This document shows positions 1 to 64,000 of a stretch of 64,000 nucleotides of DNA, one piece after another. The stretch lies in NCBI GenBank assembly GCA_016183305.1, contig JACPEW010000018.1, positions 2,280 to 66,279 of the forward strand, read 5' to 3'. Below the pieces are notes generated by a model, which saw only the letters and a list, made by a program, of their open reading frames with translations, searched no databases and was not told the DNA's origin. The translations under genes were made by a program, and so were the position numbers. The DNA comes from Candidatus Daviesbacteria bacterium. Its GTDB lineage: Bacteria; Patescibacteriota; Microgenomatia; Daviesbacterales; UBA10151. How positions within the stretch are numbered: the stretch's first letter is position 1; each line of letters starts with the position of its first letter.

Positions 1-34
1 GTCTTTGCAACCATTCAGGAGTTGACAAAGAAAT

Positions 35-114
35 GTCATTGCGAGCGCAGCGTAGCAATCTTGATTATTAAATAAAGATCACTACGGTCCGTCTGTGGCG
101 GACCTCGTGATGAC
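35..114. repeat. Palindromic element copy (intergenic)
   Basis: GTCATTGCGAGC...AATCTTGATT...CGTGATGAC. Confidence 0.65.
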
Positions 115-253
115 AAAACAATTAGGAGATTTTGGAAACTCCTGGACTAATACGTGTCTTTGAGAATCTCCTTTTATAAGTGTTGCTGGTAATGTCTCAT
201 TTGTCTCATTTAGGCTCAATATGAGTCAATGACTATAAGGAAACCTTGTAAGC

Positions 254-706
254 TTGCTTGAAAGAGGTTTCCTTTCAAGCTTCGCTTATAGTAACACAAA
301 GGTTCTAGACAGGAGTGCTCAACTTGAACTGAGAGATTATAATAGTTTTGTGATTTACTATGTTTATATTCTTAGAACTTCTTCTAATACTTTATATATT
401 GGACAAACAAATAATTTAGAAAAAAGGCTAAAAGAGCATAAGGAAAAGAAAGCAAAATCTGCTAAATATCTTAGATATTTTTCCTCTTTTCAACTAGTTT
501 ACTCAGAAACATATAATTCCCGGGCAGAAGCTTTGAAAAGAGAATATCAATTAAAGCAATGGCCAAAAGCTAAAAAAGAAGCTTTGTTAGTCAGTCAAGG
601 CGGGCAGTGTCTTCCTTGCCCAAAATCTCAAAGGTTTCTAAGCCTCAAAAAGAACAACCATCAGTTCAGGAAAATCCTTAAAATCTTATGCACTGTTCCA
701 GGATAA
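254..706 (+). CDS. GIY-YIG nuclease family protein (YhbQ/UPF0213-like)
   Basis: The translation contains YYVYILRTSSNTLYIGQTNNLEKRLKEH...AEALKREYQLKQW, which is a GIY-YIG domain layout. The domain begins near an in-frame GTG at 350, so the true start may be 350. Confidence 0.7.
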   Translation: MLERGFLSSFAYSNTKVLDRSAQLELRDYNSFVIYYVYILRTSSNTLYIGQTNNLEKRLKEHKEKKAKSAKYLRYFSSFQLVYSETYNSRAEALKREYQLKQWPKAKKEALLVSQGGQCLPCPKSQRFLSLKKNNHQFRKILKILCTVPG

Positions 707-733
707 TAGTTTATCTGTTATATTATATGTAGC

Positions 734-1927
734 GTGAATTTGGATCTTGCCTGCAAGCAGCTTTTTTTAGAAAACAGAAGGTATAAAAGGAAATTCCAGT
801 ACACTGTGCCTTCTCCCACCACTTATCCCTATCAATGGTTATGGGATTCTTGTTTTCATATAATTATTTTGAATCATTTTAATGTTGAATATGCCAAAAA
901 AGAAGTTTTATCATTGCTATCCCAGCAATTCGAGAATGGCATGATTCCCCATATGATCTATTGGGACGACTTTACCGAAACTTCCTTTCCTCATATCAAG
1001 TGGGGTAAAAATGGCACAAGTACCTTAACCCAGCCTCCTATGGTTGCTTATGCTGTTTGGACAGTTTACCAAAAAGATAAAGACCTGAATTTTATAAAAT
1101 CAATATATCCAAAACTCTTCCATTATTATAGATATTTACTGACAGAACGGGATCCTCATGAGAATCACTTAATTGGTATTATGAATCCCGATGAGTCAGG
1201 AGAAGATAATTCTCCCCGTTTTGATATCCCCTTAGGCCTGCCTGCGCAGCATACTCTAAAAGAAAATACTAAAAAAAGGTTTGAGCTTATAAAACAAAAT
1301 ATAAAATGTAAATTTGATGCCCCTTTTTGTATGAGAAATTTTTTCTGGGTTAAGGATGCGCCTTTTAACTCTATCATGGTGGAAAACTTAAAACTGCTTT
1401 CAAAGATTGCCTTAGTAATTGGCAACCGCGATGATGCTTTGTATTTTAACCAAAAAGCAGATGAGATATCCTCAGCAATGAGGAAATTAATGTTAGAAGA
1501 CGGGATTTTTTGGTCTACCTATGGCGAGAATGGCAGTTACAAAAAGATTAAGGTCAAAACCTGGGCAGTTTTTGCCCCTCTTTTCGCCCAGATAGCAAGC
1601 AAAGCCGAGGCAAAAAATTTAGTTGATGATTACCTGCTTAACCCAAAAGAGTTTCAAACCAAATTCCCCGTTCCAACTACTTCTTTAAGCGAACCTTCAT
1701 TTGATCCTGAAGGGTTTTGGCGGGGGCCTATTTGGATGGGAACTAACTGGTTTATTTACAAAGGACTAATAAATTATGGTTTTCTAAAAGAAGCAAAAAC
1801 TATTAAAGAGGCTTCAGTTGCCTTGCTACAGAAGAGCGGTTTTAGGGAATATTTTAATCCTTTAACAGGAGAAGGTTTAGGAGCAGAAAACTTTACCTGG
1901 GGTGGATTGATTGTTGATATGGTTTAA
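734..1927 (+). CDS. GH63-like six-hairpin glycosidase (mannosylglycerate/glucosylglycerate hydrolase-like), paralog 1
   Basis: Motifs YPYQWLWDSCFH, TQPPM, NPDESGEDNSPRFD, WRGPIWMGTNWF and FREYFNPLTGEGLGA are present. It is a paralog of 10972..12138. Confidence 0.7.
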   Translation: MNLDLACKQLFLENRRYKRKFQYTVPSPTTYPYQWLWDSCFHIIILNHFNVEYAKKEVLSLLSQQFENGMIPHMIYWDDFTETSFPHIKWGKNGTSTLTQPPMVAYAVWTVYQKDKDLNFIKSIYPKLFHYYRYLLTERDPHENHLIGIMNPDESGEDNSPRFDIPLGLPAQHTLKENTKKRFELIKQNIKCKFDAPFCMRNFFWVKDAPFNSIMVENLKLLSKIALVIGNRDDALYFNQKADEISSAMRKLMLEDGIFWSTYGENGSYKKIKVKTWAVFAPLFAQIASKAEAKNLVDDYLLNPKEFQTKFPVPTTSLSEPSFDPEGFWRGPIWMGTNWFIYKGLINYGFLKEAKTIKEASVALLQKSGFREYFNPLTGEGLGAENFTWGGLIVDMV

Positions 1928-1936
1928 ACTTAAGTT

Positions 1937-3337
1937 ATGGGATTAAATCTATTAAAAACCAATACTCTTCCTGAGGCTTTGCCAGTTAAAAAACTGATTG
2001 GTCCAAGTTTTTTGATTTTAGCCTTAGGACTGGGCAGCGGTGAGGTAATTTTGTGGCCATATTTGTCTGCTAATTTTGGTTTGGGGATTATATGGGGAGC
2101 ATTATTAGGTCTGACTTTTCAATTTTTTATGAACATGGAAATTGAAAGGTATGCTTTAGCTCATGGAGAGAGTATTTTTGTGGGGCTGGCTAGGAAGTTT
2201 AGATTGATTTCTTTTTGGTTTTTGTTTTCTACTTTTATTCCCTGGATGTGGCCAGGTATTATTGCCTCCTCTGCTAAATTTTTAGGCACTGTGATAGGGG
2301 TTGCTGGTACTCATTACTTGGCTATAGGTTTGCTTTTTTTGATTGGAACAATTTTGTCTTTAGGGCCGGTTTTGTATAAAACAGTAGAGTTTTTGCAAAA
2401 AAGAATTATTCTTTTGGGAGTACCATCAGTATTTTTACTCAGTTTAATTTTAGCTAGGCCTGAGCACTGGCTGGATTTAGCCCAAGGGGCAGTTGGTATA
2501 GGCAAAGGTTATTTTTTGCTGCCAGAGGGTTTAGCAATAGCCTCATTTTTAGCAGCTTTAGCTTATGCAGGAGCAGGTGGTAATTTAAACCTTGCCCAAT
2601 CTTATTATGTGAAAGAAAAGGGTTATGGAATGGGAAAATATGCAGGCAGAATTACCGGCTTACTGACTGGGAAAAAAGAGCAGGTGTCTTTGACCGGGAC
2701 TAAATTTGAAGCAAATGAGGAAAATCTAAATAAATTTAATAAATGGTGGAGAAATATTAATATTGAGCATTTTGTGGTTTTTTGGTTAACAGGGTCTATA
2801 ACTATTTTGCTTTTGGCGCTGCTGTCCTATTCCACAGTGTTTGGTTTGGGTGGTAATGCCCAGGGAGTAAATTTTGTAATAAAAGAAGCAAGTGTCATCG
2901 GGCAAAATATAGCACCTTTTGCGGGTACTTTCTTTTTGATTGTAGTTGGTATAACTTTATTTGGTACCCAACTAGGAGTGTTTGATGCTACCAGCAGGAT
3001 ATTATCAGAAAATTTAATTTTAAGCTCTTTTGGAAAGCTTAGCGAACTGAATCTTAGATGTTTATATTACTTGGTTTTGTGGCTGCAAATTTTAGCTGGA
3101 ATTACTATTTTGCTGTTAGGTTTTACTGAGCCTTTACAGCTCGTGATAACAGCTGCTGTTTTAAATGCTATAGCTATGTTTGTTCATGTTGGACTGACTT
3201 TATGGTTGAATTTAAGTTTACTAGATAAACAAATCAGGCCTTCCTTATTTAGGGTAAGCGCTATGGTTTTAGCATTTCTTTTTTATGGAGGCTTTAGCAC
3301 TTATACAGTTTATGATAGATTTATTAGAAACTTCTAA
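1937..3337 (+). CDS. Polytopic membrane transporter, Nramp-like
   Basis: 466 aa and highly hydrophobic. The N-terminal GPSFLILALGLGSGEVILWPYL...MNMEIERYAL resembles Nramp-related carriers. The family assignment is tentative. Confidence 0.45.
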   Translation: MGLNLLKTNTLPEALPVKKLIGPSFLILALGLGSGEVILWPYLSANFGLGIIWGALLGLTFQFFMNMEIERYALAHGESIFVGLARKFRLISFWFLFSTFIPWMWPGIIASSAKFLGTVIGVAGTHYLAIGLLFLIGTILSLGPVLYKTVEFLQKRIILLGVPSVFLLSLILARPEHWLDLAQGAVGIGKGYFLLPEGLAIASFLAALAYAGAGGNLNLAQSYYVKEKGYGMGKYAGRITGLLTGKKEQVSLTGTKFEANEENLNKFNKWWRNINIEHFVVFWLTGSITILLLALLSYSTVFGLGGNAQGVNFVIKEASVIGQNIAPFAGTFFLIVVGITLFGTQLGVFDATSRILSENLILSSFGKLSELNLRCLYYLVLWLQILAGITILLLGFTEPLQLVITAAVLNAIAMFVHVGLTLWLNLSLLDKQIRPSLFRVSAMVLAFLFYGGFSTYTVYDRFIRNF

Positions 3338-4899
3338 TTAGTATTAGTTTTTAGCTTCTCTGTTACATCTATAAATTTATAATAATTTTTATCATCCTCA
3401 AAAATAATATTCCGGTCAGGAAGCAGTGGCAGATTAGTGCCAAAGTAAGTATTAAAAATCAGCCTGAAGGAATTAACTGGAGTAATTGCTGGATAAAGAA
3501 CATTATTTTTGTTTCCAGGTAATAAATAAGCTGTCAGGATGGGAAACTTTTCTTTTAAAGACTGGTCACTGGCATTTTTCCAGGCAAGGTTTTTAGAGAT
3601 TGGGTTTAAAATTGGCAGAGGCCCTTCATCTGCTTGAATTAGAATAACAGGCTTAACTGAAGAACTAGCTAATATTTTAGTTAAAACCTCTTCCATTTTT
3701 TTATTAGCGCATTGCAACTGGTTCAAATAATTTTCTTTCTCTCCGCTTTTAGAAGTAACAGTTTCTGGGAGAGGCTCACAATCTTTACCTAAAACATAAG
3801 GGTCATGCGGGATTAGGATATGGGTAAAAACAAATTTAGGTCCTCCTTGATTGATAATTTGATTAAACACCTCAAACTCATATAAAATCCTGCTTCTTTC
3901 CTCATTATTTTTTGGCTTCTCAGAAACCGCAGTGGGATCTGGATATAGTTTGGTTAAAATAGGAGAAGCCAAAGTAGTTTGTAAAAAGCCAGAGGTAAAC
4001 TCATCAGCAAATGGGTAACGCCCTCCTTTTAAAACAAAATTCTGGGAAGCCTTAGGGTTTGACCTGGTAGGGTCCCAGCCAGACCCAACATGAATATATG
4101 AATAACCTTTACTTTTTAAAAGTTGGATTACTTTACCATTTTGTACCAAAGGAGTGACAATTGATTCATCAGAAGTTGCTCCCCCATTAGTTTTTTCAGT
4201 TAAAAAATTTAAATACTCCATGTTCAGAGTAGAACCTAGAGATAAAAAAGTTTTAGGATAATTAGAAGTTGCTTCAGAGGCAATATAAAAACCTTTACTT
4301 TTTAGAAAATCTAAAAAAGGATTGTTATCAAAGCCATATTGTTTTAAAACCTCTGCCCCAGCATACCTGTCTAACACAAAGTAATAGATATCAGGTTTCT
4401 GACCGGCTATCTCACTATTTTCCTCAGGGATAGACCCGCTTTCTAAATTAAGTAAAGACAATCTTTTTATCTGGACTTCAAAAAAAGCGTTATTGCTTAG
4501 AACCATAATAATTAAAATTACCGATAAAATACTTAAAGCCCGGCTAATGTTATGAAGATATTTTTGGTAGCGGAAAACCAGAAAAATGAGGAATATAAAA
4601 ATAACCAGCAAACATATAGAAAGCAAGATATCAGAAGTTAATTTAATGCTTTTTGCCAGTTCTTTTACCCTGCTATAAGAAAAGAAAATAAGAATTAATA
4701 GTGAACTTGCTACAGCAGAAATTTCCAGTTTTCTAATAACGAGCCAGCAAACTGAGGAGATAAGTCCCAAAAAAGCCAGTGATAGAAGGATAGGTATTAG
4801 TAAAACATTTTCTTTATATTGGTTAATATTTTGGCTGTATAAAAAAATAGCGGGATAAAGGCTGAAAAAAATGGGGTGCAGGAAGAAGTATTTCTTCAT
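3334..4899 (-). CDS. Membrane-anchored sulfatase/alkaline-phosphatase superfamily protein (LTA-synthase-like)
   Basis: N-terminal TM helices are followed by DIYYFVLDRYAG, HILIPHDPYV and ILIQADEGP segments. The start was moved to the MKKYFF Met so that it overlaps the upstream stop by 4 nt. Confidence 0.6.
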   Translation of the reverse strand: MKKYFFLHPIFFSLYPAIFLYSQNINQYKENVLLIPILLSLAFLGLISSVCWLVIRKLEISAVASSLLILIFFSYSRVKELAKSIKLTSDILLSICLLVIFIFLIFLVFRYQKYLHNISRALSILSVILIIMVLSNNAFFEVQIKRLSLLNLESGSIPEENSEIAGQKPDIYYFVLDRYAGAEVLKQYGFDNNPFLDFLKSKGFYIASEATSNYPKTFLSLGSTLNMEYLNFLTEKTNGGATSDESIVTPLVQNGKVIQLLKSKGYSYIHVGSGWDPTRSNPKASQNFVLKGGRYPFADEFTSGFLQTTLASPILTKLYPDPTAVSEKPKNNEERSRILYEFEVFNQIINQGGPKFVFTHILIPHDPYVLGKDCEPLPETVTSKSGEKENYLNQLQCANKKMEEVLTKILASSSVKPVILIQADEGPLPILNPISKNLAWKNASDQSLKEKFPILTAYLLPGNKNNVLYPAITPVNSFRLIFNTYFGTNLPLLPDRNIIFEDDKNYYKFIDVTEKLKTNTN

Positions 4900-6284
4900 C
4901 TTTTTGTCTTCTCCATTAAATATAATATTCTTTGGCTGTTTTTGATAGGACAAATTTTTTTGATCTGGAAAAATTCTTTAAAAGCTTCCTCAAAACCTGC
5001 TTTAGTATAGGCTGGGAAAATATCTTCCCTATTTTGCAATAAAATTTTAACTTGCGAATCCTCTTTTGGTATAAACTCAATTATTAAATATTTGCTTAGT
5101 TTAGAAAAGAGAGAGGCAATATAAGATAAAGGTATATTAGCAGAGATTGCTAAATGATGAACTAAAGCTAAGGCTAGGGTAACGTCAGCAGGTCCTCTTT
5201 GAAAAAGAGATAACCTTTCTTCATTTGCCCAACCTAAAGACGGAGTTGGATTTGTTAAATCAATAAATAAGGGCAAAATATTTGTTTCATGATCCTTTAT
5301 CAGTTGTTGATAGTTTTTTTCTAAAGCTCCTAAATCAAGATCAAAAGAAATAACTAAATCAGCAAATTGCTTAGCAATTCTAGAAAAATAACCGGTATTT
5401 GCCCCCAAGTCCCAAATAGTTTTTGATTTAATAGATTTTAAAAAGCCTTTAACAAGTTCTCCTTTTTGGGTTAACGAAGAAGATGTGTAGTTATTATTTT
5501 CTCCGCTATAATACTCAGACCATTGTGTGTCTTTTGTATTCCAAGACAAGCTTTTGATTACCCCTTCTAAATTATCCAGTAAACCCAAAAATGCTCTTTT
5601 ACTAAAGCTTTTTTGGATCCTTGCAGAGCTTAGTTTTTTTTGATGATATTTTTTCTGGCTGGCAGCATGAGCATGGATATGTAGCATGACCCCTGGTTTA
5701 AAATGAGAGCGGAAGGGCAGCAATTTTGAGGCTAAATCAAGAGGAATACCATTAATAAAAAAAGAACTTAGCCTATTAAGACGGAAGTCAGTTAAAGACA
5801 TTAAGGTAAGAGGTGCTAAAAAATGTTCCACAAATTGTTTATAAGCAATCCAAGGTTTGCCTTCTCCGTATTTTTCAAAAGAAAGAGTATCAATGAGAAT
5901 TGGTTTTCCTTTCAAAAATTGAATATTAAAAGCGCTGGCATCTTTTAAACTTAATCCATGCTCTAAAGCAATTTTCTGGATATTTAAGGTTAAGAAAGCA
6001 GCATCTTTTAGCATCCCAAAACACCATTCATAAGGATAAGAAATAAAAGGGATTTGTTTAGGCTTAATAATTTTGTAGGCTTCAGGCGCTGGGTTTTTTA
6101 AATCAATTTCCTGATGTTCTATCAGCAGGTTTGAGGAAACTAGTTTATCATATAGCCCGGAATTTATTAGTAACTGGTAGTTGTCCTGATAGCTTTTATT
6201 AATCTGGCGGTAGATTAATTCTTTAATAGAAAAAACAAAACCGCTTGGGTCTTTAAAAGATGCAGAAATCCTGTCATTTTTCAT
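4896..6284 (-). CDS. Class I SAM-dependent methyltransferase with N-terminal extension
   Basis: IWDLGANTGYFSRIA is a glycine-rich SAM motif, and the gene overlaps both flanking genes in operon fashion. Confidence 0.6.
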   Translation of the reverse strand: MKNDRISASFKDPSGFVFSIKELIYRQINKSYQDNYQLLINSGLYDKLVSSNLLIEHQEIDLKNPAPEAYKIIKPKQIPFISYPYEWCFGMLKDAAFLTLNIQKIALEHGLSLKDASAFNIQFLKGKPILIDTLSFEKYGEGKPWIAYKQFVEHFLAPLTLMSLTDFRLNRLSSFFINGIPLDLASKLLPFRSHFKPGVMLHIHAHAASQKKYHQKKLSSARIQKSFSKRAFLGLLDNLEGVIKSLSWNTKDTQWSEYYSGENNNYTSSSLTQKGELVKGFLKSIKSKTIWDLGANTGYFSRIAKQFADLVISFDLDLGALEKNYQQLIKDHETNILPLFIDLTNPTPSLGWANEERLSLFQRGPADVTLALALVHHLAISANIPLSYIASLFSKLSKYLIIEFIPKEDSQVKILLQNREDIFPAYTKAGFEEAFKEFFQIKKICPIKNSQRILYLMEKTKR

Positions 6285-6487
6285 TACTGTGTAGTGTTTC
6301 TTTTTTGGAAGAAACGGTAAAACAGGTTTTTCAGTTTTCTAATGATAGATTTTATGAAAAATAGGCTGCCCAATAAACCAGCCATCAGTATCTGAAAAAG
6401 ATAACTTCCTGTTCCTGGATCAAGATAAGCATAGGCATTTTGTGGGAATATTAACATTAAAAATCCAAAATAAATAATTACTTTCAT
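6284..6487 (-). CDS. Small membrane protein (YLDPGTGS motif)
   Basis: 67 aa with a signal/TM segment and a YLDPGTGSYLFQ motif. Its stop overlaps the start of the methyltransferase gene. Confidence 0.5.
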   Translation of the reverse strand: MKVIIYFGFLMLIFPQNAYAYLDPGTGSYLFQILMAGLLGSLFFIKSIIRKLKNLFYRFFQKRNTTQ

Positions 6488-6530
6488 TGTCTGTCAAAAT
6501 TAAACTTTATCATAAATACCTATCCTAGGT

Positions 6531-6560
6531 AAACCCCCTCAGCTTTTTGAGGGGGTTTTA
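6531..6560 (-). terminator. Hairpin terminator downstream of 6581..7219
   Basis: A CCCCCTC / GAGGGGG stem is flanked by A/T runs. Confidence 0.55.
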
Positions 6561-6580
6561 AGGGATTAACTGTTATAATT

Positions 6581-7219
6581 TTACCGGCCTGACCTTTTGG
6601 ATCTTTTTGATCCACCTCTGTGTCTAATTCCGCTTAAATGAACAGGACCATATTCCCTGTATGGTTCTTCTCTTCTAGTAAATTCCTCCCGGGATTCAAC
6701 GCTTTTAATATTGTCTGCATCAAAATCCTTCAGGATATTTTCTACTTCCTGTTCCTCGCCTTCTCTGGCTGGAATAGCTATTAAAATGTCTCCTTCCTTA
6801 ATGTGTCCTTCATAAATAGCTGCATCCTCTTGGGATAGTCCGAAAGTTGAAGCTAAAGCACCAATCAAACCTCCTGCTAATGCTCCGGTGGCTGCGCCAG
6901 ATGCTGTGGTAGCTGCTGCTCCAGACAAGCCAAGAACTGCTGCTATTGGTCCTCCAATAAAGAAAGCCCCTAAACCAGGAATTACAAAGAAGGTAACCAG
7001 TCCTGCTATCCCTCCAACCACTGCTCCTGCGGCTGCTCCTCCTAAGGTTCCGCCAACTACATTTTCAGCCCCAGTTTCTGCAGCTAGTTTTTCTTCCGCG
7101 CCTCTATCCCTCATTATAATAGAAATGTCTTTTGGGTTATAGCCTTCTGCTTCCAATCCAGAAACAGCACCACTAGCCCTGTCTCTATGTGTAAAAACTC
7201 CTAAAACTACACTTGCCAT
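6581..7219 (-). CDS. Gly/Ala-rich membrane stress protein (YflT/general-stress-like N-domain)
   Basis: N-terminal VVLGVFTHRDRASGAVSGLEAEGYNPKDISII is followed by glycine-zipper TM segments and a basic tail. Confidence 0.5.
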   Translation of the reverse strand: MASVVLGVFTHRDRASGAVSGLEAEGYNPKDISIIMRDRGAEEKLAAETGAENVVGGTLGGAAAGAVVGGIAGLVTFFVIPGLGAFFIGGPIAAVLGLSGAAATTASGAATGALAGGLIGALASTFGLSQEDAAIYEGHIKEGDILIAIPAREGEEQEVENILKDFDADNIKSVESREEFTRREEPYREYGPVHLSGIRHRGGSKRSKRSGR

Positions 7220-7220
7220 A

Positions 7221-7481
7221 TTATTTCACCCCCTTCCGGGCTCTTTTGCCCAATCTAAGTCTGTGTTCTATCTCTTTTTCCTGCTTCATTGCTGCTTTTT
7301 CCATATCCTTCATAGAATCCATAACCTTCTTTTTAACACTAGATACAGTATGAAATACTTTATCTCTAACTTTTTTATCAGATAAGACTTTGGTAGCAAC
7401 TGCCCCAACTCCTGCCCCAATAACTGCTCCAGTAACTCCTGCAGCCATAGGATTCATTTGTTTACCATTTGTATCAGTCAA
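7221..7481 (-). CDS. YtxH-like protein
   Basis: MAAGVTGAVIGAGVGAVATKVL anchor followed by a charged helical tail. It is a paralog of 51559..51837. Confidence 0.5.
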   Translation of the reverse strand: MTDTNGKQMNPMAAGVTGAVIGAGVGAVATKVLSDKKVRDKVFHTVSSVKKKVMDSMKDMEKAAMKQEKEIEHRLRLGKRARKGVK

Positions 7482-7626
7482 TTTTTCTCACCTCCCATCT
7501 TTAGTAAAAAGGATACGGGAAGTATGTTAAGGGCATATAAGAAGAAAGCTATGTTACTGTAAGAAATACATAACTCTTACACTGTTTTTATATTAGTAAC
7601 GTACTAAATAATCTAAAATAGCTGAA

Positions 7627-7995
7627 ATGATTGTTGGAGAACCAATCCCAAAAGAACAAACAGTAATTGAGCCTAGCACTGGGGAAAAACCAGTTATAAA
7701 AGTTGAGCCTCCCCAGGTAAGTTATGAAAAAGAAAAAAGGATTATTATATATAAAAGGATCCTCTGGTATGTTTTAAGTGTTTTAGAATCCTTACTGGCT
7801 TTTAGGTTTATAATTAAATTGCTTGGGGCAAATCCCAATAATCTATTTAGCATTTTAATAGAAATTACCACTATTCCATTTTTATTTATTTTTATTAACT
7901 TATTCCCACCAGCCTCAAGTATTACTGGCAACTTAGTTTTAGAGTGGTCAACTTTATTTGCTCTCCAGGTTTTACAAACTCAAAAAGCCAATTAA
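7627..7995 (+). CDS. YggT-family-like membrane protein
   Basis: RILWYVLSVLESLLAFRFIIKLLGANPNN resembles a YGGT repeat. Confidence 0.45.
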   Translation: MIVGEPIPKEQTVIEPSTGEKPVIKVEPPQVSYEKEKRIIIYKRILWYVLSVLESLLAFRFIIKLLGANPNNLFSILIEITTIPFLFIFINLFPPASSITGNLVLEWSTLFALQVLQTQKAN

Positions 7996-8068
7996 CCCCA
8001 AAGAAGCAGAAGATAAAGTAGAAAAAATCATGCCTTAAACTTCTTTCTTACAATACTAGGCCTATAAC

Positions 8069-8097
8069 TTGACATTTTCCTCAATATATCCTGTAAT
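8069..8097 (+). promoter_or_regulatory. Candidate sigma70-type promoter (TTGACA-17-TGTAAT)
   Basis: TTGACA lies at 8069..8074, followed by a 17-nt spacer and TGTAAT at 8092..8097. No convincing CDS lies downstream. Confidence 0.4.
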
Positions 8098-8102
8098 ACT
8101 TC

Positions 8103-8340
8103 ACTTTATGATAGCTATTGAGGCAGAAATGCCCAGATTACAACAACTAGAAACTGATAGATTGAGAACTGTTTGTAGTGGTTGCCATCCTGCTGGAAGT
8201 AAATCTAGGGAAAGATTAATATCTTCAGGACAAGTAGACCTCGTTAGAACATATGGAGGTGCAGTAGTGCCCAGCGATAAACTATGAATGAAACAAGGGC
8301 CTAATAATACTAGGGCTATTCTTGAGCAAGTACGCACCAG
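8103..8340 (+). ncRNA. Candidate structured RNA of unknown class
   Basis: This segment is locally GC-richer and non-coding-looking. It has a GGCA-GAAA-TGCC hairpin at 8122..8133 and a composite hairpin at about 8188..8230. TATGG and CCTAAT motifs resemble tetraloop-receptor halves. It was not matched to any known family. Confidence 0.3.
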
Positions 8341-8438
8341 AAATATGGTAACATTTACTAGAAGACAAAATCTGCGCCAAGCAGCTTAACTTTTTATACA
8401 GGGACCCTGGAGAATTCAGAGAAGATTTACTTAACAGA

Positions 8439-8679
8439 TTAAGCTGAAATAACTTTTTGCCCTAGTTTACCTACCCTTTTTTCTAAGTGATCATATTCTT
8501 CTCTGGTAAGAGCATCATCTTTCAGTCAATCTTTACTCTACGTCATCAATACGCCTGTTAACTTCTTAAAATCCTTTATCTACTTTCCTCTCCAACTTGT
8601 TAATTTTGCCCAGCACTTCTTGTCTAAAAGCACTTTGTCCATTGATAAGTGCCTGGAGCATTTTTTGGATATCATTCAT
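8439..8679 (-). pseudogene. Disrupted small coiled-coil protein gene
   Basis: The frame starting MNDIQKMLQALINGQSAFRQEVLGKINKLERKVDKGF ends early. The continuation (..RRIDDVE.., LKDDALTREEYDHLEKRVGKLGQKVISA) lies in other frames. Confidence 0.4.
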
Positions 8680-8796
8680 TGTTTAAGTATATACCTGTTA
8701 GATTGCTGTCTTCAATAAGTTTCTTCTGTGTCCCCAGGATCACCACTATCTAAAAATATTTTGGTTTTTAAATTATTTGGCCTCATAAATATTATT

Positions 8797-8874
8797 GTCA
8801 TCTCGAGCGATTAGCGAGAGATCTTCCGGGCTTGGAAGATTCCTCACCCCGATTTAATCGGGGTTCGGAATGAC
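8797..8874. repeat. Palindromic element copy overlapping the tkt 3' end
   Basis: GTCATCTCGAGC...GAAGATTCCTCACCCCGATTTAATCGGGGTTCGGAATGAC. The tkt stop codon lies inside the element. Confidence 0.7.
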
Positions 8875-10718
8875 AACACAGTTTTAATAATACTCTCTTT
8901 AGAAATGCCTTCAAAATCCAGTAGTTCCTCTGGTTTACCACTACCAACTATTTTCCTGACTGCCAAAGAAATAACCCTGGGTGCCAATAGATTTTCACCC
9001 CCCAGGTGGAAAAGAGCGCTTCCTACTGCTTCAGCTATCCCTCCTTCCGGGAAATGATCCTCTACCACAATAATAGCTTTAGTTTCTTTGGCTGCTTTTT
9101 TTAAAGAAGCAGTATCTACTGGCTTAATGCTATATAAATCAATAACCCTAATTAAAATCCCTTCTTTTTTAAGCTCTTCGAAAGCTGCTAAAGCCTCATG
9201 CAGGGTTATTCCAGCTCCGACTACTGTTACTAGATCCTTAGAACTCTTTTTTAAGGTTTTGCTGCCACCTATTGGGAAATCTTCATCTGGTTTGTAAAGT
9301 ATTGGGGTATCTTTTCTGGTGGTACGGATGTAAACATTGCCCTCATGTTTTGCAGCCTCTTCGGTCAACTTTTCTGTAGATATAGCATCAGAAGGGTATA
9401 AAACAACACTGTTTAACATACTTCTAAACATTGCTATATCTTCCAAGCCCATTTGGGAAGGTCCATCTTCTCCTATGGAAACACCAGCATGGGAACCACA
9501 AACTTTAATATTAGCCTCAGAATACTGGCTCATCCTGATTTGGTCATGGGCCCGGGTTAAAAAAGCTGCAAAAGTAGAGATAAAGGGGATTTTCCCTCTT
9601 CTGGATAAGCCTAAGGCTGTTCCTGCCATATTCTGTTCGGCAATATACATTTCAAAAAAATGCTCAGGATAAGCTTTGCCAAATATTTCAGCATAAGTAG
9701 AATTTCCTACTTCTGCATCCAATACCACTATATTAGGATATTGGGGAAATATTCTTGCCAGAGCATTACCATAAGCCTTTCTAGTAGCTACTTGCTCTCC
9801 TTCTTGATAATTTACTTTTGAATTTTGACTTGTAGTTTTGACCTTTGACTTTTGACCTTTGACTTTTGTTGGCTTTTCCACCTTCCCTCTAATTTTCATA
9901 TCAATATCCCCTAATTCTTGTTTTGCTTTTTCCAGCTCTTCTGTTTTTAAGGCTTTCCCGTGCCAGCCATCCTTGTTTTGCAAAAATGACACCCCTTTAC
10001 CTTTAATTGTTTTGGCAATAATCATTGTTGGTAAACCCTTGGTATTAAAAGCTTCAGTATATGCTTTAGCAATATCACTAAATGAGTGGCCATCAATGGG
10101 AATAGCGTTCCAGCCAAATGCTTTGGCCTTTTTCTCATAAGCTTTTAAATCATGGCCATACATAGTTTTCCCCCGTTGGCCTAAACCATTAACATCTATA
10201 ATGCCTATTAAGTTATCTAATTTATAATGAGAAGCAAGTTGCAAAGCTTCCCAAACAGATCCTTCTGTCATTTCACTATCTCCCAGTAAAACAAAAGTTT
10301 TATATGGCAGCTTATCTAAATACTTAGCATTTAAGGCCATTCCTAAACCAATAGAAAGTCCCTGGCCCAAAGATCCCGTAGCTGCTTCTGCGTAAGGGAA
10401 AACTGGCCTGGGATGACCCTCTAATGCGCTTCCAATTTTCCGGTAAGTAGCAAGCTCCTCATCATTAATTTTTCCAGCCAAATAAAAAAGGGAATAGAAT
10501 AAAGGAGAGGCATGGCCTTTAGAAAAGATTAACCTGTCGTTATTAGGATTACTAGGATTGTTTAAATCAGCTCTAAAAAACCCTCCAAAAAGGAGGGAAA
10601 TCATTAGGTCTGTGGCTGAAAGAGAGGATGTGGGGTGGCCAGAGCCTGCTTGGCTGCTCATCAGCAAACTTAAGTAACGGCTGGCTTTTGCAAGTTTTAC
10701 TAAATACTGCCCACTCAT
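8844..10718 (-). CDS. tkt: Transketolase, N- and C-terminal halves fused
   Basis: SGHPTSSLS, GHASPLFY, GSLGQGLS and LLGDSEMTEGSVWEA are TPP-binding motifs. The C-terminal half starts at ATRKAYGNAL. A low-complexity linker, KVKGQKSKVKTTSQNSKV, joins the halves. Confidence 0.9.
   Translation of the reverse strand: MSGQYLVKLAKASRYLSLLMSSQAGSGHPTSSLSATDLMISLLFGGFFRADLNNPSNPNNDRLIFSKGHASPLFYSLFYLAGKINDEELATYRKIGSALEGHPRPVFPYAEAATGSLGQGLSIGLGMALNAKYLDKLPYKTFVLLGDSEMTEGSVWEALQLASHYKLDNLIGIIDVNGLGQRGKTMYGHDLKAYEKKAKAFGWNAIPIDGHSFSDIAKAYTEAFNTKGLPTMIIAKTIKGKGVSFLQNKDGWHGKALKTEELEKAKQELGDIDMKIRGKVEKPTKVKGQKSKVKTTSQNSKVNYQEGEQVATRKAYGNALARIFPQYPNIVVLDAEVGNSTYAEIFGKAYPEHFFEMYIAEQNMAGTALGLSRRGKIPFISTFAAFLTRAHDQIRMSQYSEANIKVCGSHAGVSIGEDGPSQMGLEDIAMFRSMLNSVVLYPSDAISTEKLTEEAAKHEGNVYIRTTRKDTPILYKPDEDFPIGGSKTLKKSSKDLVTVVGAGITLHEALAAFEELKKEGILIRVIDLYSIKPVDTASLKKAAKETKAIIVVEDHFPEGGIAEAVGSALFHLGGENLLAPRVISLAVRKIVGSGKPEELLDFEGISKESIIKTVLSFRTPIKSG
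9811..9870. repeat. TTTGAC-type tandem repeat forming the tkt linker
   Basis: tttacttttgaattttgacttgtagttttgacctttgacttttgacctttgacttttg. Confidence 0.7.
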
Positions 10719-10971
10719 GCCATGTAATATATCACAAAAATACTATTGATGTAACTAAAATTACAGAAAATATTTATCTAAAGAGGTATAAAAGACATAC
10801 CCAGGCTGCCGGTGGGAATAGGTTGGGTGACACGAGTGCCTGATCAAAACCAAGAATTAAAGAAGGTCCTAAAAATTTAAAATATATAAAGCTCAAAGTT
10901 CTTGATCCTGCCCTACAACTGAGTTAAGCTAAAATCTGATACCTGATATAAAAAATAAGACACTGGAGCTA

Positions 10972-12138
10972 ATGCTCCAAAACCGCAGGATTTTTAAGAA
11001 ACACCAGCATACTCTCCCCTCTCCCCAAACCTACCCTTACCAATGGTTGTGGGATTCATGCTTTCATGCAATTATCCTAAGCTATTTTGATTTAAAGGAT
11101 GCTAAAAAGGAGTTACTTTCAGTTATTCAAAAACAATTTGATAATGGGATGGTTCCCCATATGATTTATTGGGAAAAAGAAACTAAAACAGATTTTCCAG
11201 TAATAGAATGGGGCAAGGAAGATACCAGTACTATTACCCAGCCTCCAATGTTAGCTTATGTAGTTTGGGAAATTTTTAAAAAAGACCCTGATAAAGAATT
11301 TTTAAAAAAGATCTACCCTAGCCTAGTTAAATTTTATAATTATTTTCTAGCAGAAAGGGATCCGCACAGAAATCATCTTGTAAGTTTGGTAAACCCGGAT
11401 GAGTCTGGAGAAGATAATTCGCCCCGTTTTGATGTGAGTTTAGGTTTACCAGCCAAACATTCATTTGAAGAGAATTTTCAAAAAAGGCTGGAACTGATTG
11501 AACATAATAAAGAGTGTAATTTTGATACTGTTTTATGCATGAGGAATTTTTTTTGGTTTAAAGATGTGCCAATGAATGCAATTTTCAAGGAAAACCTTGA
11601 AATAATGTCTAAATTATCAGGCCAATTAGCAGATAAAGAAAATGAAGCTTTTTATCAGGATAAAGCAGAAAGAGCAAGAGAGGGTATGAGGGAATTAATG
11701 CTTGAGGATAAGGTTTTTTGGTCAATATATTTTGATTCTGAAAAAGGAAGCTTCCAGAAAGTTAAAATAAAAACCTGGGCAATCTTTGCTCCTCTTTTTG
11801 CAGGAATTCCCACTAAAGAAGAAGCAGATTATATAGTTGAAAGATTTCTCTTAAATAATAGTGAGTTTAATACGCCGTTTATGGTACCTACTGTCTCTCT
11901 TGCTGAACCTTCATTTGATGCTAGCAATTTTTGGAGAGGGCCAGTTTGGATAGGGGTTAATTGGTTTGTAGTTAAAGGTTTAAAAAGATATGGATATGAT
12001 AATTTAGCTAAAAAGATTACTGAGGGCAGTTTATCTTTACTGGGGAAAAGCGGTTTTAGGGAATATTTTAATCCTTTAACAGGGGAAGGTTTAGGAGCAA
12101 AGGATTTTACCTGGGGTGGTTTAGTCTTGGATATGTAA
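10972..12138 (+). CDS. GH63-like six-hairpin glycosidase, paralog 2
   Basis: It has the same motif set as 734..1927 (YPYQWLWDSCFH, NPDESGEDNSPRFD, FREYFNPLTGEGLGA). Confidence 0.7.
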   Translation: MLQNRRIFKKHQHTLPSPQTYPYQWLWDSCFHAIILSYFDLKDAKKELLSVIQKQFDNGMVPHMIYWEKETKTDFPVIEWGKEDTSTITQPPMLAYVVWEIFKKDPDKEFLKKIYPSLVKFYNYFLAERDPHRNHLVSLVNPDESGEDNSPRFDVSLGLPAKHSFEENFQKRLELIEHNKECNFDTVLCMRNFFWFKDVPMNAIFKENLEIMSKLSGQLADKENEAFYQDKAERAREGMRELMLEDKVFWSIYFDSEKGSFQKVKIKTWAIFAPLFAGIPTKEEADYIVERFLLNNSEFNTPFMVPTVSLAEPSFDASNFWRGPVWIGVNWFVVKGLKRYGYDNLAKKITEGSLSLLGKSGFREYFNPLTGEGLGAKDFTWGGLVLDM

Positions 12139-12140
12139 TT

Positions 12141-12818
12141 TTAATCCTCAATCTTTTTTAGAAGCTGGGCTTTTTTTCTGGAAAAAAGCACTAGAGCAGA
12201 GATCCAACCAAATAAAAATCCTCCCACATGAGGTAGAAATGCTATCCCTCCCCCGCTGGTATTTAAAGAAATTGATAAAAAGCCACTAAAAAGTTGGGTG
12301 ATAAACCAGTAAAAAAGCAAAATATATGCTGGGATATTAATTATGGTGATAAAAAAGAAAATAAAAACTAAGGTTTTGACTTTTGCAGAAGGAAAAAGGG
12401 CAAAATATGCACCCAATATTCCTGCTACAGCTCCAGAGGCTCCTAACATTGGGATAGATTCTCCAGGGGTAAAAACAAATTGGGTTAAAGCAGCAACAAC
12501 TCCTCCTAAGAGGTAGAAAAAAGGAAATAATAGAAAACCTAAAGCAGCTTCCACATTATCCCCAAATACCCATAAAAAAATCATGTTAGAGATGATATGG
12601 ATAAAGCCTCCATGAAGGAACTGGCTGGTAATTAGGGGCAAAAGGCTGTCTAAATTAGCTAAATTTAAATTACCTGGGACAAAAGCATATTGGAGGATAA
12701 AAGCCTCAGTTGAGGGGGCAGTCAGTTCCAGGTAAAAAACATAAATATTAGCAATTAGTATTGCTATTACCCAAAAAGGAAATGTAGATACCCTGTTTTC
12801 ATCCCTAAGAGGTATCAT
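12141..12818 (-). CDS. Rhomboid family intramembrane serine protease
   Basis: Six-plus TM helices, a GASGAVAGILGAY (GxSG) motif and downstream His-containing helices. Confidence 0.8.
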   Translation of the reverse strand: MIPLRDENRVSTFPFWVIAILIANIYVFYLELTAPSTEAFILQYAFVPGNLNLANLDSLLPLITSQFLHGGFIHIISNMIFLWVFGDNVEAALGFLLFPFFYLLGGVVAALTQFVFTPGESIPMLGASGAVAGILGAYFALFPSAKVKTLVFIFFFITIINIPAYILLFYWFITQLFSGFLSISLNTSGGGIAFLPHVGGFLFGWISALVLFSRKKAQLLKKIED

Positions 12819-12914
12819 AGGATTAAAGTCTATTAAAAAAGTTTAACGGTGGGATAAGAACAGGGTAAGAAATAGGTTGCAAAACACTCTTTAAAGCTGT
12901 AATAATATAGAGGT

Positions 12915-13652
12915 ATGCTTTCTAGGTTTATTACTCCTTTCGCCTGGTTAGCTAGTTTTTTTATCCTTCTGTTTTTATACACCAGGTTATTTGGTCCAGT
13001 GCCTTTTTTAGTAACTAGTGTTACTACTCAAAAATCTACTACTTTTGATGTTACTGGAGAAGGAAAAGTTACTGCCAAACCAGATATAGCTTTTGTCACA
13101 GCTGGAATTTCTGCTGAAGGACAAACAGTAAAAAGTGTCCAGGATCAAATGAGTAATGTGATAAATAAAGTTTCAACAAATTTAAAACAACTGGGGGTAG
13201 ATTCAAAAGATATTCAAACTACCAATTATAATATCCAGCCTAAAATAGATTTTCGGGAAGGGCAAAGGATTACAGGGTTTACAACAAATACTAATCTTCA
13301 AATCAAGGTAAGGCAACTTGATAAAGCAGGTGAGGTGATAGACACAGCAACCTCAAGTGGGGCAAACCAAATTTCTGGGGTAAGCTTTGATATTGATGAT
13401 AAAACTAAATTAGAAGATGAGGCTAGGAAAAAAGCAGTTGAGGAGGCCAAGAAAAAGGCCCAAAGATCTGGCCAAATTGCAGGATTTAAACTAGGAAGGA
13501 TTATTAACTATTCTGAAAATCAAGCAGGTTTTCTAAGGCCGGTATCTTTATCTATGGAAGCTGCTAAAGCTGCTGGTGATACTGCTACCCAAGTTGAACC
13601 AGGTTCTTCTGAGGTTACTATTAATGTTACCTTAAGCTATGAGATTTTGTAG
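12915..13652 (+). CDS. SIMPL/DUF541 domain periplasmic protein
   Basis: Signal anchor followed by the typical ..VTAKPDIAFVTAGI.. and ..EARKKAVEEAKKKA.. layout. Confidence 0.75.
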   Translation: MLSRFITPFAWLASFFILLFLYTRLFGPVPFLVTSVTTQKSTTFDVTGEGKVTAKPDIAFVTAGISAEGQTVKSVQDQMSNVINKVSTNLKQLGVDSKDIQTTNYNIQPKIDFREGQRITGFTTNTNLQIKVRQLDKAGEVIDTATSSGANQISGVSFDIDDKTKLEDEARKKAVEEAKKKAQRSGQIAGFKLGRIINYSENQAGFLRPVSLSMEAAKAAGDTATQVEPGSSEVTINVTLSYEIL

Positions 13653-13709
13653 TCTTTTGTTGTAATCAGCATTACTGTAATTAATTTCTGTTTAGTATAT
13701 ATTTCAAAT

Positions 13710-13886
13710 ATGCCAATAGATCCTAATATAGTTAGAATTGCTTTGATGATAGTGGTGTTGGGACTGCTATTTTTGGCATTTACTTATCTTATTGATTTTT
13801 TGAGACCCATCCTTATTGCTGTTGTTTTAATTATTATTGCCTATTTAATCTACAGGTATCTTCTTACAGGGACAATAAGCCTTTGA
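13710..13886 (+). CDS. Small membrane protein (58 aa)
   Basis: This ATG ORF falls below the track cutoff. It encodes MPIDPNIVRIALMIVVLGLLFLAF... with two hydrophobic helices. Confidence 0.3.
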   Translation: MPIDPNIVRIALMIVVLGLLFLAFTYLIDFLRPILIAVVLIIIAYLIYRYLLTGTISL

Positions 13887-13895
13887 TGAGAAATC

Positions 13896-15143
13896 CTACC
13901 TTGGAGGTAGGAATGTATTGACACCTAGAGTTTTAATAAAGTCCTCTGCTGTGTTTTGCCAACTTAGGTTTTGGACTTTATTAAAAACTTCCCGGCTCAT
14001 TTGTTGATGCTCTGCCCTATTTGTTAACAGGTTTTTAATTTTACTGGCTAAAAGGATTGGGTTGCTGGCAGAGGTTAGTAAGGGGCTGTGCTTTTTACCT
14101 AAAAGGTTAGAAATCCCTGCCACATCAGTAATAATTACAGGAACCCCGCAAGCCATAGCCTCTAAAGAGACTTGGCCAAATGATTCATATAAAGAGGGCA
14201 TTACTACTGCTTCTGCAGCATTATAATAATATGGTAATTCTTCCCTGTTTTTTCTACCCACAAACCTAACATAAGCATGTATACCTAAAAGCATTTTTAA
14301 CTCATTTAATCTAATTAGCTCCTCTGACCATTTATTTTTATTGCCGGTATTTAGCCCTCCAACAATCCATAAACAAAAAGTTAATTTAGGGTTTCTTTGG
14401 ACTAAAATTTTGATAGCATATAAAAGCAGATCCAAGCCTTTTAAAGGAGTAATCCTGCCTACAAAAAGAATAATTTTATGTTTTTGATTTGCTTTAATAA
14501 ACTGTTTGGCTTTGAATTTATCGATTGGTTTAAAAAGATTTAAATTAACTCCAGGGGAAAGCAAGGTTATTTTTCCTAAAGGGCAGTTATAAAGGGTATG
14601 GATATATTCTAAATCACTTTTACTTGTTGCTATAATTTTATCTGCCTCTTTAACTAATTTTAACTCTGATTTAACTCTTTCTAAATCTTCTTTCTCCATC
14701 TCACTTCTTGCTACTAAATTCTTCATCAAAGCCAAAGTATGGAAGGTAAGGTATAAGGGGATTTTAAATTTCTTCTTAATTTCTAAACCCACCAGTCCCG
14801 AAAGCCAATAATGGGAGCCGATAAGATCATATGATAAAGATTCTTTTTTAATAAATGCCAGAAGTTTACTGGTAAATTCAGGGACTAACTCCAGCAGTTT
14901 ACTTATAGGGACTAGTGTAGGTTTCCCTGCCTGAAGATGAATAACACGCAGGTTTGGCAGGACTTGGACAATATTGCAGTTATCTTTATCCACACACCTG
15001 GTATAGATATCTATATTTAAACCCTTTTGGCATAAAGCTTTTGATAGTTCCAGCACATAAGTATTCATTCCTCCTGTCTCAGTATTTTTCTCATCTGACA
15101 AAGGACAGGTATGGAAAGAGATCACACAAAGCCTTTTAATCAT
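13896..15143 (-). CDS. GT4 family glycosyltransferase (MshA-like)
   Basis: ISFHTCPL....GGMNTYVLELSKAL at the N-terminus and ESFGQVSLEAMACGVPVI in the C-terminal half. The start is set at MIKRLCV. Confidence 0.8.
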   Translation of the reverse strand: MIKRLCVISFHTCPLSDEKNTETGGMNTYVLELSKALCQKGLNIDIYTRCVDKDNCNIVQVLPNLRVIHLQAGKPTLVPISKLLELVPEFTSKLLAFIKKESLSYDLIGSHYWLSGLVGLEIKKKFKIPLYLTFHTLALMKNLVARSEMEKEDLERVKSELKLVKEADKIIATSKSDLEYIHTLYNCPLGKITLLSPGVNLNLFKPIDKFKAKQFIKANQKHKIILFVGRITPLKGLDLLLYAIKILVQRNPKLTFCLWIVGGLNTGNKNKWSEELIRLNELKMLLGIHAYVRFVGRKNREELPYYYNAAEAVVMPSLYESFGQVSLEAMACGVPVIITDVAGISNLLGKKHSPLLTSASNPILLASKIKNLLTNRAEHQQMSREVFNKVQNLSWQNTAEDFIKTLGVNTFLPPR

Positions 15144-15215
15144 TTGGATATTATATACATAAATGGTAGCTTTTCTCACTGAGATTACTTGATATATGTG
15201 ATATAACAAAAATAT

Positions 15216-15791
15216 ATGGAGAAGATAACCTTGGGTGGAGGATGTTTTTGGTGCACAGAGGCAATCTTTAGGAGGCTAAAAGGGGTAACTAAGGTTACCT
15301 CTGGGTATGCTGGTGGCAAAGGAGAAAATCCAACATATTCAGAAGTTAGTACTGGAGAAACTGGGTTTGTAGAGTCTGTCCAAATTGAGTTTGACCCCAA
15401 GATTCTATCCCTTGATAATTTATTAGATGTTTTTTGGGCTACTCATGATCCTACTACTTTAAACAGGCAGGGACCAGACGTAGGCACCCAATATAAATCA
15501 ATGATTTTTTATCAGGGTGAGAAACAAAAGGAGATTGCTGAAAAGTCTAAAGAAAAAATGGATAAATCTGGGGAGCTAAAGGGTAAGATAGTTACACAGA
15601 TTCTATTTTTGGACAAATTCTATACAGCTGAGGAATATCATCAAAACTATTATGAGAAAAATAAGGATACAAATTCCTACTGTTCTTTGGTAATAGATCC
15701 AAAGATTGAGAAATTAATTAATAAGTTTAATAACTTAGTAAGAGAAGAAGGGGCTGCAATGACAAGTGGGGCTTGCGAGGACAGGAGATAG
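15216..15791 (+). CDS. msrA: Peptide-methionine (S)-S-oxide reductase
   Basis: GGGCFWCTEAIF active-site motif and TGFVESVQIEFDP. Confidence 0.9.
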   Translation: MEKITLGGGCFWCTEAIFRRLKGVTKVTSGYAGGKGENPTYSEVSTGETGFVESVQIEFDPKILSLDNLLDVFWATHDPTTLNRQGPDVGTQYKSMIFYQGEKQKEIAEKSKEKMDKSGELKGKIVTQILFLDKFYTAEEYHQNYYEKNKDTNSYCSLVIDPKIEKLINKFNNLVREEGAAMTSGACEDRR

Positions 15792-15801
15792 AAAGGAATT
15801 T

Positions 15802-16206
15802 ATGAAAGAACTACGTTCCCACCTTAAAGGTGGGAAGCTAAATAAAAAACTGACACTTGAGCAATATAATATTTGTTTTCTAAAGGGTACTGAGCCTCCT
15901 TTTTCTGGAAAATATACTAATAATCATGAGCCAGGGATGTATGCTTGTGTAGTTTGTGGTACTAAACTTTTTTCTTCTGATAGTAAGTTTGACTCAGAAA
16001 CTGGCTGGCCTTCTTTTGATAGACCTTTTGCTAACAAGAATATTTCTTATTCTGAAGATTATTCTATGGGCATGAGAAGGATTGAGGTTATGTGTAAAAA
16101 ATGTGGTTCCCACTTAGGCCATGTGTTTGATGATGGCCCAACTTCTACTGGCAAAAGATTCTGTATCAATTCCCTAGCCTTAGATTTCATTGCGAATCAA
16201 GACTAA
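15802..16206 (+). CDS. msrB: Peptide-methionine (R)-S-oxide reductase
   Basis: CVVCGTKLF...GWPSF...CKKCGSHLGHVFDDGP (Zn CxxC pairs and catalytic region). The start is set at MKELRSH. Confidence 0.9.
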   Translation: MKELRSHLKGGKLNKKLTLEQYNICFLKGTEPPFSGKYTNNHEPGMYACVVCGTKLFSSDSKFDSETGWPSFDRPFANKNISYSEDYSMGMRRIEVMCKKCGSHLGHVFDDGPTSTGKRFCINSLALDFIANQD

Positions 16207-17036
16207 CGAAGTGTCATTCCCAAAAAAGAAATTCCAGCTTGAAATAAAAGGTATAATCCAAAAACAATACTTAATAATCCTGAAGCTGTTACCAGGTAGT
16301 GGTTTATAATTTTACTTTCCCTTTTTAAGAGGATAATTGAGGCCCCTATTCCTAAAGTTAGAATCATCATGCCAGTAATGATACCAATATGGAAAACAAG
16401 CAGGTAAATTATTGATAAAACTGTATTTTGTATGGTGCTTAGAATTAACAAAGCTATGGCAGTGCTGCCTGCTAAACCATGGATGAGCCCAATTACCAGT
16501 GGTCTGATAGTTTGAAATAATCCTAAATGATGAAAATTGCCAGCTATGGATTTCATAGTTGTCATTCCGAGCGAGGCCAGAGGCCGAGTGTAGGAATCTT
16601 GATTAAGAGAGATTGTCACGCCCTTCGGGCTCGCAATGACAGAATGTAAGTGGAGATGGGAATGTTGGTGGCCTTGGTTATCTAAATGTGAATGCTTATG
16701 GATAGTTACTGGTGTAAGTTTGTCTTGTATTTTTGAAGATATGCCAGATAAATTTAAAACTCCTAAGATAATTAACATTAGACCTACAACAAGCTCCATA
16801 ATTTGTTCCAAGCCTGAAGGTACTACAAAAGAGAATATAATAATTGGGATTGCTACTAAAGTAACTGTGATAGAATGCCCTATTCCCCACAAGGCACCTA
16901 TTAAAGCAGTATTTAAAATCCCTTTCTTTTGTTTAGCAATAATAGTGGTGATTGCTACAATATGGTCAGGATCTGTGGCATGACGCATTCCTAAAAGAAA
17001 ACTTAAACTTAAAATACTAATTATTTGCGCATACAT
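16203..17036 (-). CDS. Nickel/cobalt transporter-like membrane protein (HX4DH motif) carrying a palindromic-element insert
   Basis: RHATDPDHIVAI signature, a His-rich loop (HKHSHLDNQGHQHSHLHLH) and IHGLAGS. The repeat at 16561..16640 is read through in frame. Confidence 0.65.
   Translation of the reverse strand: MYAQIISILSLSFLLGMRHATDPDHIVAITTIIAKQKKGILNTALIGALWGIGHSITVTLVAIPIIIFSFVVPSGLEQIMELVVGLMLIILGVLNLSGISSKIQDKLTPVTIHKHSHLDNQGHQHSHLHLHSVIASPKGVTISLNQDSYTRPLASLGMTTMKSIAGNFHHLGLFQTIRPLVIGLIHGLAGSTAIALLILSTIQNTVLSIIYLLVFHIGIITGMMILTLGIGASIILLKRESKIINHYLVTASGLLSIVFGLYLLFQAGISFLGMTLR
16561..16640. repeat. Palindromic element copy inside the transporter CDS
   Basis: GTCATTCCGAGCGAGGCC...GGAATCTTGATT...GGGCTCGCAATGAC. 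Confidence 0.75.
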
Positions 17037-17096
17037 AAACTTAGATTATATCCTTTTTGTTAGAATATATATAATATAAATAACTAACAAAGTAGT

Positions 17097-17555
17097 ATGG
17101 GTAATGATCAATTAGGGCAATTCCTCAAAACAGTAGATAAATCTAAATTTACTAACAAGCCTTATATAAAAAAATTGGAAAAGCCCTGGGGATACGAACT
17201 TCACTTTGTTCCAGAAGGATTACCATATATGGGCAAGCTGCTGCATATTCAGGCTGGTAAGAGATTGAGTTTACAAGCCCATGATGCAAAACTGGAAAGC
17301 TGGTTTTTATTAAATGGTCAGGCAGCTGTTATTTGGGAAAATACTAATGGTGATCTTGTTGAGACAAAAATGGAGAATGAAGTAGGTTATACTTGTAATT
17401 TAGGCCAAAAACACAGGTTGATGGGTATTACAGATTGCGGTATTTTGGAAGTTTCCACCCCAGAGTTAGGTAATACTTATAGATTAGAAGATGATTATGC
17501 CAGGCCTACAGAAACAGAAGAAATGAGAAAAGATCCAAACAGAGGCTGGAAATAA
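17097..17555 (+). CDS. Cupin-domain protein (type II mannose-6-phosphate-isomerase-like)
   Basis: KPWGYELHF...LSLQAHD...HRL is a cupin motif pattern. Confidence 0.55.
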   Translation: MGNDQLGQFLKTVDKSKFTNKPYIKKLEKPWGYELHFVPEGLPYMGKLLHIQAGKRLSLQAHDAKLESWFLLNGQAAVIWENTNGDLVETKMENEVGYTCNLGQKHRLMGITDCGILEVSTPELGNTYRLEDDYARPTETEEMRKDPNRGWK

Positions 17556-17602
17556 TCTCACATGCTTGCTAGAGATATTACTATAAAGAATTATTCCCAA
17601 TA

Positions 17603-19072
17603 ATGAATTCAAATCCAGAACTTAAAGCTGTTGTAATACAAGGTGGTATGGGAGTTGGTGTTTCCAGGTATCCCTTAACAAGAGCAGTTTCTCTGGCAGG
17701 AGAAAAATTAGGGGTTCCAATCATGGGAACCTTGTCTGGAACAGGAATCGGACCGGTAGTTGCAAGGATATTGCAAAATGGTGATCCAGGGGGACATTAC
17801 CAAAGAGCTTTCGAAGCTTTCCCGAATCAGAAAATGGCAGAGCATGTTTGGAATACATATTATATCGAAGGTGGAAAAGCTGCGGATAAGTCATATAAAC
17901 CAACTCCGATGGTGAATTTTGTGCTAGGTCAGAATGTTGCAGAGCTAATAATTTGTGCTAACTTTGCAGAGGTTTGGTTAGGTAAGCAAGATCATAATCG
18001 GCCAATAGCTATTAATTACCTTGAAAAGATACAAACACCCCACCTTCCGGAGCTTTATGGTGCGATGTTGGCCGGAGTGGATGTTGTGATAATGGGAGCA
18101 GGGATTCCGGATCAGGTGCCAGGTGTCTTGGATAAGTTTTCCAGAGGTCAACCGGCGTCGTATCTGATAGATGTGGATGGAAAGAGATTACCGGAGAATG
18201 CAATGATATTTAACCCTTCTGTATATACTCATGTCACTCAGTTAAAGCGCCCAGATTTTTATGCCATTGTAGCTTCCAATGTTTTAGCTAAGGTTCTCAA
18301 AGTAAGACAAAAAAATATTGGAGGAGTGAATGGATTCATTGTAGAAAATTCTAAAGCAGGAGGACATAATGCGCCTCCAAGAGAAAAGAACCAATTTAAC
18401 AAAAGAGGTGAGCCTGTTTATGGGCCAAAGGATGAAGTTAATCTAAAAGAACTGGCAAATTTAAATGTACCATTTTGGTTGGCAGGTGCTTATGCCGATC
18501 CTCAGAAGATAGCGGAAGCTATTGTGGCGGGTGCGTCAGGCATTCAGGCAGGTAGCATATTTGCTCTTTGTGAGGAATCAGGGTTAAGAGACGATCTAAA
18601 GCGGTCGATCATAAAACTCGCTTTTGAGGGCAAATTGGATGTTATCTCAGATCCTAGATGTTCCCCTTCCGGTTTTCCTTTTAATGTGGTACAGCTTTCG
18701 GATACTATATCTGATCCAAAAGTTTATGGGGCAAGACTCAGGATTTGTGATATAGGGTATCTCCGTCAGGCTTATAGGGAAAATGATGAGGGTGGGGTTC
18801 GTTTTCATTGTCCCGCTGAACCGGTTAAAACATATACTAAACGTGGGGGGAGGATTGAAGACACTGAGGGCAGAGTGTGTCTTTGTAACAACCTTTTCGC
18901 TGCAGCTGGTTTAGGTCAAATAAGAAACGGTGAATTAGAGCCGGCAATAGTAACCTTAGGTCATGACTGGGGATTTATTCGATATTTAATTACTAATGGA
19001 AATGGAAGGTATACAGCAGAAAATGCAATTACCTACTTATTTGGGAATCAAGCTCTGAAGGCTGCTGTTTAA
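17603..19072 (+). CDS. Nitronate monooxygenase / NPD-like FMN oxidoreductase
   Basis: GGMGVGVS, GAGIPDQ and ENSKAGGHN segments. The composition is visibly GC-richer than the neighbours. Confidence 0.65.
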   Translation: MNSNPELKAVVIQGGMGVGVSRYPLTRAVSLAGEKLGVPIMGTLSGTGIGPVVARILQNGDPGGHYQRAFEAFPNQKMAEHVWNTYYIEGGKAADKSYKPTPMVNFVLGQNVAELIICANFAEVWLGKQDHNRPIAINYLEKIQTPHLPELYGAMLAGVDVVIMGAGIPDQVPGVLDKFSRGQPASYLIDVDGKRLPENAMIFNPSVYTHVTQLKRPDFYAIVASNVLAKVLKVRQKNIGGVNGFIVENSKAGGHNAPPREKNQFNKRGEPVYGPKDEVNLKELANLNVPFWLAGAYADPQKIAEAIVAGASGIQAGSIFALCEESGLRDDLKRSIIKLAFEGKLDVISDPRCSPSGFPFNVVQLSDTISDPKVYGARLRICDIGYLRQAYRENDEGGVRFHCPAEPVKTYTKRGGRIEDTEGRVCLCNNLFAAAGLGQIRNGELEPAIVTLGHDWGFIRYLITNGNGRYTAENAITYLFGNQALKAAV

Positions 19073-19268
19073 TTCTGGATTGTTAAAATATTGAAGCAGT
19101 TTTTGAGTAGTTTCTGTGGGACTTTTTATTAGATACTTTTGGCCTATCCCTAAGCCAATAAAAAAACTACCAGTAAGATCAGGAAATTTTTACCAAAGGC
19201 TTTGGGGTTAAGTTTATTGAACATATTGTCAGCTTGTTAAAATTGTACTAAAGTATTGTAAATTACTT

Positions 19269-20177
19269 ATGGATATTTTATCAATAGTTTTAATTGTGGC
19301 AGGTTTGGTTTTATTTGAGACTATCTCTTCAGTTGATAATGCAGTGATTAATGCTGAAGTTTTATCCACCATGAGCAAAAGGGCCAGAAGATGGTTTCTT
19401 TTGTGGGGGCTTTTACTGGCTGTTTTTTTACTCAGAGGTTTATTGCCATGGGGTATTCTTTGGGCTACTAATCCAGGGCTAGGTCCAATTGGAGCATTTG
19501 GAGCAGCTTTAAGTTCAGATCCTAAAGTGGTAGAGGCAATTGAGAAATCCTCCCCTATTTTACTGTCAGGAGGAGGAATATTTTTGATATTTCTTTTTTT
19601 CCACTGGTTATTTTTGGAACCAAAAAACTACGGATTAAAAAGTGAAAGGTTTTTCCATTCCCAAGGGGTGTGGTTTTATGCTGTGGTCTCAATTATTTTA
19701 GCTGTGATAGTCTGGTTTGCCCTGCAGGAAAACCCTTTCATGGCCTTTGGAGCAGTAGTAGGATCAACAGCCTTTTTTATAACTCATGGGTTTAAGGAAA
19801 ATGCGGCAGCAGAGGAAAAGAAACTTCTTTCTACCAGCAGAAGTGATTTTAGTAAGATTCTGTATTTGGAAGTGATAGATGCCACCTTTTCTATAGATGG
19901 AGTGATCGGAGCATTTGCTTTTACCCTCTCTGTACCGCTTATTTTATTAGGTAATGGTATTGGGGCTTTTGTTGTCAGGCAGTTAACTATTGGTAATATT
20001 GACAGGATTAAAAAATATATTTATTTAAAAAACGGGGCAATGTATTCTATCCTTTCCTTGGGAATAATCATGATTTTAGATAGTTTTGGTTTTCATATTC
20101 CATCCTGGTTTACTCCTGTTGTGACAGCAATAATTGTGGGCTATTTCTTACTCAAATCCAGAAAAGCTATTGCTTAG
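19269..20177 (+). CDS. DUF475/TerC-like integral membrane protein
   Basis: ETISSVDNAVINAEVL and a second FSIDGVIGAF repeat. Confidence 0.55.
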   Translation: MDILSIVLIVAGLVLFETISSVDNAVINAEVLSTMSKRARRWFLLWGLLLAVFLLRGLLPWGILWATNPGLGPIGAFGAALSSDPKVVEAIEKSSPILLSGGGIFLIFLFFHWLFLEPKNYGLKSERFFHSQGVWFYAVVSIILAVIVWFALQENPFMAFGAVVGSTAFFITHGFKENAAAEEKKLLSTSRSDFSKILYLEVIDATFSIDGVIGAFAFTLSVPLILLGNGIGAFVVRQLTIGNIDRIKKYIYLKNGAMYSILSLGIIMILDSFGFHIPSWFTPVVTAIIVGYFLLKSRKAIA

Positions 20178-21639
20178 TTAGCACCACCATAAAATTATCC
20201 AAATAAACTGCTTTCCAGGTATTATCTTGGGCAACAGAAGCTAAAAAGGACCTGCCCCAAGGGGTTTGGTCTGTAATAGAAAAAATTATAGTTTTAAAAT
20301 TATATTGTTTTTCTAGATTTTTAAATTGGGAATAATCTGCCTGGGTTGGTATATATACTTCAGAAAAGAATTTTGCAGGATAAGCCTCTGGTCTGCCATC
20401 CACAAAAACCTGGTATTTGGGATATCCCCGGTAAATAATATAACTGCCTATATCAAAATTATTATAGATAGGTCCTGGTAAATTATTACTTAAGGTAAAA
20501 TCTAAAGCTTTTTTACCACTTTCCACAAACCTTAAATTGGGAAATTGGTTTGTTTTAAAATTATTAAGAGTAGTTATGATAAGAAGTATAGCTGTGATTA
20601 CTGTGGCAGTTTTGGTTAACCAATTTGATTTTAAAGGACCAAAGTTTTGTAAAACAGCTGGTAAGGACAAAAACACCAGATATGGAAAGCTTCTGACATT
20701 TAATGAAGCTAAAGCAGCACCAAAAGCAGCCAGTAAAATATTCTTAATCAATCCTTTTTTGTCATCCTGGACGATTAGTAAAGGATCCCTAGATTTTTTA
20801 ATCTTGAGATTCCTCACTATATCCGGAATGACGACTAGTATTGATAACAAGATAATTCCTAAGCTTATCTTTACCCAAATAAAATTAGGATTCTGGAAGT
20901 CAATACTTTCTAGTAGAAAGATGGTTTGGTTTTCTACAATGGTATAGCCATAGTTTTTAGTCACATTAAGAGGATAAAGAAATCCAGCTAAGCCATTTGG
21001 GTTAACTAAACTTGTTAATACTGATAGTATAAGAATAATAACTGATATCTTTAGCTTCCCACTTCCGATGTGGGAATGTAGTTTTTGGTAGGTTAAGTCA
21101 ATTAGAAAAATGGCCTGTAAGATTAGACCTACAAAAAAGTATATATGAGTATTAACCCAGATTAATTGGATAAAGGGTAATAAAAACACCAGCTTTGTAG
21201 GCCCTCTTAAATATTTTTCCAAAATATAACAAGTGCTAACAGTAAACAAAAAGCTAAAAAATTCTGGCCTTAGTTCTATTCTTTCCCTTAAAGTATGGAA
21301 AAAAATAAAACCTATAGGTAAAAGCAGAATAGAGTTATTTTTTGGGACCATTTTTAATATTAACCAAACTGAAGTTAGATAAATAACTAACTTGAAGACT
21401 AATAGAAAGTTAAGATTAATCTGGCTTACTAAATAAGTCCAAACTTCAAATAACCAATGGGTATTAATAAAAGGAAAATTAGGGTTAGTATAGGAAAAAA
21501 GGTTGGTTGTAGGAACAGCCTTTGTCTGCCAAATTACCTCCCCAAGTTTTAAATGTCTCCCTAAATCCTGGTCAAAAGAATAATCTGGCTTAAATATAAA
21601 AGAAAAAACAAAGAAAGTTAGGAGAATTTTAACCCGCAT
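20167..21639 (-). CDS. Polytopic membrane protein with C-terminal soluble domain (possible GT-C-like), carrying a palindromic-element insert
   Basis: About 10 hydrophobic helices. The repeat at 20761..20832 encodes VIPDIVRNLKIKKSRDPLLIVQDD in frame. Confidence 0.4.
   Translation of the reverse strand: MRVKILLTFFVFSFIFKPDYSFDQDLGRHLKLGEVIWQTKAVPTTNLFSYTNPNFPFINTHWLFEVWTYLVSQINLNFLLVFKLVIYLTSVWLILKMVPKNNSILLLPIGFIFFHTLRERIELRPEFFSFLFTVSTCYILEKYLRGPTKLVFLLPFIQLIWVNTHIYFFVGLILQAIFLIDLTYQKLHSHIGSGKLKISVIILILSVLTSLVNPNGLAGFLYPLNVTKNYGYTIVENQTIFLLESIDFQNPNFIWVKISLGIILLSILVVIPDIVRNLKIKKSRDPLLIVQDDKKGLIKNILLAAFGAALASLNVRSFPYLVFLSLPAVLQNFGPLKSNWLTKTATVITAILLIITTLNNFKTNQFPNLRFVESGKKALDFTLSNNLPGPIYNNFDIGSYIIYRGYPKYQVFVDGRPEAYPAKFFSEVYIPTQADYSQFKNLEKQYNFKTIIFSITDQTPWGRSFLASVAQDNTWKAVYLDNFMVVLTKQ
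20761..20832. repeat. Palindromic element copy inside a membrane-protein CDS (72 nt)
   Basis: GTCATCCTGGACG...AATCTTGAGATTCCTCAC...TCCGGAATGAC. Confidence 0.75.
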
Positions 21640-21661
21640 TTAAAAATTGTACCATGAAAGC

Positions 21662-21693
21662 CTGCGTGATAGCTTGCGTGATTATTGCGTGAT
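21662..21693 (+). repeat. 32-bp triple-9-mer block upstream of fic-1
   Basis: CTGCGTGAT-AGC-TTGCGTGAT-TA-TTGCGTGAT. It overlaps the TATAAT at 21693..21698. Confidence 0.7.
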
Positions 21694-21706
21694 ATAATAT
21701 AGATAT

Positions 21707-22765
21707 ATGTTAGAACCTATCTATAATATTACTTCTACCATACTTTCCCGGATTGCAGAAATTGCTGAAATAAAAGCAGCTGTGGAAAGGTCCAGGGTAC
21801 TACCTTTAAATGAAGCACAGCTCAGAAGGCAGGCAATCCTCAGGATGGCTCATACTTCTACTTCTATTGAAGGCAACAAATTAGCCCAATTTGAAGTAGG
21901 AAAAGTTTTGGAAGGTAAAACAGTCAGGGCTTCCCAAAAAGATATTTTGGAGGTAGAAAACTATTATAGTGCTTTAAAACTGTTGGATGAGCTGTCTAAG
22001 AAAAAAGGTGATATTGCTGAGCAGGAAGTTTTAAGCTTGCATAAAGCAGTAGTCAGTGGTTTAGCGGACAAGGAAAAGGTTGGTAATTTTAGACCTGCAG
22101 ATGTGTATGTGCTTGATGATCTAGGTGATGGCAGAGAGATGCTAAGATTTAAGGCCCCCCCAGCCCCGGAGGTAAAGAAATTAATAGCAGACTTATTAGA
22201 GTGGTTAAAGGAATCAAAAAAGCAAGATTTACATCCTGTGATTAGGGCAGGCATCCTACATTTACAATTTGTGACTATCCACCCTTTTACTGATGGCAAT
22301 GGCAGGGTGGCCAGATTACTCACTCAGCTCCAGTTATACAGGGATAATTGGGATTTTAGAAAGATTTTAGTTTTAGAAGATTATTATAACCGGAACAGGA
22401 TGTCTTACTATAATGCTGAAAATAAATCTCAGGGTAGAAACTATCAGAAAGATATGGATTTTACCCCGTGGTTAGAATACTTTACCACTGGGTTTTTAGT
22501 AGAAGCTAGAAAAGCTTTGGAACAAATTCAATCAATTGGTTATGGAAAAGTCAGTAAAAAGAGTGAGCAAATATTTTTGGATAGGGATGAGATTCAGATT
22601 ATGGATTTTTTAACTACCACAGGCAGAATTACTTCTGAGGATGTGGTGGATATTTTAAAGCTAGCCAAAAGAAGTGCTCAGCTTAAGCTAAAAGGATTAT
22701 TGGATAAGAAATTAATTGAATCCCAAGGTAAAGGTCCCAGTACCTATTATATTATTGCACGATAA
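21707..22765 (+). CDS. fic: Fic family protein (class II type, N-terminal inhibitory motif, C-terminal wHTH-like region)
   Basis: HPFTDGNGRVARLL is the Fic motif, and TSTSIEGN matches the (S/T)xxxE(G/N) inhibitory helix. Confidence 0.9.
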   Translation: MLEPIYNITSTILSRIAEIAEIKAAVERSRVLPLNEAQLRRQAILRMAHTSTSIEGNKLAQFEVGKVLEGKTVRASQKDILEVENYYSALKLLDELSKKKGDIAEQEVLSLHKAVVSGLADKEKVGNFRPADVYVLDDLGDGREMLRFKAPPAPEVKKLIADLLEWLKESKKQDLHPVIRAGILHLQFVTIHPFTDGNGRVARLLTQLQLYRDNWDFRKILVLEDYYNRNRMSYYNAENKSQGRNYQKDMDFTPWLEYFTTGFLVEARKALEQIQSIGYGKVSKKSEQIFLDRDEIQIMDFLTTTGRITSEDVVDILKLAKRSAQLKLKGLLDKKLIESQGKGPSTYYIIAR

Positions 22766-22786
22766 ATTGCGGGATTATTGCGCGAT
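22755..22786 (+). repeat. 32-bp triple-9-mer block at the fic-1 3' end
   Basis: TTGCACGAT-AAA-TTGCGGGAT-TA-TTGCGCGAT. The spacing is the same as in the upstream block, and 25 of 32 positions are identical by my alignment. Confidence 0.7.
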
Positions 22787-22865
22787 TATTTAAACACACT
22801 TGCTTTTTACTAATCCGTATGGGACAATTTAGGGGTGAGTAGAGTGCATTTAGTGTTTTTACAGT

Positions 22866-22903
22866 AATTCACCTCCACAGAAAAAAAGAAAGAGAGGTGA
22901 ATT
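22866..22903 (+). promoter_or_regulatory. SD-sequestering hairpin in the 5' leader of the RRM protein gene
   Basis: A perfect 10-bp stem forms between AATTCACCTC (22866..22875) and GAGGTGAATT (22894..22903). The 3' arm contains the GAGGTGA ribosome-binding site, 4 nt from the TTG start. Confidence 0.55.
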
Positions 22904-22906
22904 TTT

Positions 22907-23167
22907 TTGAATAACAAGAAATTATTTGTTGGTTCTTTACCGTGGGCTGTTGATGATGCCAGACTTGCTGAGATTTTTGCTCAGGCTGGTAATGTTGTTT
23001 CAGCACAGGTTGTTAAAGACCGTGAAACAGGCAGATCCAGAGGATTTGGTTTCGTTGAGATGTCTACTGATGAAGAAGCTCAAAACGCAGTCAAGAACTT
23101 AAATGGCAGTGATATTGAAGGTCGCAAGATCGTTGTTAATATCGCTCGTCCAAGAGAGGACCGGTAA
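22907..23167 (+). CDS. RRM-type RNA-binding protein
   Basis: KLFVGSLPW (RNP2) and RGFGFVEM (RNP1). Confidence 0.9.
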   Translation: MNNKKLFVGSLPWAVDDARLAEIFAQAGNVVSAQVVKDRETGRSRGFGFVEMSTDEEAQNAVKNLNGSDIEGRKIVVNIARPREDR

Positions 23168-23195
23168 TTGTTTCATTAAATTTGAAACAAGGAAA

Positions 23196-23225
23196 AGAGG
23201 CTGGAGAAATCTGGCCTCTTTTTTA
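23196..23225 (+). terminator. Rho-independent terminator after the RRM gene
   Basis: AGAGGC...GCCTCT stem followed by a T-run. Confidence 0.7.
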
Positions 23226-23891
23226 ATGGGTAGCTAGATCCAGTTTAGGAAGAAGTTTTTTGGCAGCCAGGTAATTTAAAGTAAATTTAACCAGTAAATA
23301 AGAGGCAGCTATACCTGAGGCAAATAACAACCTTTCCGCAATTACAACTGGGATTAATCCCTTCCAGACTGCAGCTGGAAGATTAAAAGCCCAGATCCAG
23401 ACTGCTCCACCTACTGCATGAGCTGTAAAGGTTGAGCCTAAGCTTTTGATAAATAAGTTATCTCTTTTAAAGTAAGCAAGGATAGGGATTATCCAAAACA
23501 TTAAGGCATAATAAGGAACCTGTCTGCCTATTGGGTGTGCTATAAAAGCTAAGATGCAAAGGAGAGGAACTGTCAGGAGCCATTTGCCTTGGTATTTTTT
23601 GTTAGTGATGATGGCAAAATAGGCTACAGCAAATAGAGTTGGAAATAACCTTATAACAGCTCCTGTGGTAAGCGGTGTTTGTTTTATGAACAAATTAATC
23701 ACTTCTACTGCAAAGACTGAAGCTATACCCAAGACCGGTCCCAAAAAGCCTCCTGCCATTGGACCAAAGAAATCAAAAAGAGTAAAGGAAACATTTGAAC
23801 CCATGATCTTATTAAAAGGAATTTGTAAGCTGATAAAGCCTACTATAGAAAAAAGCGCTAAAAAGAATAGTTTTTTCCTGGTGTTTAACAT
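23223..23891 (-). CDS. Polytopic membrane protein, unknown function
   Basis: Six or more TM helices. The start is set at MLNTRKK because the longer ORF runs into tRNA-Leu. Confidence 0.45.
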   Translation of the reverse strand: MLNTRKKLFFLALFSIVGFISLQIPFNKIMGSNVSFTLFDFFGPMAGGFLGPVLGIASVFAVEVINLFIKQTPLTTGAVIRLFPTLFAVAYFAIITNKKYQGKWLLTVPLLCILAFIAHPIGRQVPYYALMFWIIPILAYFKRDNLFIKSLGSTFTAHAVGGAVWIWAFNLPAAVWKGLIPVVIAERLLFASGIAASYLLVKFTLNYLAAKKLLPKLDLATH

Positions 23892-23956
23892 TGGAGACCT
23901 TAAGATAATAGAACTGCTTCCAATTGTCAATAGTTTTTTGGTACAATACCTTGCAT

Positions 23957-24038
23957 GCTGGTGTGGTGGAATGGCATACACGCTCGCCTTAAGAGCGAGT
24001 GCCCAAAAGGCATAAGGGTTCGACTCCCTTCACCAGCA
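23957..24038 (+). tRNA. tRNA-Leu (anticodon TAA)
   Basis: Acceptor GCTGGTG/CACCAGC, anticodon loop CTTAAGA, a long variable arm and T-loop TTCGACT. Confidence 0.9.
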
Positions 24039-24048
24039 CTTTATATTA

Positions 24049-24120
24049 CGGGGTGTAGGTCACCGGTAGACCGCCGCGTTTGGGACGCGGATGTAGTGAG
24101 TTCAATTCTCGCCACCCCGA
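24049..24120 (+). tRNA. tRNA-Pro (anticodon TGG)
   Basis: Acceptor CGGGGTG/CACCCCG, anticodon stem CCGCG/CGCGG with loop TTTGGGA, and T-loop TTCAATT. Confidence 0.85.
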
Positions 24121-24213
24121 CAGTAGAGTAATTCAGGTTCTTCCAATTCATTGGAAGGTTCTAAATTATTTGGTGATAGGAGAATTCTGAGATTTTGAGC
24201 CTAAACTGCTATT

Positions 24214-24486
24214 TTATTCCTTACTGGGGGAGTATTTTATCCAGGTTTTTTTGATAAAGGGTAAAGTTAGGGTAGATAATAAAAAAGCTATACTGGGTAT
24301 AATAGCATTTAGCCAAGGCCTATCAATATTTATTGAATTCATATAAAAACCAACTGCCAAATAAGTAAAGAGGGCAATTACAAATTTTCTAGTCCAGCTT
24401 GTTTCCCAGGCTTTATCTTTTTCTACTTTTTTGTTTCTTCCCTCAATTGTAGATATTCTTTGTCCTAACTCTTCTAAGCTACTCAT
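24214..24486 (-). CDS. Small membrane protein
   Basis: 90 aa with two hydrophobic helices. Its start overlaps the pyrD stop by 4 nt. Confidence 0.45.
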   Translation of the reverse strand: MSSLEELGQRISTIEGRNKKVEKDKAWETSWTRKFVIALFTYLAVGFYMNSINIDRPWLNAIIPSIAFLLSTLTLPFIKKTWIKYSPSKE

Positions 24487-25607
24487 ACTTCATATCTTAG
24501 CATACCTACTGCCTGGGAGATATTGGTATAACCATCTTTTTTAAGGAGCTTAACTAAGCCTTGGTTGATTTCAGAAATTAGTTGTGGGCCCTGGAAGATC
24601 ATGCCTGTAATTAGTTCTACTAAAGAAGCCCCTAATTTAATCTTTCTATAAGCATCTTCTGCTGAAAATATCCCCCCCACTCCAATAATAATATATTTAC
24701 CCTTGGTTTTTTGGTAGATCCTTTGGATTTGATGGTTAGATAATTGCTCAACCAGCTTACCGCTCAGTCCCCCATCTTTTGGCACTACCCTATCAGAAAT
24801 TTTGTTTGTCCTGGGTTTAGTTAGATTTGAGCAGGTAAAACCATCTATCTTGTGTTTTTTAACAACTTCTAAAATTTTATCAAGCTGGTTATCAGTTAAA
24901 TCAGGAGGCATTTTAATAAAAATAGGTTTTTTAGTAGGAATTTTAGTAATTTGTTTTAATAGTACATCTAGTTTTTGTGGATCAGAAAAAGGCAAGCCTC
25001 CATAAGCATTTGGGCAGCTGATATTTATCTCAAAAATATCCCCAATACCAGTAAAATATTGATAGGCTTTAACATAATCTTTTATACCAGCATCTATCTC
25101 AACAGTACCAAGGCTATTGGTTTTACCAATGCTGGTAATAACAGGAAAAGCAAAATCTTTTCCTTGTAGCCTTTTAGAAATTCTTTCAGCTCCATCATTT
25201 TTTAAGCCATAATTTACTATCAAACTTCTAGAGTTTTTTAATCTCCAGAGCCTGGGCCTGAGATTACCCTTACAAGCCTCACCAGTTATAGTCCCTATTT
25301 CAGCAAAGCCAAAACCAACTGAAGGTAAAATATTAGTCAGTCTGGCATCTTTATCAAATCCAGCAGATAAACCAACAGGATTTTTAAATTTTATCCCTAA
25401 GATTTTCTGTTCCAAAGCAGGATGGGAATAAGAAAATAATAAGCTGGTTAGCTTTCTGGTTAAGCTATTACCCCCCAAAAACCTACCTGCCAAAGTCATA
25501 CCACCATGAATATTCTCAGGTTCAACTAAAAAGAATAAAGGCTTTAATAGGTTTTTATAACAAAAGCTTAATATTCTATTCCTTAGAAAAACAATAACTT
25601 CAATCAT
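24483..25607 (-). CDS. pyrD: Dihydroorotate dehydrogenase (quinone-type, class 2)
   Basis: NPVGLSAGFDKDA, FEINISCPNA, GGLSG and IGVGGI motifs. Confidence 0.85.
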   Translation of the reverse strand: MIEVIVFLRNRILSFCYKNLLKPLFFLVEPENIHGGMTLAGRFLGGNSLTRKLTSLLFSYSHPALEQKILGIKFKNPVGLSAGFDKDARLTNILPSVGFGFAEIGTITGEACKGNLRPRLWRLKNSRSLIVNYGLKNDGAERISKRLQGKDFAFPVITSIGKTNSLGTVEIDAGIKDYVKAYQYFTGIGDIFEINISCPNAYGGLPFSDPQKLDVLLKQITKIPTKKPIFIKMPPDLTDNQLDKILEVVKKHKIDGFTCSNLTKPRTNKISDRVVPKDGGLSGKLVEQLSNHQIQRIYQKTKGKYIIIGVGGIFSAEDAYRKIKLGASLVELITGMIFQGPQLISEINQGLVKLLKKDGYTNISQAVGMLRYEV

Positions 25608-25626
25608 AGGTATATTTTAGAACATC

Positions 25627-25655
25627 TTGTGAACTTTTGATACTTTAGTTAGAAT
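25627..25655 (+). promoter_or_regulatory. Candidate promoter of tRNA-Gly (TTGTGA-17-TAGAAT)
   Basis: The hexamers are spaced 17 nt apart, and the -10 element ends 10 nt before the tRNA 5' end. Confidence 0.45.
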
Positions 25656-25665
25656 ATACAGGAAT

Positions 25666-25740
25666 GCGGGATTAGTTCACCGGTAGAACGACTGCTTTCC
25701 AAGCAGTATGTAAGGGGTTCAATTCCCCTATCCCGCTCCA
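25666..25740 (+). tRNA. tRNA-Gly (anticodon TCC), CCA encoded
   Basis: Acceptor GCGGGAT/ATCCCGC, anticodon loop TTTCCAA, T-loop TTCAATT and a terminal CCA. Confidence 0.9.
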
Positions 25741-26016
25741 GACGAATTTTATCGAACTGACAACTTTTAACTTCGAAAAGTTGATAAAATTAGTCAAAAT
25801 TCGATCCTATAACCTTATACCCTAACGGGAATCGAACTAGCCACAAATTCGCTATCTCTTATCTTGCTTAGACTCTTCAAAACCACCCATCCATTCTGAC
25901 CCATAAAAATGCGTCATAACTGCGCATGCCAGCAAATATACCACTTCCTGTATTTCCCTTAGTTCATCTTCTGATGAATTAGGATAATATTTTCTAATCA
26001 CATCAAGTGGTAGCAT
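25741..26016. repeat. Module left-end repeat, copy A (homologous to 28041..28315)
   Basis: The two copies share (A)TCGAACT..., ...CCCTAACGGGAATCGAACTAGCC... and a conserved 54-aa reverse ORF. Confidence 0.7.
25852..26016 (-). CDS. Conserved 54-aa protein, copy 1
   Basis: ATG preceded by a GGAGG site. It encodes MLPLDVIRKYYPNSSEDELREIQEVVYLLACAVM... and is a paralog of 28151..28315. Confidence 0.45.
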   Translation of the reverse strand: MLPLDVIRKYYPNSSEDELREIQEVVYLLACAVMTHFYGSEWMGGFEESKQDKR

Positions 26017-26067
26017 AGTAAACACTCACCTCCTCATCTACTGCAAGAAGTAAATTTTACTCAACAA

Positions 26068-26409
26068 ATGTATGCACTGGTTTTTAGAACCTGCGGAAAA
26101 TGCAAAAAAGAGAAAATTATGATATTATACAGTTCTATGGATCGTAGAAGAATTGAGCATATAACTGCTGCTTTAGCCGTATCACTCCTGTTTATTATGA
26201 CAATCGGTGCTATATTGGCGATTGCCAACACAATGTTTAATTGGGATATTTTCCCTCCTAATGTTGAGAAAGTGCTTTGGTTTCTCTTAGCCTCACTTTT
26301 GGCAATTATTGTTTCATCTGTTTTGGTTAACGTAATGATAAATTTAAGTATTATCGCCCTAAACTCTGAACGCCTTTTGAATCACAAAAAAGATTCCTAT
26401 GAGGAATGA
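26068..26409 (+). CDS. Membrane protein, unknown function
   Basis: Two or three TM helices. The start is uncertain (alternative MILYSSMD). Confidence 0.4.
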   Translation: MYALVFRTCGKCKKEKIMILYSSMDRRRIEHITAALAVSLLFIMTIGAILAIANTMFNWDIFPPNVEKVLWFLLASLLAIIVSSVLVNVMINLSIIALNSERLLNHKKDSYEE

Positions 26410-26962
26410 AAACCACGACTTGAAATTTTCTCAACCCCTAATTGTTTTAGCAATATTTGTACTTATAATAGCAGTGCTGATTATGATATTTTCCTCAATA
26501 AGCCAGGCAAGGAAAGATTCTATATACCAAACCTATGCTGTAGAAACCGCACAATACATCAACCAAAACCAACCCCAGCTAGCTACCCTTTTTAATGATA
26601 TGTTTCCTAAAACTGAATGTATTATTAATAGGCAACAGAATATTCCGTGTGCCTTCCCAAATCAGGAGGCAATTGCTCGTCTCCTTCCTTCTAGTCTGAA
26701 AGATTGGAGTTCAACTGCTTTTATCAAAGAAGGCGGCGAAAGAATTTTGATGATGCGTTTATCTGGTGATACTAAAGAACTTTATGTTTATCCAGAGCAA
26801 AAACGCCTACAGTTGCAAAAACTACTCAGAGGAGAAACTACAAAAATCGGATGGGATGATTATACTTACGAATTGATGGGGAAAGAAGTTGTTATTGCTG
26901 TCAAAGATAGCAACGGAAAGGTCATTGGTGCAATTATGCGATCGGTTATCGAAGTACAGTAA
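26399..26962 (+). CDS. Single-pass membrane protein with extracytoplasmic sensor-like (PDC/Cache-like) domain
   Basis: N-terminal TM helix, with a C-terminal ...GKEVVIAVKDSNGKVIGAIMRSV pattern. The domain call is tentative. Confidence 0.4.
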   Translation: MRNENHDLKFSQPLIVLAIFVLIIAVLIMIFSSISQARKDSIYQTYAVETAQYINQNQPQLATLFNDMFPKTECIINRQQNIPCAFPNQEAIARLLPSSLKDWSSTAFIKEGGERILMMRLSGDTKELYVYPEQKRLQLQKLLRGETTKIGWDDYTYELMGKEVVIAVKDSNGKVIGAIMRSVIEVQ

Positions 26963-26990
26963 CTATTATTGCTTTCTGTAAAAGATCACT

Positions 26991-27827
26991 TTATTTTAAA
27001 GGTTTCTTACCTTTCTTTTTGGGCAAATAATTTTGTGAGGTTATCACCTTCTTCCTGGTTTCCTTTTCAAGGTTAGACCTGGCATCTCCTGCAATTTTAC
27101 CACCACGCTTTGATACTCGTTTATTTCTCTCAAACCCTTTGGGGTGTTCTGTTTTGGTAATCTCTGTGGTTGCAGCTTCACCAAGCTGGGAAAATAAAAG
27201 CTCCAAATCACTCATATGATCACGGAGGTTTTCTCTCTTTAGGTTTTTAATTTTTTTATGTTCTGATGGAGTAACACCAAACGTGGCTCTGGATATTTCA
27301 GCTGTTAATATCTCATACTCTTTTGCTAGCTCTACTCCATGTTTTTGCCACTGGTCAGTCAATTCCTCGCTTATCGCAATAGAGCGCATGCGTCTTTCAA
27401 TCCAATCTTCTGGATATCCTTTGGCTTTATAAAGTGCCCTGGCTCGCTTTTGGGCTAACTCTGGGTCTTCTATCTCCTGTACCCTTTCATATCCGACTTT
27501 AGCTAACCATCTTTTAAAAGGCTCTGCTTTTGGTGAAGGTATAGATTGGATAATTCTAAAAATGCCTTCAGTATTTGCGCAATTTACTTTTTGTGCTCCA
27601 CCTGTAGTTTCAATTGAAAGGGGGGTGGCAATTTGCCCCCACCCTTTGAAAAGTTCCGGATCACGCCTACGCATATCCTTAATATACCCATCTGGCTGAA
27701 CTGAATCTGTTAAAGCAACCACAACATCAACGATTACAAACCACCACTCATTTTTATGAATAGTTTTTCTTATTTTCCTATTCCGGAAAATCGCTATTTT
27801 AGTTATTTGGGTTACTTCTTGATTCAT
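26991..27827 (-). CDS. Bro-N domain protein (DinD-like), copy 1
   Basis: IFRNRKIRKTIHKNEWWFVIVDV...ANTEGIFRIIQSIPSPKAEPFKRW is a Bro-N pattern, followed by a DinD-like helical C-terminal half. Confidence 0.75.
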   Translation of the reverse strand: MNQEVTQITKIAIFRNRKIRKTIHKNEWWFVIVDVVVALTDSVQPDGYIKDMRRRDPELFKGWGQIATPLSIETTGGAQKVNCANTEGIFRIIQSIPSPKAEPFKRWLAKVGYERVQEIEDPELAQKRARALYKAKGYPEDWIERRMRSIAISEELTDQWQKHGVELAKEYEILTAEISRATFGVTPSEHKKIKNLKRENLRDHMSDLELLFSQLGEAATTEITKTEHPKGFERNKRVSKRGGKIAGDARSNLEKETRKKVITSQNYLPKKKGKKPLK

Positions 27828-27924
27828 ATTAATTAAAAATTGTTATTGCACTTTATTGTACATAAAAACCCCATAATTACCAAGAGTTAAGGAAGGAAAA
27901 ATTTGTTCATGTCTGAATCAGAGA

Positions 27925-28040
27925 ATTTTTTATAACTAAATTAGGCTCCAATTCGTATAAAAAATCTGGTAAAATAGGATTTGAGTTAAATTCTTGGATG
28001 AATCCTGGCAGTCTGGCTAAGATCACGTCAGGAGCTCCAG
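27925..28040. repeat. Module right-end repeat (truncated copy of the 32609..32803 ORF region)
   Basis: The reverse frame reads SGAPDVILARLPGFIQEFNSNPILPDFLYELEPNL. The copy ends at the GAGCTCCAG junction. Confidence 0.65.
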
Positions 28041-28315
28041 AAAAAAAGATCGAACTTTACAAGTTTTAGCTTCAGAAACACATAAAAATCTATCAAAATT
28101 TAGACTTATAACTTTGAACCCTAACGGGAATCGAACTAGCCTTGGTGGAGTTACTTTTTCTCTTGTTCAACCTCTTCAGAATCTCCCGTCCATTCTAACC
28201 CATAAAACTCTTGCATAACTGCGCATGCCAGCAAATATACCACTTCTTGTATCTCTTTTAGTTCTTCTTCTGAAGCATTAGGATAATACTTTTTGATAGT
28301 CTTTAATGGCAACAT
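28041..28315. repeat. Module left-end repeat, copy B
   Basis: It aligns with 25741..26016, including the 54-aa ORF. Confidence 0.7.
28151..28315 (-). CDS. Conserved 54-aa protein, copy 2
   Basis: It encodes MLPLKTIKKYYPNASEEELKEIQEVVYLLACAVM.... Its ATG overlaps the TAA stop of the upstream aminotransferase ORF (TAATG). Confidence 0.45.
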   Translation of the reverse strand: MLPLKTIKKYYPNASEEELKEIQEVVYLLACAVMQEFYGLEWTGDSEEVEQEKK

Positions 28316-29124
28316 TATGTCCTTTCTTTTAACAGAACCAAAATTTCATCTACTACTTGGATAAACTTTTCATTAACTGTTTTTAACCTAGGACTTACTC
28401 TCACGAAATTTGTACATAAACCATTAAAATTGATTCCATCAACTATTGAAGGATCGGCAACGCAAAAACCAATTCTCAAACCGGCAAGTCCAAAACCTTT
28501 TGAGAAAGTTCTTAAAACAATCAAATTATCTATGTTCTGACATTCCCTTATAACTGTTTCTCCGCCGAACTCAATATTTGCTTCATCAACTATAACCAAA
28601 ATGTCTGTTGAGCGAACAAAATCTAAAATTGTATCTTTAGAGATAATATTACCTGTTGGATTATTGGGATTGCATAAAACAATTAGCTTGGTATTTTTAG
28701 TTATTCGCTTTCTTATATCAGTTAGGTCTATATCAAAGTCTGCTGTCATTTCCGACAAAACAACTTTACCACCTACAATCTGTACTGCTTTTTCGAACAT
28801 TGGAAATGTCAGTTTGGGTATTATCACTTCATCATTAGGTTTCAGGATAGCCTGTGGTAGAAGTTTAATAATAGCTTCAGAACCATTGGCCACTAAAATA
28901 CCTTCGGGATTTATCCGAAACATTTTAGATATGGTATTTTTAAGATCCTTTGAATCAGGATCGGGGTAATCAAAGAAATCCTTTAGCGAGATATCTTTTA
29001 AGGCCGTAACAACCTTAGGCGAGCAACCTAATGGATTTTCGCTTAACGAAAGATTAATCGGTAATTTCTCACCAAAAGCATATAACTTTCTAAAACTAAC
29101 TTGTGTCTGTATTGTGTTATTCAT
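28315..29124 (-). CDS. Class I/II aminotransferase (HisC-like), apparently shortened
   Basis: LSENPLG, NPNNPTG, DEANIEF and RTFSKGFGLAGLRIGF are present, but the region after the PLP-lysine segment is about 70 aa shorter than typical family members. It may be a decaying gene. Confidence 0.55.
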   Translation of the reverse strand: MNNTIQTQVSFRKLYAFGEKLPINLSLSENPLGCSPKVVTALKDISLKDFFDYPDPDSKDLKNTISKMFRINPEGILVANGSEAIIKLLPQAILKPNDEVIIPKLTFPMFEKAVQIVGGKVVLSEMTADFDIDLTDIRKRITKNTKLIVLCNPNNPTGNIISKDTILDFVRSTDILVIVDEANIEFGGETVIRECQNIDNLIVLRTFSKGFGLAGLRIGFCVADPSIVDGINFNGLCTNFVRVSPRLKTVNEKFIQVVDEILVLLKERT

Positions 29125-29136
29125 AGTTTCTCCCAC

Positions 29137-29160
29137 AAAAAAACCTCCCATTTCGGGAGG
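29137..29160 (-). terminator. Leader terminator/attenuator hairpin just upstream of the aminotransferase start
   Basis: On the minus strand a CCTCCC-GAAAT-GGGAGG hairpin is followed by a 7-nt U-run, 13 nt before the ATG at 29124. An upstream GGGAGG (29209..29214) can form an alternative pairing. Confidence 0.5.
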
Positions 29161-29351
29161 ATGTAAAATAATTCCGTTTTACCTACTATTAAACCACGAA
29201 ATTACCAACCTCCCTAAGAGAGGAATGATGCCAATAATAAGCATTGGTAGATTTCGTAGTTATAAAGGGATTGTAACACAAGCCCACAGAGTTTTCCTAA
29301 AAATGATCTGTTTTGACCACAAGGATCAATTTTTGTGCTAAGATAAATTGA

Positions 29352-29876
29352 GTGAACGCAGAATTAAAGAAACTTACCAAAGGGAAAGTAGCTGTTTTTA
29401 TTGATGCAGCCAATTTAGAGCTTTCAGCAAAAGACAGAGGGTGGAAGGTAGATTATAGAAAACTTTATAAGTGGTTAAAGGAAGCGGATCAACTAAAATA
29501 TCTCGGATTCTTTACGGTTCGTTTTGATAACAAATCCCACGATGCTTTTCTGACTATTCTCAAAAAGACAGGATACAAACTTGTTACCAAACCACTAAAA
29601 GTCATCAAAAACAAGTCAAAAGCTGGTCATACCAGAAAAGCTAATTTTGATGTAGAGATTGCAGTTGAGGCTATGAAGCAGATAGATTCTTTTGATACTA
29701 TGATACTTTTCTCCGGCGATAGCGATTTTGACTACCTTCTCAAGGAACTGAAAGGGGGAAATAAAAAGGTTATCGTAGTATCTACGAAATATCACATTTC
29801 CAGAGAATTGATAAAGAGGGCAGATACTTATATTGATTTAAGGAAGATTAGGAAGCTAATTGAAAGAAGGCCATAA
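29352..29876 (+). CDS. NYN domain (LabA-like) protein
   Basis: VAVFIDAANL, KANFDVEIAVEAM and LFSGDSDFDYL form the PIN-like NYN signature. Confidence 0.8.
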   Translation: MNAELKKLTKGKVAVFIDAANLELSAKDRGWKVDYRKLYKWLKEADQLKYLGFFTVRFDNKSHDAFLTILKKTGYKLVTKPLKVIKNKSKAGHTRKANFDVEIAVEAMKQIDSFDTMILFSGDSDFDYLLKELKGGNKKVIVVSTKYHISRELIKRADTYIDLRKIRKLIERRP

Positions 29877-29884
29877 AAAAGCCC

Positions 29885-29910
29885 GTCTTTTGCAACGGGC
29901 GGTTGATAAC
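29885..29910 (-). terminator. Hairpin with a U-run on the minus strand
   Basis: A GCCCGT...ACGGGC stem has its T-run only in minus-strand orientation. It probably terminates the truncated fragment at 30007..30117. Confidence 0.4.
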
Positions 29911-30006
29911 AATCTGTTTCCAGACTGCAAAAGAATTTTACTAAAGTATAGTAAGAATGTCAATGACCTATAGCCTAAAATCCAAAACAAAGTTTATTAT
30001 GCATAC

Positions 30007-30117
30007 TTATACATTTTTTAGACCTAAAGCATAAACTAAATCCGTTAAAAGTTCGTCAGATAGGAATAATCTGATAAACTTTGGCAGTCTGGCTAAGATC
30101 ACGTCAGGAGCTCCAGA
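30007..30117 (-). pseudogene. Third, truncated copy of the module right-end ORF
   Basis: The reverse frame reads SGAPDVILARLPKFIRLFLSDELLTDLVYALGLKNV-stop. The N-terminus is cut at the GAGCTCCAG junction. Confidence 0.5.
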
Positions 30118-30245
30118 GTAAAATTTAGGTTCGCAACAGGTCTGATTTGTACTAATTTTATCAATCCCACTCTCGAATCAGGTCCGATTACCCTCTCTGT
30201 TATAATTTATTTGCTTTTCAACAATATAAGATATAAAATAAGATC

Positions 30246-30614
30246 GTGAAACGGGAATTATCAGTTGCAGGACTCTCTTTATTGGGTGTCATACAATTAG
30301 TATATATACCTTATGCCATAGTGACACTAACACAATCTTTAAAGTGGAACTGGGATAGAGGGTTAGCAAATTCTTCATTTGTCAGAAATGGTGATTTAGC
30401 AGGATATATTTTGTCCTATATTGCATTTATAGTTCTATCTATTTTTGTATATAAAGATTTTAAAATTGTTCATAAGCTGATAGCAGCCAAGGATCATAAA
30501 CATTATTTAAAATCAGGCTTTTTGTTATTTGTTGAAAATATGATAGCAATTGTTGTTTTTGCGGCCGCTTTCCTTGCATTACTTTGGTACCACTGTCAAA
30601 AAGTTTATTGCTAG
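30246..30614 (+). CDS. Membrane protein, unknown function
   Basis: 122 aa with four hydrophobic helices and a GTG start. Confidence 0.4.
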   Translation: MKRELSVAGLSLLGVIQLVYIPYAIVTLTQSLKWNWDRGLANSSFVRNGDLAGYILSYIAFIVLSIFVYKDFKIVHKLIAAKDHKHYLKSGFLLFVENMIAIVVFAAAFLALLWYHCQKVYC

Positions 30615-30796
30615 ATGATTCTTGAGTAGGTGCAATTGAAAAGCTAATAGTTTTGCTTCCTCGTTTTGATCATTAAATAACTTTTTAAGTCCGACCCTAA
30701 TACCGTCTCCAGCTCCATGAGGCTTAGATTGTTTGGACAAACTAAGCTAAAATTATCTCAACTGGTATTAATTGAACGTTAGAGAGTCTTTTTTGG

Positions 30797-31405
30797 TTAT
30801 GGCATTCCGCCGCAATACACATATTTATGAAGGATACCTGAATCACCAGAAGTTGCATCTATAAATATGCGATTATTCGTAGAACAAGCTCCAATTTCCC
30901 AATACCATCCACCATTTTGGAGCTTAAGAGTATTTTTATTCTCAAGATAACCCGTACCTATACCAGGTATATCAGCAGAAGAACCTTTGAGTAATCCAAT
31001 GCTAATGTCTGTTTCGCCAGCACTTGTGGTTGCCACGTTATATTTACGAGCTAATTCAAGTTTAATCTTTGGAGTAAATATATCTTGGTAACAGTTATCA
31101 TAATAATGACACTCCTTAACTTTATTCTCTATTTTAAGTTCGCTATAGATTTTAGTTAAATCCGTCGTACTATTTTTATTATTAAGCTCATCTTTTAAGG
31201 AAGCTACATTTTGAATGATTGGAACTTGAGACGACGTAGAAGTTGATATTTCAGGTACTGACTGAGATTTAAAATCCGAGGACGGATTAAATTTCTGTAC
31301 TAAATCATACTTTTTAATTACAAAGGATCCTCCAATAATTCCACCAGACATTAATAAAATTACTATAATAAAGATTAATGGAGCAAAACCTTTATCCTTG
31401 AGCAT
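30797..31405 (-). CDS. N-terminally anchored secreted protein, Cys-containing C-domain
   Basis: KGFAPLIFIIVILL anchor, a Ser/Thr-rich linker and a C-terminal domain with 5 Cys. Confidence 0.4.
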   Translation of the reverse strand: MLKDKGFAPLIFIIVILLMSGGIIGGSFVIKKYDLVQKFNPSSDFKSQSVPEISTSTSSQVPIIQNVASLKDELNNKNSTTDLTKIYSELKIENKVKECHYYDNCYQDIFTPKIKLELARKYNVATTSAGETDISIGLLKGSSADIPGIGTGYLENKNTLKLQNGGWYWEIGACSTNNRIFIDATSGDSGILHKYVYCGGMP

Positions 31406-31563
31406 TAATTGTATCTTATCATAGAAGCTTTAAAGTAGCACATGGACTTACCCCTGTTGAGTGTGATGACATCTTTCGAAATGATTTTTCAAAATCTCGA
31501 GTTGATAAGCAAGTAATTTAGCTTCATCAGAACCATCATTAAACAGGTTGTCGAGTACGCCTG

Positions 31564-31601
31564 AAATCCCCTCACCCGCTCCAAACGAATTTTATCGAAC
31601 T
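31564..31601 (+). repeat. att-like junction: degenerate tRNA-Gly 3' end plus module left-end sequence
   Basis: AAATCCCCTCACCCGCTCCA-AACGAATTTTATCGAACT here compares with AATTCCCCTATCCCGCTCCA-GACGAATTTTATCGAACT at 25721..25758. Confidence 0.7.
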
Positions 31602-31650
31602 CGTGAATTTTAGCTTCATAAAGTTGATGAAACTTTTATCATTTCTATTT

Positions 31651-32490
31651 CTATTTCTTTAATAATTTTCTGCTTTGTTTTTTGGGCAAATAGTTTTGTG
31701 AGGTTGTTACTTTTCTGCCGGTTTCTTTCTCAAGATTAGATCTGGCATCTCCGGCAATTTTACCACCACGTCTTGAAACTTGTTTATTTTTCTCAAACCC
31801 TTTGGGATGTTCTGTTTTGGTAATTTCTGTGGTTACTGCTTCGCCAAGCTGAGAGAATAAAAGTTCTAAATCATTCATGTGATCACGCAGATTCTGACGT
31901 TGGAGTCCTTTTATTTTCTTGTATTCAGATGGTGTTATACCAAAAGTGGCTTTAGATATCTCGGCAGTTAGTATCTCATACTCTTTTGCAAGTCCTACAC
32001 CGTGTTTTTGCCACTGCTCTGTCAATTCCTCCCTGATGGCAATAGAACGCATCCGTCTTTCAATCCAGTCTTCAGGGTAGCCTTTCGCTTTGTAAAGGGC
32101 TCTTGCTCTCTTTTGTGCTAATTCCGGGTCTTCTATCTCCTGCACCCTTTTATATCCAACCTTAGCTAACCATCTCTTAAAAGGTTCTGCTTTTGGGGAA
32201 GGAATAGATTGGATAATCCTAAAAATACCTTCAGTATTTGCACATCTTACCTTCTGTTTTCCTCCTGTAGTTTCTATCAAAAGGGGGTGTTCAATTTGAA
32301 CCCACCCTTTAGCCAATTCTTTATCCCGGTTGAGCATATTTTTTAGGTATTGCTTGGGGTTTTGTGAATCTGTTAAGGCTTCGATTACATCAATAATTAC
32401 AAACCACCATTCATTTTTATGGATAGTTTTCCTGATTTTTCTATTTCGAAAGATCGCTATTTTAGTTATTTGGGTTATTTCTTGAGCCAT
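31651..32490 (-). CDS. Bro-N domain protein (DinD-like), copy 2
   Basis: It is collinear with 26991..27827 and roughly four-fifths identical by eye. Confidence 0.75.
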   Translation of the reverse strand: MAQEITQITKIAIFRNRKIRKTIHKNEWWFVIIDVIEALTDSQNPKQYLKNMLNRDKELAKGWVQIEHPLLIETTGGKQKVRCANTEGIFRIIQSIPSPKAEPFKRWLAKVGYKRVQEIEDPELAQKRARALYKAKGYPEDWIERRMRSIAIREELTEQWQKHGVGLAKEYEILTAEISKATFGITPSEYKKIKGLQRQNLRDHMNDLELLFSQLGEAVTTEITKTEHPKGFEKNKQVSRRGGKIAGDARSNLEKETGRKVTTSQNYLPKKQSRKLLKK

Positions 32491-32608
32491 AAATTTCTTA
32501 CTTTAATGTTTATATTACAATACTTAATTAAAAATTGTTGCTATACTTTATTATACGTAGAAAACCCGTAACAACAAGTAATTAAGGTAGACAAAAAATA
32601 GCCTATCA

Positions 32609-32803
32609 TTAAATTAATGAATGTTTCAAAGCTAAATTAGATTCTAATTCATATAAAAAATCTGGTAAAATGGGGATAGAGTTAAATTCTTGGATAAATC
32701 CTGGCAGTCTGTGTAACAGTACATCAGGAGCTCCAGGCGGGGCAGTGTCCCCAGAAAAGTCACGAATATATTGATACAACGGGCTAATCAAGATAGTCTT
32801 CAT
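32609..32803 (-). CDS. 64-aa protein spanning the rightmost junction (full-length version of the truncated right-end ORFs)
   Basis: It encodes MKTILISPLYQYIRDFSGDTAPPGAPDVLLHRLPGFIQEFNSIPILPDFLYELESNL. Two 5'-truncated copies lie upstream in the array. Confidence 0.35.
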   Translation of the reverse strand: MKTILISPLYQYIRDFSGDTAPPGAPDVLLHRLPGFIQEFNSIPILPDFLYELESNLALKHSLI

Positions 32804-32882
32804 AAGACATTTCCTCTCGCACCCAACAATTTATAAAATTTTAGCCTCATTTTGGTTCAAATCCCGTCTCTTTGCCAAATAC

Positions 32883-32935
32883 TTGTCAATTATATTGACA
32901 AATAACTTGACAATTATAATTGTTCTTTATATAAT
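32883..32935 (+). promoter_or_regulatory. Near-consensus promoter with palindromic operator upstream of fic-2
   Basis: The palindrome is TTGTCAA-TTATA-TTGACAA (32883..32901). TTGACA lies at 32907..32912, followed by a 17-nt spacer and TATAAT at 32930..32935. The ATG at 32942 is 6 nt after the -10 element, which suggests a leaderless mRNA. Confidence 0.6.
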
Positions 32936-32941
32936 TAAGGT

Positions 32942-33952
32942 ATGTTTAAACCAAAATATACTCTAATTCCCGAAATCCTCAATAATATTAATGAAATAGA
33001 AAGGCTTTATGGACGACTTGAGGGTTTAACTATTCCCCAGCATCTTTTATTAAATCTTGAACGGGATAATTTAATCCAATCTGTATATGTTTCAAATAGC
33101 ATTGAAGGGAATCCACTCTCTCAAGCAGAAGTTACCAACCTATTATTAAATGGTAGGGTACCGGTTAATCGGGATGAAAAAGAGGTTGTTAATTACTTTA
33201 AAATTTTAAAAACTCTTCATAAAAGAATTGGACAACCTTTTGATCTTAATATTATTCTTGATATTCATAAGGAGTTGATGGAAGCGGTTAATGATAAAAT
33301 CAAAGGTAAAATTCGAAATAAACAAATAGTGATAGGTAATTATGGTGAAGATAATAAAATTATTATTAAACATAATCCTCCGTTTCATACATATTTAGAA
33401 ATAGAGCAGTCTCTTAAGAAACTTTTGAATTGGATTCAAGATAGCGCTGAACCATCTATTTTAAAAGCAGGATTGTTTCATCATCAATTTGTCTTTATTC
33501 ATCCGTTTGAGGATGGTAATGGAAGAGTGTGCAGGTTATCAATGGCACTATTTTTATTAAAAAATAAATATCTTATTAATAAGTACTTTGTTCTTGATGA
33601 TTACTATGATATTGATAGACAACAGTATTCAGATAAATTACATACTGCTGATTTTGGTGATAAGACAGAATGGCTGGAGTATTTTACAAATGGAGTGAAA
33701 TATTCATTACAAAGCGCGCTTGGAAAAATTGAATCAGGACTTACCAAACTTACGTTTGATATTCGTCCAACTCCTAAAGAACAGGAAGCGTTAGAGATAA
33801 TACAAAAGTATAAAGAAATTAATTCCGCTGATTTAGTAAAAGAGCTGAATATAACAAGACAACAGGCATTCAATCTTTTAAGAGCGCTTGTAAAAAAAGG
33901 TTATCTTGAAAAAAAAGGCAGCACGAAAAGTAGTTTTTATATTTTGAAATAA
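32942..33952 (+). CDS. fic: Fic family protein (class II type)
   Basis: HPFEDGNGRVCRLS Fic motif, the VSNSIEGN inhibitory motif and a C-terminal wHTH-like tail. Confidence 0.9.
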   Translation: MFKPKYTLIPEILNNINEIERLYGRLEGLTIPQHLLLNLERDNLIQSVYVSNSIEGNPLSQAEVTNLLLNGRVPVNRDEKEVVNYFKILKTLHKRIGQPFDLNIILDIHKELMEAVNDKIKGKIRNKQIVIGNYGEDNKIIIKHNPPFHTYLEIEQSLKKLLNWIQDSAEPSILKAGLFHHQFVFIHPFEDGNGRVCRLSMALFLLKNKYLINKYFVLDDYYDIDRQQYSDKLHTADFGDKTEWLEYFTNGVKYSLQSALGKIESGLTKLTFDIRPTPKEQEALEIIQKYKEINSADLVKELNITRQQAFNLLRALVKKGYLEKKGSTKSSFYILK

Positions 33953-33963
33953 TAGCCGGCATA

Positions 33964-34356
33964 ATGAAACTTACACAGAGGCAGAGAGATAAATTATGGG
34001 GAGAAGACGGACCGTATTCTGAAGTTCATTTGATAATTGAAACGAGAATACTTGATGATCGGGAAGCCAGAAAATTTGTGATTGTTGAGCTTAATGTCAA
34101 CCCTTTGAGTTTTGAAATTCTTAAAAAGAATCGTAAGCAATTTGAAGATGATTTACTAATCCTGGAATTAATAGATCATGCTGAATATCGGGGACAATCA
34201 TTTGGTTATGTTGCTTGTGCGTATATTCATGAATATAATAATTCATCAATTCTTGTTGAAGCAGAAGAACATGCTGAATATTCAAAGAAAGCTTTAATTA
34301 AAATCCATAAATATGTGATGGATTTTTTAGGGATAAAATCTTCAAAAGCAAGGTAA
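33964..34356 (+). CDS. Hypothetical protein co-oriented with fic-2
   Basis: 130 aa with no recognisable motif. It starts 12 nt after the fic-2 stop. Confidence 0.4.
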   Translation: MKLTQRQRDKLWGEDGPYSEVHLIIETRILDDREARKFVIVELNVNPLSFEILKKNRKQFEDDLLILELIDHAEYRGQSFGYVACAYIHEYNNSSILVEAEEHAEYSKKALIKIHKYVMDFLGIKSSKAR

Positions 34357-34497
34357 AGATTGATAGTAGGCTCATTTTTCTTCCTCCTCAGCTTGATAGG
34401 CTTCCGTTAATTTGCTAAAAAGTTCTTTTCGGACCATTCATCCCCGCAGCAGAAGAATATTTTTGTTTTTAAAAAAATTCCAGATCACCATCTCATC

Positions 34498-34848
34498 TTA
34501 CAAGCCTTGAAGGTCTTGGTCAACTGAGGAAAATTCGCTATCTAAAGCAGTTTCTACACTGATACTATTAAGATCTTCTTCAAGGTTTTCTTCAACAGCT
34601 GGCATCGGAGTTTGAATTTGAGTAATGGCTGCAGGTTGTTCCTCTGTAGCAGCTTGTTGTCTGCTGCTCATCAGGAAATAAATTCCTGCCACTAAAGCAA
34701 TTACCACTACAAAACCTACTATTAACCAAAGTACCATTTTTTTGGAATCTCCAGCTGGAGGGGCAGCAACAGGAGTTTGGGTAGGTGGTTGCTGAGGAGA
34801 AGGTTGCGGTGCCGGATTAGGAGCAACAGTAGGATTATTGCTGTCCAC
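34498..34848 (-). CDS. Pro-rich single-pass membrane protein
   Basis: Pro/Gln-rich N-terminus, one TM helix and an acidic C-tail. Confidence 0.4.
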   Translation of the reverse strand: MDSNNPTVAPNPAPQPSPQQPPTQTPVAAPPAGDSKKMVLWLIVGFVVVIALVAGIYFLMSSRQQAATEEQPAAITQIQTPMPAVEENLEEDLNSISVETALDSEFSSVDQDLQGL

Positions 34849-35491
34849 TTGAGGTTGCCTCCTTGGCAGATTTTGCTACCCTGATAGCATTTGCTATTGC
34901 CTGTTTTGTGTTTATAACCAGTTTTCTTACTGTTTGAAGGTCACTGTGGAGCTTATCCCGCTGTGTTTTTGCATCTGTTTTAACTTTAGCTTCAGTGGAA
35001 ACTACAATTGTATAATCATTTTGAGCTTGGGTTAAAATAGCAGCAGAGGTAGAAGCCCAGGTTTGTCTTGCTGAAGTGATAGCTGTTCTAGCAGCAGCTG
35101 GATCTTTAATATCAGGTCTACCCTCATTTGCCCTGGTTTCTAATTTGTCTAAAATTCCTGACATAATAACTAAATGTTTTTGCATCTGAACTGTTTGATT
35201 TTGGTTGATCATATTTAAATTAGTGCTGATTCTAGCTGCTGCAGTGGCTTTTTCTTTATTTCTAAAGGTGGCTAACTTAGTTTTAAGGGCTGCTTCTCTG
35301 GATGCTTGGTTTTCTGTTACAAAAGCTATTTTTTGTTCTACTTTTTCTTTTCTTATCTCTTTTGCTTCCCTAGCTCTTTGCAAAAGCTTTTCCCTGGCAG
35401 TGCTTGAGGTGGTTGAATCTTGAGCTAAAACAGGGTAAACAGCAAGAACCAGTAGAAAAAAACCTAGAAAAAATAGAAGGAATTTGGACAT
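34835..35491 (-). CDS. Secreted alpha-helical/coiled-coil protein
   Basis: Signal peptide MSKFLLFFLGFFLLVLAVYPVLA followed by a K/E/A-rich helical sequence. Confidence 0.45.
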   Translation of the reverse strand: MSKFLLFFLGFFLLVLAVYPVLAQDSTTSSTAREKLLQRAREAKEIRKEKVEQKIAFVTENQASREAALKTKLATFRNKEKATAAARISTNLNMINQNQTVQMQKHLVIMSGILDKLETRANEGRPDIKDPAAARTAITSARQTWASTSAAILTQAQNDYTIVVSTEAKVKTDAKTQRDKLHSDLQTVRKLVINTKQAIANAIRVAKSAKEATSSGQQ

Positions 35492-35523
35492 TGTTCTTAC
35501 TTTAACAAACATTAGTTTTTCTG

Positions 35524-36408
35524 TCAATCTATCACTCCTAAAATATAAGCCTGCAGAGGTTCAAAGATGCTGCGCTCCTTGCAGGCTTCTTTTAAAGCTT
35601 CAATATCTTCTGTTGAGAGGGTGGTATTTTGGTTGGTTTTATAGTACATAATAGCTTTAGAATTATTGTTATGAGGTAAAGCCAAAGCATGACCCAGCTC
35701 ATGAGCTAAGGTGTGAACTAATTCATTTTTATTAATATTAAAGTAAATCTCAATTCTGTTCTCTGGACTTTTAAATATCCCTTCTTCTGGTCTTTCTTCC
35801 AAAGTTTCATTAAAAGAAGAAATAGTCTGATTTAGTTTACTTACTTCCAAATTATATTGGTCTGTGGAGAGGTTTAAATCATCAGCCATAGTGTTTAAGC
35901 TACTGGCTTCCTGCCGGAGCTTTTGCTGCTGGTCAACAAGCTTTTGATATTCTTCAGGTGGTGCCCCTCCCTGGTTATTCCAATATCCGATCTGGTTATT
36001 AAGGGCATCTATTTTTGTTTTAAATTCTGCAGATAGTTTTTGATATTCACTAATTTTAGGTTTGAGTGTTTGCTTTTCTGATTGGACATTATTTTCTAAT
36101 TGGTTTATTTGGTTTGTTAGAAATTGCCTGCCATCATAAATTAAATTAATGCTTAAATCTCCTTCATGATCATAAAGAAATAGGCTTTTTTCATAATTTG
36201 TATTCCAAATTTGAGCAGCCTGATTGGTACTGGATAAAAATTCTTCTCTTGATAAATTAAACTTAGGGTCAACAGTATCAACCCGGTAGCGGATTGGTTT
36301 ATCACACCAAGAATAAGAAAAAACATTAGCTAGTAAAGCGGGAGGGTAGCTGATTGCCCAAACAAAAAAAGCAGTTAGAAACAAAGTTAAGGCAACAACT
36401 ATCTTCAT
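35524..36408 (-). CDS. Metzincin (matrixin-like) zinc metalloprotease with inserted coiled-coil region
   Basis: HELGHALALPH zinc motif followed by a Met-turn-like AIMYY. An N-terminal signal is present. Confidence 0.75.
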   Translation of the reverse strand: MKIVVALTLFLTAFFVWAISYPPALLANVFSYSWCDKPIRYRVDTVDPKFNLSREEFLSSTNQAAQIWNTNYEKSLFLYDHEGDLSINLIYDGRQFLTNQINQLENNVQSEKQTLKPKISEYQKLSAEFKTKIDALNNQIGYWNNQGGAPPEEYQKLVDQQQKLRQEASSLNTMADDLNLSTDQYNLEVSKLNQTISSFNETLEERPEEGIFKSPENRIEIYFNINKNELVHTLAHELGHALALPHNNNSKAIMYYKTNQNTTLSTEDIEALKEACKERSIFEPLQAYILGVID

Positions 36409-36460
36409 TAGTATTAATTCTAAAGAAAGAGGCAGACTATATCAAGTTCCGGTAGTATTT

Positions 36461-36640
36461 TTATGGCTTATGACCTACAATCAGGTTGTCTGTAAACCAG
36501 GAACCAGTGAATTTGTTAGCCTTTTTTGCCTGAGAAATATCTAATTTTGGTTTATCTATAGGAGCTGTCCATAAAGTAAATAGAGCTCCAAATATAGAAT
36601 CATTAAACATTTTTTTGAAGCTGGATTTTAAGTTAGGCAT
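36461..36640 (-). CDS. Hypothetical 59-aa protein
   Basis: This ATG ORF falls below the track cutoff. No motif was recognised. Confidence 0.25.
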   Translation of the reverse strand: MPNLKSSFKKMFNDSIFGALFTLWTAPIDKPKLDISQAKKANKFTGSWFTDNLIVGHKP

Positions 36641-36645
36641 ATTGT

Positions 36646-36774
36646 TTGCTCAGTTGAAGGGTAGGACCAAGAAACTAATTGGCAGATTTTTTTGATTTTG
36701 ATTGCCGTGCTATCTTGTCAGTACTTAATAAATAAATTTACCAAGTATTTCCTACCCTCAACCTAAGTGAGCAA
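36646..36774. repeat. Imperfect long inverted repeat in an intergenic region
   Basis: TTGCTCAGTTGAAGGGTAGGA (36646..36666) faces TCCTACCCTCAACCTAAGTGAGCAA (36750..36774). The terminal 7 and 9 bp are complementary. Confidence 0.5.
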
Positions 36775-36871
36775 TTTATATAATAACTGGGATCTTTTTA
36801 CAGTAATTTTCCTTACTTAGAAATTGTAATTAAAATAACATTTTGTGAAAACTAAATTATTTTTTAGCTTT

Positions 36872-37120
36872 TTATTTTCTTTCAATAGTAATGGAGCACT
36901 CCGTAACAAGGGCTGCTATTGCTCCTACTGCAGCTAAAACAGGGGCTATTAAGGTTCCCACCACGCCAATAGTTAAAGGAAATTGGACTAAAGTTTGGCC
37001 TTCTTTATTTTTAATAGTAATGCTTCTAATATTACCCTCATGGATTAGGTCCTTCACCTTTTTCAAAAGATCTTCCCCTTTAACTTTATATGTTTCAGAC
37101 TTAGTATTTTTCTTTGCCAT
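36872..37120 (-). CDS. DUF4342-like small protein
   Basis: YKVKGEDLLKKVKDLIHEGNIRSITIKNKEGQTLVQFPLTIGVVGTLIAPVLAAVGAIAALVTECSITIER matches my recollection of the DUF4342 pattern. Confidence 0.6.
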   Translation of the reverse strand: MAKKNTKSETYKVKGEDLLKKVKDLIHEGNIRSITIKNKEGQTLVQFPLTIGVVGTLIAPVLAAVGAIAALVTECSITIERK

Positions 37121-37278
37121 ATTTTAAAATTATATCACTATTTTAGTATGCTATACTTTACAATCACTAGCAGAAAACCCCGCTTTCTTAAAGCAGGGAT
37201 GAATGCTTTTGTGATTACAGTCTTCCGCGGAGCAGGTGGTAGATCTGGATAGGGTTTTCTGTAGCCTCTTGTAAACTT

Positions 37279-37482
37279 TCAAAGAAAACCGCGGGCTTTC
37301 AGTCTGCGGAAGTTTATAGAACCTTTTAAAGAAAGAAAATCTACAACTGGTTTAATTGGGGCTTCATTATTATCTTTAAGTTCAAATACAATCTCAGTAT
37401 TAGGCAAAATACCTAATCTTTTGCGGATCAGTGCAGGAATTGTGGCTTGTCCTTTTTGAGTTATTGAAGTAGTAAATTGCAT
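37279..37482 (-). CDS. AbrB/MazE/SpoVT-type antitoxin-like DNA-binding protein (orphan)
   Basis: QKGQATIPALIRKRLGI is a swapped-hairpin motif. No toxin ORF follows. Confidence 0.65.
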   Translation of the reverse strand: MQFTTSITQKGQATIPALIRKRLGILPNTEIVFELKDNNEAPIKPVVDFLSLKGSINFRRLKARGFL

Positions 37483-37539
37483 GTTATTACTCCATCAAAT
37501 AAGTATTACTTTATCAATAGTGTAATACAAAATCTCTTT

Positions 37540-37615
37540 TGGCGCCCCCAGAGGGATTCGGACCCCCGGCCTAATCGTTAGAACCGATTTGCTCTATCCA
37601 CTGAGCTATAGGGGC
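37540..37615 (-). tRNA. tRNA-Arg (anticodon TCT), CCA encoded
   Basis: The reverse complement reads GCCCCTATAGCTCAGTGGATAGAGC...GTTCTAA...GGTCCGAATCCC...GGGGGCGCCA. Confidence 0.9.
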
Positions 37616-37749
37616 ATTTCACCCCGATACACATCGGGACTCAATGTAAATTATACAGGGGTTATTTTACCAATTCGGAACTTATTTAGCAAAGCGGACA
37701 ATATCCTACCTAGTACGTACCCGAAGCGGGTAACAAGGTAGAAATGAGG

Positions 37750-38709
37750 CTACACCCAGGGTTTTTCTATAGTCTGTAAATAAACCACCAGTTTCTTTAA
37801 GCCTTCTTCTAGACTGACCTTAGGCTCCCAGCCCAAAATAGTCCTGGCTTTGGTGATATCCGGGCAACGTCTAGTTGGATCATCTTGGGGCATATCTTGA
37901 ACAAACGATACTACTGAAGAAGCGTTTGTTAACTGCTTAACTTTCTCAGCCAGTTCCAAAATAGTAAACTCATCAGGATTTCCTAAATTATATACTTCCC
38001 CGCTATGGCCTTTTTCCATAGCTGCAATAATTCCTTCTATCAAGTCTGATACAAAGCAAAAAGATCTGGTTTGTGTGCCATCTCCAAAAACAGGAAAAGG
38101 CTTATTCTGTAGAGCAGCATTAACAAATTCAATCACTACCCTGCCATCTGAGTCCATCCTTGGTCCATAAGTATTAAAAATCCTTACTATCCTGCCATCT
38201 AGACGCCCGGAATAGGCAAAAGCAGAAACTATAGTTTCCCCAAATCTTTTTGCCTCATCATAAACAGCCCTTGGTCCTGTGGTAGAAACATTGCCTTTAT
38301 AATCCTCCTTTTGAGGGTGTTCTAAAGGATCACCATAAACTTCTGAGGTAGAAGCAAATAAAAATTTTGCTCCTCTTGCCAAAGCTTCGCTGCATAAATT
38401 CCAAGTCCCAAAACTATTAACCTGCATTGTTTCAAAAGGTAAAGCTTGATAGCTTTTAGGATTATTTTTATTAGGAGATGCAGGAGAAGCCAGGTGGCAA
38501 ATAGCATCAAAATCTAAATCCTGGGGAAAAGAGTCTGAAGCATCAGCCTGAACAAATTCAAAATCAGGGCTGTTTTGTAAGTGAGCAATATTAAAAGGGT
38601 TACCAGTTAAAAGATTATCTATGCAAATTACTTGATGGTCAAGTTCAATTAATTTATCACAAAGGTGAGATCCTAAAAACCCAGCCCCTCCAGTAACAAC
38701 TATTCTCAT
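37750..38709 (-). CDS. UDP-glucuronate decarboxylase / UDP-xylose synthase-like SDR
   Basis: VTGGAGFLGSHL, YDEAKR and the overall UXS-like sequence. Confidence 0.85.
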   Translation of the reverse strand: MRIVVTGGAGFLGSHLCDKLIELDHQVICIDNLLTGNPFNIAHLQNSPDFEFVQADASDSFPQDLDFDAICHLASPASPNKNNPKSYQALPFETMQVNSFGTWNLCSEALARGAKFLFASTSEVYGDPLEHPQKEDYKGNVSTTGPRAVYDEAKRFGETIVSAFAYSGRLDGRIVRIFNTYGPRMDSDGRVVIEFVNAALQNKPFPVFGDGTQTRSFCFVSDLIEGIIAAMEKGHSGEVYNLGNPDEFTILELAEKVKQLTNASSVVSFVQDMPQDDPTRRCPDITKARTILGWEPKVSLEEGLKKLVVYLQTIEKPWV

Positions 38710-38744
38710 GTTTTAATTGTATATTGTATATTACCAATTGTACA

Positions 38745-40067
38745 TTAAATTTTAAACCTTCTGTCCGAAAGAAAGGGGTTAGGTTGTCTCCATATTGAGG
38801 AGGAACCTAATAATATTCCCCTTTGCAAGGTAAATTCTCCATATTTATTATTAATTTGATCCAAGGCTTTGGTAATTATTTCTCTTTTCTTAACTTCTAC
38901 TAAAAAGCTTAAATTTTGAGGAGTTTGGGATTTTAAATTAGAAATAGAAACTCCAATCATTCTAATTTTTTCACCACTCCAGATCTGATTAAAAATTTTC
39001 CAAGCTGCATTAAAGATTTCCAGCCCATCACTAGTCCATAAAATAGTTTGTTGCATTCCATTGCTTTCAAAATCAACCTCTCTGTACCAGCAATGGATTG
39101 TTTTAGCTGTTAATTTTTTGGCCCGGAGTTTTCTGGCTATTAATTCTGTGAGTTTTAATAATATTTGCTTAATTTCTAATAAGTTATCAGTATCATGATC
39201 AATAGTATGCCTGTGGCCAATTGATTTAACTTCTTCTTTTTCATAGAAAGGTACAACAGGAGAATAATCTATGCCCCTGGCCATATTGTAAAGAGTTTGG
39301 CCATAACTTTTAAAAGAAGCAAGTAAGGCTTTTAAAGGAGCTTTTCTTAAGGTTTTAAAATCAAAAATTCCTAAGTTATTTAGTCTTTTTTTAATCCTGG
39401 ATCCAATTCCACAAATGTCATCTAAGGCAATTTTATCTAAAACTTTTATAGCAGTTTCTTGATCAGGAATCACTACTAAACCATCTAGTTTTTGTAAAGA
39501 ACCAGCCAGTTTTGCCATTAATTTGTTATACGAGATACCAATAGAACAGGTAATATATTCCCCTATTTCTGATTTGATCCTTCTTTTAATCTCTAAGGCT
39601 ATATTTTTTGTCATTGCGGGAAACGAATCTTCGAGTGACGAAGCAATCCTTTTCTTTGTCATCCCAGACTTGATCTGGGATCCATATAAATAATTGTCTA
39701 TATAGATTCCCACTTTCGTGGGAATGACAGGAGAAGGCATTTCTAAAAATGCTTCATCTATAGAAAACACTTCTAGGTATGGGCTGTAGTCTTTTAGGAT
39801 GGTCAAAAAACGCTTAGTTGTCTCTGAATATTTATCAGAGTCTCCAGAAACAAGAATAATTTGTGGGCAAAGTTTTTGAGCCTCCCAAATCTGCATACCA
39901 GTTTTTACCCCAAACCTTTTAGCCTCTACAGAAGCTGCCCCTAAAACAGTTCTTTTCATCCTGTCTCCACCTGTTATTCCAATTGGTTTGCCACGGAGTC
40001 TTGGATTGGCTTGTTGTTCTACTGTGGCAAAATAGCTATTAAAATCAATATGTAAAATAACTCTCAT
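38745..40067 (-). CDS. dinB: DNA polymerase IV (Y-family) carrying a 40-codon palindromic-element insert
   Basis: ILHIDFNSYFATVE, SIDEAFLE and SIGISYNKLMAKLA are present. The insert lies at 39610..39728, between the DEAF motif and the next conserved helix. The start is set at MRVILH. Confidence 0.85.
   Translation of the reverse strand: MRVILHIDFNSYFATVEQQANPRLRGKPIGITGGDRMKRTVLGAASVEAKRFGVKTGMQIWEAQKLCPQIILVSGDSDKYSETTKRFLTILKDYSPYLEVFSIDEAFLEMPSPVIPTKVGIYIDNYLYGSQIKSGMTKKRIASSLEDSFPAMTKNIALEIKRRIKSEIGEYITCSIGISYNKLMAKLAGSLQKLDGLVVIPDQETAIKVLDKIALDDICGIGSRIKKRLNNLGIFDFKTLRKAPLKALLASFKSYGQTLYNMARGIDYSPVVPFYEKEEVKSIGHRHTIDHDTDNLLEIKQILLKLTELIARKLRAKKLTAKTIHCWYREVDFESNGMQQTILWTSDGLEIFNAAWKIFNQIWSGEKIRMIGVSISNLKSQTPQNLSFLVEVKKREIITKALDQINNKYGEFTLQRGILLGSSSIWRQPNPFLSDRRFKI
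39610..39728. repeat. Composite (about 1.5 copies) palindromic element inside dinB
   Basis: GTCATTGCGGGAAACGAATCTTCGAG...GTCATCCCAGACTTGATCTGGGATCC...CCCACTTTCGTGGGAATGAC. Confidence 0.75.
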
Positions 40068-40074
40068 ATTTATT

Positions 40075-40105
40075 GTCATTCTTCACTCTCCGGGTTCAGG
40101 ATGAC
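40075..40105. repeat. Minimal 31-nt palindromic element
   Basis: GTCATTCTTCACTCTCCGGGTTCAGGATGAC, located between dinB and the upstream ORF. Confidence 0.55.
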
Positions 40106-40108
40106 AAT

Positions 40109-40351
40109 TCACATCTCTTCTACAGCTTCCAAAGACCACTTCATTCTATTGACATCAAACTTTAATCTATAAAAGTTATCTCCAGAACTGATAGAAAAGT
40201 GATAAAATAGCCAAGCGCCATTTTTAGAAGTGTGAATCAGGTTGATTTTGTCTACTTTAATTTGTCTACCGCGCCAGTAAAATGAATAAGGCTGAATTAT
40301 GTTGTTTTTGAAAAAGACCCAAACATTAATAGTTTCTTGTATTTCTAGCAT
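40109..40351 (-). CDS. Hypothetical small protein upstream of dinB
   Basis: 80 aa with no recognised motif. It is co-oriented with dinB. Confidence 0.4.
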   Translation of the reverse strand: MLEIQETINVWVFFKNNIIQPYSFYWRGRQIKVDKINLIHTSKNGAWLFYHFSISSGDNFYRLKFDVNRMKWSLEAVEEM

Positions 40352-40388
40352 AATTTTAATATATACCGAATAAAACCCAAATATCAAT

Positions 40389-40510
40389 ATGGAAGTTAAA
40401 ATTCAAAATTCAAAATTCAAAAATTCAATTCAAAAGTTAAAATTTTTAAAAACTTTTAAATTTTTCCTTGTACTTTTGACTTTTAACTTTTTACTTTTGA
40501 CTTTACCTAC
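40389..40510. repeat. AAATTCAAAA / TTTTGACTTTT imperfect palindromic repeat
   Basis: The left arm has aaaattcaaaattcaaaattcaaaaattcaattcaaaagttaaaa, and the right arm has cttgtacttttgacttttaactttttacttttgac. Confidence 0.65.
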
Positions 40511-42176
40511 TCCTGCCTATGCTATTACCGATCCTCTCTCTGTTGTCAATAATAAATTTGGTATTCATCTTATCCAAGCTGCTGTTGAAGAATCCTCTCC
40601 TGCAGCAGATTTAGTTAATAGTTCTGGTGGTGATTGGGGTTATATTACTGTTTTAGTTGAAAGCAAGGATAGGAATCATGGTAAATGGCAGGAATTTTTT
40701 AATGATTTAAGAAAGAGACATATTATCCCTATAGTTAGGCTTGCTACCCAACCAGATGGTAATTTTTGGAAAAGGCCATATGAAGGAGAAGAACAAGCCT
40801 GGGCTGATTTTTTAGATGCTTTAAATTGGCCAACAAAAAACCGTTATGTAACTATTTATAATGAGCCAAACCATGCTACAGAATGGGGAAATTTAGTTGA
40901 CGCTAAATCTTATGCAGAAATATTAGATAAGACTATCACAGCGCTAAAAAATAAAAATAGAGATTTTTTTGTACTCAATGGAGGATTTGATGCTTCTGCT
41001 CCTTCAAAACCACCCTTTCATGAAGACCAATTAGTTTTTATGAAGCAAATGAATGAAGCAGTTTCTGGCATTTTTGAGAAATTAGATGGTTGGGTCTCCC
41101 ACTCTTATCCTAATCCTGAATTTGCAGGTTCACCAGATGCTGTAGGAAGAGGGACTATAAGGACCTGGTTTTGGGAAATACAACAGCTTAAAAATTTAGG
41201 AGTTAGCAAAAATTTACCAATATTTATTACAGAAACAGGCTGGAAGCATGCTGAAGGGTTAAATTATAATTCCTATTTTCCTGATACGGATACTGTCAGT
41301 AAATATTACCAGCAAGCATTTAATTCAGCCTGGAATAACAACAGGATTGTGGCTATAACTCCTTTTTTATTAAACTATCAAGAAGCTCCTTTTGATCATT
41401 TTTCTTTCAAAAAATCAAATAAGGATAAACAAAGCAAAGATTCTTCTGATTATTATTCTATCTATCCGGCAATCCAAAATTTATCTAAAACAAAAGGTAA
41501 GCCTGTTCAGCAAACAGAGGCAGAGTTAGTAAAAGGTGAAATCTACAGCTCAATTGTTTCAGGAGAAGTTTATAATATTGCCCTAACTTTTAAAAATACT
41601 GGGCAATCAATTTGGAATGATAGAGACCCTGTGAGACTAATGCCACTAACAGGAGGGAAGGAGTTAGGGATTGAAGCAGTAGAGTTACCTAAAGATAAAA
41701 AAATTGAGCCCGGGCAGCAGTATTCTTTTGAGTTAAATATGAAGGCTCCTGAAAGTGGAGTTTATACAATTACCTTGAATTTAAAGGAAGGAGATAAGCA
41801 ATTTAGCTCCTCCCCTATTCAGTTTACTACAGAAGTTAAATCTCCAGTAGTTCTGAAGGTAATGGGAGTTTTGGGATGGAAAAAAGATTTTTCCGGGGAT
41901 TATATTCTAAAAATTAAAGGAGCTACAGGAGAAAGTGCCCAAAATATAATTTTAAATAAAAAGGGAATTTCTAAAGAAATAGAAGCAAGGTATTTGCTGC
42001 CTGATTATTCCTTTAAATTTTCCTTGGAAAAACCATACTATGTCACTCAAACAATTAATCAACAAGTTTATGCTGGAGTTAATACCCTAAACTTTGGTAC
42101 CCTGCAGCCTGATTTATTACCAGCAATTTTAAATCCAGCACAATTTTGGCAGCTGCTCCCTTTTTCCAATAAATGA
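40389..42176 (+). CDS. Secreted clan-A (GH5-like) glycoside hydrolase with C-terminal Ig/NBR1-like domains
   Basis: IYNEPNH is a candidate acid/base NEP motif and IFITETGW a candidate nucleophile. The signal peptide ends in AYA. The N-terminus is built from a repeat element. Confidence 0.55.
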   Translation: MEVKIQNSKFKNSIQKLKFLKTFKFFLVLLTFNFLLLTLPTPAYAITDPLSVVNNKFGIHLIQAAVEESSPAADLVNSSGGDWGYITVLVESKDRNHGKWQEFFNDLRKRHIIPIVRLATQPDGNFWKRPYEGEEQAWADFLDALNWPTKNRYVTIYNEPNHATEWGNLVDAKSYAEILDKTITALKNKNRDFFVLNGGFDASAPSKPPFHEDQLVFMKQMNEAVSGIFEKLDGWVSHSYPNPEFAGSPDAVGRGTIRTWFWEIQQLKNLGVSKNLPIFITETGWKHAEGLNYNSYFPDTDTVSKYYQQAFNSAWNNNRIVAITPFLLNYQEAPFDHFSFKKSNKDKQSKDSSDYYSIYPAIQNLSKTKGKPVQQTEAELVKGEIYSSIVSGEVYNIALTFKNTGQSIWNDRDPVRLMPLTGGKELGIEAVELPKDKKIEPGQQYSFELNMKAPESGVYTITLNLKEGDKQFSSSPIQFTTEVKSPVVLKVMGVLGWKKDFSGDYILKIKGATGESAQNIILNKKGISKEIEARYLLPDYSFKFSLEKPYYVTQTINQQVYAGVNTLNFGTLQPDLLPAILNPAQFWQLLPFSNK

Positions 42177-42337
42177 ACAGATTCTTGTTCCCTTAATAAA
42201 ATTGGTATAGTTTGATCCATTTTGTCCTAATTGACGTAGGAGCTAATTACTTATATAATAGTTAGACTTGTTAAAAACCTTATCGCAAGATCTGGTTTTA
42301 CATTAGCCTAAAAACTAAATTGACAGGTTCTCTAAGG

Positions 42338-42359
42338 AAGCCCCGTAAGGGGCTTTTTT
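42338..42359 (+). terminator. Rho-independent terminator
   Basis: AAGCCCC-GTAA-GGGGCTT followed by a T-run. Confidence 0.8.
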
Positions 42360-42388
42360 AGATCTGAATGTCTAAATGACATTCAGAT

Positions 42389-42439
42389 GGGTTAACAACT
42401 TTTTATCTGCGGAGCAGAAATATAATAATAAGTTAACCC
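42389..42439 (+). repeat. GGGTTAAC...GTTAACCC hairpin element upstream of tRNA-His
   Basis: The 8-bp outer stem encloses the small hairpin TCTGC-GGA-GCAGA. Confidence 0.6.
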
Positions 42440-42496
42440 AGTCTGTTGTCTCCAAGTAGCATAATTTCTCATATTTAGGTAAAATAAGGGCTAGAT

Positions 42497-42573
42497 GGTG
42501 ATCGTAGCTCAATGGTAGAGCACCAGATTGTGGATCTGGCGGTTTGCGGGTTCAAATCCCGTCGATCACCCCA
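42497..42573 (+). tRNA. tRNA-His (anticodon GTG) with G-1 and encoded CCA
   Basis: The extra 5' G pairs with C73. The anticodon loop is TTGTGGA and the T-loop TTCAAAT. Confidence 0.9.
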
Positions 42574-42622
42574 AGTCCTATAGTTGACTTTTTATCACCG
42601 AATTAATTATAATCCTATTCCT

Positions 42623-43102
42623 ATGGGTATTGAACAGTGGGTTGAAAAAATAAAAGGAATGGGCCTTACACCAAGCACTCATGATAGTCATGCATATACA
42701 CCAGAAATGGATGTACCATGTCCACAATTACCAGGTATCAAAGCTAAGTTTGTGATTGTGGGTGATGGAAATGAGCAAGGTTTAGAAAGTGGGATATACT
42801 TAGCTGTTGGTATACTTGAAATAGGAATCTCACGTTATCCAGTAATTAGAGATGCTATTGGAGCATTTGCTACAGAACAATTATGTGGATTACAAGGAAA
42901 TCTTACTCCAGAAACACAAAGATTTGGAGATAGTGTTAACTTTAAAATAATAGGTTCCCAACCTACAGGAGCTACCCTTCTAAAGTTAGAGCCAGTTAGT
43001 GGAGAACGATTTAGGAATCTTGGCGAAATCGTTGAGAATTTCGGAGTAAAGGGTATAAGAATCACTCCATTTAAAGATGGAAAAATTCCTCCTACACAGT
43101 AA
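42623..43102 (+). CDS. Hypothetical protein
   Basis: 159 aa from MGIEQW. No motif was recognised. Confidence 0.35.
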   Translation: MGIEQWVEKIKGMGLTPSTHDSHAYTPEMDVPCPQLPGIKAKFVIVGDGNEQGLESGIYLAVGILEIGISRYPVIRDAIGAFATEQLCGLQGNLTPETQRFGDSVNFKIIGSQPTGATLLKLEPVSGERFRNLGEIVENFGVKGIRITPFKDGKIPPTQ

Positions 43103-43155
43103 CCTTAGTTTCGTAAGAATCCCTAAAATTGGCTATAAATTATACTTGTTAGAAT

Positions 43156-43252
43156 AATCAGGAATTACAAAAAAAGGCACAAATTCCTGTAGCTGGGTAC
43201 GAAGTAAACAAGTTTGCGATCATTCTGATCTAAAGTCTGCCCACCCACCCAC
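43156..43252. repeat. Island repeat R1 (with 25-nt internal insertion)
   Basis: AATCAGGAATTACAAAAAAAGGCACAAATTCCTGTAGCTGGGTACGAAGTAAAC...GTCTGCCCACCCACCCAC. Confidence 0.6.
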
Positions 43253-43305
43253 TACGGACATGGGAAAATTGCTAGGCTCGGTTTGTGCGTAATTCTTAGG
43301 TCCGA

Positions 43306-43923
43306 TCAGCTCTTTTGTTTTTGTTGATTTATTTCTGTAATTAACTTTTTAGCTTGTTTATAATCCGCTTCCTTCAGCATATCGTTACATTTCTCAAATC
43401 TTTCCTTATTAAAAGCCAATACATAAATTACCTTGTGATTCTCCTGGTCGAACTCTAAATTAATAGTGGCCAAAGTATCAAATACACAAGCTGGAAAATC
43501 TTTTCTGTTGCCGGTAAGCATAGCTCCTTTATTTTTTGCTGCCATTAGCATCCCGGCTAATACTAAATCTACAAAACTACTGGCTCCACAATATTTTTCT
43601 TGCACATATATTTTCGATAACAGCAGGGCATTAGTGATAAAATTGGGCAAATGCTCCAGATATAGCTTTTGAGATATTACTGCAAACAAAGGACTTTCTA
43701 TGAATTTTTGTTTGTTAAGTTTAATCTCTAAAACGGGAGTATTTCTCAAAAACTCAAATTCTACAAAAGGGTGAATATAAAGATTTTTTAAACCAAAATT
43801 CCCGGTTAGTTCCTTTAGAAGGATTGCGTGATCGTATATGTGTGCAAGACAATCATTATCAATAAAAATGAATCGTCCTGAGATAGCCCCCTGGAAATTT
43901 TGACTATAGAAAGTTTTTAGCAT
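43306..43923 (-). CDS. PIN-like domain protein (putative toxin)
   Basis: FIFIDNDCL near the N-terminus and MLTGNRKDFP near the C-terminal third resemble the PIN acidic-residue layout. The call is tentative. Confidence 0.45.
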   Translation of the reverse strand: MLKTFYSQNFQGAISGRFIFIDNDCLAHIYDHAILLKELTGNFGLKNLYIHPFVEFEFLRNTPVLEIKLNKQKFIESPLFAVISQKLYLEHLPNFITNALLLSKIYVQEKYCGASSFVDLVLAGMLMAAKNKGAMLTGNRKDFPACVFDTLATINLEFDQENHKVIYVLAFNKERFEKCNDMLKEADYKQAKKLITEINQQKQKS

Positions 43924-44077
43924 TAGCTTTGAGCAGCTTATCTTCGAGTTTTCTACCCTCTTTACTTATTTTAATTAACTCTTCAACATCCTTTTTGCTA
44001 ACTTTCTTACTGGATGGAGTTAAAAATTCATCTTTTTTTAAATAATGTGGTTTTGGATTCTTTGGAAAACTTGTCAT
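43904..44077 (-). CDS. 57-aa putative antitoxin partner
   Basis: ATG preceded by a GGAGG site. It overlaps the PIN-like ORF start by 20 nt and is Lys-rich. Confidence 0.3.
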   Translation of the reverse strand: MTSFPKNPKPHYLKKDEFLTPSSKKVSKKDVEELIKISKEGRKLEDKLLKANAKNFL

Positions 44078-44663
44078 ACTACCTCCTTTTTAATTAAACG
44101 TTATACTGATTGTAGTGTCAAGAAGTTTACCATAATTAAATTAGATTTGTGTAAGATTTATAAAAGTTTATGTATCTAACAAGATAGATCGGTATAACTC
44201 TAATTCCTGAGGCTTGCAGAGGCTAAAATAGGTTCTAACATCGTACGCTAGTGGACCCTTACATAATTTAGCCACGAAATTAGTATATCACTGAGGGGAA
44301 ATTCGTACCCAAAATCGTAGAATTTTGAGTTCAGCAAGATTCTTTTAAAGTACCAAATTATTTCAAAGAGATATTCTTTTATTTCTATTAAGAAATGCTA
44401 ATGTTAAATGATGCAATATGCAAGTTTCATAAAAAGAATAATTGCTGGTACTTACGTAGTAAATTCTTAGTTCTTATAAGATCATTTACTAGCCAGTAAG
44501 ATTTAAATGAGCTCAATATTATCATAAAAGCATTGTTAGCTGTTTTAGCCATAAATGCATGTTTTAAAATACTATAAATTCCACAACTCAATAAGCTTAT
44601 AGTTGTTTTATTTTCTCCTCTCTGATATACTTCTTTTGCAATTTTTAGAAGCTCATCTTAATC

Positions 44664-45536
44664 ATGAATATAGAAATAGATATCCATACTTCTACTAAGG
44701 GGACTAAGCTAATCGAAGGAGATCGTATTGAGCAGACGGTAGTAGCAGCAATTAGAAAAAGCTTTGATCTTAGAAGTTATAAAGTTGGATTATTTTTGGT
44801 AGAACCTGCTAATCCAAATCCAAGAAGCGAATCATCATTAGTTTCATTAAGAAGAAAAATGCGATTGGCTAATGAATTAGGGATACTAAAACAAGCACGT
44901 GTTTTTCCATACAACACTCCCTTAGAGGAGTTTAATCAAGCCATAGATGAAATTAACAAAAGCTCAGACATTGCTGGAGTTATTGTGCAACTTCCTTTAC
45001 CGCAACACTTACTTCCTTCACGATATAATATTGATTTACAAAAAGATATTGATTCTATCAATCCAGAAAACGATATTTGGAGAATTTGCGCTACAGCTGA
45101 AGCTACTATGAGGCTTTTGATAGCATATCAAAATAATATTAAAAAAATAGCCTTGCTTGGTGCAAGAGGATTTGTAGGAAGACATATCGGAAAAGGAATA
45201 CAACGAAGCCAGTTGGGTAATTTAACCCAAATAGAATACGATGATTCACTTTCATTATTAAAATATTGCGATACAATTATCTCTGCAGTTGGTCAACCAA
45301 ATTTAATCCAAGCGGATAACTTAGGGAAAAACACAGATTTTGGTATAGACGTGGGAAATACTCGAGTTAATAATGAGTTTAAGGGAGATTTTGATTATAA
45401 AAGCATTGATGGCTTATTTAAGTATTTAACACCAGTACCAGGAGGGATGGGACCTTTAGAAATGGTTATTGTTGCAGAACGTTTAGTGAGGAATGCTATT
45501 CAACCTGATTTTAAAGTAAATTTGTTAGCAAAATAA
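44664..45536 (+). CDS. Divergent FolD-like methylene-THF dehydrogenase/cyclohydrolase
   Basis: GVIVQLPLPQHL, LLGARGFVGRHIG, ISAVGQPNLI and TPVPGGMGPLE are collinear with FolD. Confidence 0.65.
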   Translation: MNIEIDIHTSTKGTKLIEGDRIEQTVVAAIRKSFDLRSYKVGLFLVEPANPNPRSESSLVSLRRKMRLANELGILKQARVFPYNTPLEEFNQAIDEINKSSDIAGVIVQLPLPQHLLPSRYNIDLQKDIDSINPENDIWRICATAEATMRLLIAYQNNIKKIALLGARGFVGRHIGKGIQRSQLGNLTQIEYDDSLSLLKYCDTIISAVGQPNLIQADNLGKNTDFGIDVGNTRVNNEFKGDFDYKSIDGLFKYLTPVPGGMGPLEMVIVAERLVRNAIQPDFKVNLLAK

Positions 45537-45539
45537 TTG

Positions 45540-45995
45540 ATGAAAATAGCTATACCAATCCATTTTTTTTATATTAAATATAATGCTAAACAGTTTCCTG
45601 GAAATACCAATAGGAAGGGTTTAAAGTTCGGAGCTAATTGCCAATATTTTGTATTCGAATTACTTAAACATTTTGGGGTCAAAGTCAAGAAAACATTTCG
45701 GTCAAGTGAATTATGGGAGGATGTCGTTGAAACAAAGAAAGTAAAAAGATTAGCACTTTTTGATATAGTTTTTTTTAACAGCACAGAAAAAGCTTACGGA
45801 GCCCATCTTGGAGTCTATCTAGAAAAAAATAAGGTAATACATCTTAGTAGAAAGGTTGGTTATCCAACAATTTGGGATATAAAAGAGTTTTTTAAATACA
45901 AAGAATATAAATATTATTTAGGTGCAAAACGTGTAATTAATAAAAGCTCAAAGATACCTAATATCACGCAACCTACTGATAGAGTAGTGGGATAA
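45540..45995 (+). CDS. NlpC/P60 (C40) family-like protein
   Basis: GANCQYFVFELL is a candidate catalytic Cys region and AHLGVYLEKNKVIHLS carries the His. Confidence 0.5.
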   Translation: MKIAIPIHFFYIKYNAKQFPGNTNRKGLKFGANCQYFVFELLKHFGVKVKKTFRSSELWEDVVETKKVKRLALFDIVFFNSTEKAYGAHLGVYLEKNKVIHLSRKVGYPTIWDIKEFFKYKEYKYYLGAKRVINKSSKIPNITQPTDRVVG

Positions 45996-46120
45996 TTAGG
46001 TTTATGACTGATTCGGATACTTATTCCCTAAGGAAAACAGAAGTTTACTTATCATTATTATTTTCAATCTTTAACTTATTTTTTCTAAAACTTATTTTGA
46101 ATCAAAACCACCACAACTAT

Positions 46121-46190
46121 AATCAGGGATAACATAAACAGGTTTAAATTCTTTTAGTTGGGTACGAAGTAAGTCTGTCCACCCACCCAC
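46121..46190. repeat. Island repeat R2
   Basis: AATCAGGGATAACATAAACAGGTTTAAATTCTTTTAGTTGGGTACGAAGTAAGTCTGTCCACCCACCCAC. Confidence 0.6.
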
Positions 46191-46321
46191 TTTTTTAATC
46201 CCCGTAGGTGTTTTGATTTTGGTGATATACACTATATATAAATGTGTTATAATACATTTACAACAAGTTACCAGTGACAAATCCCTCGGTAGGGAAAGCT
46301 GCAAAAAGCTAGCTGACTAAC

Positions 46322-46640
46322 TGACCCCGCTTTCTAGCGGGGTTTATTTTTTTTGTCTAGGATCTTCTCTATGGCTCCAGTCTCAAAATGTAATTCCATG
46401 GTTAGCTTTTTATCTCTTTTTAATTTTCTAAACCATCTTTTAGGGTCGAGCTCGCCTGGATTGTCATAATACCTTCTGATTAAACCAGCAAGACAATCTG
46501 CTAATTGGATTTCTAGGGAAGAGTTATTCCTAACTGTTTTGAGAATCCAACTGAAATGCCTCTGTCTCTTAATATTTTTTTGAGTTTATGCTCGTACCAT
46601 TTTGGCTTTTTACCGTCAATAAAGATAACCATATCAGCTA
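46322..46640 (-). pseudogene. Frameshifted DUF3800-like gene fragment
   Basis: Two reverse frames read MVIFIDGKKPKWYEHKLKKILRDRGISVGFS and SSLEIQLADCLAGLIRRYYDNPGE.... Confidence 0.45.
46325..46354 (+). terminator. Rho-independent terminator
   Basis: CCCCGC-TTTCTA-GCGGGG followed by TTTATTTTTTTT. Confidence 0.65.
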
Positions 46641-46651
46641 AACTATATCAT

Positions 46652-46720
46652 AGTTAGGAATTACATAAATAGGCACAAACTCTTTAAGTTGGGTACAAAG
46701 TAAATCTGCTCAAGAACCCA
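46652..46720. repeat. Island repeat R3
   Basis: AGTTAGGAATTACATAAATAGGCACAAACTCTTTAAGTTGGGTACAAAGTAAATCTGCTCAAGAACCCA. Confidence 0.55.
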
Positions 46721-46723
46721 TTA

Positions 46724-46996
46724 TTAGCTTAGCTTCTGGGTTACAAAGTTCTCTATTAAAGTGCTATAAACTAAAACTTCTTCTGCAAACTTTTCATTAA
46801 GGCTTTTATCTTTATTTATCTTTGCTAGAATGTTTGTTATATAGAGTGGGATTTTGTTCGAGTCAATTTCTGCCTTTCTAACTAAGGCTTCCTGGTAAAA
46901 TCTATCAGCCATCTTTACAGATCCTCTGTTCAATCCGATAGCTACCCTACTTAGGTCTAATGCCAAAGATGCCAAGCTGTTTTTTATATCATTCAT
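46724..46996 (-). CDS. Hypothetical helical protein
   Basis: 90 aa. It is coupled to the upstream ORF by a 4-nt overlap. Confidence 0.4.
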   Translation of the reverse strand: MNDIKNSLASLALDLSRVAIGLNRGSVKMADRFYQEALVRKAEIDSNKIPLYITNILAKINKDKSLNEKFAEEVLVYSTLIENFVTQKLS

Positions 46997-47331
46997 ATAA
47001 TCTCGCTAAAAAAATACTTAGTTAATTCTTCATATTCTTTTCTAATTTCAGGATTTTGAATTTGGTTACTGGTATTATTATCATTTGGCCTGATATTGAT
47101 AAAAGAATTAAAATCAATTACTTTTGTTTCCAAATCAATCCCTCCACCCCACAAGTCACCTTGTTTTGAGCCTTGATCCAAAAGAATCTTCTCTCCCTCG
47201 AAATGCCTATCCATGCCGGCTGAACAAACCCTTTTTTCAGTATCTATGACAGTTTTAATATAAACATCAAATACTTCCTTTAGCTTTTCTATCTCTACTT
47301 TTGTGAAAGGTTGTGTTTTGGTAATAACCAC
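46993..47331 (-). CDS. Small conserved hypothetical protein
   Basis: 112 aa, containing ...SAGMDRHFEGEKILLDQGSKQGDLWGGGIDL.... The family was not confidently identified. Confidence 0.4.
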   Translation of the reverse strand: MVITKTQPFTKVEIEKLKEVFDVYIKTVIDTEKRVCSAGMDRHFEGEKILLDQGSKQGDLWGGGIDLETKVIDFNSFINIRPNDNNTSNQIQNPEIRKEYEELTKYFFSEII

Positions 47332-47451
47332 AGGGTTATTTTAGCACAGCTTAGGAACCAGAATGTAGATGGTTCAAAGATCCTCCAAAAGCGGACCGCA
47401 AGGAAGATTATTACTCCGTGGATCCCAAGCATTTTCAGCCCCAATTGAAAA

Positions 47452-47757
47452 TTATATTATTTTCTTTGGGGTGATCAAAATTTTATCTATCCTGTTGCCA
47501 TCCATATCCATTACTTCAAACCTAAAGTCTGTCCATTCTACCTTATCTCCGGAAGCAGGGATATGCCCAAGCCTATACATAATAAAACCTCCAACAGTGT
47601 GAAACACCCCGGATTTCTCATCAGGGAGTTTTCCAATATGGAAGTAGTCTTTAAATTCATCTATTGGCGCTAAACCATCAACAAGGTATGTTCCGTCTTC
47701 CCGTTTTGTTATCCCGCGTTCTTCCAGCTCATCAATAGTGGGAATATCACCAACAAT
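47452..47757 (-). pseudogene. 3' fragment of a CBS/CorC-type gene (CorC_HlyC domain only)
   Basis: The reverse frame reads IVGDIPTIDELEERGITKREDGTYLVDGLAPIDEFKDYFHIG...FHTVGGFIMYRLGHIPASGDKVEWTDFRFEVMDMDGNRIDKILI. It begins directly after a stop and has no start codon. Confidence 0.6.
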
Positions 47758-47764
47758 CTAGAAG

Positions 47765-48220
47765 TTAAGCAAATTGTTCTTGTAGTTCTTTTAATTCCTG
47801 GGCCTCGATATCCCGTAATTTGGCCTTAATAACCCGTTCCCCCACTATAATATCCTGCTTGGTTTGAGCAGTAAATAGGAGTTTTGAAATCTCTCCAAAG
47901 GTAATCCAGGTAGGAGTGCCACTATCTAAATCATTAAACTTTTTGGTACTTTTTACCTCAGCATAAAAAACATGGTTAGGTTTATTCCTTACATTATGGA
48001 AATAATCATAAATAGGGTATATATCCTTTGGCCTAAGATTAATATTTAACAGCAAATTAGTTATCCTCTGGAAAGCAGCAGCAGCCTCTTCTTTTCCTTT
48101 TCCTTCCCCCCCTATTGTGGACCATAAAGATTGATTAGTTCCTGATTTGGACTGTATTAAGAGGATTTGATTAGTTTTGGGACTGTAAAGGAATCCGCTT
48201 ATATAAAAGGAGGTTTGCAC
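47765..48220 (-). CDS. NUDIX-like protein (degenerate Nudix box)
   Basis: GGEGKGKEEAAAAFQRITNLL partially fits the Nudix motif GX5EX7REUXEEXGU. Confidence 0.45.
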   Translation of the reverse strand: MQTSFYISGFLYSPKTNQILLIQSKSGTNQSLWSTIGGEGKGKEEAAAAFQRITNLLLNINLRPKDIYPIYDYFHNVRNKPNHVFYAEVKSTKKFNDLDSGTPTWITFGEISKLLFTAQTKQDIIVGERVIKAKLRDIEAQELKELQEQFA

Positions 48221-48244
48221 TGCGCTAGTATAACACTTTGGGAG

Positions 48245-49453
48245 TTAATTAACAAAGGTTAAAGCAAAACCCATTTTACCTGCCCTGCCTGTCCTGCCAA
48301 TCCTATGAATATAGTCCTCATAAGTTTGCGGCAGGTCATAGTTAATAACATGCGTAACATTATCTATATCTATCCCTCTTGAGGCCACATCTGTTGCCAA
48401 GAGAATTTGTATCTCATTTTGTTTAAAGCTTTGTAGAATTCTTTGTCTTTGGTTTTGTCTTTTATTGCCATGGATTGCCCCTACTTTAAAACCCCTAAAT
48501 TCCAATTCCTTGTTAAGTTTTTCAATTCCATGCTTTGTTCTGCCAAATATAAGCACCTTATCAAAGCCATCTTTGATTAATAAATCATGCAGCTTTCCTA
48601 TTTTAGCTTCTGAGCTGGATACTCTAATAACATCCTGTGTTACATTTTCAGAAGTATCCTGCTTTTTAATAGAAATAGTTACCGGATTAGTAACAAAGGA
48701 ACGTAAAACATCCTGTATCCTGGATGAAATTGTAGCGGAGAAGAAAAGCGATTGCCTTATTTTTGGCATTAAAGAGATAAAAAGTTTTACATCCCTGATA
48801 AATCCAATATCTACCATTAAATCAACCTCATCCAAAACAATATGAGAATAATCTTCCAAATATATGGCTCTTCTGTTTATAAGGTCTTTTAATCTGCCTG
48901 GCGTGGCAATAACCATATGAGGGTTCCTTCTTAAATCCTGAATTTGTCTATGCATATTGGTTCCTCCAATGATAAATGCTGAGAATAATTTCATGTTCCT
49001 GCTTAAATTCCTGAATTCTTCATTAATTTGCGCAGCCAATTCCCTGGTTGGGACAATAATTAAGGCTTTTTGGTTTCTGTTTAAGTAAATTTTATGGATA
49101 AGGGGGATTAAAAAAGCTGCAGTCTTACCTGTGCCTGTAGAAGCCAAACCAATGACATCTCTGCCCTCTAAAATAGGATTTATTGCCTGGGATTGGATAG
49201 GGGTTGGTTTTAAGTAGCCAAGACTGGAAATATTTTGTTTTAAAGCTTCATGAAGGTTAAATACATTAAAGCTTTGTATCCCGGTTTGAGGATTTTCTGT
49301 CTCAGTTTGTACCGCCTGACGGATAAACATATTTATGTCTGCATTTTCCAGCTGACTTTTTCTTTGGCCACGTTGGCCAAATCTATTACCATTAAATGGT
49401 CTGGAAGGCCTATTATTTGAATGATTGAATCTTAAACGATTATGGTTATACAT
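48245..49453 (-). CDS. DEAD-box ATP-dependent RNA helicase
   Basis: Q-motif region, ASTGTGKTAAF, LDEVD (DEAD variant), SAT and HRIGRTGRAG. Confidence 0.9.
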   Translation of the reverse strand: MYNHNRLRFNHSNNRPSRPFNGNRFGQRGQRKSQLENADINMFIRQAVQTETENPQTGIQSFNVFNLHEALKQNISSLGYLKPTPIQSQAINPILEGRDVIGLASTGTGKTAAFLIPLIHKIYLNRNQKALIIVPTRELAAQINEEFRNLSRNMKLFSAFIIGGTNMHRQIQDLRRNPHMVIATPGRLKDLINRRAIYLEDYSHIVLDEVDLMVDIGFIRDVKLFISLMPKIRQSLFFSATISSRIQDVLRSFVTNPVTISIKKQDTSENVTQDVIRVSSSEAKIGKLHDLLIKDGFDKVLIFGRTKHGIEKLNKELEFRGFKVGAIHGNKRQNQRQRILQSFKQNEIQILLATDVASRGIDIDNVTHVINYDLPQTYEDYIHRIGRTGRAGKMGFALTFVN

Positions 49454-49463
49454 AAAATTGGAT

Positions 49464-49498
49464 CTTCTTCATCACACTTAAAAAAGAGGATGAAGAAG
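49464..49498 (-). promoter_or_regulatory. Perfect 10-bp hairpin in the helicase 5' leader
   Basis: CTTCTTCATC (49464..49473) pairs with GATGAAGAAG (49489..49498). On the coding strand the 3' arm ends 10 nt before the ATG. Confidence 0.45.
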
Positions 49499-49680
49499 AA
49501 CATTAATAAAATTGAAAAAGAAAAAACTAATTTAAAAAATTAGTAGGGAGCTACTTAAGAAGGTTCAATCCGTGAGGAAAAAATATCTACTAGCTCAAAT
49601 TCTAAATCAACCAACAAATAGTGTAACACACTTGTTTAAATAAAGCAAATCGCTATAGGATAAGATATAATTAAATACTT

Positions 49681-50685
49681 ATGAATTTTTGGCAGAAGTT
49701 AAAAAAACCTATTTCTTTACTGGCTCCTATGGATGGGGTGACTGATACTGTTTTCAGACAAATTGTAGTATCTGCTGGCAAACCTGATGTGCTTTTTACT
49801 GAGTTTGTCCCTGTTGATGGTCTGGTTTCTAAGGGGTATGAGAGAATTTTAGCGTCCTTAAAATATACAGAAGCAGAAAGACCTCTTGTTGTCCAAATCT
49901 GGGGGGCTATACCAGAAAACTTTTATAAAGTTGCTCAAATGCTTAGCAAACTGGGTTTTGATGGAATTGATATTAATATGGGCTGTCCTGATGAAAGTGT
50001 TATTAAAAAAGGTGCAGGATCAGCATTAATTAATAATCCCAAACTAGCAGTAGAAATTATTGAAGCTACTATTAAAGGAGCTAATGGATTGCCTGTCAGT
50101 GTTAAAACCAGGATTGGTTTTGATACTATTGATATAGAAAGCTGGGTTACTACCCTACTTCAAACTCCTATCTCTGCCTTAACTTTGCATCTGAGAACAA
50201 AGCTGGAGATGTCTAAAGCTTCAGCCCGCTGGGAGCAAATTTCTAAAGCTGTGAAAATTAGAAAGAAACTTAAATCAAAGGCTTTAATTATAGGCAATGG
50301 AGATATTAAATCCCTGCAGCAGGCTAGAAAAATGGTTAAAAAGTATGGAATTGATGGAGTAATGATTGGTGAGGGGATTTTTAAAAATGTTTGGCTGTTT
50401 AATGAAAAAGTTGATATTAAAAAGGCTACTCCTCAAAAGAAAATAAAGCTGCTTGTTAAACACCTAAGACTCTTCAGGAAAACCTGGGGAAATAAAAAAC
50501 ATTTTGAGCTGATGAAAAAGTTTGTTAAGTGTTATGTAAGTAACTTTAATGGGGCATTTGCCAGCAGGGAAAAATTAATGGCAACAAAGTCTTTGGATGA
50601 ATTAATTCAAAGCAGTACCTTGTTGACTAAATCCACTACTTCCTGGGCACAGCCCCACGATAGGGTGAAACCAGCACCGCCATGA
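49681..50685 (+). CDS. dus: tRNA-dihydrouridine synthase
   Basis: LAPMDGVTDTVFR, DINMGCP and VKTRIG. The C-terminal 26 codons overlap the convergent DAO gene. Confidence 0.8.
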   Translation: MNFWQKLKKPISLLAPMDGVTDTVFRQIVVSAGKPDVLFTEFVPVDGLVSKGYERILASLKYTEAERPLVVQIWGAIPENFYKVAQMLSKLGFDGIDINMGCPDESVIKKGAGSALINNPKLAVEIIEATIKGANGLPVSVKTRIGFDTIDIESWVTTLLQTPISALTLHLRTKLEMSKASARWEQISKAVKIRKKLKSKALIIGNGDIKSLQQARKMVKKYGIDGVMIGEGIFKNVWLFNEKVDIKKATPQKKIKLLVKHLRLFRKTWGNKKHFELMKKFVKCYVSNFNGAFASREKLMATKSLDELIQSSTLLTKSTTSWAQPHDRVKPAPP

Positions 50686-51557
50686 CCATAATTGTGAATT
50701 ACCACTTTGCCTCCAAACTTTTGGGCTTCTAATCTAACTTCAGGTCTGACTGGGCGGAGTCCAACAGATTCCCCAATAACTTCTGCATTTTTTAATTCCG
50801 GGTAAATACTAGCTACTTTTTTTAAAATATCCTGAGTGTCTTTGGGATCAATCTCCAAGCTCCAGTTATTTTCCTGAGTTGTTCCACCCAATAAAACATC
50901 ATGAGTTCTAGGAATAATTACTGCTAAACTATTTGGTCCTTCCTCATCTGCTATTATCTTGTTAAAACCATTTAGCTTAACTTTAACCATTTGGCCTCTA
51001 ACTGGGAATATTGAAGTATCACCAAATAATTTCCTTGAACCCAAACCAGTACAATTTACCACTAAATTATATTCAGCAAAAGCCTCATTGATAGAAGAAA
51101 TTTCTTTTTGGATCAATACTCCCCCTAAGCCTTTAAATAGGGAAACTAACCAGTCCATATAATAAGTAGTATCTACTACCAAACCCTCAAATTCGTATCC
51201 ATCCTGATAGCCTGCTGGTAAATCTTTAGCTGGGATCCTTCTATATCCTGGGACAATATCCTGCCACCACTGATCATTCTTTGCTGCAGTAAACAACCCA
51301 GCAGTTTTTATTTTCATATAACCACTTTTTGAATCCTTAGCTATTACTCTATTAAAATAATCCAGTGTATTTTTGCCCCACCTCATTACTTTTTCTTTTG
51401 GATTACAAAGGTATGGAGCCCAAGCTGCAGCTGCTTTATCTGAAGTAGTATTGGGGGGCAGGTCTTTTGCCCAAATAGTTACCTGATAGCCTTTTTTTAA
51501 CAATAAAATTCCACTAGATAACCCAGATACTCCAGCTCCTAAAACCAGGATTCTCAT
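50607..51557 (-). CDS. D-amino-acid-oxidase-like FAD oxidoreductase
   Basis: MRILVLGAGVSGLSSG is a dinucleotide-binding fold, and HNYGHGGAGFTLSWGCA matches the DAAO signature. Confidence 0.85.
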   Translation of the reverse strand: MRILVLGAGVSGLSSGILLLKKGYQVTIWAKDLPPNTTSDKAAAAWAPYLCNPKEKVMRWGKNTLDYFNRVIAKDSKSGYMKIKTAGLFTAAKNDQWWQDIVPGYRRIPAKDLPAGYQDGYEFEGLVVDTTYYMDWLVSLFKGLGGVLIQKEISSINEAFAEYNLVVNCTGLGSRKLFGDTSIFPVRGQMVKVKLNGFNKIIADEEGPNSLAVIIPRTHDVLLGGTTQENNWSLEIDPKDTQDILKKVASIYPELKNAEVIGESVGLRPVRPEVRLEAQKFGGKVVIHNYGHGGAGFTLSWGCAQEVVDLVNKVLL

Positions 51558-51558
51558 C

Positions 51559-51837
51559 TTACTTACCCTTTTTTGCTGTTAGTTTCTTAGCCCCGCTTTT
51601 TGCTTCATCAGAAGCCTGACTGACTCTTTCTTTAATTTCTAAGGCTCTTTTTCTGATTTCCTTAAAAATTCTGCTTCCTTCTTTTTCCAAATTGTCTAAA
51701 ACCTCCTCAGCCTTTTTTCTATTCTTCTCATTTGATAAAACTACCGCTGCTGCAGCTGCTGCTGCGCCAATAACAGCCCCTGCTACACCTGTAGCTAAAG
51801 GGTTAACCCCTTTTTTTTCATCTGTCATTATACTCAC
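51559..51837 (-). CDS. YtxH-like protein
   Basis: LATGVAGAVIGAAAAAAAVVL followed by a charged helix. It is a paralog of 7221..7481. Confidence 0.5.
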   Translation of the reverse strand: MSIMTDEKKGVNPLATGVAGAVIGAAAAAAAVVLSNEKNRKKAEEVLDNLEKEGSRIFKEIRKRALEIKERVSQASDEAKSGAKKLTAKKGK

Positions 51838-52070
51838 CTCCCTCTTTTAAAAATTCTGCTAACTAAGGCTAAAAGTAAAGCCGGCACCATTCTAAGTGCC
51901 TTCATTTGAATTTTTTCTCTAACGTCTTGAGTGGTGTTTTCTAGAGATTCTGCTAGCTTGGAAACTGCCTTTAAGGTTTGAACTAAAAAGAAGGTAACAA
52001 AGCCAATACAAACAACAATGATTAAAAAACCTATAATTAGAACAGCATTAAGAAGATCCTGTGTACCCAT
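51834..52070 (-). CDS. DUF948-like membrane protein
   Basis: N-terminal TM helix followed by LKAVSKLAESLENTTQDVREKI. It overlaps the YtxH-like gene by 4 nt. Confidence 0.45.
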   Translation of the reverse strand: MGTQDLLNAVLIIGFLIIVVCIGFVTFFLVQTLKAVSKLAESLENTTQDVREKIQMKALRMVPALLLALVSRIFKRGR

Positions 52071-52136
52071 GAAGGTATTATATCATCAGTTACATGAATT
52101 TGCTTTTTGGGGCTTATTTTAATAAGATAAGATGAT

Positions 52137-52505
52137 ATGGAATATTTATCAATCATACCTGCTACAGCCTTAGGTTATTTAACCTTTAGGGCAACTGGGC
52201 ATCCTACATCCAGAATCAGAAGGAAGCTGCCTAATATTAAGAGTAAAAGAGTACAGGTTTTTCCGGTGGTTAGAGCCAGGGTATTCGACAGGGTAATTCA
52301 TCTGCATCATTGGTTTGCTTTTTCCATAGTCTTAATTTTGTCTTTTTTCCTGTCTTTAGGAATTTTTGATTTTATTGTTACTAAAGGAATACTCTTGGGA
52401 GGAATCATTCATGGATTAACTTTACCAAAAGAACACAGAAAAATTATTTATAAAGATTTCTCAGTAGAAAGACTGACTACAATAGATAATGATTATAAGT
52501 CGTGA
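52137..52505 (+). CDS. Membrane protein, unknown function
   Basis: 122 aa with two or three TM helices. Confidence 0.35.
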   Translation: MEYLSIIPATALGYLTFRATGHPTSRIRRKLPNIKSKRVQVFPVVRARVFDRVIHLHHWFAFSIVLILSFFLSLGIFDFIVTKGILLGGIIHGLTLPKEHRKIIYKDFSVERLTTIDNDYKS

Positions 52506-53116
52506 ACAACCAATCCCCTTTTCTAATTGTGCTTACTGGTAAAACAGCCTCAGGCAAAGATACTGTGATGGCTAAGCTCATGAATACACTTCCTAATTTA
52601 AAAAAAGTTGTTACTACTACTTCAAGAAAACCTAGAAGTAATGAAAAAAATGGTGTTGATTATTATTTTATTTCTGAAGCTGAATTTAGGCAAAAAATTA
52701 ACCAGGAGGATTTTATTGAATATGTAAGTTATGGCGGTAATTTATATGGCACAGAAAAAAAACAAATAACTGATAACCTTGATAAAAACTTAATTTGGAG
52801 GATAGATCCTTCTAGAGCAGGTCAAATAAAAGAGTTTATGGAAGATTCTGACTTTAAGCTTACCCAAAACTTGTTAAAAAGAACTGCAGTCATATATCTA
52901 ACCACCTCAGATGAGGTAGTCCTGGAAAGACTAAAAAGAAGAGGTCTAACCAAACAGGAAATTGAAACTAGGATGGGGGAAGACCAAAGGTTTTGGAAAC
53001 AATTTAAAGATAATTATAATTTTGTAGTAGAAAATACTCCTGGTAAGCTAAATGAAACTGTTGCCAAAATCATACAAATAATATACTTTTTGGCAAAAGA
53101 CTGTAATTTAAAATGA
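52502..53116 (+). CDS. gmk: Guanylate kinase
   Basis: LTGKTASGKDT P-loop, TTTSRKPRSNEKNGVDYYFIS and YGGNLYGT. Confidence 0.75.
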   Translation: MNNQSPFLIVLTGKTASGKDTVMAKLMNTLPNLKKVVTTTSRKPRSNEKNGVDYYFISEAEFRQKINQEDFIEYVSYGGNLYGTEKKQITDNLDKNLIWRIDPSRAGQIKEFMEDSDFKLTQNLLKRTAVIYLTTSDEVVLERLKRRGLTKQEIETRMGEDQRFWKQFKDNYNFVVENTPGKLNETVAKIIQIIYFLAKDCNLK

Positions 53117-53161
53117 TTTAAATTATAGAAAATCGCTTTTCCTAAGTAAGTACTGTTTAAC

Positions 53162-53770
53162 TCACCCGGGTTTTGAAGTTTTGAGGGCATATTCTGCAGG
53201 GGTAAGCCACTCCGGTAGAGCTACTGTTTTATATTTAGAATTTCTAACTAAGGTAGGTTTACCATCTTCTTCTACCACATAATAGGCAAAGCCCTGCATT
53301 TTTTGGACAGCTTTATAATCAGCATGGCCTGGCAAAGAAACAGGATCAACCTCCTTAAAATTAACAGGGCTGTCATCAACTGTCACCAACCAGGTCTTAC
53401 CAGTGTTTACCACTAAATGGCCTGTCTCAGATGGTATAAATACTTTATCTCCAGCTTTTACTGAAATAGCATAAAATGAAACTATTTCATCATCAACCGG
53501 GTTACTCCCTGAGTCCCTTTTCCTGGTTTGAAGTAAAACTATTCCTTCTCCAGATATTACATGATAAGTTTCATCTAAGTTTCCAATATGGTAGTGCCCA
53601 TAAGTTTTAATATATTCACCACCAACTGTACCTACCTCCCAAACAGTAATATTGGTTTTGTCAGAACCTCCTCTGATCATATAGTAGTGGATTTCCGGAC
53701 CCTCTGCTTCAGGGTGCATCAGGACTTCCTGCATCTTGGAGTGTTCTCTTGCAGCAAAGGGTTTTAGCAT
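53162..53770 (-). CDS. Cupin-type (archaeal-type) glucose-6-phosphate isomerase
   Basis: TYGHYH...ETYHVISGEG...IPSETGHLVVNTG is a cupin metal-site pattern as in Pyrococcus-type PGI. The gene is adjacent to zwf. Confidence 0.7.
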   Translation of the reverse strand: MLKPFAAREHSKMQEVLMHPEAEGPEIHYYMIRGGSDKTNITVWEVGTVGGEYIKTYGHYHIGNLDETYHVISGEGIVLLQTRKRDSGSNPVDDEIVSFYAISVKAGDKVFIPSETGHLVVNTGKTWLVTVDDSPVNFKEVDPVSLPGHADYKAVQKMQGFAYYVVEEDGKPTLVRNSKYKTVALPEWLTPAEYALKTSKPG

Positions 53771-53796
53771 ACTTTAATAAATAATAACAAAGTGGT

Positions 53797-55236
53797 ATGG
53801 TATTAGGCAAGATGGATAAGACAAATAAGCTCAATTTAATTATTTTTGGCATCACAGGTAATTTAGCCCAAATTAAATTAATTCCGGTGCTTTATGATAT
53901 GGCAGAAAAAGGTTTGCTGCCAGAAAATATGACTATTGTTGGTATTGCTAGAAAACCAATGACCCAAAGCCAGTTCCAGGATTATTTTTACGAAGTTTTA
54001 ACCTCAGAAAATATCCACCACAAGCATGAGATTAAAAAGGATATATTTGAAAAATTATGTCAAAAGCTTCATTATCTTGCCGGAAGCGCTGATGATCCTA
54101 AATTATATGAGCAGCTAAAAAAATATAGCGGTAATAAAATATACTACCTTGCCACATATCCTGAACTCTATAAATCTATCTTTGACCACCTGCAAAAAAA
54201 TGGCTTAAATATACAAAACCATGATTGGGTCAGGCTAATGGTAGAAAAACCTATTGGTTATGACCTTAAATCTGCTCATGAGATAAACACACTATTGTTA
54301 CAGTATTTTTCTGAGGACCAAATTTATAGGTTAGACCACTATTTAGGTAAGGAGACCCTGCAAAATATTCTGAGCTTTAGGTTTGCTAATGATATTTTTG
54401 AACCTTTAATTAATGCCAGTTTTATTGATCATATTCAAATTACTGCTTTAGAGGATTTTGGGGTAGGTAAAAGAGGAGGATATTATGATTTGGTAGGAGC
54501 TTTAAAAGATGTGGGTCAAAATCACCAACTGCAGATGCTGGCTTTTTCTATTATGGATGTCCCGGATGAATTGGCCAGCCGGGCTGTTTCTAAAGAAAGG
54601 CTAAAGGTTCTAAAAAGCCTAGTACCTTTACCTGAAAAGACTGTTTTCGGTCAATATGAGGGATACCAGAAAGAAGAAAATGTAAACCTTTCCTCCCAAA
54701 CAGATACTTTTTATGCTTTTAAAACCTTTATTAATAATGATAGATTTCAAGATGTGCCTATTTATGTTAGGGCTGGTAAAAAAGCTAAACAAACAGCTAC
54801 AGAAATATCAATAGTATTTAAAAACCCCCTTAACAAATTGTTTAGTGTTGACTGCGAGGACGAGCCAAATGTTTTAATTTATAGAATCCAGCCAAATGAG
54901 GGAATAGTTTTTAAAATCCTGACAAAAAAACCAGGCCACCAAATCAAGCTTGAACCAGAATATATGCAGTATTGCTATAAAGTTGATCCTCATACTCACT
55001 ATATCCCGGATCCTTATGAAAGATTACTGGTTGATACTATAAGAGGAGACCAGACATTTTTTAACACAGCAGAAGAAGTAGAAGCACAGTGGGCTTTCAT
55101 AGACCCTTTAGCTAATGCCCGGAGTAAACCCTCTATTTACCAACCAGGATCATGGGGACCAAAAGAAGCGGATGAGTTAATAGAGGCTGATGGCAGAATG
55201 TGGCTTGAACCATCAATGGCCTTTTGCAGGATATAG
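53797..55236 (+). CDS. zwf: Glucose-6-phosphate 1-dehydrogenase
   Basis: IIFGITGNLAQIKLIPVLY, EKPIG, RLDHYLGKE and the QNHQLQMLA region. Confidence 0.9.
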   Translation: MVLGKMDKTNKLNLIIFGITGNLAQIKLIPVLYDMAEKGLLPENMTIVGIARKPMTQSQFQDYFYEVLTSENIHHKHEIKKDIFEKLCQKLHYLAGSADDPKLYEQLKKYSGNKIYYLATYPELYKSIFDHLQKNGLNIQNHDWVRLMVEKPIGYDLKSAHEINTLLLQYFSEDQIYRLDHYLGKETLQNILSFRFANDIFEPLINASFIDHIQITALEDFGVGKRGGYYDLVGALKDVGQNHQLQMLAFSIMDVPDELASRAVSKERLKVLKSLVPLPEKTVFGQYEGYQKEENVNLSSQTDTFYAFKTFINNDRFQDVPIYVRAGKKAKQTATEISIVFKNPLNKLFSVDCEDEPNVLIYRIQPNEGIVFKILTKKPGHQIKLEPEYMQYCYKVDPHTHYIPDPYERLLVDTIRGDQTFFNTAEEVEAQWAFIDPLANARSKPSIYQPGSWGPKEADELIEADGRMWLEPSMAFCRI

Positions 55237-55279
55237 CCTGCTAAGGTTCAACCTTGGTTAAGGAGTAACCTTAACATAT

Positions 55280-56068
55280 ATGAATTTAAATCAAGCAAGG
55301 GAATATCTTTTAACACTCCTGCCTCAGGCTGGGGAAATATTAAAGAAGTATTTTGTTTCTGGTGAATTTACTTTTCAATCAAAAGGTGGATTTGATTTTT
55401 TAACTCAAGCAGATGAGGAAGTAGATTTGTTCTTAAGGGAAGGTATTAAAAAGCAGTTTCCCGGGACTCAGCTTCTTACTGAAGAAACTGCTCCTAAAGA
55501 CCATCAAACCCTCAAAGAAATAAAAAACTTATGGGTGATAGACCCATTGGATGGGACTATTAATTTTTCCCGGGGTAATCCTCATTTTGCTATATCAGTT
55601 GGGTTGGTTGATAAAGGTATCTCAAAATTTGGGGTAGTTTTAGTACCACTGGAGAACAAGCTTTATTGGGCAGAGCAAGACCAAGAAAATGTTTTTTTAA
55701 ATGGAGAACCTATCAAAGTCTCAACTACAGAAAATTTAGAAAAAGCAGTAATGGCTTGTGATTGGACCTGGGATCTAGAGAAAAGGCTAAAAGTAGTTAC
55801 TTGGTTAAATAAAAGCTGTAGTAAGGTACTACAAATAAAACAAATGGGTAGCGCTGTAGCGGACCTAGCTGATTTAGCAGCTGGCAAACTTGATATCTAT
55901 CTTCATTCAGGTCTAAAACCGTGGGATGTGGCTGCTTGTACTTTGTTTATCGAAAAAGCAGGAGGCAGGATTACTACCCCTTCTGGAGAAAAATGGAATG
56001 TTTTTAACCCAGAAATGTTAGCTTCCAATGGGTTTTTACACACTAAAATATTAGATTTAATATCATGA
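55280..56068 (+). CDS. Inositol monophosphatase family protein
   Basis: LTEET, WVIDPLDGTINF and WDVAA motifs. Confidence 0.85.
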   Translation: MNLNQAREYLLTLLPQAGEILKKYFVSGEFTFQSKGGFDFLTQADEEVDLFLREGIKKQFPGTQLLTEETAPKDHQTLKEIKNLWVIDPLDGTINFSRGNPHFAISVGLVDKGISKFGVVLVPLENKLYWAEQDQENVFLNGEPIKVSTTENLEKAVMACDWTWDLEKRLKVVTWLNKSCSKVLQIKQMGSAVADLADLAAGKLDIYLHSGLKPWDVAACTLFIEKAGGRITTPSGEKWNVFNPEMLASNGFLHTKILDLIS

Positions 56069-56574
56069 TATCAAAAGGCCATACGCTTTGGTTAATGCCA
56101 TCAGGACAAACATATGAGAGATTTGCTGATTTAATAAAAAAACCCGCTATGGAATACAATGCTCCTGTATTCCAACCTCACATCACATTATTAGGAGAAT
56201 TTATGCAATTACAGGATGAATGTATTCAAAAAACAAAAAAATTAGTTACTGGTCAGAAACCTTTCGTTGTTAATCTACAGGAAATCGGTTTTCAGGATTA
56301 TTTTTTCCGGACATTGTTTGTGTATGCTCACAAAACAAGCCCGTTACAAAATTTACATAATAAAGCAAAAGAAATATTCCAAATGCAGGATATTCCCTCC
56401 TATATGCCACACCTGAGTCTCCTGTATGGAAATTTTCCTCAAGATGTTAAAAATAAGATTATTCAAAAAATTGGTAAAAACCAATCTGCGCAACTAGAAA
56501 TTAATTCTGTTTATTTAGTTAAGGGCGGTGAAATAAAAGACTGGCAAATTATCAGTGGATTTCCTTTAGCCTAA
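56065..56574 (+). CDS. 2H phosphoesterase (LigT/cyclic phosphodiesterase-like)
   Basis: Two HxT/S motifs, HITLLG and HLSLLYG. Confidence 0.7.
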   Translation: MISKGHTLWLMPSGQTYERFADLIKKPAMEYNAPVFQPHITLLGEFMQLQDECIQKTKKLVTGQKPFVVNLQEIGFQDYFFRTLFVYAHKTSPLQNLHNKAKEIFQMQDIPSYMPHLSLLYGNFPQDVKNKIIQKIGKNQSAQLEINSVYLVKGGEIKDWQIISGFPLA

Positions 56575-56575
56575 G

Positions 56576-57508
56576 CTATTTTTTAACTGCATGCTGGCCG
56601 AATTTGCCTCTTAAGGCAGAAATTACTTTATTCCTAAATCCATTGGGAGAATCCTCTGGAATAGCTGCTGATTCTGATCTAACCTTCATTGAGTCTTCTA
56701 AGACTGGGGTATCCACACCCAGCTCTTTTGCCAAATCAACTGTCCAATCCCCTTCTGCTTTAACCCTTTGTGTGCCTGCCCCTCCTGAACCAATTACAGA
56801 GGAAGTATCAGATAATTTAGAATCTTCTTCAAAAGCCTCTTTTGCCCAACCAACAAGGCGTGATTCTATCACAGACCTGTGGTTATATAAATCTAAAAGC
56901 TTAACAAAATCATATTTAAATTGTGAAAATTTTAAGATTGCTAAACCTTCCCCAATTGATTCCATCATCCCATACTCAATAGCATTGTGGACCATTTTAG
57001 CAAAATGACCTGACCCTGCTGGGCCTAAATATTGATAAGCCCCTGGAGCAGCAGCTGCTTTAGCAAGAGGCTCAATTTTTTTAAAATCTTCTTCATTTCC
57101 ACCTATCATCAAACAAGCCCCATTCCTAGCTCCTTTAGGCCCTCCTGATACTCCAATATCCATAAAGTTAATACCTTTTTCTGCTAATTTTTCTGCCCTT
57201 CTTAAACTATCTTTATAAAAAGAATTAGCCCCATCAATTACTAAATCTCCTGGGGATAAAAGTGGAATAAGTTCATCAATATGTTGATCTGTTACCTCAC
57301 CTGCTGGCAGCATTAACCAAATAATCCTGGGTGTTTCTAATTTGGAAACTAAATCCTTGATTGTCTCTGCTCCAATTGCTCCAGCTTTTACCACTTCTTC
57401 TACTGGTTCTTTTGACCGGTTCCAAGCCACAACTTCAATGCCATGCTCAAGCAGCCTTAAGACCATATTTTTTCCCATCCTGCCCAAACCAATATAACCT
57501 AGTTTCAT
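56576..57508 (-). CDS. gnd: 6-phosphogluconate dehydrogenase (short, decarboxylating-like form)
   Basis: MKLGYIGLGRMGKNM, GVSGG and GSGHFAKMVHNAIEYG. Confidence 0.85.
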   Translation of the reverse strand: MKLGYIGLGRMGKNMVLRLLEHGIEVVAWNRSKEPVEEVVKAGAIGAETIKDLVSKLETPRIIWLMLPAGEVTDQHIDELIPLLSPGDLVIDGANSFYKDSLRRAEKLAEKGINFMDIGVSGGPKGARNGACLMIGGNEEDFKKIEPLAKAAAAPGAYQYLGPAGSGHFAKMVHNAIEYGMMESIGEGLAILKFSQFKYDFVKLLDLYNHRSVIESRLVGWAKEAFEEDSKLSDTSSVIGSGGAGTQRVKAEGDWTVDLAKELGVDTPVLEDSMKVRSESAAIPEDSPNGFRNKVISALRGKFGQHAVKK

Positions 57509-57541
57509 TGTCTACCAATGTACTAAACCTGAATCTTTTTT

Positions 57542-58147
57542 TCAAGAAGATTTTAGTTCTGTATAAACTACCAGTCTGTTAGAGTAATTCCTGGTGCCTG
57601 TATTCCATTCTTCAGTACAAGTTATTAAATTTAATCTTGGTTTATCAGCAGAAGCAAAAACTTCCTGTAAAGGAACCTTGTCAAATGGATAAGTTTGACT
57701 TTGGGTAACAACAAAGGTTAACTTTTTACCATTTCTATCAGTAACAATTACCTCATCACCTGGGGTTAAATTACCAATATAATAAAACACAGCAGGGGAG
57801 CCGGTTGCTGTGTCTAAATGACCAGCCACCACAGCGCTTCCCTCTTCCCCTGGTTTAAATCCCAGGTTATACCAGCCAACATTATATACATCTTTTGGTA
57901 CATCCATTTTGCCTTCCCTATCTTCTCCCACTGATTCCACACTGGTATTAACATTTAACTTAGGGATGCTCAAAGTTACAGGTTCTGAAACAACTATTTC
58001 TTGTGGTTTTTTCTGCTCAGGGTAGGTTTGTAAAACAGCAGGCGCTGGAGAAACCAAAGGGCTGGTTTTATCTTGGGCATACATTAATCCACCAGTCATC
58101 CCAATTAAAATGAATGTAAAAACCAACGTCTTTTTTACGCCTGCCAT
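57542..58147 (-). CDS. Class F-like sortase
   Basis: Signal anchor, VGWYNLGFKPGEEGSAVVAGHLDT, LNLITCT and RLVVY, giving the His-Cys-Arg triad layout. Confidence 0.85.
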   Translation of the reverse strand: MAGVKKTLVFTFILIGMTGGLMYAQDKTSPLVSPAPAVLQTYPEQKKPQEIVVSEPVTLSIPKLNVNTSVESVGEDREGKMDVPKDVYNVGWYNLGFKPGEEGSAVVAGHLDTATGSPAVFYYIGNLTPGDEVIVTDRNGKKLTFVVTQSQTYPFDKVPLQEVFASADKPRLNLITCTEEWNTGTRNYSNRLVVYTELKSS

Positions 58148-58165
58148 TTTATTACCTACTCCAAA

Positions 58166-58366
58166 TTAATACCCACCCATCCCTGTTGCAGGAGCGCCTG
58201 CAGGAACTCTAGTAGTTGGAGATGCTGTGGCCCCAGGACTTGCTGTTGGATTGCTAGTTGGGCTAGGAGTTGCTGTTTGAGCAAAGACTAAGCCTACTGT
58301 TGCTGCAAAAGCAGTGATCAAAGCGCCAACTGAAAGTAAAGCTTTTTTAATCATTAATATACTCAC
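58166..58366 (-). CDS. 66-aa secreted Pro/Thr/Ser-rich peptide ending in APATGMGGY
   Basis: N-terminal signal or TM segment followed by a PT-rich region. It lies immediately upstream of the sortase on the same strand. Confidence 0.5.
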   Translation of the reverse strand: MSILMIKKALLSVGALITAFAATVGLVFAQTATPSPTSNPTASPGATASPTTRVPAGAPATGMGGY

Positions 58367-58519
58367 CTCCTTGCCCTAAACTAATCTTCAGAAGACTAGT
58401 ATATTTTCCTGCTTTTAAAGATGAATCAGGATTAGGTAAGAGATTAGTGATAATCTTTTAGAAGTGACTAGTAACTAGAGTAAAGAGTCTAGTATAATAA
58501 TCCCTAGACTTTATTTACT

Positions 58520-59338
58520 ATGTTTGTTTTATTTGATATAGGCGGGACTAATATGAGGGTTGGTGCTTCTGCTGATGGACAAACAATTAGCCAAAGCAAA
58601 ATAATTCCTACTCCACAAGGTTTTACTGATGGGGTCAAGCAGCTAAAACAAATTGCCCAGAAATTATCGGAAGGAGAAGAAATTACAGGAGTAGCTGGTG
58701 GTATTGCAGGAGCCTTAGATAAAACTAAATCTATTTTAGTAGCAAGCCCTCATCTAACCGGCTGGGTTAATCAACCTCTAAAAGTGGAGCTAGAAAGAAT
58801 CTTTGATTGTAGGGTAGAACTGGAAAATGATGCTAACTTAAATGGTTTGGGGGAGGCAGTTAATGGATCTGGAAAAGGGAAAAAAGTTGTAGCTATGATA
58901 ACTTTAGGTACAGGTGTGGGGGGAGCCAGGATAGTAGATAGTAAACTTGATAAAAACATCTGGGGGTTTGAACCAGGCCATCAAGTTATTATTCCTGAAG
59001 GGAACCTCTGTAATTGTGGTGGCAAAGGGCATCTGGAAGCATATGTGGCAGGATCATATCTGGAGAAGATTTACCAGAAAAAAGCAGAGGATATTAAAGA
59101 TGATGCTGTTTGGGATCAGATTGCCAAGTATTTAAGCATTGGACTAAATAATTTAACAGTTTTCTGGTCACCTGAGGTAATTATTTTAGGAGGATCAATG
59201 ATTAAAAGCTTACCATTCGAAAAGGTCAGAACATATCTAAAAGCAGAATTAAAAATCTTCCCTACTCCACCTAAGATAGTTCTGGCTACCCTAGGAGATG
59301 AGGCAGGCTTATATGGAGCACTAGAACTCCTTAAGTGA
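58520..59338 (+). CDS. ROK family glucokinase
   Basis: FDIGGTNMRVG and CNCGGKGHLEAY (ROK zinc motif). Confidence 0.8.
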   Translation: MFVLFDIGGTNMRVGASADGQTISQSKIIPTPQGFTDGVKQLKQIAQKLSEGEEITGVAGGIAGALDKTKSILVASPHLTGWVNQPLKVELERIFDCRVELENDANLNGLGEAVNGSGKGKKVVAMITLGTGVGGARIVDSKLDKNIWGFEPGHQVIIPEGNLCNCGGKGHLEAYVAGSYLEKIYQKKAEDIKDDAVWDQIAKYLSIGLNNLTVFWSPEVIILGGSMIKSLPFEKVRTYLKAELKIFPTPPKIVLATLGDEAGLYGALELLK

Positions 59339-59354
59339 TAGAATATACTTCTGT

Positions 59355-59406
59355 GGGTTAACTTCTTTGTTCTATTTCGCCTTCGGCGATAAATTGATGT
59401 TAACCC
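59355..59406 (+). repeat. GGGTTAAC...GTTAACCC hairpin element upstream of tRNA-Arg(TCG)
   Basis: The same 8-bp outer stem encloses CGCC-TTC-GGCG. Confidence 0.6.
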
Positions 59407-59431
59407 GCTTAAAGTCCATTTAAGACTTTAA

Positions 59432-59508
59432 GCCCCTGTAGCTCAGCGGATTAGAGCGCTTCGCTTCGGACGAAGAAGTCGGGGGTTCAATTCCCTCCAG
59501 GGGCTCCA
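59432..59508 (+). tRNA. tRNA-Arg (anticodon TCG), CCA encoded
   Basis: Acceptor GCCCCTG/CAGGGGC, anticodon stem CTTCG/CGAAG with loop CTTCGGA, and T-loop TTCAATT. Confidence 0.9.
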
Positions 59509-59600
59509 AGAGATATCTAGGTTGCTACGTCAAGCTAATCAGTGGTTTTCTAGGTTTACAGTTATGTTCCGGAAGTTTTTAATTATTTTGTAGTTGAAAA

Positions 59601-60071
59601 TTACTTGCTCATTAATTCGTGCAAGTTTTGCCATTCCTCGTTATCAAATAATTCTTTTACTTTGAGGTATTTATTCTTTCTTTCTCTTATATTTTCCCTT
59701 TCTCCATCGGAAACCGAAGTAGAAAACAAAGCACGATCTGCTTCTTCGAGCATTTTCTGGTAATAATCTTTCATCAGTTCCTTTTTTGCCTCAATTAAAA
59801 TTGAATCTAAAATATCTTTAAGTTTAGGAATTCTCCCTGCTATAAAATTCATTATCTTCTCACTTGTCTGGCCTCTGGCAACCATCTCGTTTACTTCCTT
59901 TATTCCTGTATTCCCCAGTTCTTTTTCCAGCTTTTCGGTTAAAAACTTCTCCCAAACTAAAGCACCAAGATGGCTATCTATCCTAGCTTTATCTTCATCC
60001 TTAATATTTTTAAAGCCTAAAATAGTTAATAAATCGTAGTTATTCAAATTTTGTTCATCTCTATCACTCAT
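59601..60071 (-). CDS. Helical hypothetical protein coupled to the giant ORF
   Basis: 156 aa, acidic and helical. Its ATG overlaps the upstream stop by 4 nt. Confidence 0.45.
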   Translation of the reverse strand: MSDRDEQNLNNYDLLTILGFKNIKDEDKARIDSHLGALVWEKFLTEKLEKELGNTGIKEVNEMVARGQTSEKIMNFIAGRIPKLKDILDSILIEAKKELMKDYYQKMLEEADRALFSTSVSDGERENIRERKNKYLKVKELFDNEEWQNLHELMSK

Positions 60072-63000
60072 TTTGTCACACTTTCTTCTCTAGATTGAGA
60101 AAACGATTCCCTCAGTCGCTTACCTGTTAGTTGCAGGTACAGCGCATTAAGAACATTAAATTTTGATGGTCCTATTTCACCTTGAAGTAGTTTCGTTTGA
60201 ATCACCCTATCCATAATATCAGTTCTGTTTTGCACAGTCGCAACATCTCCTTTGCCTCGCGTATGAATTAATACTGCCAAGTCGTAAAGAGTCTGAAAGT
60301 CTTGTGGTATTTCAATATGAGCTTGCTTTAATGCTTCCGTTCGTTCATTTCCACTCATATCTTTTAAGCTATCCTGTCCCTCGTTCATCCTCAGAAAAGA
60401 GCTTCTTAAACTTGGAGGGAATCTATCAGCAACGCCTGTGCTAGGGGTTACATAGCCGGAAGCAACATTTGCAAAGGCTTCTTGAGGACTAACAATGCCA
60501 CTGTCTCCCACAATAGTCTTTATACCTTCTGGAGCTTCCGCAAGCCATTGTAATGCTGGTCCATGTTCCCTAAGGTTAAACTTAAGAGCTAAATCTAAAT
60601 AACGTCCAGAGACTTGCTCAATATCTCCCGAGCTTTGTTCGCTACCATTTACAAGATGATCTTCTATCGCCGATACTAAAAGAAATTCAATACCAGTTAG
60701 TCTATTTTCCTTGACTGAACGCTCCATTCTACTTCGGATTTCCCTTTGTCTTAAGGTTGGGGTAACTCTTTTTAGCGCAAAATAGGCAAGTGCCAAAGCG
60801 GCAATAGGAAGACCTGTTTCTGTAGCTACTTTGCCAATTCCATCCCACTCAGAAACTTTTTCTGTAACCTCTTCGGGTTTAAGTAGCTGCGGAGGAAGAT
60901 AATGATCAGATTGCTTTTGTAGGTTCTGTTTTATTCTCTCGATTCTTTGATCAGGTACAGGACTAACCGGAGCTCCTACAGATGGTTGACTATCTGGTGA
61001 ACCAAAGGGCATATCTCCCGGCAGTACATAAGGAGTGTTATCCACTAGATATAGAGTACCATCGGGTAAATAAACCACATTATTTTGGTGGGATATATAA
61101 GAAAACAAAGTACCATTTATATTATAGAGTGTATTTCCTGGCTGATTGGCTATCTTGACTCCAGCGGATTCTAATAATTCTTTGGTTACATTAGAAGCAA
61201 CGCTACAAAAGTATTTTGCCTGTGGATCTTCAGCAACAGAGACAATACTATCAAACCCCGTGCTTTTTTTATTGATCTGGAAATCCAAACCATAAGCTCT
61301 AGTATTAGAATATTGCGCAAACAAAGTAAGATATTTCGTAACAATATTTGCAGCTTGAGTTCGATCCTTATTTTCACTAATTTGCCAAACAATCATTTCC
61401 TGTAAGAAATTCTTATGGAGCGTTTGTAATTTAGGATCATTTCTTAACTGATCATTAATTTCCATTGCTTTTGTCATATCAAACTTAGGGTTATATTCCC
61501 CAAAAGGAGAAATCCTTCCTAAAGACTGTACTCTGCCTGAAGTATCATTTAGCGTTTCTCTGGGCACTGGTTTAACCATAACAACGACTTCACTTGGCAT
61601 ATCTTTGGCGTCCTGCCAAAAAAGAGCTTTTTCCTTATTCATCATTGGAACCTTACCTCCAACTTGATAGGTACTTATTATCTCCCACCCAGAAGGTGGG
61701 TATAGACTTTGGTATACAATTTTGGGTTTATAAACCAAAATATCATCACCCCCGGGGACTAATTGAGTCTCTTCAAACAAGTTAACCCTATATGCATTTC
61801 CGAACGGTTCTAAAGGTTGTCCTTGCAAAGCCATAGGTTTACCGCCTACAAATTGCTCAATAGGGAAATACCCAATTGCTTCGCCATTTTGTCCGCTAAA
61901 CTCACCTTTTGGTAGCTGCAAAATATCAGCGTAAGCAAGAGGTCTTAGTCCTCGAAGTTCGGCAAGAGATATGCGGTCAGGCAGTCTGTCTTCGTATCGG
62001 GGCATTACCAATCCTCCAGAGCTTTGTGTAGCTGATTCCCTCACTGGCAACTTTACTTTAAAGCCAGCTAGATCAACTGTGTTTGAGGGGAGTTCTATCC
62101 TTGGCACCTCAACACCCATTTTATTTAATTGCGTTAATACTTCACCACCTCCAAAAATCAAGGCACCAACAACAAGAGACATCGTTGATAAACGGGCAAT
62201 ATTTGACCATAAGAGAGTGTCTCGTGTTCTTTGTGAAAGTCTTTGAGTAAAGCTGCTTTCATTCTTTCGTATTTCTGAATGCGCTAGTGCTCTCAACCTT
62301 CTTTGTTTTTCAGCAATTTGTCTCTCTACATCTTCCAAACTTGCAACAGAAGTAGCTTTATAAGCCTCCCAATCTATTGAGCCGTCCTTTTTAATATACT
62401 TTCCTAATTTTTCGCTTAATTCTGACAATAAGCTTGTCCTTACCCTTTCTTCCTGCGGTGAAGGTGCTAAAAGTTGTATTGTAAGATCATTACTTCTGGA
62501 AACAGAGGTCCCTTTTTTAATACTCATAGCAACCTCAGCGCCTTCTCTAAGTGGACCTTTCATTTCTATTTCAAAAATTGAATCGGCTATTTTTATATTG
62601 AGGCTACCACCGGCTGAAAGATAATCTTCAACAAAACCTCTTAAAGTAAGCGGTAAATCTGCATATCTCCCTCGGAAACTACCTGCAGCAGCAAGTTCTG
62701 CTACAATTTTGCCTTGCTGAACGTTTATAGTACCATTACTTTCCGACATAAACTTTGTTAATGCTGAGACTGCTCCGTGTTTGTGTTCTTCCAAATTCCT
62801 GCGCGTGTACCGCATATTTTCACCAGTTTCTTTTATTACTTCCTTTATTCCTAATGCTTGTGTTGCATCCTGTAAACCCAAAGCTTTAACTAAAACCTGG
62901 CAAAAAGCTTTTGAGGAAACAACAACGGCTTTTCTCCCTTCAGCTTCAAGCCTTCTTTTTATACTTTCATCCTGTGTTATAAGAACATCTTCCGGAAAAT

Positions 63001-64000
63001 TTCTCTCTTGGGCAATTTTCCTCCAAGCCAATACTAAAGCTTGACTCGTGTTGGCAGGTAAATTAGAAAAAATGGATTGATCAATTCCTGCTTCAGTACA
63101 GACTTCGTCCTCTTTGACTTCAACACAATTTTCTAAAATTCTGGAAAAAATCGTTGGATTTTCACAATGTTTTAAAGTAACAGCAATTAAATCTTTTGCA
63201 CTTCCGTCAATTGTGACCGAGTCTTTTGATCTGGATGGATTATAACCATACCTTGCTGTTACGCTTGGATCTCCAAATCCATAAAAACTCCAATTTAGTG
63301 CGTATCTTGCATCCCATCCCCATGTTCGTAGTTTTAGCCCACCTTCATACATAAATTCCACAGTTTTAGCTCCTGCATTTCTTCCAACCAGATCATCAGG
63401 CAAAATTTCGACTTTATGAGATGATTTCTGAACGGTTTCTGGGGATTCACAAAGCATCCTTCTGGTCTCTTCTTCTGTAAAAGATTGGCCATCTACAGAT
63501 TCTCCAATTTGAATTACCATCAAGTTAGCTGATTTAGGAGCTATCTCGGATCCTTTCAATTTACAACCTTCGTAGCGAGGATTTGCTGGTAAAAAAGAAG
63601 TTGGAATACCTTTAAGTGCTTCTACGATAGATTGATCAGGATTATCAATTCCTACAACTGTTTCGGTAACGTCGTTAGGAGTATATTCGTATTCCACTAC
63701 AAAGCGGGGTGCTTTTTGATGTACTGGATCCATAATTTTCATTTTTCCTTTTCCTCTCCAGGCATATATTTGATCTTGCACATTCTTAGCCCTTGAAGAA
63801 TAATCTATTGAAGATATATGCTGGTCAGTTAGAGCAGCTGTTGCGGCAACAGTTCCGCCTCTACCGTGTTTACCTAAAGTTGCACTTTCGGCTGTATGGG
63901 CAATATCTGCTATTTGGTAAGGAGATAACCCTTCAGAGCCAGCAATCTTGTTATGGAATTCAATTCTTACTGGACTAGGAGTTTCACCGGTAAGTTCAGT
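60068..64000 (-). CDS. Giant two-TM protein with transglutaminase-like cysteine-protease core (5' end beyond window)
   Basis: The reading frame stays open from 63781 to the window edge; I translated 73 further codons with no stop. The Cys-His-Asp layout is KYFCSVASNVTKELLESAGV ... SHQNNVVYLPDGTLYLVDNTP. TM segments lie near residues 520 and 985 of the track ORF. Confidence 0.6.
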   Translation of the reverse strand, partial: TELTGETPSPVRIEFHNKIAGSEGLSPYQIADIAHTAESATLGKHGRGGTVAATAALTDQHISSIDYSSRAKNVQDQIYAWRGKGKMKIMDPVHQKAPRFVVEYEYTPNDVTETVVGIDNPDQSIVEALKGIPTSFLPANPRYEGCKLKGSEIAPKSANLMVIQIGESVDGQSFTEEETRRMLCESPETVQKSSHKVEILPDDLVGRNAGAKTVEFMYEGGLKLRTWGWDARYALNWSFYGFGDPSVTARYGYNPSRSKDSVTIDGSAKDLIAVTLKHCENPTIFSRILENCVEVKEDEVCTEAGIDQSIFSNLPANTSQALVLAWRKIAQERNFPEDVLITQDESIKRRLEAEGRKAVVVSSKAFCQVLVKALGLQDATQALGIKEVIKETGENMRYTRRNLEEHKHGAVSALTKFMSESNGTINVQQGKIVAELAAAGSFRGRYADLPLTLRGFVEDYLSAGGSLNIKIADSIFEIEMKGPLREGAEVAMSIKKGTSVSRSNDLTIQLLAPSPQEERVRTSLLSELSEKLGKYIKKDGSIDWEAYKATSVASLEDVERQIAEKQRRLRALAHSEIRKNESSFTQRLSQRTRDTLLWSNIARLSTMSLVVGALIFGGGEVLTQLNKMGVEVPRIELPSNTVDLAGFKVKLPVRESATQSSGGLVMPRYEDRLPDRISLAELRGLRPLAYADILQLPKGEFSGQNGEAIGYFPIEQFVGGKPMALQGQPLEPFGNAYRVNLFEETQLVPGGDDILVYKPKIVYQSLYPPSGWEIISTYQVGGKVPMMNKEKALFWQDAKDMPSEVVVMVKPVPRETLNDTSGRVQSLGRISPFGEYNPKFDMTKAMEINDQLRNDPKLQTLHKNFLQEMIVWQISENKDRTQAANIVTKYLTLFAQYSNTRAYGLDFQINKKSTGFDSIVSVAEDPQAKYFCSVASNVTKELLESAGVKIANQPGNTLYNINGTLFSYISHQNNVVYLPDGTLYLVDNTPYVLPGDMPFGSPDSQPSVGAPVSPVPDQRIERIKQNLQKQSDHYLPPQLLKPEEVTEKVSEWDGIGKVATETGLPIAALALAYFALKRVTPTLRQREIRSRMERSVKENRLTGIEFLLVSAIEDHLVNGSEQSSGDIEQVSGRYLDLALKFNLREHGPALQWLAEAPEGIKTIVGDSGIVSPQEAFANVASGYVTPSTGVADRFPPSLRSSFLRMNEGQDSLKDMSGNERTEALKQAHIEIPQDFQTLYDLAVLIHTRGKGDVATVQNRTDIMDRVIQTKLLQGEIGPSKFNVLNALYLQLTGKRLRESFSQSREESVTK

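Follow-up and report, generated by a model that had tools for sequence, protein, structure and literature searches.

REP hairpins with a CGTC tag, often TGTC or CCTC, were surveyed by Di Nocera, De Gregorio and Rocco in 2013 (PMC3733652). Their stems measure 8-9 bp and their loops 4-5 nt, families with other loop lengths exist, and the units occur mostly as head-to-head dimers with a spacer between them. Some dimers lie inside genes, frequently those for DNA repair proteins and error-prone polymerases, where they encode 20-30 residues, and the Rickettsia conorii palindromic elements RPE-4 and RPE-6 were assigned to families CGTC-4 and CGTC-1, respectively. Most REPs are found just downstream of genes, and many have been argued to act as RNA; the survey concluded that they lack a dedicated enzyme. 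Chenal et al. (2025, PMC11893778) reported that a GIY-YIG single-strand nuclease, Ssn, targets these hairpins and cuts them only as single-stranded DNA, on a single strand and upstream of each hairpin, with the GTC tag needed for cleavage by Neisseria SsnA and the C that follows the stem needed for binding. The arrangement of the ssn gene was noted there only as resembling an insertion sequence.

The window analysed here, a 64-kb stretch of Candidatus Daviesbacteria DNA, contains a genuine family of paired small DNA hairpins. Comparison showed that these elements belong to the CGTC-tagged REP superfamily, which takes in Neisseria dRS3/NTS, Ssn-related motifs and Rickettsia RPE-4/-6. The repeats are thus of a known and widespread kind, but the Patescibacteria (CPR) are a phylum additional to the five already reported. 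We consider it likely that the elements pair TGTC/CGTC-tagged REP hairpins head to head, that they are gene-less miniatures of a hairpin-ssn-hairpin unit, and that those within genes are translated. The elements and the genes that they touch are as follows.

34..115: copy 1, head-to-head dimer of TGTC hairpins at 35-60 (plus) and 77-114 (minus), intergenic
353..706, plus strand: gene for a small single-domain GIY-YIG nuclease, type A (UPF0213-like), neighbour of copy 1
8796..8875: copy 2, head-to-head dimer straddling the transketolase 3' end, with stops in all six frames
8844..10718, minus strand: transketolase, host of copy 2, with a remodelled C-terminus
15756-15765: solo right end, GCAATGACA
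16203..17036, minus strand: NicO-family nickel/cobalt transporter, with copy 3 in a His-rich loop
16560..16641: copy 3, head-to-head dimer within the NicO gene, translated as SVIASPKGVTISLNQDSYTRPLASLGMT
20167..21639, minus strand: 490-aa membrane protein, host of copy 4
20760..20833: copy 4, head-to-head dimer within the membrane-protein gene, VIPDIVRNLKIKKSRDPLLIVQDD
38745..40079, minus strand: dinB (DNA polymerase IV), host of copy 5
39609..39729: copy 5, hairpins at 39610-39648 (plus), 39658-39682 (plus) and 39705-39728 (minus), inside dinB, adding about 40 residues
40074..40106: copy 6, a 33-nt single hairpin with both tags, between a small ORF and dinB

All six copies proposed in an earlier note on this DNA are present at the coordinates given there, far above chance expectation. 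Pairs of TGTCAT and ATGACA no more than 200 nt apart, a first detection that imposed no AT-NNN stem requirement, occur six times, whereas 200 shuffles averaged 1.2 such pairs and reached 4 at most. The strict half-site pattern, GTC-AT-NNN, loop, NNN'-AT-C, matches 11 times in the 64 kb; 200 Markov-1 simulations gave 1.07 matches on average and never more than 4. The match at 10372-10417, with the tag GGTC, is probably due to chance, leaving 10 credible half-sites. On at least one strand, all six copies fold better than their own shuffles (z from -3.1 to -6.8). No Rfam family was matched by the elements, even at E-values up to 1.

The earlier note had described complementary termini, but these do not form a single long terminal inverted repeat. 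Copies 1-5 consist of independent hairpins in inverted orientation with their tags outward, two in each copy and three in 39609-39729; the two ends of copy 1, ATTGC and GTGAT, are not complementary to each other, and each pairs with an internal partner. Every hairpin follows the order TGTC, AT-NNN, loop, NNN'-AT, C, with the GTC tag unpaired and a variable inner part. This layout, written (T/C)GTC, AT-NNN, inner part, NNN'-AT, C, is found at all 10 credible half-sites and at a one-mismatch partner in copy 3; nine of the ten carry TGTC and one CGTC, and the partner also has TGTC. At all half-sites, A-T and T-A pairs open the stem, GTC precedes the palindrome and a C comes right after it. An outer stem of 5 bp surrounding an inner part of 11-25 nt characterizes 9 of the 11 hairpins, while 8-bp stems occur at 39658-39682 (5-nt loop) and 39705-39728 (4-nt loop). 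Paired units are separated by roughly 12-22 nt and have mostly CTT tails. The dimer elements are 72-119 nt long, with conservation confined to tags and stems and no conserved catalytic core; the AATCTTGA 'core' of the earlier note is the conserved C plus the tail after the first hairpin. Two compensatory stem changes distinguish the membrane-protein insertion here from that in the close relative L085, with ATTCC/GGAAT becoming ATTTC/GAAAT and ATCCT/AGGAT becoming ATTCT/AGAAT. The L085 site orthologous to the solo right end at 15756-15765 contains a minimal palindrome, TGTCATTGCAATGACA.

One hairpin ties the window directly to Neisseria. The sequence at 39705-39728, GTCATTCCCACGAAAGTGGGAATC, fits the dRS3 pattern ATTCCC-N8-GGGAAT (match at 39706-39725), which occurs once in the window and in none of 100 shuffles. 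Tag and tail included, the hairpin has four identical counterparts in 1.5 kb of the N. gonorrhoeae ssnA region; that stretch also contains a GIY-YIG gene of 94 aa and, seven times, the exact published NTS consensus. The stems of the other half-sites differ from dRS3. The published SRM pattern, HGTCWYN(0-2)YYVSBRHN(0-5)WNVSBRGN(0-2)RNCYNB, has no match in the window, because nine of the 11 hairpins combine the 5-bp outer stem with the long inner part. Across 80 GIY-YIG loci, the pattern misses every hairpin flanking an ssn-type gene except those of L080, and it is therefore narrower than the family.

Ortholog comparisons of the kind that the earlier note had proposed bear out a palindromic, RPE-like family with in-frame genic insertions, the inserts being missing from orthologs of the NicO, membrane-protein and DinB genes. 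The NicO insert comprises 28 codons (84 nt), and none of the 15 orthologs compared has it; one of them, 86% identical, is from L085, whose DNA is empty at this site, and the copy 3 insertion measures 84 nt by that comparison. The insert in the 490-aa membrane protein, which has no Pfam match, is common to the window and L085 only and is lacking in 15 other orthologs. The earlier count of four in-frame genic copies holds for the NicO transporter, the membrane protein and DinB, but transketolase takes only its last nine codons and stop (SFRTPIKSG*) from copy 2, in a different element frame.

The DinB insertion, copy 5, separates the catalytic SIDE strand from the next helix. The loop at this position is 8-14 aa in 60 of 110 orthologs, compared with 47 aa here, and a solved Pol IV structure has seven residues where the window protein has 43. 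In an AlphaFold2 model, pLDDT falls below 50 at residues 119-145, between a strand at 109-114 and a helix at 149-172. This single dinB site carries four different elements in four orthologs and is empty in a fifth, and some DinB orthologs retain decayed half-elements as coding sequence. One loop beside the DinB active site is a site of repeated landing or retention; the varied elements there may stem from insertion on several occasions, from gene conversion among copies or from a single old insertion that has since diverged. Annotated DinB has 440 aa, and its start, like those of its orthologs, falls four codons downstream of an ATG within copy 6, with 40067 as the probable start position.

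Reading frames separate the genic from the non-coding copies. In each of the three internal copies (NicO, membrane protein and DinB), two of six frames are open and the host frame is among them, whereas the two non-coding copies, 1 and 2, have none open. The same contrast was seen in 17 CPR dimers: 10 lie deep in long ORFs with the host frame open, and four are non-coding without any open frame. Because genic copies are stop-free and non-coding copies are stopped in six frames, translation of the inserts without removal is most likely, and we infer that they are retained in the mature proteins. On this reading, only frame-keeping, stop-free copies survive inside genes, where translation would add 20-40 residues to tolerant surface loops.

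Evidence for movement comes from close relatives. In L083, nothing is inserted between the small ORF and dinB; the same junction carries the 33-nt copy here and, in L084, a full hairpin-ssn-hairpin unit of 370 nt. A 117-nt element within the L084 dinB gene matches the right end of the neighbouring ssn unit at 46 of 48 bases and then resembles the 3' end of ssn, which suggests an internally deleted hairpin-ssn-hairpin unit and a MITE-like derivation. Together, the three-state junction and the deleted copy are comparative evidence, drawn from sequence, for insertion-sequence-like insertion and decay that would yield miniature derivatives. The dimers probably act as gene-less miniatures of the hairpin-ssn-hairpin unit that appear at new sites, genes included. 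No direct repeat indicating target-site duplication was found at six junctions or in filled-versus-empty comparisons, in which flanks are 83% identical and exact boundaries unfixable. A classical MITE derived from a DDE insertion sequence was rejected on the lack of target-site duplication at the six junctions.

The GIY-YIG protein encoded in the window (Pfam E = 2e-17) shares 35% identity with Neisseria SsnA (E = 2e-9, in a small database), short of the blastp E < 1e-10 that defines Ssn nucleases of the cd10448 clade, and is closer to UPF0213; its gene is of a subtype other than the Ssn type that hairpins flank in other genomes. By tblastn, no Ssn-type (type B) gene or remnant was detected in the 64 kb. 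Among 80 GIY-YIG loci, 16 have a strict half-site within 200 nt of the gene, with about 0.008 expected per locus, and all 16 of these proteins score better to Ssn-like type B than to the window protein. Around the 39 type A loci nearest to the window gene, no strict half-site falls within 200 nt, the nearest standing at -403. Many of these 39 genes follow a tRNA gene and have other conserved hairpins. In Daviesbacteria, the type B protein of L084 (9664-9951) matches the Neisseria protein with 55% identity across 94 aa, and hairpins in inverted orientation stand on both sides of its gene. We infer that an Ssn-type nuclease encoded elsewhere in the genome would move or maintain the window elements through single-stranded DNA. 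A broader proposal, which we put forward tentatively and hold to be possible rather than probable, is that Ssn-type GIY-YIG nucleases and CGTC/TGTC hairpin dimers form a single-stranded-DNA mobile-element system, a counterpart of RAYT/REPIN and IS200/IS605. In such a system, the hairpin-ssn-hairpin unit would be autonomous, and the 60-120-nt dimers would be non-autonomous forms derived from it.

These elements might instead be structural or regulatory DNA or RNA maintained by the host and spread by recombination or gene conversion, with genic copies as tolerated passengers; mRNA 3'-end stabilisers, gyrase sites and recombination sites are examples of such roles. We regard this as unlikely, although several observations fit it. 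The preference of REPs for positions just downstream of genes and the arguments for their action as RNA (PMC3733652) agree with the placement of copy 2 at a gene's 3' end, the compensatory stem changes show that pairing matters, conversion could produce the different variants at one dinB site, and most CPR loci have few elements (18 in 788 kb). Copy 2, however, is no intrinsic terminator, since no T-run follows it. Clean presence and absence between close relatives at the NicO and dinB-upstream sites, a gene-bearing unit side by side with its internally deleted copy in L084 and Ssn-type genes tightly flanked by hairpins in 16 unrelated genomes all argue against host maintenance as the explanation.

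That the partner enzyme is the window's own type A nuclease (353-706) rather than an Ssn-type protein seems quite improbable. Its gene does lie 239 nt downstream of copy 1, and it is a single-domain GIY-YIG protein distantly related to SsnA, but its 39 closest relatives have no half-site in range, many of them sit in the tRNA-linked setting with hairpins of another kind, and the hairpin-flanked genes are type B without exception. Least credible of all is removal of the inserts before the protein functions, by a small intron-, ribozyme- or intein-like element. The earlier note had left room for such self-removal at the RNA or protein level, and the strong RNA folding of the elements would suit it. 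The contrast between stop-free genic and six-frame-stopped non-coding copies, seen also in relatives, is unexpected under splicing, and the Rfam result, the small size without a conserved catalytic core and the decayed half-elements kept as coding sequence in DinB orthologs likewise disfavour it.

On the preferred reading of translated REP dimers, the superfamily of CGTC REPs, dRS3/NTS and RPE-4/-6 now extends to the candidate phyla radiation, in whose very compact genomes the repeats are largely intragenic (10 of the 17 dimers examined). The inserts account for many odd predicted peptides of CPR bacteria (VIPAKAGIQ..., ...LRFARNDx, ...SLGMT) and for many length differences between orthologs. 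The enzyme-less REP survey of 2013 and the 2025 work on GIY-YIG cleavage of single-stranded DNA are brought together, and the three-state junction with the internally deleted copy makes Ssn directly testable as a mobilising enzyme. Were the mobile-element proposal true, CGTC REPs would gain their 'missing transposase', and protein remodelling of the RPE-4/-6 type would have a mechanism; in small CPR genomes and Rickettsia alike, the system would repeatedly give rise to in-frame loop insertions in conserved proteins.

Set against the described systems, the window elements resemble CGTC REPs in their unpaired tag, A-T/T-A stem start, short tail and inverted units with tags outside; they differ in that most hairpins have the 5-bp outer stem and an inner part with a small stem, in place of an 8-9-bp stem and 4-5-nt loop, in spacers of 12-22 nt, and in tails that are mostly CTT rather than CCA. 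With Neisseria NTS/SRM they share the GTC upstream and the C downstream of the stem, and one hairpin outright, yet the Neisseria copies form large clusters whereas those in the window are isolated dimers, and only 2% of NTS are genic in N. meningitidis (PMC11893778), compared with three of six copies here that are internal and read through. Inverted hairpin pairs, an unpaired tetranucleotide tag, a gene-bearing unit flanked by hairpins and an enzyme acting on folded single-stranded DNA recall REPIN-RAYT and the hairpin-recognising single-strand transposition of IS200/IS605; Ssn is not known to carry out strand transfer. Membership of REPIN/RAYT was rejected, the tag being TGTC/CGTC and not GTAG, as was a RAYT enzyme, the gene between the hairpins (in L084 and 16 other loci) encoding a GIY-YIG protein and not an HUH tyrosine transposase.

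The earlier note had cited the Rickettsia elements as a precedent and taken an analogous family in a CPR-like genome to be a notable case. The likeness goes beyond analogy, through the assignment of RPE-4 and RPE-6 to the superfamily in the literature rather than by direct alignment; the phenomenon is less new than first thought, because intragenic dimers that encode residues were already described by Di Nocera et al. in 2013 (PMC3733652). RPE-1 is about 150 bp long and encodes a conserved peptide domain, whereas the window copies span 72-119 nt with only tags and stems conserved, and six insert peptides have no match in the NCBIfam library, even at E-values up to 10. Like RPE-1 (Ogata et al. 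2000; Claverie and Ogata 2003), they are palindromic, lie in frame within unrelated conserved genes and are compatible with the fold of the host protein.

An earlier note on this DNA had reported six palindromic copies in the window, and all six were confirmed at the positions listed below. A protein match at 100% identity assigns the DNA to a Candidatus Daviesbacteria bacterium (Microgenomates, candidate phyla radiation, CPR), on a contig of 67 kb. Pairs of TGTCAT...ATGACA no more than 200 nt apart number six, whereas 200 shuffles average 1.2 and never exceed 4, and every copy folds better than its shuffled counterparts on at least one strand (z -3.1 to -6.8). The copies are 39-55% G+C, compared with 36% for the window.

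Palindromic copies and the neighboring nuclease gene; the four affected genes all lie on the minus strand
34-115, copy 1: two inverted half-sites (tagged hairpins), tags outside
353-706, gene for a small GIY-YIG protein, 239 nt downstream of copy 1
8796-8875, copy 2: arranged as copy 1, at the end of the transketolase gene
16560-16641, copy 3: arranged as copy 1, within the NicO gene
20760-20833, copy 4: arranged as copy 1, within the gene of a 490-aa membrane protein
39609-39729, copy 5: three half-sites, within dinB
40074-40106, copy 6: a single 33-nt hairpin with both tags on it

A multiple alignment of whole copies conserved TGTCAT only. The repeat unit is the half-site, comprising (T/C)GTC, AT-NNN, an inner part, NNN'-AT and C, and a strict detector for it found 11 in the window, where 1.07 are expected and none of 200 Markov-1 simulations gave more than 4; a GGTC-tagged match within the transketolase gene is probably due to chance. 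In two half-sites an 8-bp stem closes a loop of 4 or 5 nt; in the other nine the outer stem is 5 bp long and encloses a small internal loop and an inner stem, the latter varying between copies (for example GGTCCG/CGGACC, CCCCGAT/ATCGGGG and GCCC/GGGC). In copies 1-4 the two half-sites are spaced by 12-22 nt. The internal AATCTTGA core described earlier proved to be the conserved C plus the tail behind the first hairpin. A detector limited to the outer ends, GTCAT-NNN...NNN'-ATGAC, gave too much noise, with 76 matches versus 46 in a shuffle, and was replaced by the detection of paired half-sites (18 versus 2). The C-terminal "GMT" of NicO (16213-16220) was considered as a further copy and rejected as a chance resemblance that has no pairing partner.

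The genic copies keep the frame of their hosts, carry no stops and reside in loops. NicO gains 28 codons in a His-rich loop, the membrane protein about 22 residues behind a transmembrane helix, and DinB about 40 residues. Of four genic copies previously described as in frame, these three are indeed internal to their genes; in transketolase, copy 2 supplies only the final nine codons (SFRTPIKSG) and the stop, for which the element is read in a different frame, and the transketolase of a relative terminates without this element-derived end. None of six insert peptides matched the NCBIfam library.

The copies vary in presence among orthologous sites. The NicO insert is absent from all 15 aligned orthologs, one of which is 86% identical and lies on L085, a locus of a close relative that is syntenic with window positions 15375-23817 at 80-92% nucleotide identity; the site is empty in L085 DNA, the window having 84 nt more. 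The membrane-protein insert is common to the window and L085, and 15 other orthologs lack it. Both stems of this shared insertion have been altered by paired substitutions, with pairing kept; a comparison of its divergence with that of the flanks was uninformative (61% for the element, 82% and 64% for the two flanks). Another ortholog of the membrane protein, P0369, carries a different element-type peptide (VIPAKAGIHNDSGFLIKSGMT) elsewhere in the protein, so that insertions have occurred independently in this family too. A second hairpin repeat, CTACGTTCCCAC-loop-GTGGGAAGCTA, was also seen within coding sequence, once where the msrB/SelR gene begins (15812-15840) and once within the 490-aa membrane-protein gene (21048-21086), the latter copy being 97% identical over 39 nt to the msrB/SelR copy of L085 (9095-9133).

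DinB constitutes a hot spot for the palindromic elements. The loop past the SIDExFLE motif measures 8-14 residues in 60 of 110 orthologs and at least 25 residues in a further 32, and 17 of these 32 long loops open with element-typical peptides (VIA or VIP, for example). In the DNA, this one site holds four different GTCAT...ATGAC elements in the window and in the ortholog-bearing loci L082, L083 and L084, one in each, and is empty in L081. Where the window DinB has 43 residues, a solved structure of Pol IV has 7; in the AlphaFold2 model, residues 119-145 have a pLDDT below 50, with a confident strand before and a confident helix after. Among orthologs P0001-P0120, other repeat-like peptides (ESSRKSLDSRLLT, EILRLTSFAQDD and KNCNLKPV) occur in the same loop, a second insertion hot spot lies behind the CWYRxA motif, and smaller inserts are found at about five more positions in single orthologs.

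A further site lies upstream of dinB. Copy 6 is located between a small ORF and dinB, with the DinB start, as judged from the annotated protein and orthologs, four codons past an ATG lying in copy 6. In L084 the same position, between small ORF and dinB, is occupied by an Ssn-like GIY-YIG gene (type B) that lies between TGTCATTCCTGTGAACACAGGAATC and GATCCCCCTGTTCAGGGGGATGACA. The left junction, GTGAAT/TGTCAT, is the same in the L084 unit and in copy 6, and the junction is empty in L083; one junction thus exists in three states, namely empty, with a 33-nt hairpin and with a 370-nt unit. Within the L084 dinB gene itself is a 117-nt element that matches the unit's right end at 46 of 48 bases and next resembles the terminal bases of ssn; to judge by this match, the element is a copy of the hairpin-ssn-hairpin unit with an internal deletion. 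Gene-bearing units with the same hairpins occur in the lineage and yield gene-less copies. At 9150-9166, L085 also holds a minimal palindrome of 16 nt, TGTCATTGCAATGACA, in which the two tags and stem starts directly adjoin and which may be either a footprint or the product of a maximal deletion; at the orthologous window position (15756-15765) only GCAATGACA is left.

The earlier note had also raised the possibility that the element removes itself at the RNA or protein level. Each of the three internal copies has two of six reading frames open, the host frame included, and the two non-coding copies have none. Likewise, of 17 dimers taken from the window and from CPR loci related to it, 10 are located deep within long ORFs with the host frame open, and four are clearly non-coding, with all six frames stopped. 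This contrast fits selection on a translated insert, unlike a spliced element. Moreover, the copies have no match in Rfam, whether the gathering threshold is applied or E values up to 1 are admitted, and partly decayed elements, including half-elements, are retained as coding sequence in some DinB orthologs. Removal is thus very unlikely, and we regard the inserts as most probably translated.

As to the enzyme behind the copies, the GIY-YIG gene beside copy 1 was considered as the leading partner of the hairpins. Its product belongs to a UPF0213-like subtype (type A) and aligns with the Neisseria protein at 35% identity (small database, E 2e-9), being nearer to UPF0213; over 94 residues, the Neisseria protein shares 55% identity with the 96-aa type B protein found in a relative from Daviesbacteria (L084, 9664-9951). 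Species genomes were scanned with an alignment of relatives of the window protein, returning 80 loci, of which 16 have a strict half-site within 200 nt of the GIY-YIG gene, often on both sides (about 0.008 expected per locus). Each of the 16 hairpin-flanked proteins matches type B with a better score than it does the type A protein of the window, so that all are classed as type B, and no strict half-site falls within 200 nt in the 39 closest type A loci (L001-L039). A type A partner is accordingly very unlikely; no type B gene or remnant was found within the 64-kb window. There is a small but appreciable probability that the copies are structural or RNA elements which the host maintains and recombination spreads. 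Comparisons of filled with empty dinB and NicO sites show no target-site duplication. The gene-bearing unit of L084 is bounded by the same hairpins. We favor a model in which an Ssn-type nuclease would recognize the folded hairpins on single-stranded DNA, the inverted arrangement allowing one hairpin to be recognized per strand, and may spread or maintain the copies, with DNA joining by Ssn as a hypothetical step. Selection would then retain only those genic insertions that are read through.

Several further features were observed around the GIY-YIG genes. The window type A protein has about 23 additional residues near its C-terminus (GGQCLPCPKSQRFLSLKKNNHQF, approximately 653-690) relative to 34 homologs, and no hairpin pair was seen there. 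L076 (Nitrospina sp. LS_NOB, 17.4 kb) holds 47 strict half-sites around an ssn-type gene, a very dense cluster comparable to Neisseria arrays. Conserved hairpins (gccattcgactcgcttcgctcgctcatggctatagcc; aatgtcctgagcga...gagtcgaagga) stand upstream of many type A genes. In addition, small CPR GIY-YIG genes immediately follow tRNA genes for Arg, His and Gln, at the following loci.

GIY-YIG loci adjoining tRNA genes
L082, 12371-12830: tRNA 3' end recurs behind the GIY-YIG gene
L084, 7180-7560: tRNA 3' end recurs behind the GIY-YIG gene
L001, L031 and L035: tRNA upstream
L041: tRNA upstream, tandem units

These look like tRNA-targeting mobile cassettes, separate from the TGTC elements. Elsewhere in the window, a match to the DUF3800-II RNA (Rfam RF02961) was found at 46260-46326 on the plus strand (65.4 bits versus a gathering score of 43.2); the adjoining ORF (45537-45995) encodes an NlpC/P60 protein, not DUF3800, and there is no ORF of at least 80 aa between the RNA and 46724.

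Related hairpins are known from Neisseria, where the 28-nt NTS repeat, CGTCATTCCCGCGMAVGCGGGAATCYRG, contains dRS3 (Chenal et al. 2025, PMC11893778). The same study describes SsnA, a single-domain GIY-YIG nuclease of 94 aa. For SsnA to bind, the hairpin must be single-stranded DNA, and the cut falls upstream of the hairpin; cutting depends on the three bases preceding the palindrome, and binding on the C after it. "Ssn-related motifs" (SRM), kin to NTS, are present in many phyla and typically flank the ssn gene, an arrangement the authors liken to an insertion sequence (PMC11893778). As a detector the published SRM pattern was not useful, with no match in the window and, in the 80 fetched loci, all hairpins flanking ssn-type genes missed except in L080. 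The dRS3 pattern matched once in the window, against none expected: hairpin 39705-39728 (GTCATTCCCACGAAAGTGGGAATC) fits the definition of dRS3. Four identical copies of this hairpin lie within 1.5 kb of N. gonorrhoeae DNA, together with a GIY-YIG gene of 94 aa and seven exact copies of NTS. This stretch (NZ_CP119140.1, 1881675-1883156) contains the ssnA locus, with the gene unannotated in the PLSDB table; PLSDB lists the 2.17-Mb record as a plasmid, and it is evidently an N. gonorrhoeae chromosome.

Ortholog absences, reading frames and superfamily features together support the earlier reading of a palindromic family, in frame in genes and akin to the Rickettsia palindromic elements (RPE), and the underlying observation is confirmed. 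The CGTC-tagged REP superfamily, whose tag is often TGTC, was defined by Di Nocera et al. 2013 (PMC3733652); it includes dRS3 as Neisseria CGTC-1, and RPE-6 and RPE-4 as R. conorii CGTC-1 and CGTC-4. Its dimers, when intragenic, encode 20-30 residues, many in DNA repair and error-prone polymerase genes, and its members, from five phyla that do not include CPR, "apparently lack a dedicated transposase" (PMC3733652). In-frame dimers, two RPE families among them, and the preference for repair polymerases have thus been known since 2013, and a nuclease cutting such hairpins since 2025; new here are the superfamily in a CPR phylum, the high proportion of genic copies, the DinB hot spot and the comparative evidence tying miniature dimers to hairpin-ssn-hairpin units. 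CGTC REPs have stems starting A-T and T-A, a short tail behind the stem and mostly an "HH" dimer arrangement (PMC3733652). The window copies, with the same tag, AT stem and inverted HH dimers, are TGTC-tagged members of this CGTC REP/dRS3/SRM superfamily, the main difference being their longer inner parts.

Follow-up and report, generated by a model that had tools for sequence, protein, structure and literature searches.

The fic locus and its two repeat arrays

The DNA analysed here is a stretch of 64,000 nt (hereafter the window) from a Candidatus Daviesbacteria (CPR) genome. It carries a fic gene flanked by a divergent membrane-protein gene and by rbp, which codes for an RNA-binding protein. 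The following features were located.

21646..21654, minus strand: extended -10 box (TGGTACAAT on the minus strand) of a divergent gene (20167-21639) coding for a 490-aa membrane protein
21662..21693, plus strand: upstream array of three 9-mers (units 21662-21670, 21674-21682 and 21685-21693)
21690..21698, plus strand: extended -10 box of fic, TGATATAAT, whose TGAT also closes the third 9-mer
21707..22765, plus strand: fic coding sequence (352 aa), predicted class II Fic protein with a C-terminal winged helix
22755..22786, plus strand: downstream array of three 9-mers (units 22755-22763, 22767-22775 and 22778-22786)
22800..22828, plus strand: putative rbp promoter (TTGCTT at 22800-22805, 17-nt spacer, GACAAT at 22823-22828)
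22866..22903, plus strand: hairpin in the 5' untranslated region of rbp, AATTCACCTC ... GAGGTGAATT, pairing with the Shine-Dalgarno sequence GAGGTG
22907..23167, plus strand: rbp, 86-aa RRM RNA-binding protein with a TTG start (Pfam RRM_1, 80 bits)

The initial annotation had described two 32-bp direct repeats of three 9-mers around fic, and our analysis confirmed them. The upstream array reads CTGCGTGAT-AGC-TTGCGTGAT-TA-TTGCGTGAT and the downstream array TTGCACGAT-AAA-TTGCGGGAT-TA-TTGCGCGAT, with the same internal spacers (3 nt, then 2 nt) and, by manual count, 25 of 32 positions identical. This pair is the longest direct repeat found by the repeat search (31 nt, 81% identity), and the first unit of the downstream array runs into the last fic codons (ATT ATT GCA CGA TAA). 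When up to 3 mismatches were allowed, a 20-mer core of the array occurred twice in the window versus 0 times in 100 shuffles; a chance origin of the two arrays is excluded. As a single word, the 9-mer is not enriched: TTGCGYGAT with at most 1 mismatch gave 16 matches in the window versus 9.7 ± 3.0 expected. Six of these 16 matches are array units and the remaining 10 are scattered across the window. Exact 9-mers at 43824 (plus strand) and 45963 (minus strand) were set aside as single copies within ORFs that fit the background frequency. The clustering of the 9-mers, not the frequency of the word, is the distinctive feature, and scans with the array core and the 9-mer found no third array in the 64-kb window.

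The upstream array sits between two divergent promoters, those of fic and of the membrane-protein gene. It starts 7 nt past the -10 box of the latter, on the upstream side of that box, and this arrangement recurs in the related loci L001, L002 and L048. The minus-strand box TGGTACAAT ends 6 nt before the membrane-protein ATG; a -10-like box is listed at -12. On the fic side, TATAAT at 21693-21698 is preceded by TG and lies 8 nt ahead of the ATG at 21707, with no Shine-Dalgarno sequence; the start codon is fixed by the invariant M1, P4 and Y6 of the alignment. The -10 box also overlaps the third unit in L047, L097 and L009, while other relatives carry TGGTATAAT or TATAAT 5-8 nt ahead of the ATG. 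Overall, a -10 box was called in 40 loci, and in 22 of them 5-8 nt separate its end from the ATG. fic shows the sequence features expected of a leaderless gene, as no Shine-Dalgarno sequence precedes it and its -10 box falls in the range of about 5-9 nt ahead of the start codon. Because the short distance between -10 box and ATG is conserved, the earlier proposal of a leaderless fic mRNA is supported by these sequence features. Such a start would not be special to fic: in most genes of the window no Shine-Dalgarno sequence is present, and about a dozen carry a -10-like box 6-9 nt ahead of the start codon. The array lies upstream of the promoter and is therefore not part of the fic mRNA. A known RNA element at fic was also considered, and Rfam gave nothing relevant within 21400-23400.

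The fic product scored 71 bits against Pfam Fic (cut-off 24), and the Pfam scan returned only Fic and Fic_N, with no receiver domain. Its catalytic motif H192-PFTDGNGRVA-R203 matches HxFx(D/E)GNGRxxR, and H192, P193, F194, D196, G197, N198, G199, R200 and R203 are invariant in both alignments (A1 and A2). The inhibitory motif S51-TSI-E55-G56 is present, with S51, T52, I54, E55, G56 and N57 invariant. An AlphaFold2 model (pLDDT 88) shows a winged helix at residues ~288-352 (nt ~22568-22762), composed of helices 293-305, 310-317 and 321-333 and of strands 337-340 and 347-350, which form a beta wing; a flexible linker (279-287) precedes it. The recognition helix begins with K321-R-S-A-Q325, and K/R-R-(T/S)-A-Q at this position is nearly invariant even though overall identity drops to about 40%. 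Full-length Foldseek matches were 4rgl, CbFic2 (8cil), CccR (7xux) and SoFic (3zec/3eqx), and the isolated C-terminal domain weakly matched the wHTH regulator 2d1h (E 0.035). By its motifs and model, the window protein has the features of a class II Fic AMP-transferase with a C-terminal wHTH, in the architecture of SoFic, CccR and CbFic2. It scored 61.5 bits against the NCBIfam SoFic equivalog NF046030 (cut-off 550). The protein shares the SoFic architecture, yet its sequence places it in a different subfamily, not as an orthologue.

A Z-alpha (Z-DNA-binding) reading of the C-terminal domain was rejected, as the isolated domain gives only a weak match to PKZ Z-alpha (E about 0.4, not significant), in which a Lys of the window protein stands opposite the Tyr of the PKZ helix. 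Pyrimidines and purines do alternate in the unit cores TGCGYG, TACGCG and TGCACG, an alternation that transitions keep automatically.

Conservation of the upstream array in a Fic subfamily

When one genome per species was scanned for TTGCGYGATNNTTGCGYGAT, at least 119 loci matched. Among the matches listed, about 40 loci carried a fic homologue, whose start mostly lay 11-65 nt past the array. The homologues behind arrays are 39-49% identical to the window protein (72-86% in Daviesbacteria). These listed loci span many CPR classes, and contigs with array and fic are also labelled Elusimicrobia, Melioribacteraceae, Ignavibacteriaceae, Margulisiibacteriota and Pacearchaeota. We observed the array (TTGCGYGAT)x3 in 41 of 44 distinct subfamily loci, with exactly three units in 35; in these 41 arrays the units are spaced, start to start, by 11 nt (65 cases) or 12 nt (18 cases). 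When loci were selected by protein, all 11 had the upstream array, namely 6/6 distinct distant relatives, with arrays of 3-5 units, and 5/5 Daviesbacteria. At E <= 1e-20, the subfamily counts thousands of proteins, mostly from CPR, and includes a member encoded by Candidatus Microsyncoccus archaeolyticus PMX.50 (L071).

Other Fic proteins (at most 42% identity) served as a control set made of 77 metagenome loci and 80 viral loci. The array was missing from 155 of these 157 loci, the exceptions being L171 and L139. The matches listed by the metagenome protein-profile scan were mostly unrelated Fic proteins and were used as this negative control, not as a sample of the subfamily. A phage origin was rejected, as none of the best 80 viral Fic loci carried the array and their identity to the window protein did not exceed 37%; 16 matches to the array pattern in viral contigs had no Fic beside them. 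Judging from these comparisons, the upstream array is a hallmark of this Fic subfamily.

Furthermore, no upstream neighbour gene was conserved across the subfamily loci, so that no other candidate regulator travels with the array. This bears on the possibility that the protein on the arrays is another transcription factor, whose gene lies elsewhere in CPR genomes, with fic, rbp and a few other genes as its regulon. Such a factor would account for the arrays upstream of rbp and for those found 14-16 nt upstream of the -35 box of a second Fic-wHTH subfamily (26-28% identity), which has a different recognition helix (L113, L171). It would also account for solitary three-unit arrays on contigs that are CPR-labelled or unclassified (L019, L121, L032, L050 and L070); these have NUDIX, AbiEi-like and other genes nearby and no such fic within the fetched block. 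However, most of the listed array matches labelled CPR or Patescibacteria directly precede this fic subfamily, where a global regulator should have many other targets. The array follows fic into very different neighbourhoods and differently labelled phyla, no regulator gene is in synteny with it, and the window lacks a third array. We therefore consider a regulator encoded elsewhere unlikely. The arrays at L113 and L171 suggest either action in trans or a different binding protein at these loci.

The geometry of the array relative to the promoter invites another explanation, in which the repeats are promoter architecture, i.e. a -35 box (TTGCGY) with phased -35-like or UP-like elements upstream of it, read by RNA polymerase with no dedicated regulator. 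Indeed, in 22 of 41 loci exactly 17 nt separate the proximal TTGCGY from the -10 box, so that it coincides with the -35 box, and TTG fits the -35 consensus; a separate -35 box lies just downstream of the array at rbp, L113 and L171. Yet the proximal unit overlaps the -10 box (spacer 0-2) in the window, L047 and L097, the spacer is 7-15 nt in other Daviesbacteria loci, and other promoters of the window use a TTGACA-like -35 box without the motif. The invariant positions run on through GAT, beyond a hexamer, and the downstream arrays of L033, L052 and L025 persist with no plus-strand promoter after them. In L048, the array is inverted inside the same 67-nt intergenic region, which on sequence grounds would fit an occluding repressor site of two divergent promoters better than an orientation-dependent promoter element. 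Taken as a whole account, promoter architecture appears distinctly unlikely; the proximal unit nevertheless doubles as a -35-like hexamer in many loci, and part of its conservation could reflect promoter function alone.

These features agree with the proposal of the initial annotation that the upstream block is an operator tied to Fic: it is kept in front of homologues only 39-49% identical, overlaps the -35/-10 region and accompanies a predicted wHTH. The KRAAQ helix occurs together with TTTCGYGAT units in L033 and L127, as a single evolutionary event; covariation of recognition helix and motif in these two loci is only a hint.

The downstream array and rbp

The downstream array was found in the Daviesbacteria relatives L001, L002, L005, L033, L048, L079 and L127, while another relative, L080, had no array directly 3' of fic. 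By these comparisons, it seems largely confined to Daviesbacteria. The initial annotation had presented fic as bracketed by repeats, a reading that relied on relatives not keeping the gene without the downstream block. Bracketing turned out not to be a property of the gene, as the six distinct distant relatives selected by protein all keep fic with an upstream array and none has a downstream one (0/6).

Where present in Daviesbacteria, the downstream array usually lies just upstream of the rbp -35 box, and in the window it ends 13 nt upstream of it. The rbp promoter, which we infer, was not among the matches of the consensus promoter scan; TTGCTW-17-GAYAAT is kept upstream of rbp in eight relatives. 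Folding of the rbp 5' untranslated region showed a stem whose z-score (-1.4) is not significant alone; its sequence is kept across relatives and had no Rfam match. In every Daviesbacteria locus examined, rbp is linked to fic, from which at most two genes separate it, and the distance between the two arrays among relatives is 1093-1224 bp, start to start. From this layout, the downstream array looks like a second operator for the neighbouring promoter rather than a means of regulating fic from both ends. DNA looping between the arrays may occur, but is not required, because the distance between them varies among relatives and the second site is mostly missing and usually near another promoter.

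The initial annotation had also raised the alternative of a cassette bounded by recombination sites. The arrays would then be recombination or insertion scars, either att-like or the leftover promoter of a lost tandem fic, and fic a mobile cassette. Several loci have a structure of this kind: direct repeats flank fic in Daviesbacteria and L025, L057 is built as array-insert-array-fic with a foreign-looking gene in between, and L002 and L033 keep an array at the 3' end of fic after rearrangement. L019 keeps an array whose following 17 nt match those of the fic promoter of L010, with no fic after them, and Parcubacteria-type genomes have fic among toxin-antitoxin and restriction genes. Nevertheless, the repeats do not flank the gene everywhere, as the six distant relatives lack the downstream array. 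No recombinase was found among the six neighbouring proteins scanned (the scanned window neighbours comprise DUF475/TerC, NMO-like and RRM proteins and two membrane proteins without a Pfam match), nor any recombinase family among the called genes of the relatives' loci. Furthermore, orthologous arrays are more alike than the arrays of one genome: the upstream array of the window differs from that of L001 at 1/32 positions, compared with 7/32 between the two window arrays, which have therefore long evolved separately. Across Daviesbacteria, Fic keeps 72-94% identity and is no less conserved than the membrane proteins beside it, which fits vertical inheritance of fic, and the synteny of fic and rbp is maintained. 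The cassette reading is thus poorly supported by these sequences, and we regard it as very unlikely. Plasmid iterons or a replication origin were rejected too, as there is no Rep-like gene nearby and the units are short and located at a promoter.

A proposed model of autorepression, and known Fic systems

We propose that the arrays are probably operators for the C-terminal winged helix of Fic itself and serve autorepression, with a second operator in Daviesbacteria; such control has precedents, being demonstrated for CccR and suggested for SoFic. Since the units repeat every 11-12 bp, three wHTH domains would line up in head-to-tail order along a single face of the DNA. In the window, the -35 region of fic and the TG in its extended -10 box both fall within the upstream array, which also adjoins the -10 box of the divergent membrane-protein gene. 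Its occupancy would block RNA polymerase, because the array overlaps the fic promoter and lies just upstream of the divergent -10 box. A potentially toxic AMP-transferase would in this way be kept low and self-limiting by negative autoregulation. The array beside the rbp promoter would be a second copy that arose in Daviesbacteria and would either place rbp under the control of Fic or act as an auxiliary operator. We infer Fic as the binding protein, the repression on binding, the stoichiometry and any effect on rbp from arrays that are conserved and specific to the subfamily, from a conserved promoter geometry and from a predicted wHTH fold whose recognition helix is conserved. Repression would be likelier than activation, because these promoters have good, often extended, -10 boxes that the array overlaps. 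Against self-recognition stand the arrays of the second Fic-wHTH subfamily, the solitary arrays and the downstream arrays of L033, L052 and L025, which no plus-strand promoter follows. Moreover, dimers such as CccR read inverted repeats, and direct repeats would need another mode of assembly.

A bolder extension of this autorepression model, which we consider rather unlikely, would make the triple repeat a DNA cofactor that assembles Fic head-to-tail and switches it between AMPylation and deAMPylation, in the way that non-specific DNA acts on CbFic2. In Daviesbacteria, this toxin-like enzyme would also have become a local transcription factor, inherited vertically, that joins three promoters, those of the divergent membrane-protein gene, fic and rbp, in a small regulon of a genome with very few regulators.

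Fic-wHTH enzymes are widespread, and we know of a defined operator for CccR alone, the operator motif of SoFic not being defined. The autorepression model would provide a predicted operator, tnTTGCGYGATTw x3 with a period of 11-12 bp and nearly invariant, for a very large Fic-wHTH subfamily. It is among the few concrete cis-regulatory predictions for CPR bacteria, in which transcriptional control is almost unexplored. The position of the second array suggests that, in Daviesbacteria, the Fic enzyme may control a neighbouring gene for an RNA-binding protein.

Auxiliary operators such as lac O2 and gal OI are known. The downstream array resembles them as a further operator copy that follows at about 1.1 kb, where the regulated gene ends, and differs in that the inter-array distance varies, most of the family has no second site and this site usually adjoins another promoter. 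Winged helices of PhoB and OmpR read tandem direct repeats with a period of ~11 bp, the pho box occupies the -35 position, and PhoB activates. The likeness concerns the mode only, not the family: the repeats lie about one helical turn apart and the proximal unit is at -35 in many fic loci. In contrast, the window protein has no receiver domain, its wHTH was not assigned to the OmpR family by any search run, and no response regulator is adjacent.

Closer in architecture, SoFic of Shewanella oneidensis (PDB 3EQX, 3ZEC) is a class II Fic protein with a wHTH and full-length structural similarity to the window protein; its dimer binds within the 100-bp stretch that precedes its own start codon (bioRxiv 10.64898/2026.07.09.737422). 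The target of SoFic is EF-Tu. CbFic2 of Coxiella burnetii (PDB 8CIL), the second-best structural match and again a class II Fic with a wHTH, binds random DNA with high affinity through its HTH, which toggles between AMPylation and deAMPylation (PMC10628234), whereas the array of the window would imply a specific, conserved site.

CccR of Yersinia pseudotuberculosis (PDB 7XUX) is a class II Fic-HTH protein that represses its own promoter via its HTH (PMC9755527). It has the same order of N-terminal inhibitory helix, Fic domain and C-terminal HTH (full-length Foldseek E 8e-13), although the two proteins share only about 20% sequence identity. CccR acts as an effector of type VI secretion, whereas the window protein shows no hint of secretion. 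The CccR operator consists of two inverted 10-bp repeats, AGATAATCAT, placed 26 bp apart at -35/-10 and read by a back-to-back dimer (PMC9755527). The window, in contrast, has three direct 9-bp repeats of unrelated sequence with a period of 11-12 bp, and this direct-repeat layout implies a mode of DNA recognition other than that used on the inverted repeats of CccR.

Tandem 9-mer arrays at the two ends of fic

The initial annotation had described blocks of three 9-mers on either side of fic (21707..22765, +), which encodes a 352-aa class II Fic AMP-transferase with a C-terminal winged helix (wHTH). Both blocks are present exactly as described, with identical spacers (3 nt and 2 nt) and 25 of 32 matching positions:

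21662-21693: upstream array, CTGCGTGAT-AGC-TTGCGTGAT-TA-TTGCGTGAT (sequence reading)
22755-22786: downstream array, TTGCACGAT-AAA-TTGCGGGAT-TA-TTGCGCGAT (sequence reading)

In a repeat search of 20000-24500 no direct repeat was longer than this pair, and a 20-nt core with up to three mismatches occurs at two sites in the window, the arrays themselves, and in none of 100 shuffles. The operator interpretation had also been tied to 9-mer frequency, which gave a split answer for the window: single 9-mers are unenriched (TTGCGYGAT with at most one mismatch, 16 matches vs 9.7 ± 3.0 expected, 10 of them scattered outside the arrays), whereas clustered arrays exceed the shuffles. The signal is the clustering of the 9-mers, not their abundance. 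Elsewhere, a run of about four copies of TGAATTTT (40388-40427) lies directly upstream of ORF 40109-40387 (-) and overlaps the start of ORF 40389-42176 (+).

The upstream array and the fic promoter among relatives

Scanning TTGCGYGATNNTTGCGYGAT in one genome per species gave a motif-selected sample of at least 119 loci, about 40 of which encode a homologue of the window Fic, mostly starting 11-65 nt downstream of the array. These homologues are 39-49% identical to the window protein (72-86% within Daviesbacteria). Among the matches listed, most of the remaining loci have two units only and belong to unrelated genomes, many of them rich in GC. Positive loci are labelled as Patescibacteria (CPR; Paceibacterota, Moraniibacteriota, Saccharibacteria, Woesebacteria, Amesbacteria, Uhrbacteria, Falkowbacteria, Portnoybacteria, Candidatus Microsyncoccus archaeolyticus) or as Elusimicrobia, Melioribacteraceae, Ignavibacteriaceae, Margulisiibacteriota and Pacearchaeota; binning errors may lie behind some labels. 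Several 'binchicken' contigs, among them CAZCNP010000005.1 (L002/L062; 86% identity to the window for both Fic and the RRM protein), are titled 'uncultured Gammaproteobacteria', yet their genes are Daviesbacteria-like or CPR-like, and the taxon labels of these MAGs look wrong.

Because this first sample had been chosen by motif, we added samples selected by protein only. A 3-5 unit upstream array was found in all six distinct Parcubacteria-type loci (P0139, P0141, P0148, P0203, P0221, P0216), and an upstream array in all five Daviesbacteria loci (window, L001, L002, L005, L127). Negative-control loci encoding other Fic proteins (77 metagenome and 80 viral, at most 42% identity, among the matches listed) lacked it, save L171 and L139. 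Overall, 41 of 44 distinct subfamily loci carry the array, with exactly three units in 35, spaced by 11 nt (65 cases) or 12 nt (18 cases). The unit consensus from the 44 loci is tnTTGCGYGATTw, with T4, C6, G7, G9, A10 and T11 essentially invariant. By these comparisons, the subfamily to which the window Fic belongs has the upstream array as a hallmark. Two loci depart from the common layout: L309 (JAHJED010000061.1, labelled Nanoarchaeota, 1767-4098) has tandem Fic genes (357 and 380 aa) with an array before the first only, and L057 (4379-6011, fic orientation) has two three-unit arrays 1.6 kb apart around an opposite-strand ORF of about 300 aa, possibly a hydrolase, directly upstream of fic (array-insert-array-fic).

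The fic promoter includes a TATAAT (21693-21698) that, with the preceding TG, forms an extended -10 (TGATATAAT) ending 8 nt from the ATG, and no Shine-Dalgarno sequence precedes this codon. In 22 of 40 loci with a called -10 box, the box ends 5-8 nt before the ATG. Since M1, P4 and Y6 are invariant in the alignment, the start codon is secure; with the short -10-to-ATG distance, this makes the leaderless mRNA proposed by the initial annotation well supported. Leaderless transcription seems common in this genome and fic unexceptional there: only about 10 of 63 window ORFs have an SD-like sequence, and in about 12 a -10-like box precedes the start by 6-9 nt (e.g. 32942-33952, 16203-17036 (-) and 24483-25607 (-)).

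A spacing of exactly 17 nt between the proximal TTGCGY and a TATAAT-like box, which places the TTGCGY at the -35 position, is found in 22 of 41 arrays and is the arrangement of most distant relatives. In the window, L047, L097 and L009, the array is shifted geneward and its last unit supplies the TG of the extended -10. In either geometry, core promoter elements would lie beneath a protein occupying the array. On the other side lies the promoter of a divergent 490-aa membrane-protein gene (20167-21639, -):

21646-21654, minus strand: extended -10 TGGTACAAT of the membrane-protein gene (sequence reading)

This element is 7 nt from the upstream array, which is therefore placed between two divergent, probably leaderless promoters. 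In L048 (84% identity; JACOXH010000005.1), the intergenic region is 67 nt long, as in the window, and the whole three-unit array (~1570-1640, fic orientation) appears inverted between the two promoters. The -35 placement could be read as pure promoter architecture working without a regulator, which we consider quite unlikely: the inversion argues for an orientation-independent occluding site over a directional promoter element.

Small MITE-like insertions with inverted-repeat ends interrupt the fic region in some relatives. An insert of about 130 bp separates promoter and ATG in L001 (2955-3090), because of which the gene caller stretched the ORF to 382 aa; a palindromic insert lies between array and -10 box in L079 (~4926-4960, fic orientation), and in L048 the fic stop codon is separated from the downstream array by about 95 bp (~2695-2790, fic orientation).

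The downstream array and rbp

The Daviesbacteria relatives L001, L002, L005, L033, L048, L079 and L127 carry the downstream array. Where rbp, the gene of an 86-aa RRM RNA-binding protein (22907..23167, +, in the window), directly follows fic (window, L001, L048, L079, L005, L127), the array is followed after 0-20 nt by a conserved rbp promoter, TTGCTW-17-GAYAAT. In L080, another gene separates fic and rbp, and rbp keeps a degenerate copy; in L002 and L033, which have inserted genes, the array remains at the fic 3' end and is absent from rbp. No close plus-strand feature follows it in L033, L052 and L025. The arrays start 1093-1224 bp apart among relatives. All six protein-selected distant relatives lack the downstream array while retaining fic and the upstream one, and do not share the bracketing of fic claimed initially. 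From this patchy distribution and its position at the rbp promoter, the downstream array is a putative lineage-specific second operator, most often serving rbp. It may possibly act as an auxiliary operator or loop anchor, a role dispensable to the explanation.

The initial annotation had also offered a cassette bounded by recombination sites. Such a cassette or recombination scar is now very unlikely, as the downstream copy is missing from most of the Fic family and no recombinase was found among the scanned window neighbours. Furthermore, the upstream array of L001 mismatches that of the window at 1 of 32 positions, versus 7 of 32 between the two window arrays. Vertical inheritance is indicated by the conservation of Fic across Daviesbacteria (72-94% identity), which equals or exceeds that of the flanking genes for membrane proteins (55-79% and 65-100%).

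The rbp 5' UTR of about 70 nt (22830-22906) is conserved nearly base for base across Daviesbacteria relatives, has no Rfam match and precedes a TTG start codon. It contains:

22866-22875 and 22894-22903: arms (AATTCACCTC ... GAGGTGAATT) of a predicted hairpin that sequesters the Shine-Dalgarno sequence

This hairpin could be a translational switch that responds to temperature or to a protein.

Fic as the candidate array-binding protein

A protein database search matched the window Fic at 100% identity to an entry named 'Fic family protein [Candidatus Daviesbacteria bacterium]' and found more than 100 clusters at 78-94% identity. It has a Pfam Fic domain (71 bits), a class II inhibitory motif (S51-TSI-E55-G) and a catalytic motif (H192-PFTDGNGRVA-R203), both motifs being invariant in alignments spanning 38-86% identity. 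The AlphaFold2 model (pLDDT 88) has a C-terminal winged helix (helices 293-305, 310-317 and 321-333, and a two-strand wing) joined to the Fic domain by a low-confidence linker (279-287). The K/R-R-(T/S)-A-Q start of the recognition helix is conserved far above the protein average. Full-length Foldseek matches are 4rgl, CbFic2 (8cil), a Mycobacterium marinum Fic protein (7cb8), CccR (7xux) and SoFic (3zec, 3eqx); with 61.5 bits against a cut-off of 550, the window Fic is not an orthologue of SoFic.

Subfamily array and fic occur together across unrelated neighbourhoods: in Parcubacteria-type genomes they lie in defence and toxin-antitoxin islands, in Daviesbacteria beside the membrane gene and rbp. 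No other constant array-linked gene was found among the compared loci. There are published precedents: the HTH domain of CccR mediates repression of CccR's own promoter (PMC9755527), the proximal 100 bp of the SoFic promoter are bound by SoFic itself (bioRxiv 10.64898/2026.07.09.737422), and DNA binding switches the activity of CbFic2 (PMC10628234). Given this linkage, the conserved recognition helix and these precedents, the most economical explanation, which we consider probable, is that the Fic wHTH would recognise the array of its own gene, and autorepression of fic would follow.

Three observations are caveats to self-recognition. The arrays consist of direct repeats, which do not suit a two-fold symmetric dimer like that of CccR. 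Members of a second Fic-wHTH subfamily (L113, 1378-1470; L171, 2368-2470) are 26-28% identical and have a different recognition helix, yet a TTGCGYGAT array precedes their TTGACA -35 by 14-16 nt. Furthermore, solitary three-unit arrays occur without a subfamily fic in the fetched block (L019, L032, L050, L070, L121; several contigs CPR-labelled). Binding by another host regulator would accommodate the last two, and we regard it as unlikely given the constant linkage to fic. The second subfamily also has a tandem repeat around its -10 (ATTGTATATA twice in L171, AATCTTATAT twice in L113), which may be its own operator. Neighbours of the solitary arrays include NUDIX-like genes (L019) and an AbiEi-like wHTH gene pair (L121), among others. 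The 17 nt that follow the array in L019 also occur in the L010 fic promoter, suggesting that L019 has a fic promoter that was captured or orphaned.

A full-text literature search with TTGCGCGAT returned unrelated papers only, and one on Fic in Patescibacteria no account of these arrays, in both cases among the matches listed. The array finding is immediately testable. Autoregulating Fic-HTH proteins are already known; this motif and its tandem direct-repeat architecture appear to be new, as apparently are the near-invariance of the motif throughout a very large subfamily, mostly from CPR bacteria, and the Daviesbacteria duplication of the array beside a neighbouring promoter.

What the first reader, a model, noticed from the sequence alone, without database searches (positions are those of the whole stretch)
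25666..32736. Integrase-less tandem array of related modules inserted at tRNA-Gly
The sequence immediately 3' of tRNA-Gly (GACGAATTTTATCGAACT...TTTTAACTTCGAAAAGTTGAT...) recurs at 28041 and at 31584. At 31564..31583 it is preceded by a degenerate copy of the tRNA 3' end (AAATCCCCTCACCCGCTCCA versus AATTCCCCTATCCCGCTCCA). At 28040, 30116 and 32736 a GAGCTCCAG core ends a conserved right-end segment. This gives up to four head-to-tail modules: 25741-28040, 28041-30116, 30117-31583 and 31584-32736. Their cargo is partly duplicated (Bro-N genes, 54-aa ORFs) and partly unique (membrane proteins, NYN protein, decayed aminotransferase, secreted protein). The pattern fits repeated site-specific integration at one att site. 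However, no integrase, excisionase or replication gene is present. The elements are therefore either decayed, mobilised in trans, or use an unrecognised recombination function.
Basis: partly seen in the sequence, partly recalled or inferred. Interest (0 to 1): 0.65.

Follow-up and report, generated by a model that had tools for sequence, protein, structure and literature searches.

The report
Integrase-less gene cassettes stacked at tRNA-Gly
Downstream of a glycine tRNA gene in a Candidatus Daviesbacteria (candidate phyla radiation) genome lie five small accessory-gene cassettes, several carrying anti-phage defence genes, and three of them end in a leftover tail of a serine integrase gene that is itself absent from this genome piece.

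Summary
It can now be made sharper.

- **Structure.** Window 25741-32736 holds five head-to-tail modules, not four. They sit between an intact tRNA-Gly(TCC) and what looks like its original downstream flank. Every junction carries the core GCTCCA, which is the tRNA 3' end.
- **Spread.** The same junction repeats with different cargo occur downstream of tRNA-Gly genes in about 16 other Microgenomates genomes or contigs. Near-identical strains differ by whole modules.
- **No recombinase here.** No recombinase gene is present in the window or in 56 of the 57 related loci.
- **Key result.** The conserved "right end" is protein-coding on the minus strand. In one related contig (L099) it forms the last 43 codons of an intact 575-aa large serine recombinase, so the attachment core lies inside the integrase gene.

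I infer that integration splits that gene and leaves an orphan 3' piece at each module's right end. The window's modules are non-autonomous cassettes. They would be moved in trans, or shuffled by homologous recombination between the junction repeats.

The cargo includes candidate defence genes: Bro-N/PDC-S13 and NYN inside the array, and a SoFic-like gene just beyond it. I rate this a new variant of a known kind, namely tandem accretion at a small-RNA gene. Interest is about 0.7.

The parts
25666..25740 (+). tRNA-Gly(TCC), intact. Its 3' end ..CCCGCTCCA is the anchor (attL-like junction) of the array.
   Evidence: ARAGORN; Rfam tRNA, 66.7 bits.
25741..26028 (+). L-block 1, the left end of module 1. 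It contains GACGAATTTTATCGAACT, a roughly 55-nt imperfect hairpin, a second ATCGAACT box at 25820-25842, and the 57-aa ORF.
   Evidence: Repeat families D3, D6 and D8. Alignment of 39 L-blocks. DNA fold z-score -3.9.
25852..26025 (-). Conserved small ORF of the L-block (57 aa; family consensus MLPLExIKKYYPNASEEELKEIQEVVYLLACAVMQHFYGS.WMG..). Function unknown.
   Evidence: 25 copies in related loci. 145 protein clusters, with all source names from Microgenomates lineages or unclassified, and no Pfam domain. AlphaFold2 pLDDT 83, one short and one long helix.
26068..26962 (+). Module 1 unique cargo: ORFs of 113 aa and 187 aa with no family assignment.
   Evidence: ORF list. Only sub-threshold Pfam hits.
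26991..27827 (-). Module 1 Bro-N / DinD-like protein (278 aa). It matches the candidate single-gene defence family PDC-S13.
   Evidence: Pfam Bro-N 8e-12. phrog_15286 2e-84. PADLOC PDC-S13 1.2e-109. More than 8000 homologues.
27907..28040 (-). R-block 1 (type A). It is an orphan 3' end of a serine-integrase gene, reading GAPDVILARLPGFIQEFNSNPILPDFLYELEPNLVIKNSLIQT* on the minus strand from 28038, and it ends at the core GCTCCA|G.
   Evidence: coding signature; it is the C-terminus of the L099 integrase.
28041..28318 (+). L-block 2, the left end of module 2. It includes the 54-aa ORF at 28151-28315 (-).
28315..29151 (-). Module 2 cargo: a C-terminally truncated hisC-like aminotransferase, probably a pseudogene.
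   Evidence: Pfam Aminotran_1_2 covers positions 4-242 of 361. NCBIfam hisC covers 16-232 of 349 and scores below the cut-off.
29352..29876 (+). Module 2 cargo: NYN-domain nuclease (174 aa).
   Evidence: Pfam NYN 1.6e-29. PADLOC NYN 1.4e-15 and HEC-09 1.3e-08.
30007..30116 (-). R-block 2 (type B). It is an orphan integrase 3' end reading GAPDVILARLPKFIRLFLSDELLTDLVYALGLKNV*, and its last 34 nt are identical to those of R-block 1.
30117..30717 (+). Module 3a: a 122-aa ORF (30246-30614, +) and a type-D right end at 30670-30717 (..AATACCGTCTCCAGCTCCA). It has no L-block.
   Evidence: Compared by hand with its L093 homologue (sequence), 5 of 7 nucleotide differences are synonymous in the minus-strand frame GAGDGIRVGLKKLFND.
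30718..31583 (+). Module 3b: a 202-aa ORF (30797-31405, -) and a type-D right end at 31536-31583. The last 17 nt, TCCCCTCACCCGCTCCA, equal the tRNA-Gly 3' end of other genomes (L112, L116).
   Evidence: (D8).
31584..31650 (+). Truncated L-block of module 4 (AACGAATTTTATCGAACTCGTGAATTTTAGCTTC..), with no small ORF.
31651..32490 (-). Module 4 Bro-N / DinD-like protein (279 aa), 85% identical to the module 1 copy.
   Evidence: Pfam Bro-N 2.6e-15. It is protein P0048.
32609..32736 (-). R-block 4 (type A). It is an orphan integrase 3' end reading GAPDVLLHRLPGFIQEFNSIPILPDFLYELESNLALKHSLI*, and it is the last junction of the array.
32737..32803 (-). Right flank beginning GCGGGGCAG, which resembles the sequence directly after tRNA-Gly in L081. 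On the minus strand it supplies an ATG and 23 codons that fuse in frame to R-block 4, giving the 64-aa ORF 32609-32803.
   Evidence: Homologous fusion ORFs P0248, P0250 and P0251.

Best explanation
Window 25741-32736 is an accretion array. Five non-autonomous cassettes were stacked by site-specific recombination at the 3' end of tRNA-Gly(TCC), between the tRNA and its original downstream flank.

**Shown.**
- Every junction carries the core GCTCCA.
- The right ends of modules 1, 2 and 4 (R-blocks) are coding sequence on the minus strand.
- In a related contig this coding sequence is the last 43 codons of an intact large serine recombinase (LSR). The attachment core therefore lies inside the integrase gene.

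**Inferred.**
- When such an element integrates, its integrase gene is cut at the core. The catalytic part ends up next to the tRNA. The 35-45-codon tail ends up at the far end of the element, next to the flank.
- The window's cassettes keep only the tail (R-block) and a short left end (L-block). That left end holds a hairpin, two ATCGAACT boxes and a conserved 54-aa gene.
- The cassettes have lost, or never had, the catalytic part. They are the serine-integrase equivalent of cis-mobilizable elements.
- They depend on an integrase supplied in trans by an autonomous relative, perhaps a phage-like or plasmid-like element.
- In addition, they are gained, lost, duplicated and reshuffled by homologous recombination between the 0.25-0.4-kb junction repeats.

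The cargo is accessory and partly anti-phage, so the locus works as a variable defence and accessory island.
For: **Anchor and cores.** Junction repeats are far above chance. All right-end types stop sharply at GCTCCA. What follows is an L-block, a GACGGGGCA-type flank, or another tRNA gene.

**Target specificity.** In 21 of the 23 loci that either include a tRNA-Gly or show more than 3 kb upstream, a same-orientation tRNA-Gly (TCC, CCC or GCC) precedes the first R-block. In L083 a related array sits at tRNA-Lys, and there the right-end core is CGGCTCA, which is the tRNA-Lys 3' end.

**Mobility and modularity.**
- The methyltransferase-like plus Bro-N module sits behind the tRNA in L089 and behind an R-block in L088. 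Homology starts at GCTCCA.
- The S66-peptidase module is first in L116 and later in L125 and L136.
- Strains 99% identical differ by one [L + ABC transporter + R] unit.

**The R-block is coding.**
- The frame is open in about 50 copies.
- Third-position entropy is about twice that of positions 1 and 2.
- The synonymous fraction is 0.47-0.50, against 0.08-0.35 in the five other frames.
- Insertions of 33 nt and 36 nt keep the frame.

**The R-block is the integrase tail.** L099:2157-3884 encodes 575 aa ending ..KGNS|GAPDVLLHRLPEFIKEF..*. It matches Pfam Resolvase at 1.4e-13 and Recombinase at 9.5e-8, and phrog_95 integrase at 2.2e-40. L103 keeps about 20 integrase-like codons upstream of the core.

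**The predicted integrated state exists.** In L079 (Doudnabacteria), serine-recombinase ORFs read straight into the 3' end of tRNA-Gly(GCC).

**No recombinase in cis.**
- The window has none, even at E<=10 on six-frame segments of 40 aa or more.
- None lies within +-10 kb of five other arrays.
- The positive control worked.

**Homologous recombination.** L116 and L125 are 74-82% identical over the first ~170 nt right of the core and about 100% identical beyond.

**Cargo.** PADLOC matches are PDC-S13, NYN and SoFic in or next to the window, and SIR2, Snf2/HKD and type IIG restriction-modification in related arrays.
Against: - Only one intact integrase with this tail was found (L099). That contig has no tRNA, so its state (free, or an internal junction of an array) is unknown. 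A search of 5.8 billion proteins with the tail peptide returned only ORFs of 39-76 aa. That search is word-indexed, however, and did not return L099's integrase.
- Canonical phage serine integrases recombine only attP with attB, and attL with attR when a directionality factor is present (PMC5737554; bioRxiv 10.1101/2025.05.02.651858). Repeated insertion beside an occupied tRNA, and movement of single internal cassettes, would need a relaxed site choice of the Ccr/Dsi type. That was not shown.
- No circular junction or empty site was observed.
- Homology between the L-block and the integrase gene region right of the core is limited to one roughly 20-nt motif.
- Two modules (3a and 3b) have neither an R-block nor an L-block. 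Their attribution to the same recombinase rests on tRNA-like ends alone.
Confidence: 0.65

Rival explanations
1. The array is maintained and diversified by homologous recombination alone. DNA taken up from relatives replaces or adds cassettes by crossing over in the conserved tRNA gene and the junction repeats. No site-specific recombinase acts on these cassettes today, and the integrase tails are old scars.
For: The mosaic breakpoint between L116 and L125 lies about 170 nt inside the L-block, not at the core. Tandem duplication of a whole [L + ABC transporter + R] unit fits unequal crossing-over. Core-proximal haplotypes (GGCTAAGATCAC versus TGTAACAGTAC) are shuffled between type A and type B R-blocks. 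No integrase lies near any of about 50 arrays.
Against: This model cannot create new cassettes bounded by the repeats. It does not explain the sharp ends at the tRNA's CCA. It does not explain the 17-20-nt tRNA 3' copies at 31583 and in L081, nor the core switching to CGGCTCA at tRNA-Lys. Almost all R-block frames are still open, which argues that they are young or repeatedly renewed.
Confidence: 0.2
2. This is an integron-like gene-capture platform with its own still-unrecognised recombinase. The R-core-L junction would act like attC, and one of the conserved small products (the 54-aa protein, the Bro-N protein or the R-peptide) would be part of the machinery.
For: Many cassettes are small and hold only one to a few genes, and they share junction repeats. 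There is a conserved hairpin next to the crossover. At terminal junctions the R-peptide frame is fused to an upstream ORF that has a start codon in several loci. The median open stretch is 24 codons, against 3 at internal junctions. This recalls leader ORFs at attI.
Against: No IntI-type tyrosine recombinase is present. There is no GTTRRRY core and no attC-type long imperfect palindrome across the junction, with z-scores of +0.3 to -2.8. Gene orientation is mixed. The R-peptide is explained by the L099 serine integrase. The Bro-N C-terminal half is predicted as low-confidence helices, and the gene is absent from most cassettes.
Confidence: 0.07
3. This is an ancestral, non-mobile region. The repeats would be regulatory or terminator elements duplicated together with paralogous genes.
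For: Bro-N next to tRNA-Gly is conserved in several Daviesbacteria. GC content does not differ from the surroundings.
Against: Gene content between the same repeats differs in nearly every genome. Near-identical strains differ by whole modules. The repeats include an integrase gene fragment.
Confidence: 0.03

Closest known systems
[quoted passage not shown]
   Same: Tandem islands lie downstream of a small-RNA gene, each bounded by a short direct repeat of that gene's 3' end. A roughly 540-aa serine recombinase lies on the reverse strand next to attL in the autonomous units. Other units in the same arrays lack any integration module and were proposed to be cis-mobilizable (PMC3146451, read).
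   Different: The target here is tRNA-Gly (tRNA-Lys in one relative) and the hosts are CPR Microgenomates. Units are much smaller, at 0.6-7.7 kb. The att core lies inside the integrase ORF, so every unit ends in a conserved, still-open 35-45-codon integrase tail. A conserved 54-aa gene sits at the left end. None of about 50 arrays seen carries the integrase.
CIMEs (cis-mobilizable elements) and site-specific accretion in the ICESt1/ICESt3 family
   Same: These elements have lost integration and transfer genes but keep attL and attR. They accumulate in tandem at the 3' end of a target gene (PMC5704250, read).
   Different: CIMEs were defined for tyrosine-recombinase ICE and IME lineages in Firmicutes. 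Here the recombinase family is a large serine recombinase. The cassettes form a diversified lineage with shared ends rather than one-off decay products.
Tycheposons of Prochlorococcus
   Same: Successive integrations at one tRNA push older elements further into the island. Partial tRNA copies lie between units. The hosts have streamlined genomes, and the cargo includes defence and niche genes (bioRxiv 10.1101/2020.12.28.424599, read).
   Different: Tycheposons are defined by carrying their own integrase, mostly a tyrosine recombinase, usually with a replication module. The window's units carry neither.
SSV1-type integrases of Sulfolobus viruses (from my own knowledge, not checked here)
   Same: attP lies inside the integrase ORF, so integration into a tRNA gene partitions the integrase gene into two pieces at the ends of the provirus.
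   Different: SSV integrases are tyrosine recombinases, and the small piece is N-terminal. Here the enzyme is a serine recombinase and the small piece is the C-terminal 35-45 codons.
Integron cassette arrays
   Same: Arrays of small cassettes, often holding only one to a few genes, with a conserved recombination sequence at each boundary, inserted at one anchor site.
   Different: There is no IntI and no attC structure or GTTRRRY core. Gene orientation is mixed, and many cassettes have their own promoter regions.

Membership tests
Tandem accretion array of integrative elements at a tRNA or small-RNA gene | Anchored at the 3' end of an intact tRNA gene | tested here: met
   tRNA-Gly 25666-25740 is intact. 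The first module starts at 25741.
Tandem accretion array of integrative elements at a tRNA or small-RNA gene | Each unit is bounded by a repeat of the att core or the tRNA 3' end | tested here: met
   GCTCCA ends at 25740, 28039, 30115, 30717, 31583 and 32735. A 17-20-nt tRNA-like copy ends at 31583.
Tandem accretion array of integrative elements at a tRNA or small-RNA gene | Variable occupancy of the same site among relatives | tested here: met
   One to five or more modules with different cargo occur in about 16 genomes or contigs. Strain-level differences are also seen. A fully empty site was not recovered.
CIME-type (non-autonomous) element | No integrase, excisionase or transfer genes, but att sites retained at both ends | tested here: met
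   Pfam and PHROGs scans of the island ORFs. Recombinase screens of the window.
CIME-type (non-autonomous) element | Excision or mobilisation together with, or by, an autonomous relative | not testable with these tools
   This needs reads from the source sample or an experiment.
Large-serine-recombinase integrative element | Encodes an LSR (Resolvase plus Recombinase domains) | tested here: not met
   The window has none. It is met only in the related contig L099. The window's units therefore cannot be filed as autonomous members.
Large-serine-recombinase integrative element | Element ends derive from that LSR's attP | tested here: met
   R-blocks correspond to the last 35-45 codons of the LSR gene up to the core. 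This is met for modules 1, 2 and 4 only.
Large-serine-recombinase integrative element | Short (2 to ~12 bp) attP/attB identity around a central dinucleotide within 40-50-bp sites | tested here: inconclusive
   The shared core is GCTCCA(G/T)A(C/G)G, roughly 8-10 bp. The crossover dinucleotide was not determined.
Integron | IntI tyrosine recombinase next to the array | tested here: not met
   No tyrosine recombinase is present in the window (with the positive control).
Integron | attC sites (imperfect palindrome, GTTRRRY core) | tested here: not met
   Junction folds are not better than shuffles for the window copy. There is no GTTRRRY at the junction.
Tycheposon | Each element carries its own integrase, with or without a replication module | tested here: not met
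IS200/IS605-type (PATE) elements | Similar subterminal hairpins at both ends, with TnpA or TnpB in autonomous copies | tested here: not met
   Pairing of the right-end hairpin is not conserved. The two ends are unrelated. No HUH gene was seen among the cargo.
Structured RNA gene (as an explanation of the right-end repeat) | Rfam match, or conserved pairing with covariation | tested here: not met
   Rfam finds only tRNAs at E<=1. Fold z-scores range from -0.3 to -2.3. The variation follows codon periodicity instead.
Defence island | Cargo matches known or candidate anti-phage systems | tested here: met
   PDC-S13 at 1e-109, NYN at 1e-15 and SoFic at 2e-51 (the SoFic-like gene is adjacent to the array). 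Related arrays carry SIR2, Snf2/HKD and type IIG restriction-modification genes. Other cargo is metabolic or unknown.

The most novel reading that the evidence does not exclude
Microgenomates may carry a genuine, active gene-capture platform at tRNA-Gly. In this reading, a serine integrase borne on a phage-like or plasmid-like element has its attP inside its own 3' coding end. It inserts and removes mini-cassettes in trans. Integration truncates the integrase by about 43 residues. Tandem insertion or excision rebuilds the gene, which would give a built-in directionality or copy-control switch. The lineage-specific 54-aa L-block protein would be the directionality factor.
Probability: 0.2. Interest if true: 0.85.

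Novelty: new variant of a known kind. Interest (0 to 1): 0.7.

Why it matters
Very little is known about how CPR bacteria exchange genes. Their genomes are about 1 Mb, they are uncultured, and few recognisable mobile elements have been described in them.

- **A recurrent hotspot.** This locus shows a sequence-defined hotspot where defence and accessory genes are swapped as small cassettes across several Microgenomates lineages (source names include Daviesbacteria, Levybacteria, Gottesmanbacteria and Woesebacteria).
- **Named, testable components.** The evidence points to an enzyme family (a large serine integrase) and to concrete attachment sequences that can be synthesised and tested. Serine integrases with new tRNA-end specificities, and with attP inside their own gene, are also of interest as genome-engineering tools.
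- **A practical marker.** The junction repeats explain why these regions break metagenome assemblies. They also give a simple marker, the R-block pattern, for mining cassette cargo.

Tried and rejected
1. **R-block as a small or tRNA-like RNA.** Rfam gave no hit. Folding z-scores were weak. The apparent CCTGGC/GTCAGG stem is broken without compensation in several copies. Rejected in favour of coding.
2. **Junction as an integron attC or IS200/IS605-type hairpin end.** There is no GTTRRRY, no cross-junction palindrome, and the two ends are unlike each other.
3. **Bro-N protein as the hidden recombinase.** Only the N-terminal Bro-N domain is confidently modelled, while the C-terminal half has pLDDT around 42 and is helical. 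No solved relative was found. The gene is present in only 12 of the cargo ORFs tallied. No fold search was run because the model is poor.
4. **The 54-aa protein.** It has no Pfam or PHROG match. A profile search of 1.8 billion representative proteins finds only short relatives. It shows no similarity to the 100-aa ORF upstream of the L099 integrase. Its function remains open.
5. **Empty site via the flanking dihydroorotate dehydrogenase gene.** The best genome relative is only 61% identical, so no close synteny was available.
6. **Viral collection.** There were no R-block or L-block matches and no relative of the L099 integrase. One search used a mis-registered pattern and should be ignored.
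7. **First recombinase screen.** I repeated it with the real L099 and L079 proteins.
8. **Exact-sequence look-ups.** Window proteins were not on record.
9. **Far end of the L079 element.** It was not found within the 6.4 kb available.

Full report
**Context.** The window has about 35% GC. The first Bro-N protein is identical to a record named Candidatus Daviesbacteria, on a 67,176-bp contig (P0001), so the source is a CPR (Microgenomates) genome. GC content in the island does not differ from its surroundings.

**Check of the observation.**
- ARAGORN and Rfam find an intact tRNA-Gly(TCC) at 25666-25740.
- The 34-nt right end GGCAGTCTGGCTAAGATCACGTCAGGAGCTCCAG is exact at 28007-28040 and 30083-30116. 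A diverged copy ends at 32736.
- CAGGAGCTCCAG occurs only at these three places (0-0.18 expected from shuffles).
- The tRNA's last 20 nt plus 49 nt downstream recur at 31564-31632 at 81% identity.
- 25760-25998 recurs at 28059-28297 at 75-82%.
- The Bro-N gene with its upstream region recurs at about 80%.
- One correction: a further right end (..AATACCGTCTCCAGCTCCA) ends at 30717 and is homologous to the one ending at 31583. There are therefore five modules: 25741-28040, 28041-30116, 30117-30717, 30718-31583 and 31584-32736.
- Pfam confirms Bro-N twice, NYN, and a hisC-like aminotransferase truncated at about two thirds of its length. Pfam and PHROGs find no recombinase, excisionase or replication family.

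**The same junctions elsewhere.** Homologues of the Bro-N protein led to other Daviesbacteria genomes. A degenerate R-block pattern, validated first on the window, found 48 metagenome loci and none in viral contigs.
- Oriented on the R-block, the loci show one architecture: tRNA-Gly | L-block .. cargo .. R-block | L-block .. cargo .. R-block | ...
- In 21 loci (about 16 non-redundant) a tRNA-Gly (TCC, CCC or GCC) of the same orientation precedes the first R-block with no other tRNA between. Only two loci with more than 3 kb of visible upstream sequence lack it.
- Modules range from 0.6 to 7.7 kb, and their cargo is almost never the same.
- All right ends stop sharply at GCTCCA. What follows is an L-block (18 distinct junctions), a GACGGGGCA-type sequence (4), another tRNA gene (2), or unique DNA (21).
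- The window's right boundary (GCTCCAG|GCGGGGCAG) resembles the sequence that follows tRNA-Gly directly in L081 (GCTCCA|GACGGGGCAG). In L081 a 0.7-kb single-gene module is flanked by a 19-nt direct repeat, CCCGCTCCAGACGGGGCAG.
- This pattern is what insertion between a tRNA and its native flank produces.

**Evidence that modules are units of change.**
- The methyltransferase-like plus Bro-N module follows the tRNA in L089 and follows an R-block in L088. Homology begins exactly at GCTCCA.
- The S66-peptidase module is first in L116 but is preceded by another module's R-block in L125. These two contigs are 98-100% identical across the module and the right flank.
- L121 and the contig formed by L097 plus L130 are 99% identical, yet carry one versus two copies of an [L + ABC transporter + R] unit.
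- In L083 a related array sits at tRNA-Lys(TTT). There the R-block's terminal core is CGGCTCA, the tRNA-Lys 3' end, instead of GCTCCA. The core thus tracks the target, although this is a single case.

**What the right end is.**
- I first tested an RNA reading. Rfam finds nothing but tRNAs, folding is unremarkable, and the apparent stem is not maintained.
- Translating the minus strand from the core gives GAPDV(I/L)L(A/H)RLP(E/G)FI.. in every copy. No stop occurs for 35-45 codons in about 50 copies, and insertions of 33 and 36 nt keep the frame.
- Type A and type B R-blocks look unrelated at the DNA level upstream, but they encode homologous peptides.
- Third-codon positions carry about twice the entropy of positions 1 and 2. 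The synonymous fraction of codon differences is 0.47-0.50 in this frame, against 0.08-0.35 in the other five frames.
- At internal R|L junctions the frame closes within a median of 3 codons upstream, so the peptide cannot be an independent gene there. At non-L junctions the frame stays open for a median of 24 codons.
- In L099 the frame is open for 536 codons. L099:2157-3884 encodes a 575-aa protein with Resolvase (1.4e-13) and Recombinase (9.5e-8) domains, and it matches phrog_95 "integrase" at 2.2e-40. Its last 43 residues are the R-peptide.
- The att core TGGAGC therefore lies inside a large serine integrase gene, 43 codons before its stop.
- L103 keeps about 20 integrase-like codons upstream of the core.
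- Type D ends, including the window's at 30717 and 31583, also read GAG(D/E)GI.. in the same frame. Comparing the window copy at 30717 by hand with its L093 homologue (sequences), 5 of 7 nucleotide differences are synonymous.
- A search of 5.8 billion proteins with the tail peptide returned only ORFs of 39-76 aa, whose N-termini come from whatever lies right of the junction. One of these is the window's 64-aa ORF at 32609-32803.

**Absence of the enzyme in cis.**
- Using the real L099 and L079 recombinases as queries, no catalytic part is found in the window, even at E<=10 on six-frame segments of 40 aa or more.
- Among the 57 related loci, none is found apart from L099 itself and a serine-recombinase fragment beside tRNA-Leu in L116.
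- Gene tables with Pfam hits for +-10 kb around five other arrays show no recombinase.
It passed its positive control but missed L099, so it should not be relied on.

**Mechanism.** The following is inference, apart from the points marked as shown above.
- An autonomous element carries attP inside the 3' end of its integrase gene.
- Recombination with the tRNA-Gly 3' end places the catalytic part of the gene next to the tRNA, reading into it. The 35-45-codon tail lands at the far end, next to the flank.
- The first half of this prediction is seen in L079, a Doudnabacteria contig fetched for an unrelated reason. There, serine-recombinase ORFs read directly into the 3' end of tRNA-Gly(GCC).
- The window's modules keep the tail, and on the left they carry an L-block instead of the integrase. 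The L-block has a roughly 55-nt hairpin (z = -3.9), two ATCGAACT boxes, and a 54-57-aa gene.
- That small gene is found in 145 protein clusters. All source names given are Microgenomates lineages or unclassified.
- The L-block shares a TTTTTAGCTTCA..AA.TTG motif with the integrase gene at a similar distance from the core. This is weak evidence of descent.
- I therefore read the modules as non-autonomous cassettes, which are cis-mobilizable or trans-mobilizable derivatives.
- Coding-type variation among R-blocks is then expected. Each copy is a snapshot of a functional integrase gene taken at the time of insertion.

**Caveats.**
- Canonical serine integrases recombine attP with attB, and need a directionality factor for attL x attR (PMC5737554; bioRxiv 10.1101/2025.05.02.651858).
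- Internal R|L junctions are attP-like, and the tRNA|L junction is attL-like. Repeated insertion, and movement of single cassettes, would need a relaxed Ccr/Dsi-type site choice or another route.
- One other route is visible. Between L116 and L125 the first ~170 nt right of the core are only 74-82% identical and the rest is about 100% identical. The exchange therefore happened inside the L-block by homologous recombination.
- Core-proximal haplotypes are also shuffled between R-block types.
- I could not observe circles or a truly empty site.
- Only one intact integrase of this kind was found.

**Cargo.**
- The Bro-N proteins match the PADLOC candidate PDC-S13 over their full length (1.2e-109).
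- The NYN protein matches the NYN and HEC-09 models.
- The Fic gene just right of the array matches SoFic (1.9e-51).
- Related arrays carry SIR2, an Snf2/HKD helicase with a type IIG restriction-modification enzyme, and ORFs I judged HigB-like and helix-turn-helix from their sequences only. They also carry ABC exporters and a sugar-modification operon.
- The array is thus a variable defence and accessory island.

**Comparison with known systems.**
- The closest described case is the Dehalococcoides ssrA island arrays. [quoted passage not shown] Some of their units lack integration genes and were proposed to be cis-mobilizable (PMC3146451).
- CIME accretion (PMC5704250) and tycheposon stacking at tRNAs (bioRxiv 10.1101/2020.12.28.424599) follow the same logic with tyrosine recombinases.
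- The partition of an integrase gene by its own attP is, to my knowledge, described only for SSV-type tyrosine integrases. One literature search found no natural serine-integrase example.
- The differences here are the host clade, the tRNA-Gly target, the very small cassettes, the conserved in-frame integrase tail at each cassette end, and the conserved 54-aa gene.
- I therefore rate it a new variant of a known kind.

**Verdict.** Confidence in the main explanation is 0.65. Interest is 0.7.

Noticed in passing
window 32942-34356: A Fic-domain gene (336 aa) with a consensus sigma-70 promoter at 32907-32935, followed by a 130-aa ORF, lies just right of the array. The Fic gene matches PADLOC SoFic at 1.9e-51. 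A second ORF that clusters with it by BLASTP lies at 21707-22765, left of the tRNA cluster. Fic-like genes also sit beside arrays in L081, L100 and L136. Whether these are further cassettes without recognisable ends was not resolved.
   Followed up: partly
window 32609-32803 (-): A 64-aa ORF is formed by an in-frame fusion of 23 flank-encoded codons to the integrase tail of the last R-block. The flank supplies an ATG, and I saw an AGAGGAAA Shine-Dalgarno-like motif upstream by eye. Homologous fusion ORFs with N-termini ..ISP(L/I)YQYI.(D/G)FSG.T.P exist in at least three other genomes (P0248, P0250, P0251).
   Followed up: partly
L079 4965-6595 (Doudnabacteria CAWINB010000004.1): A serine recombinase, split into 177-aa and 355-aa ORFs, reads straight into the 3' end of tRNA-Gly(GCC) at 6550-6477 (-). 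This suggests that integrases of this type targeting the tRNA-Gly 3' end occur in another CPR class.
   Followed up: partly
L083 1800-3911 (Daviesbacteria JACPKL010000005.1): A related array lies at tRNA-Lys(TTT), with an L-block, two 56-aa ORFs and a Bro-N gene. Its R-block variant ends in CGGCTCA, the tRNA-Lys 3' end. A similar ..AAGCTGCTCA end lies inside the tRNA-Gly(CCC) arrays of L112 and L114.
   Followed up: partly
L116 3336-3707 (-): A 124-aa fragment resembling the L079 serine recombinase (4.7e-22) abuts tRNA-Leu(TAA), which may be the remnant of another element at a neighbouring tRNA. The window's own tRNA-Leu(TAA) at 23957-24039 has no such fragment.
   Followed up: no
L099 154-2160 and 4428-9525: The intact integrase is preceded by a 534-aa ORF containing a GLTGTGKT (P-loop-like) motif and by a 100-aa ORF that overlaps its start. 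It is followed by a methyltransferase, a GT4 glycosyltransferase, and ORFs of 113, 577 and 138 aa with no family hit. The 577-aa ORF contains K(Y)AVKTTPSAK-type repeats. This may be part of a phage-like or plasmid-like element. No terminal overlap indicating a circle was found.
   Followed up: partly
window 29935-29963 (-): A near-consensus promoter (TTGACA, 17-nt spacer, TAAAAT) lies in the type B R-block region of module 2. It points leftward at the terminator that follows the NYN gene (29881-29900). It looks like a stranded promoter from a former cargo arrangement.
   Followed up: no
window 24483-25607 (-): The dihydroorotate dehydrogenase gene just upstream of tRNA-Gly has its best species-representative relatives at only 61% identity. 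Those relatives are named Peribacteria, Saccharibacteria or Paceibacterota rather than Microgenomates. This could reflect horizontal acquisition or poor sampling.
   Followed up: no
protein hits: Most database copies of the 54-aa protein and of R-peptide ORFs sit on contigs shorter than 3 kb. This suggests that these junction repeats routinely break metagenome assemblies, so such arrays are probably under-represented in binned CPR genomes.
   Followed up: no
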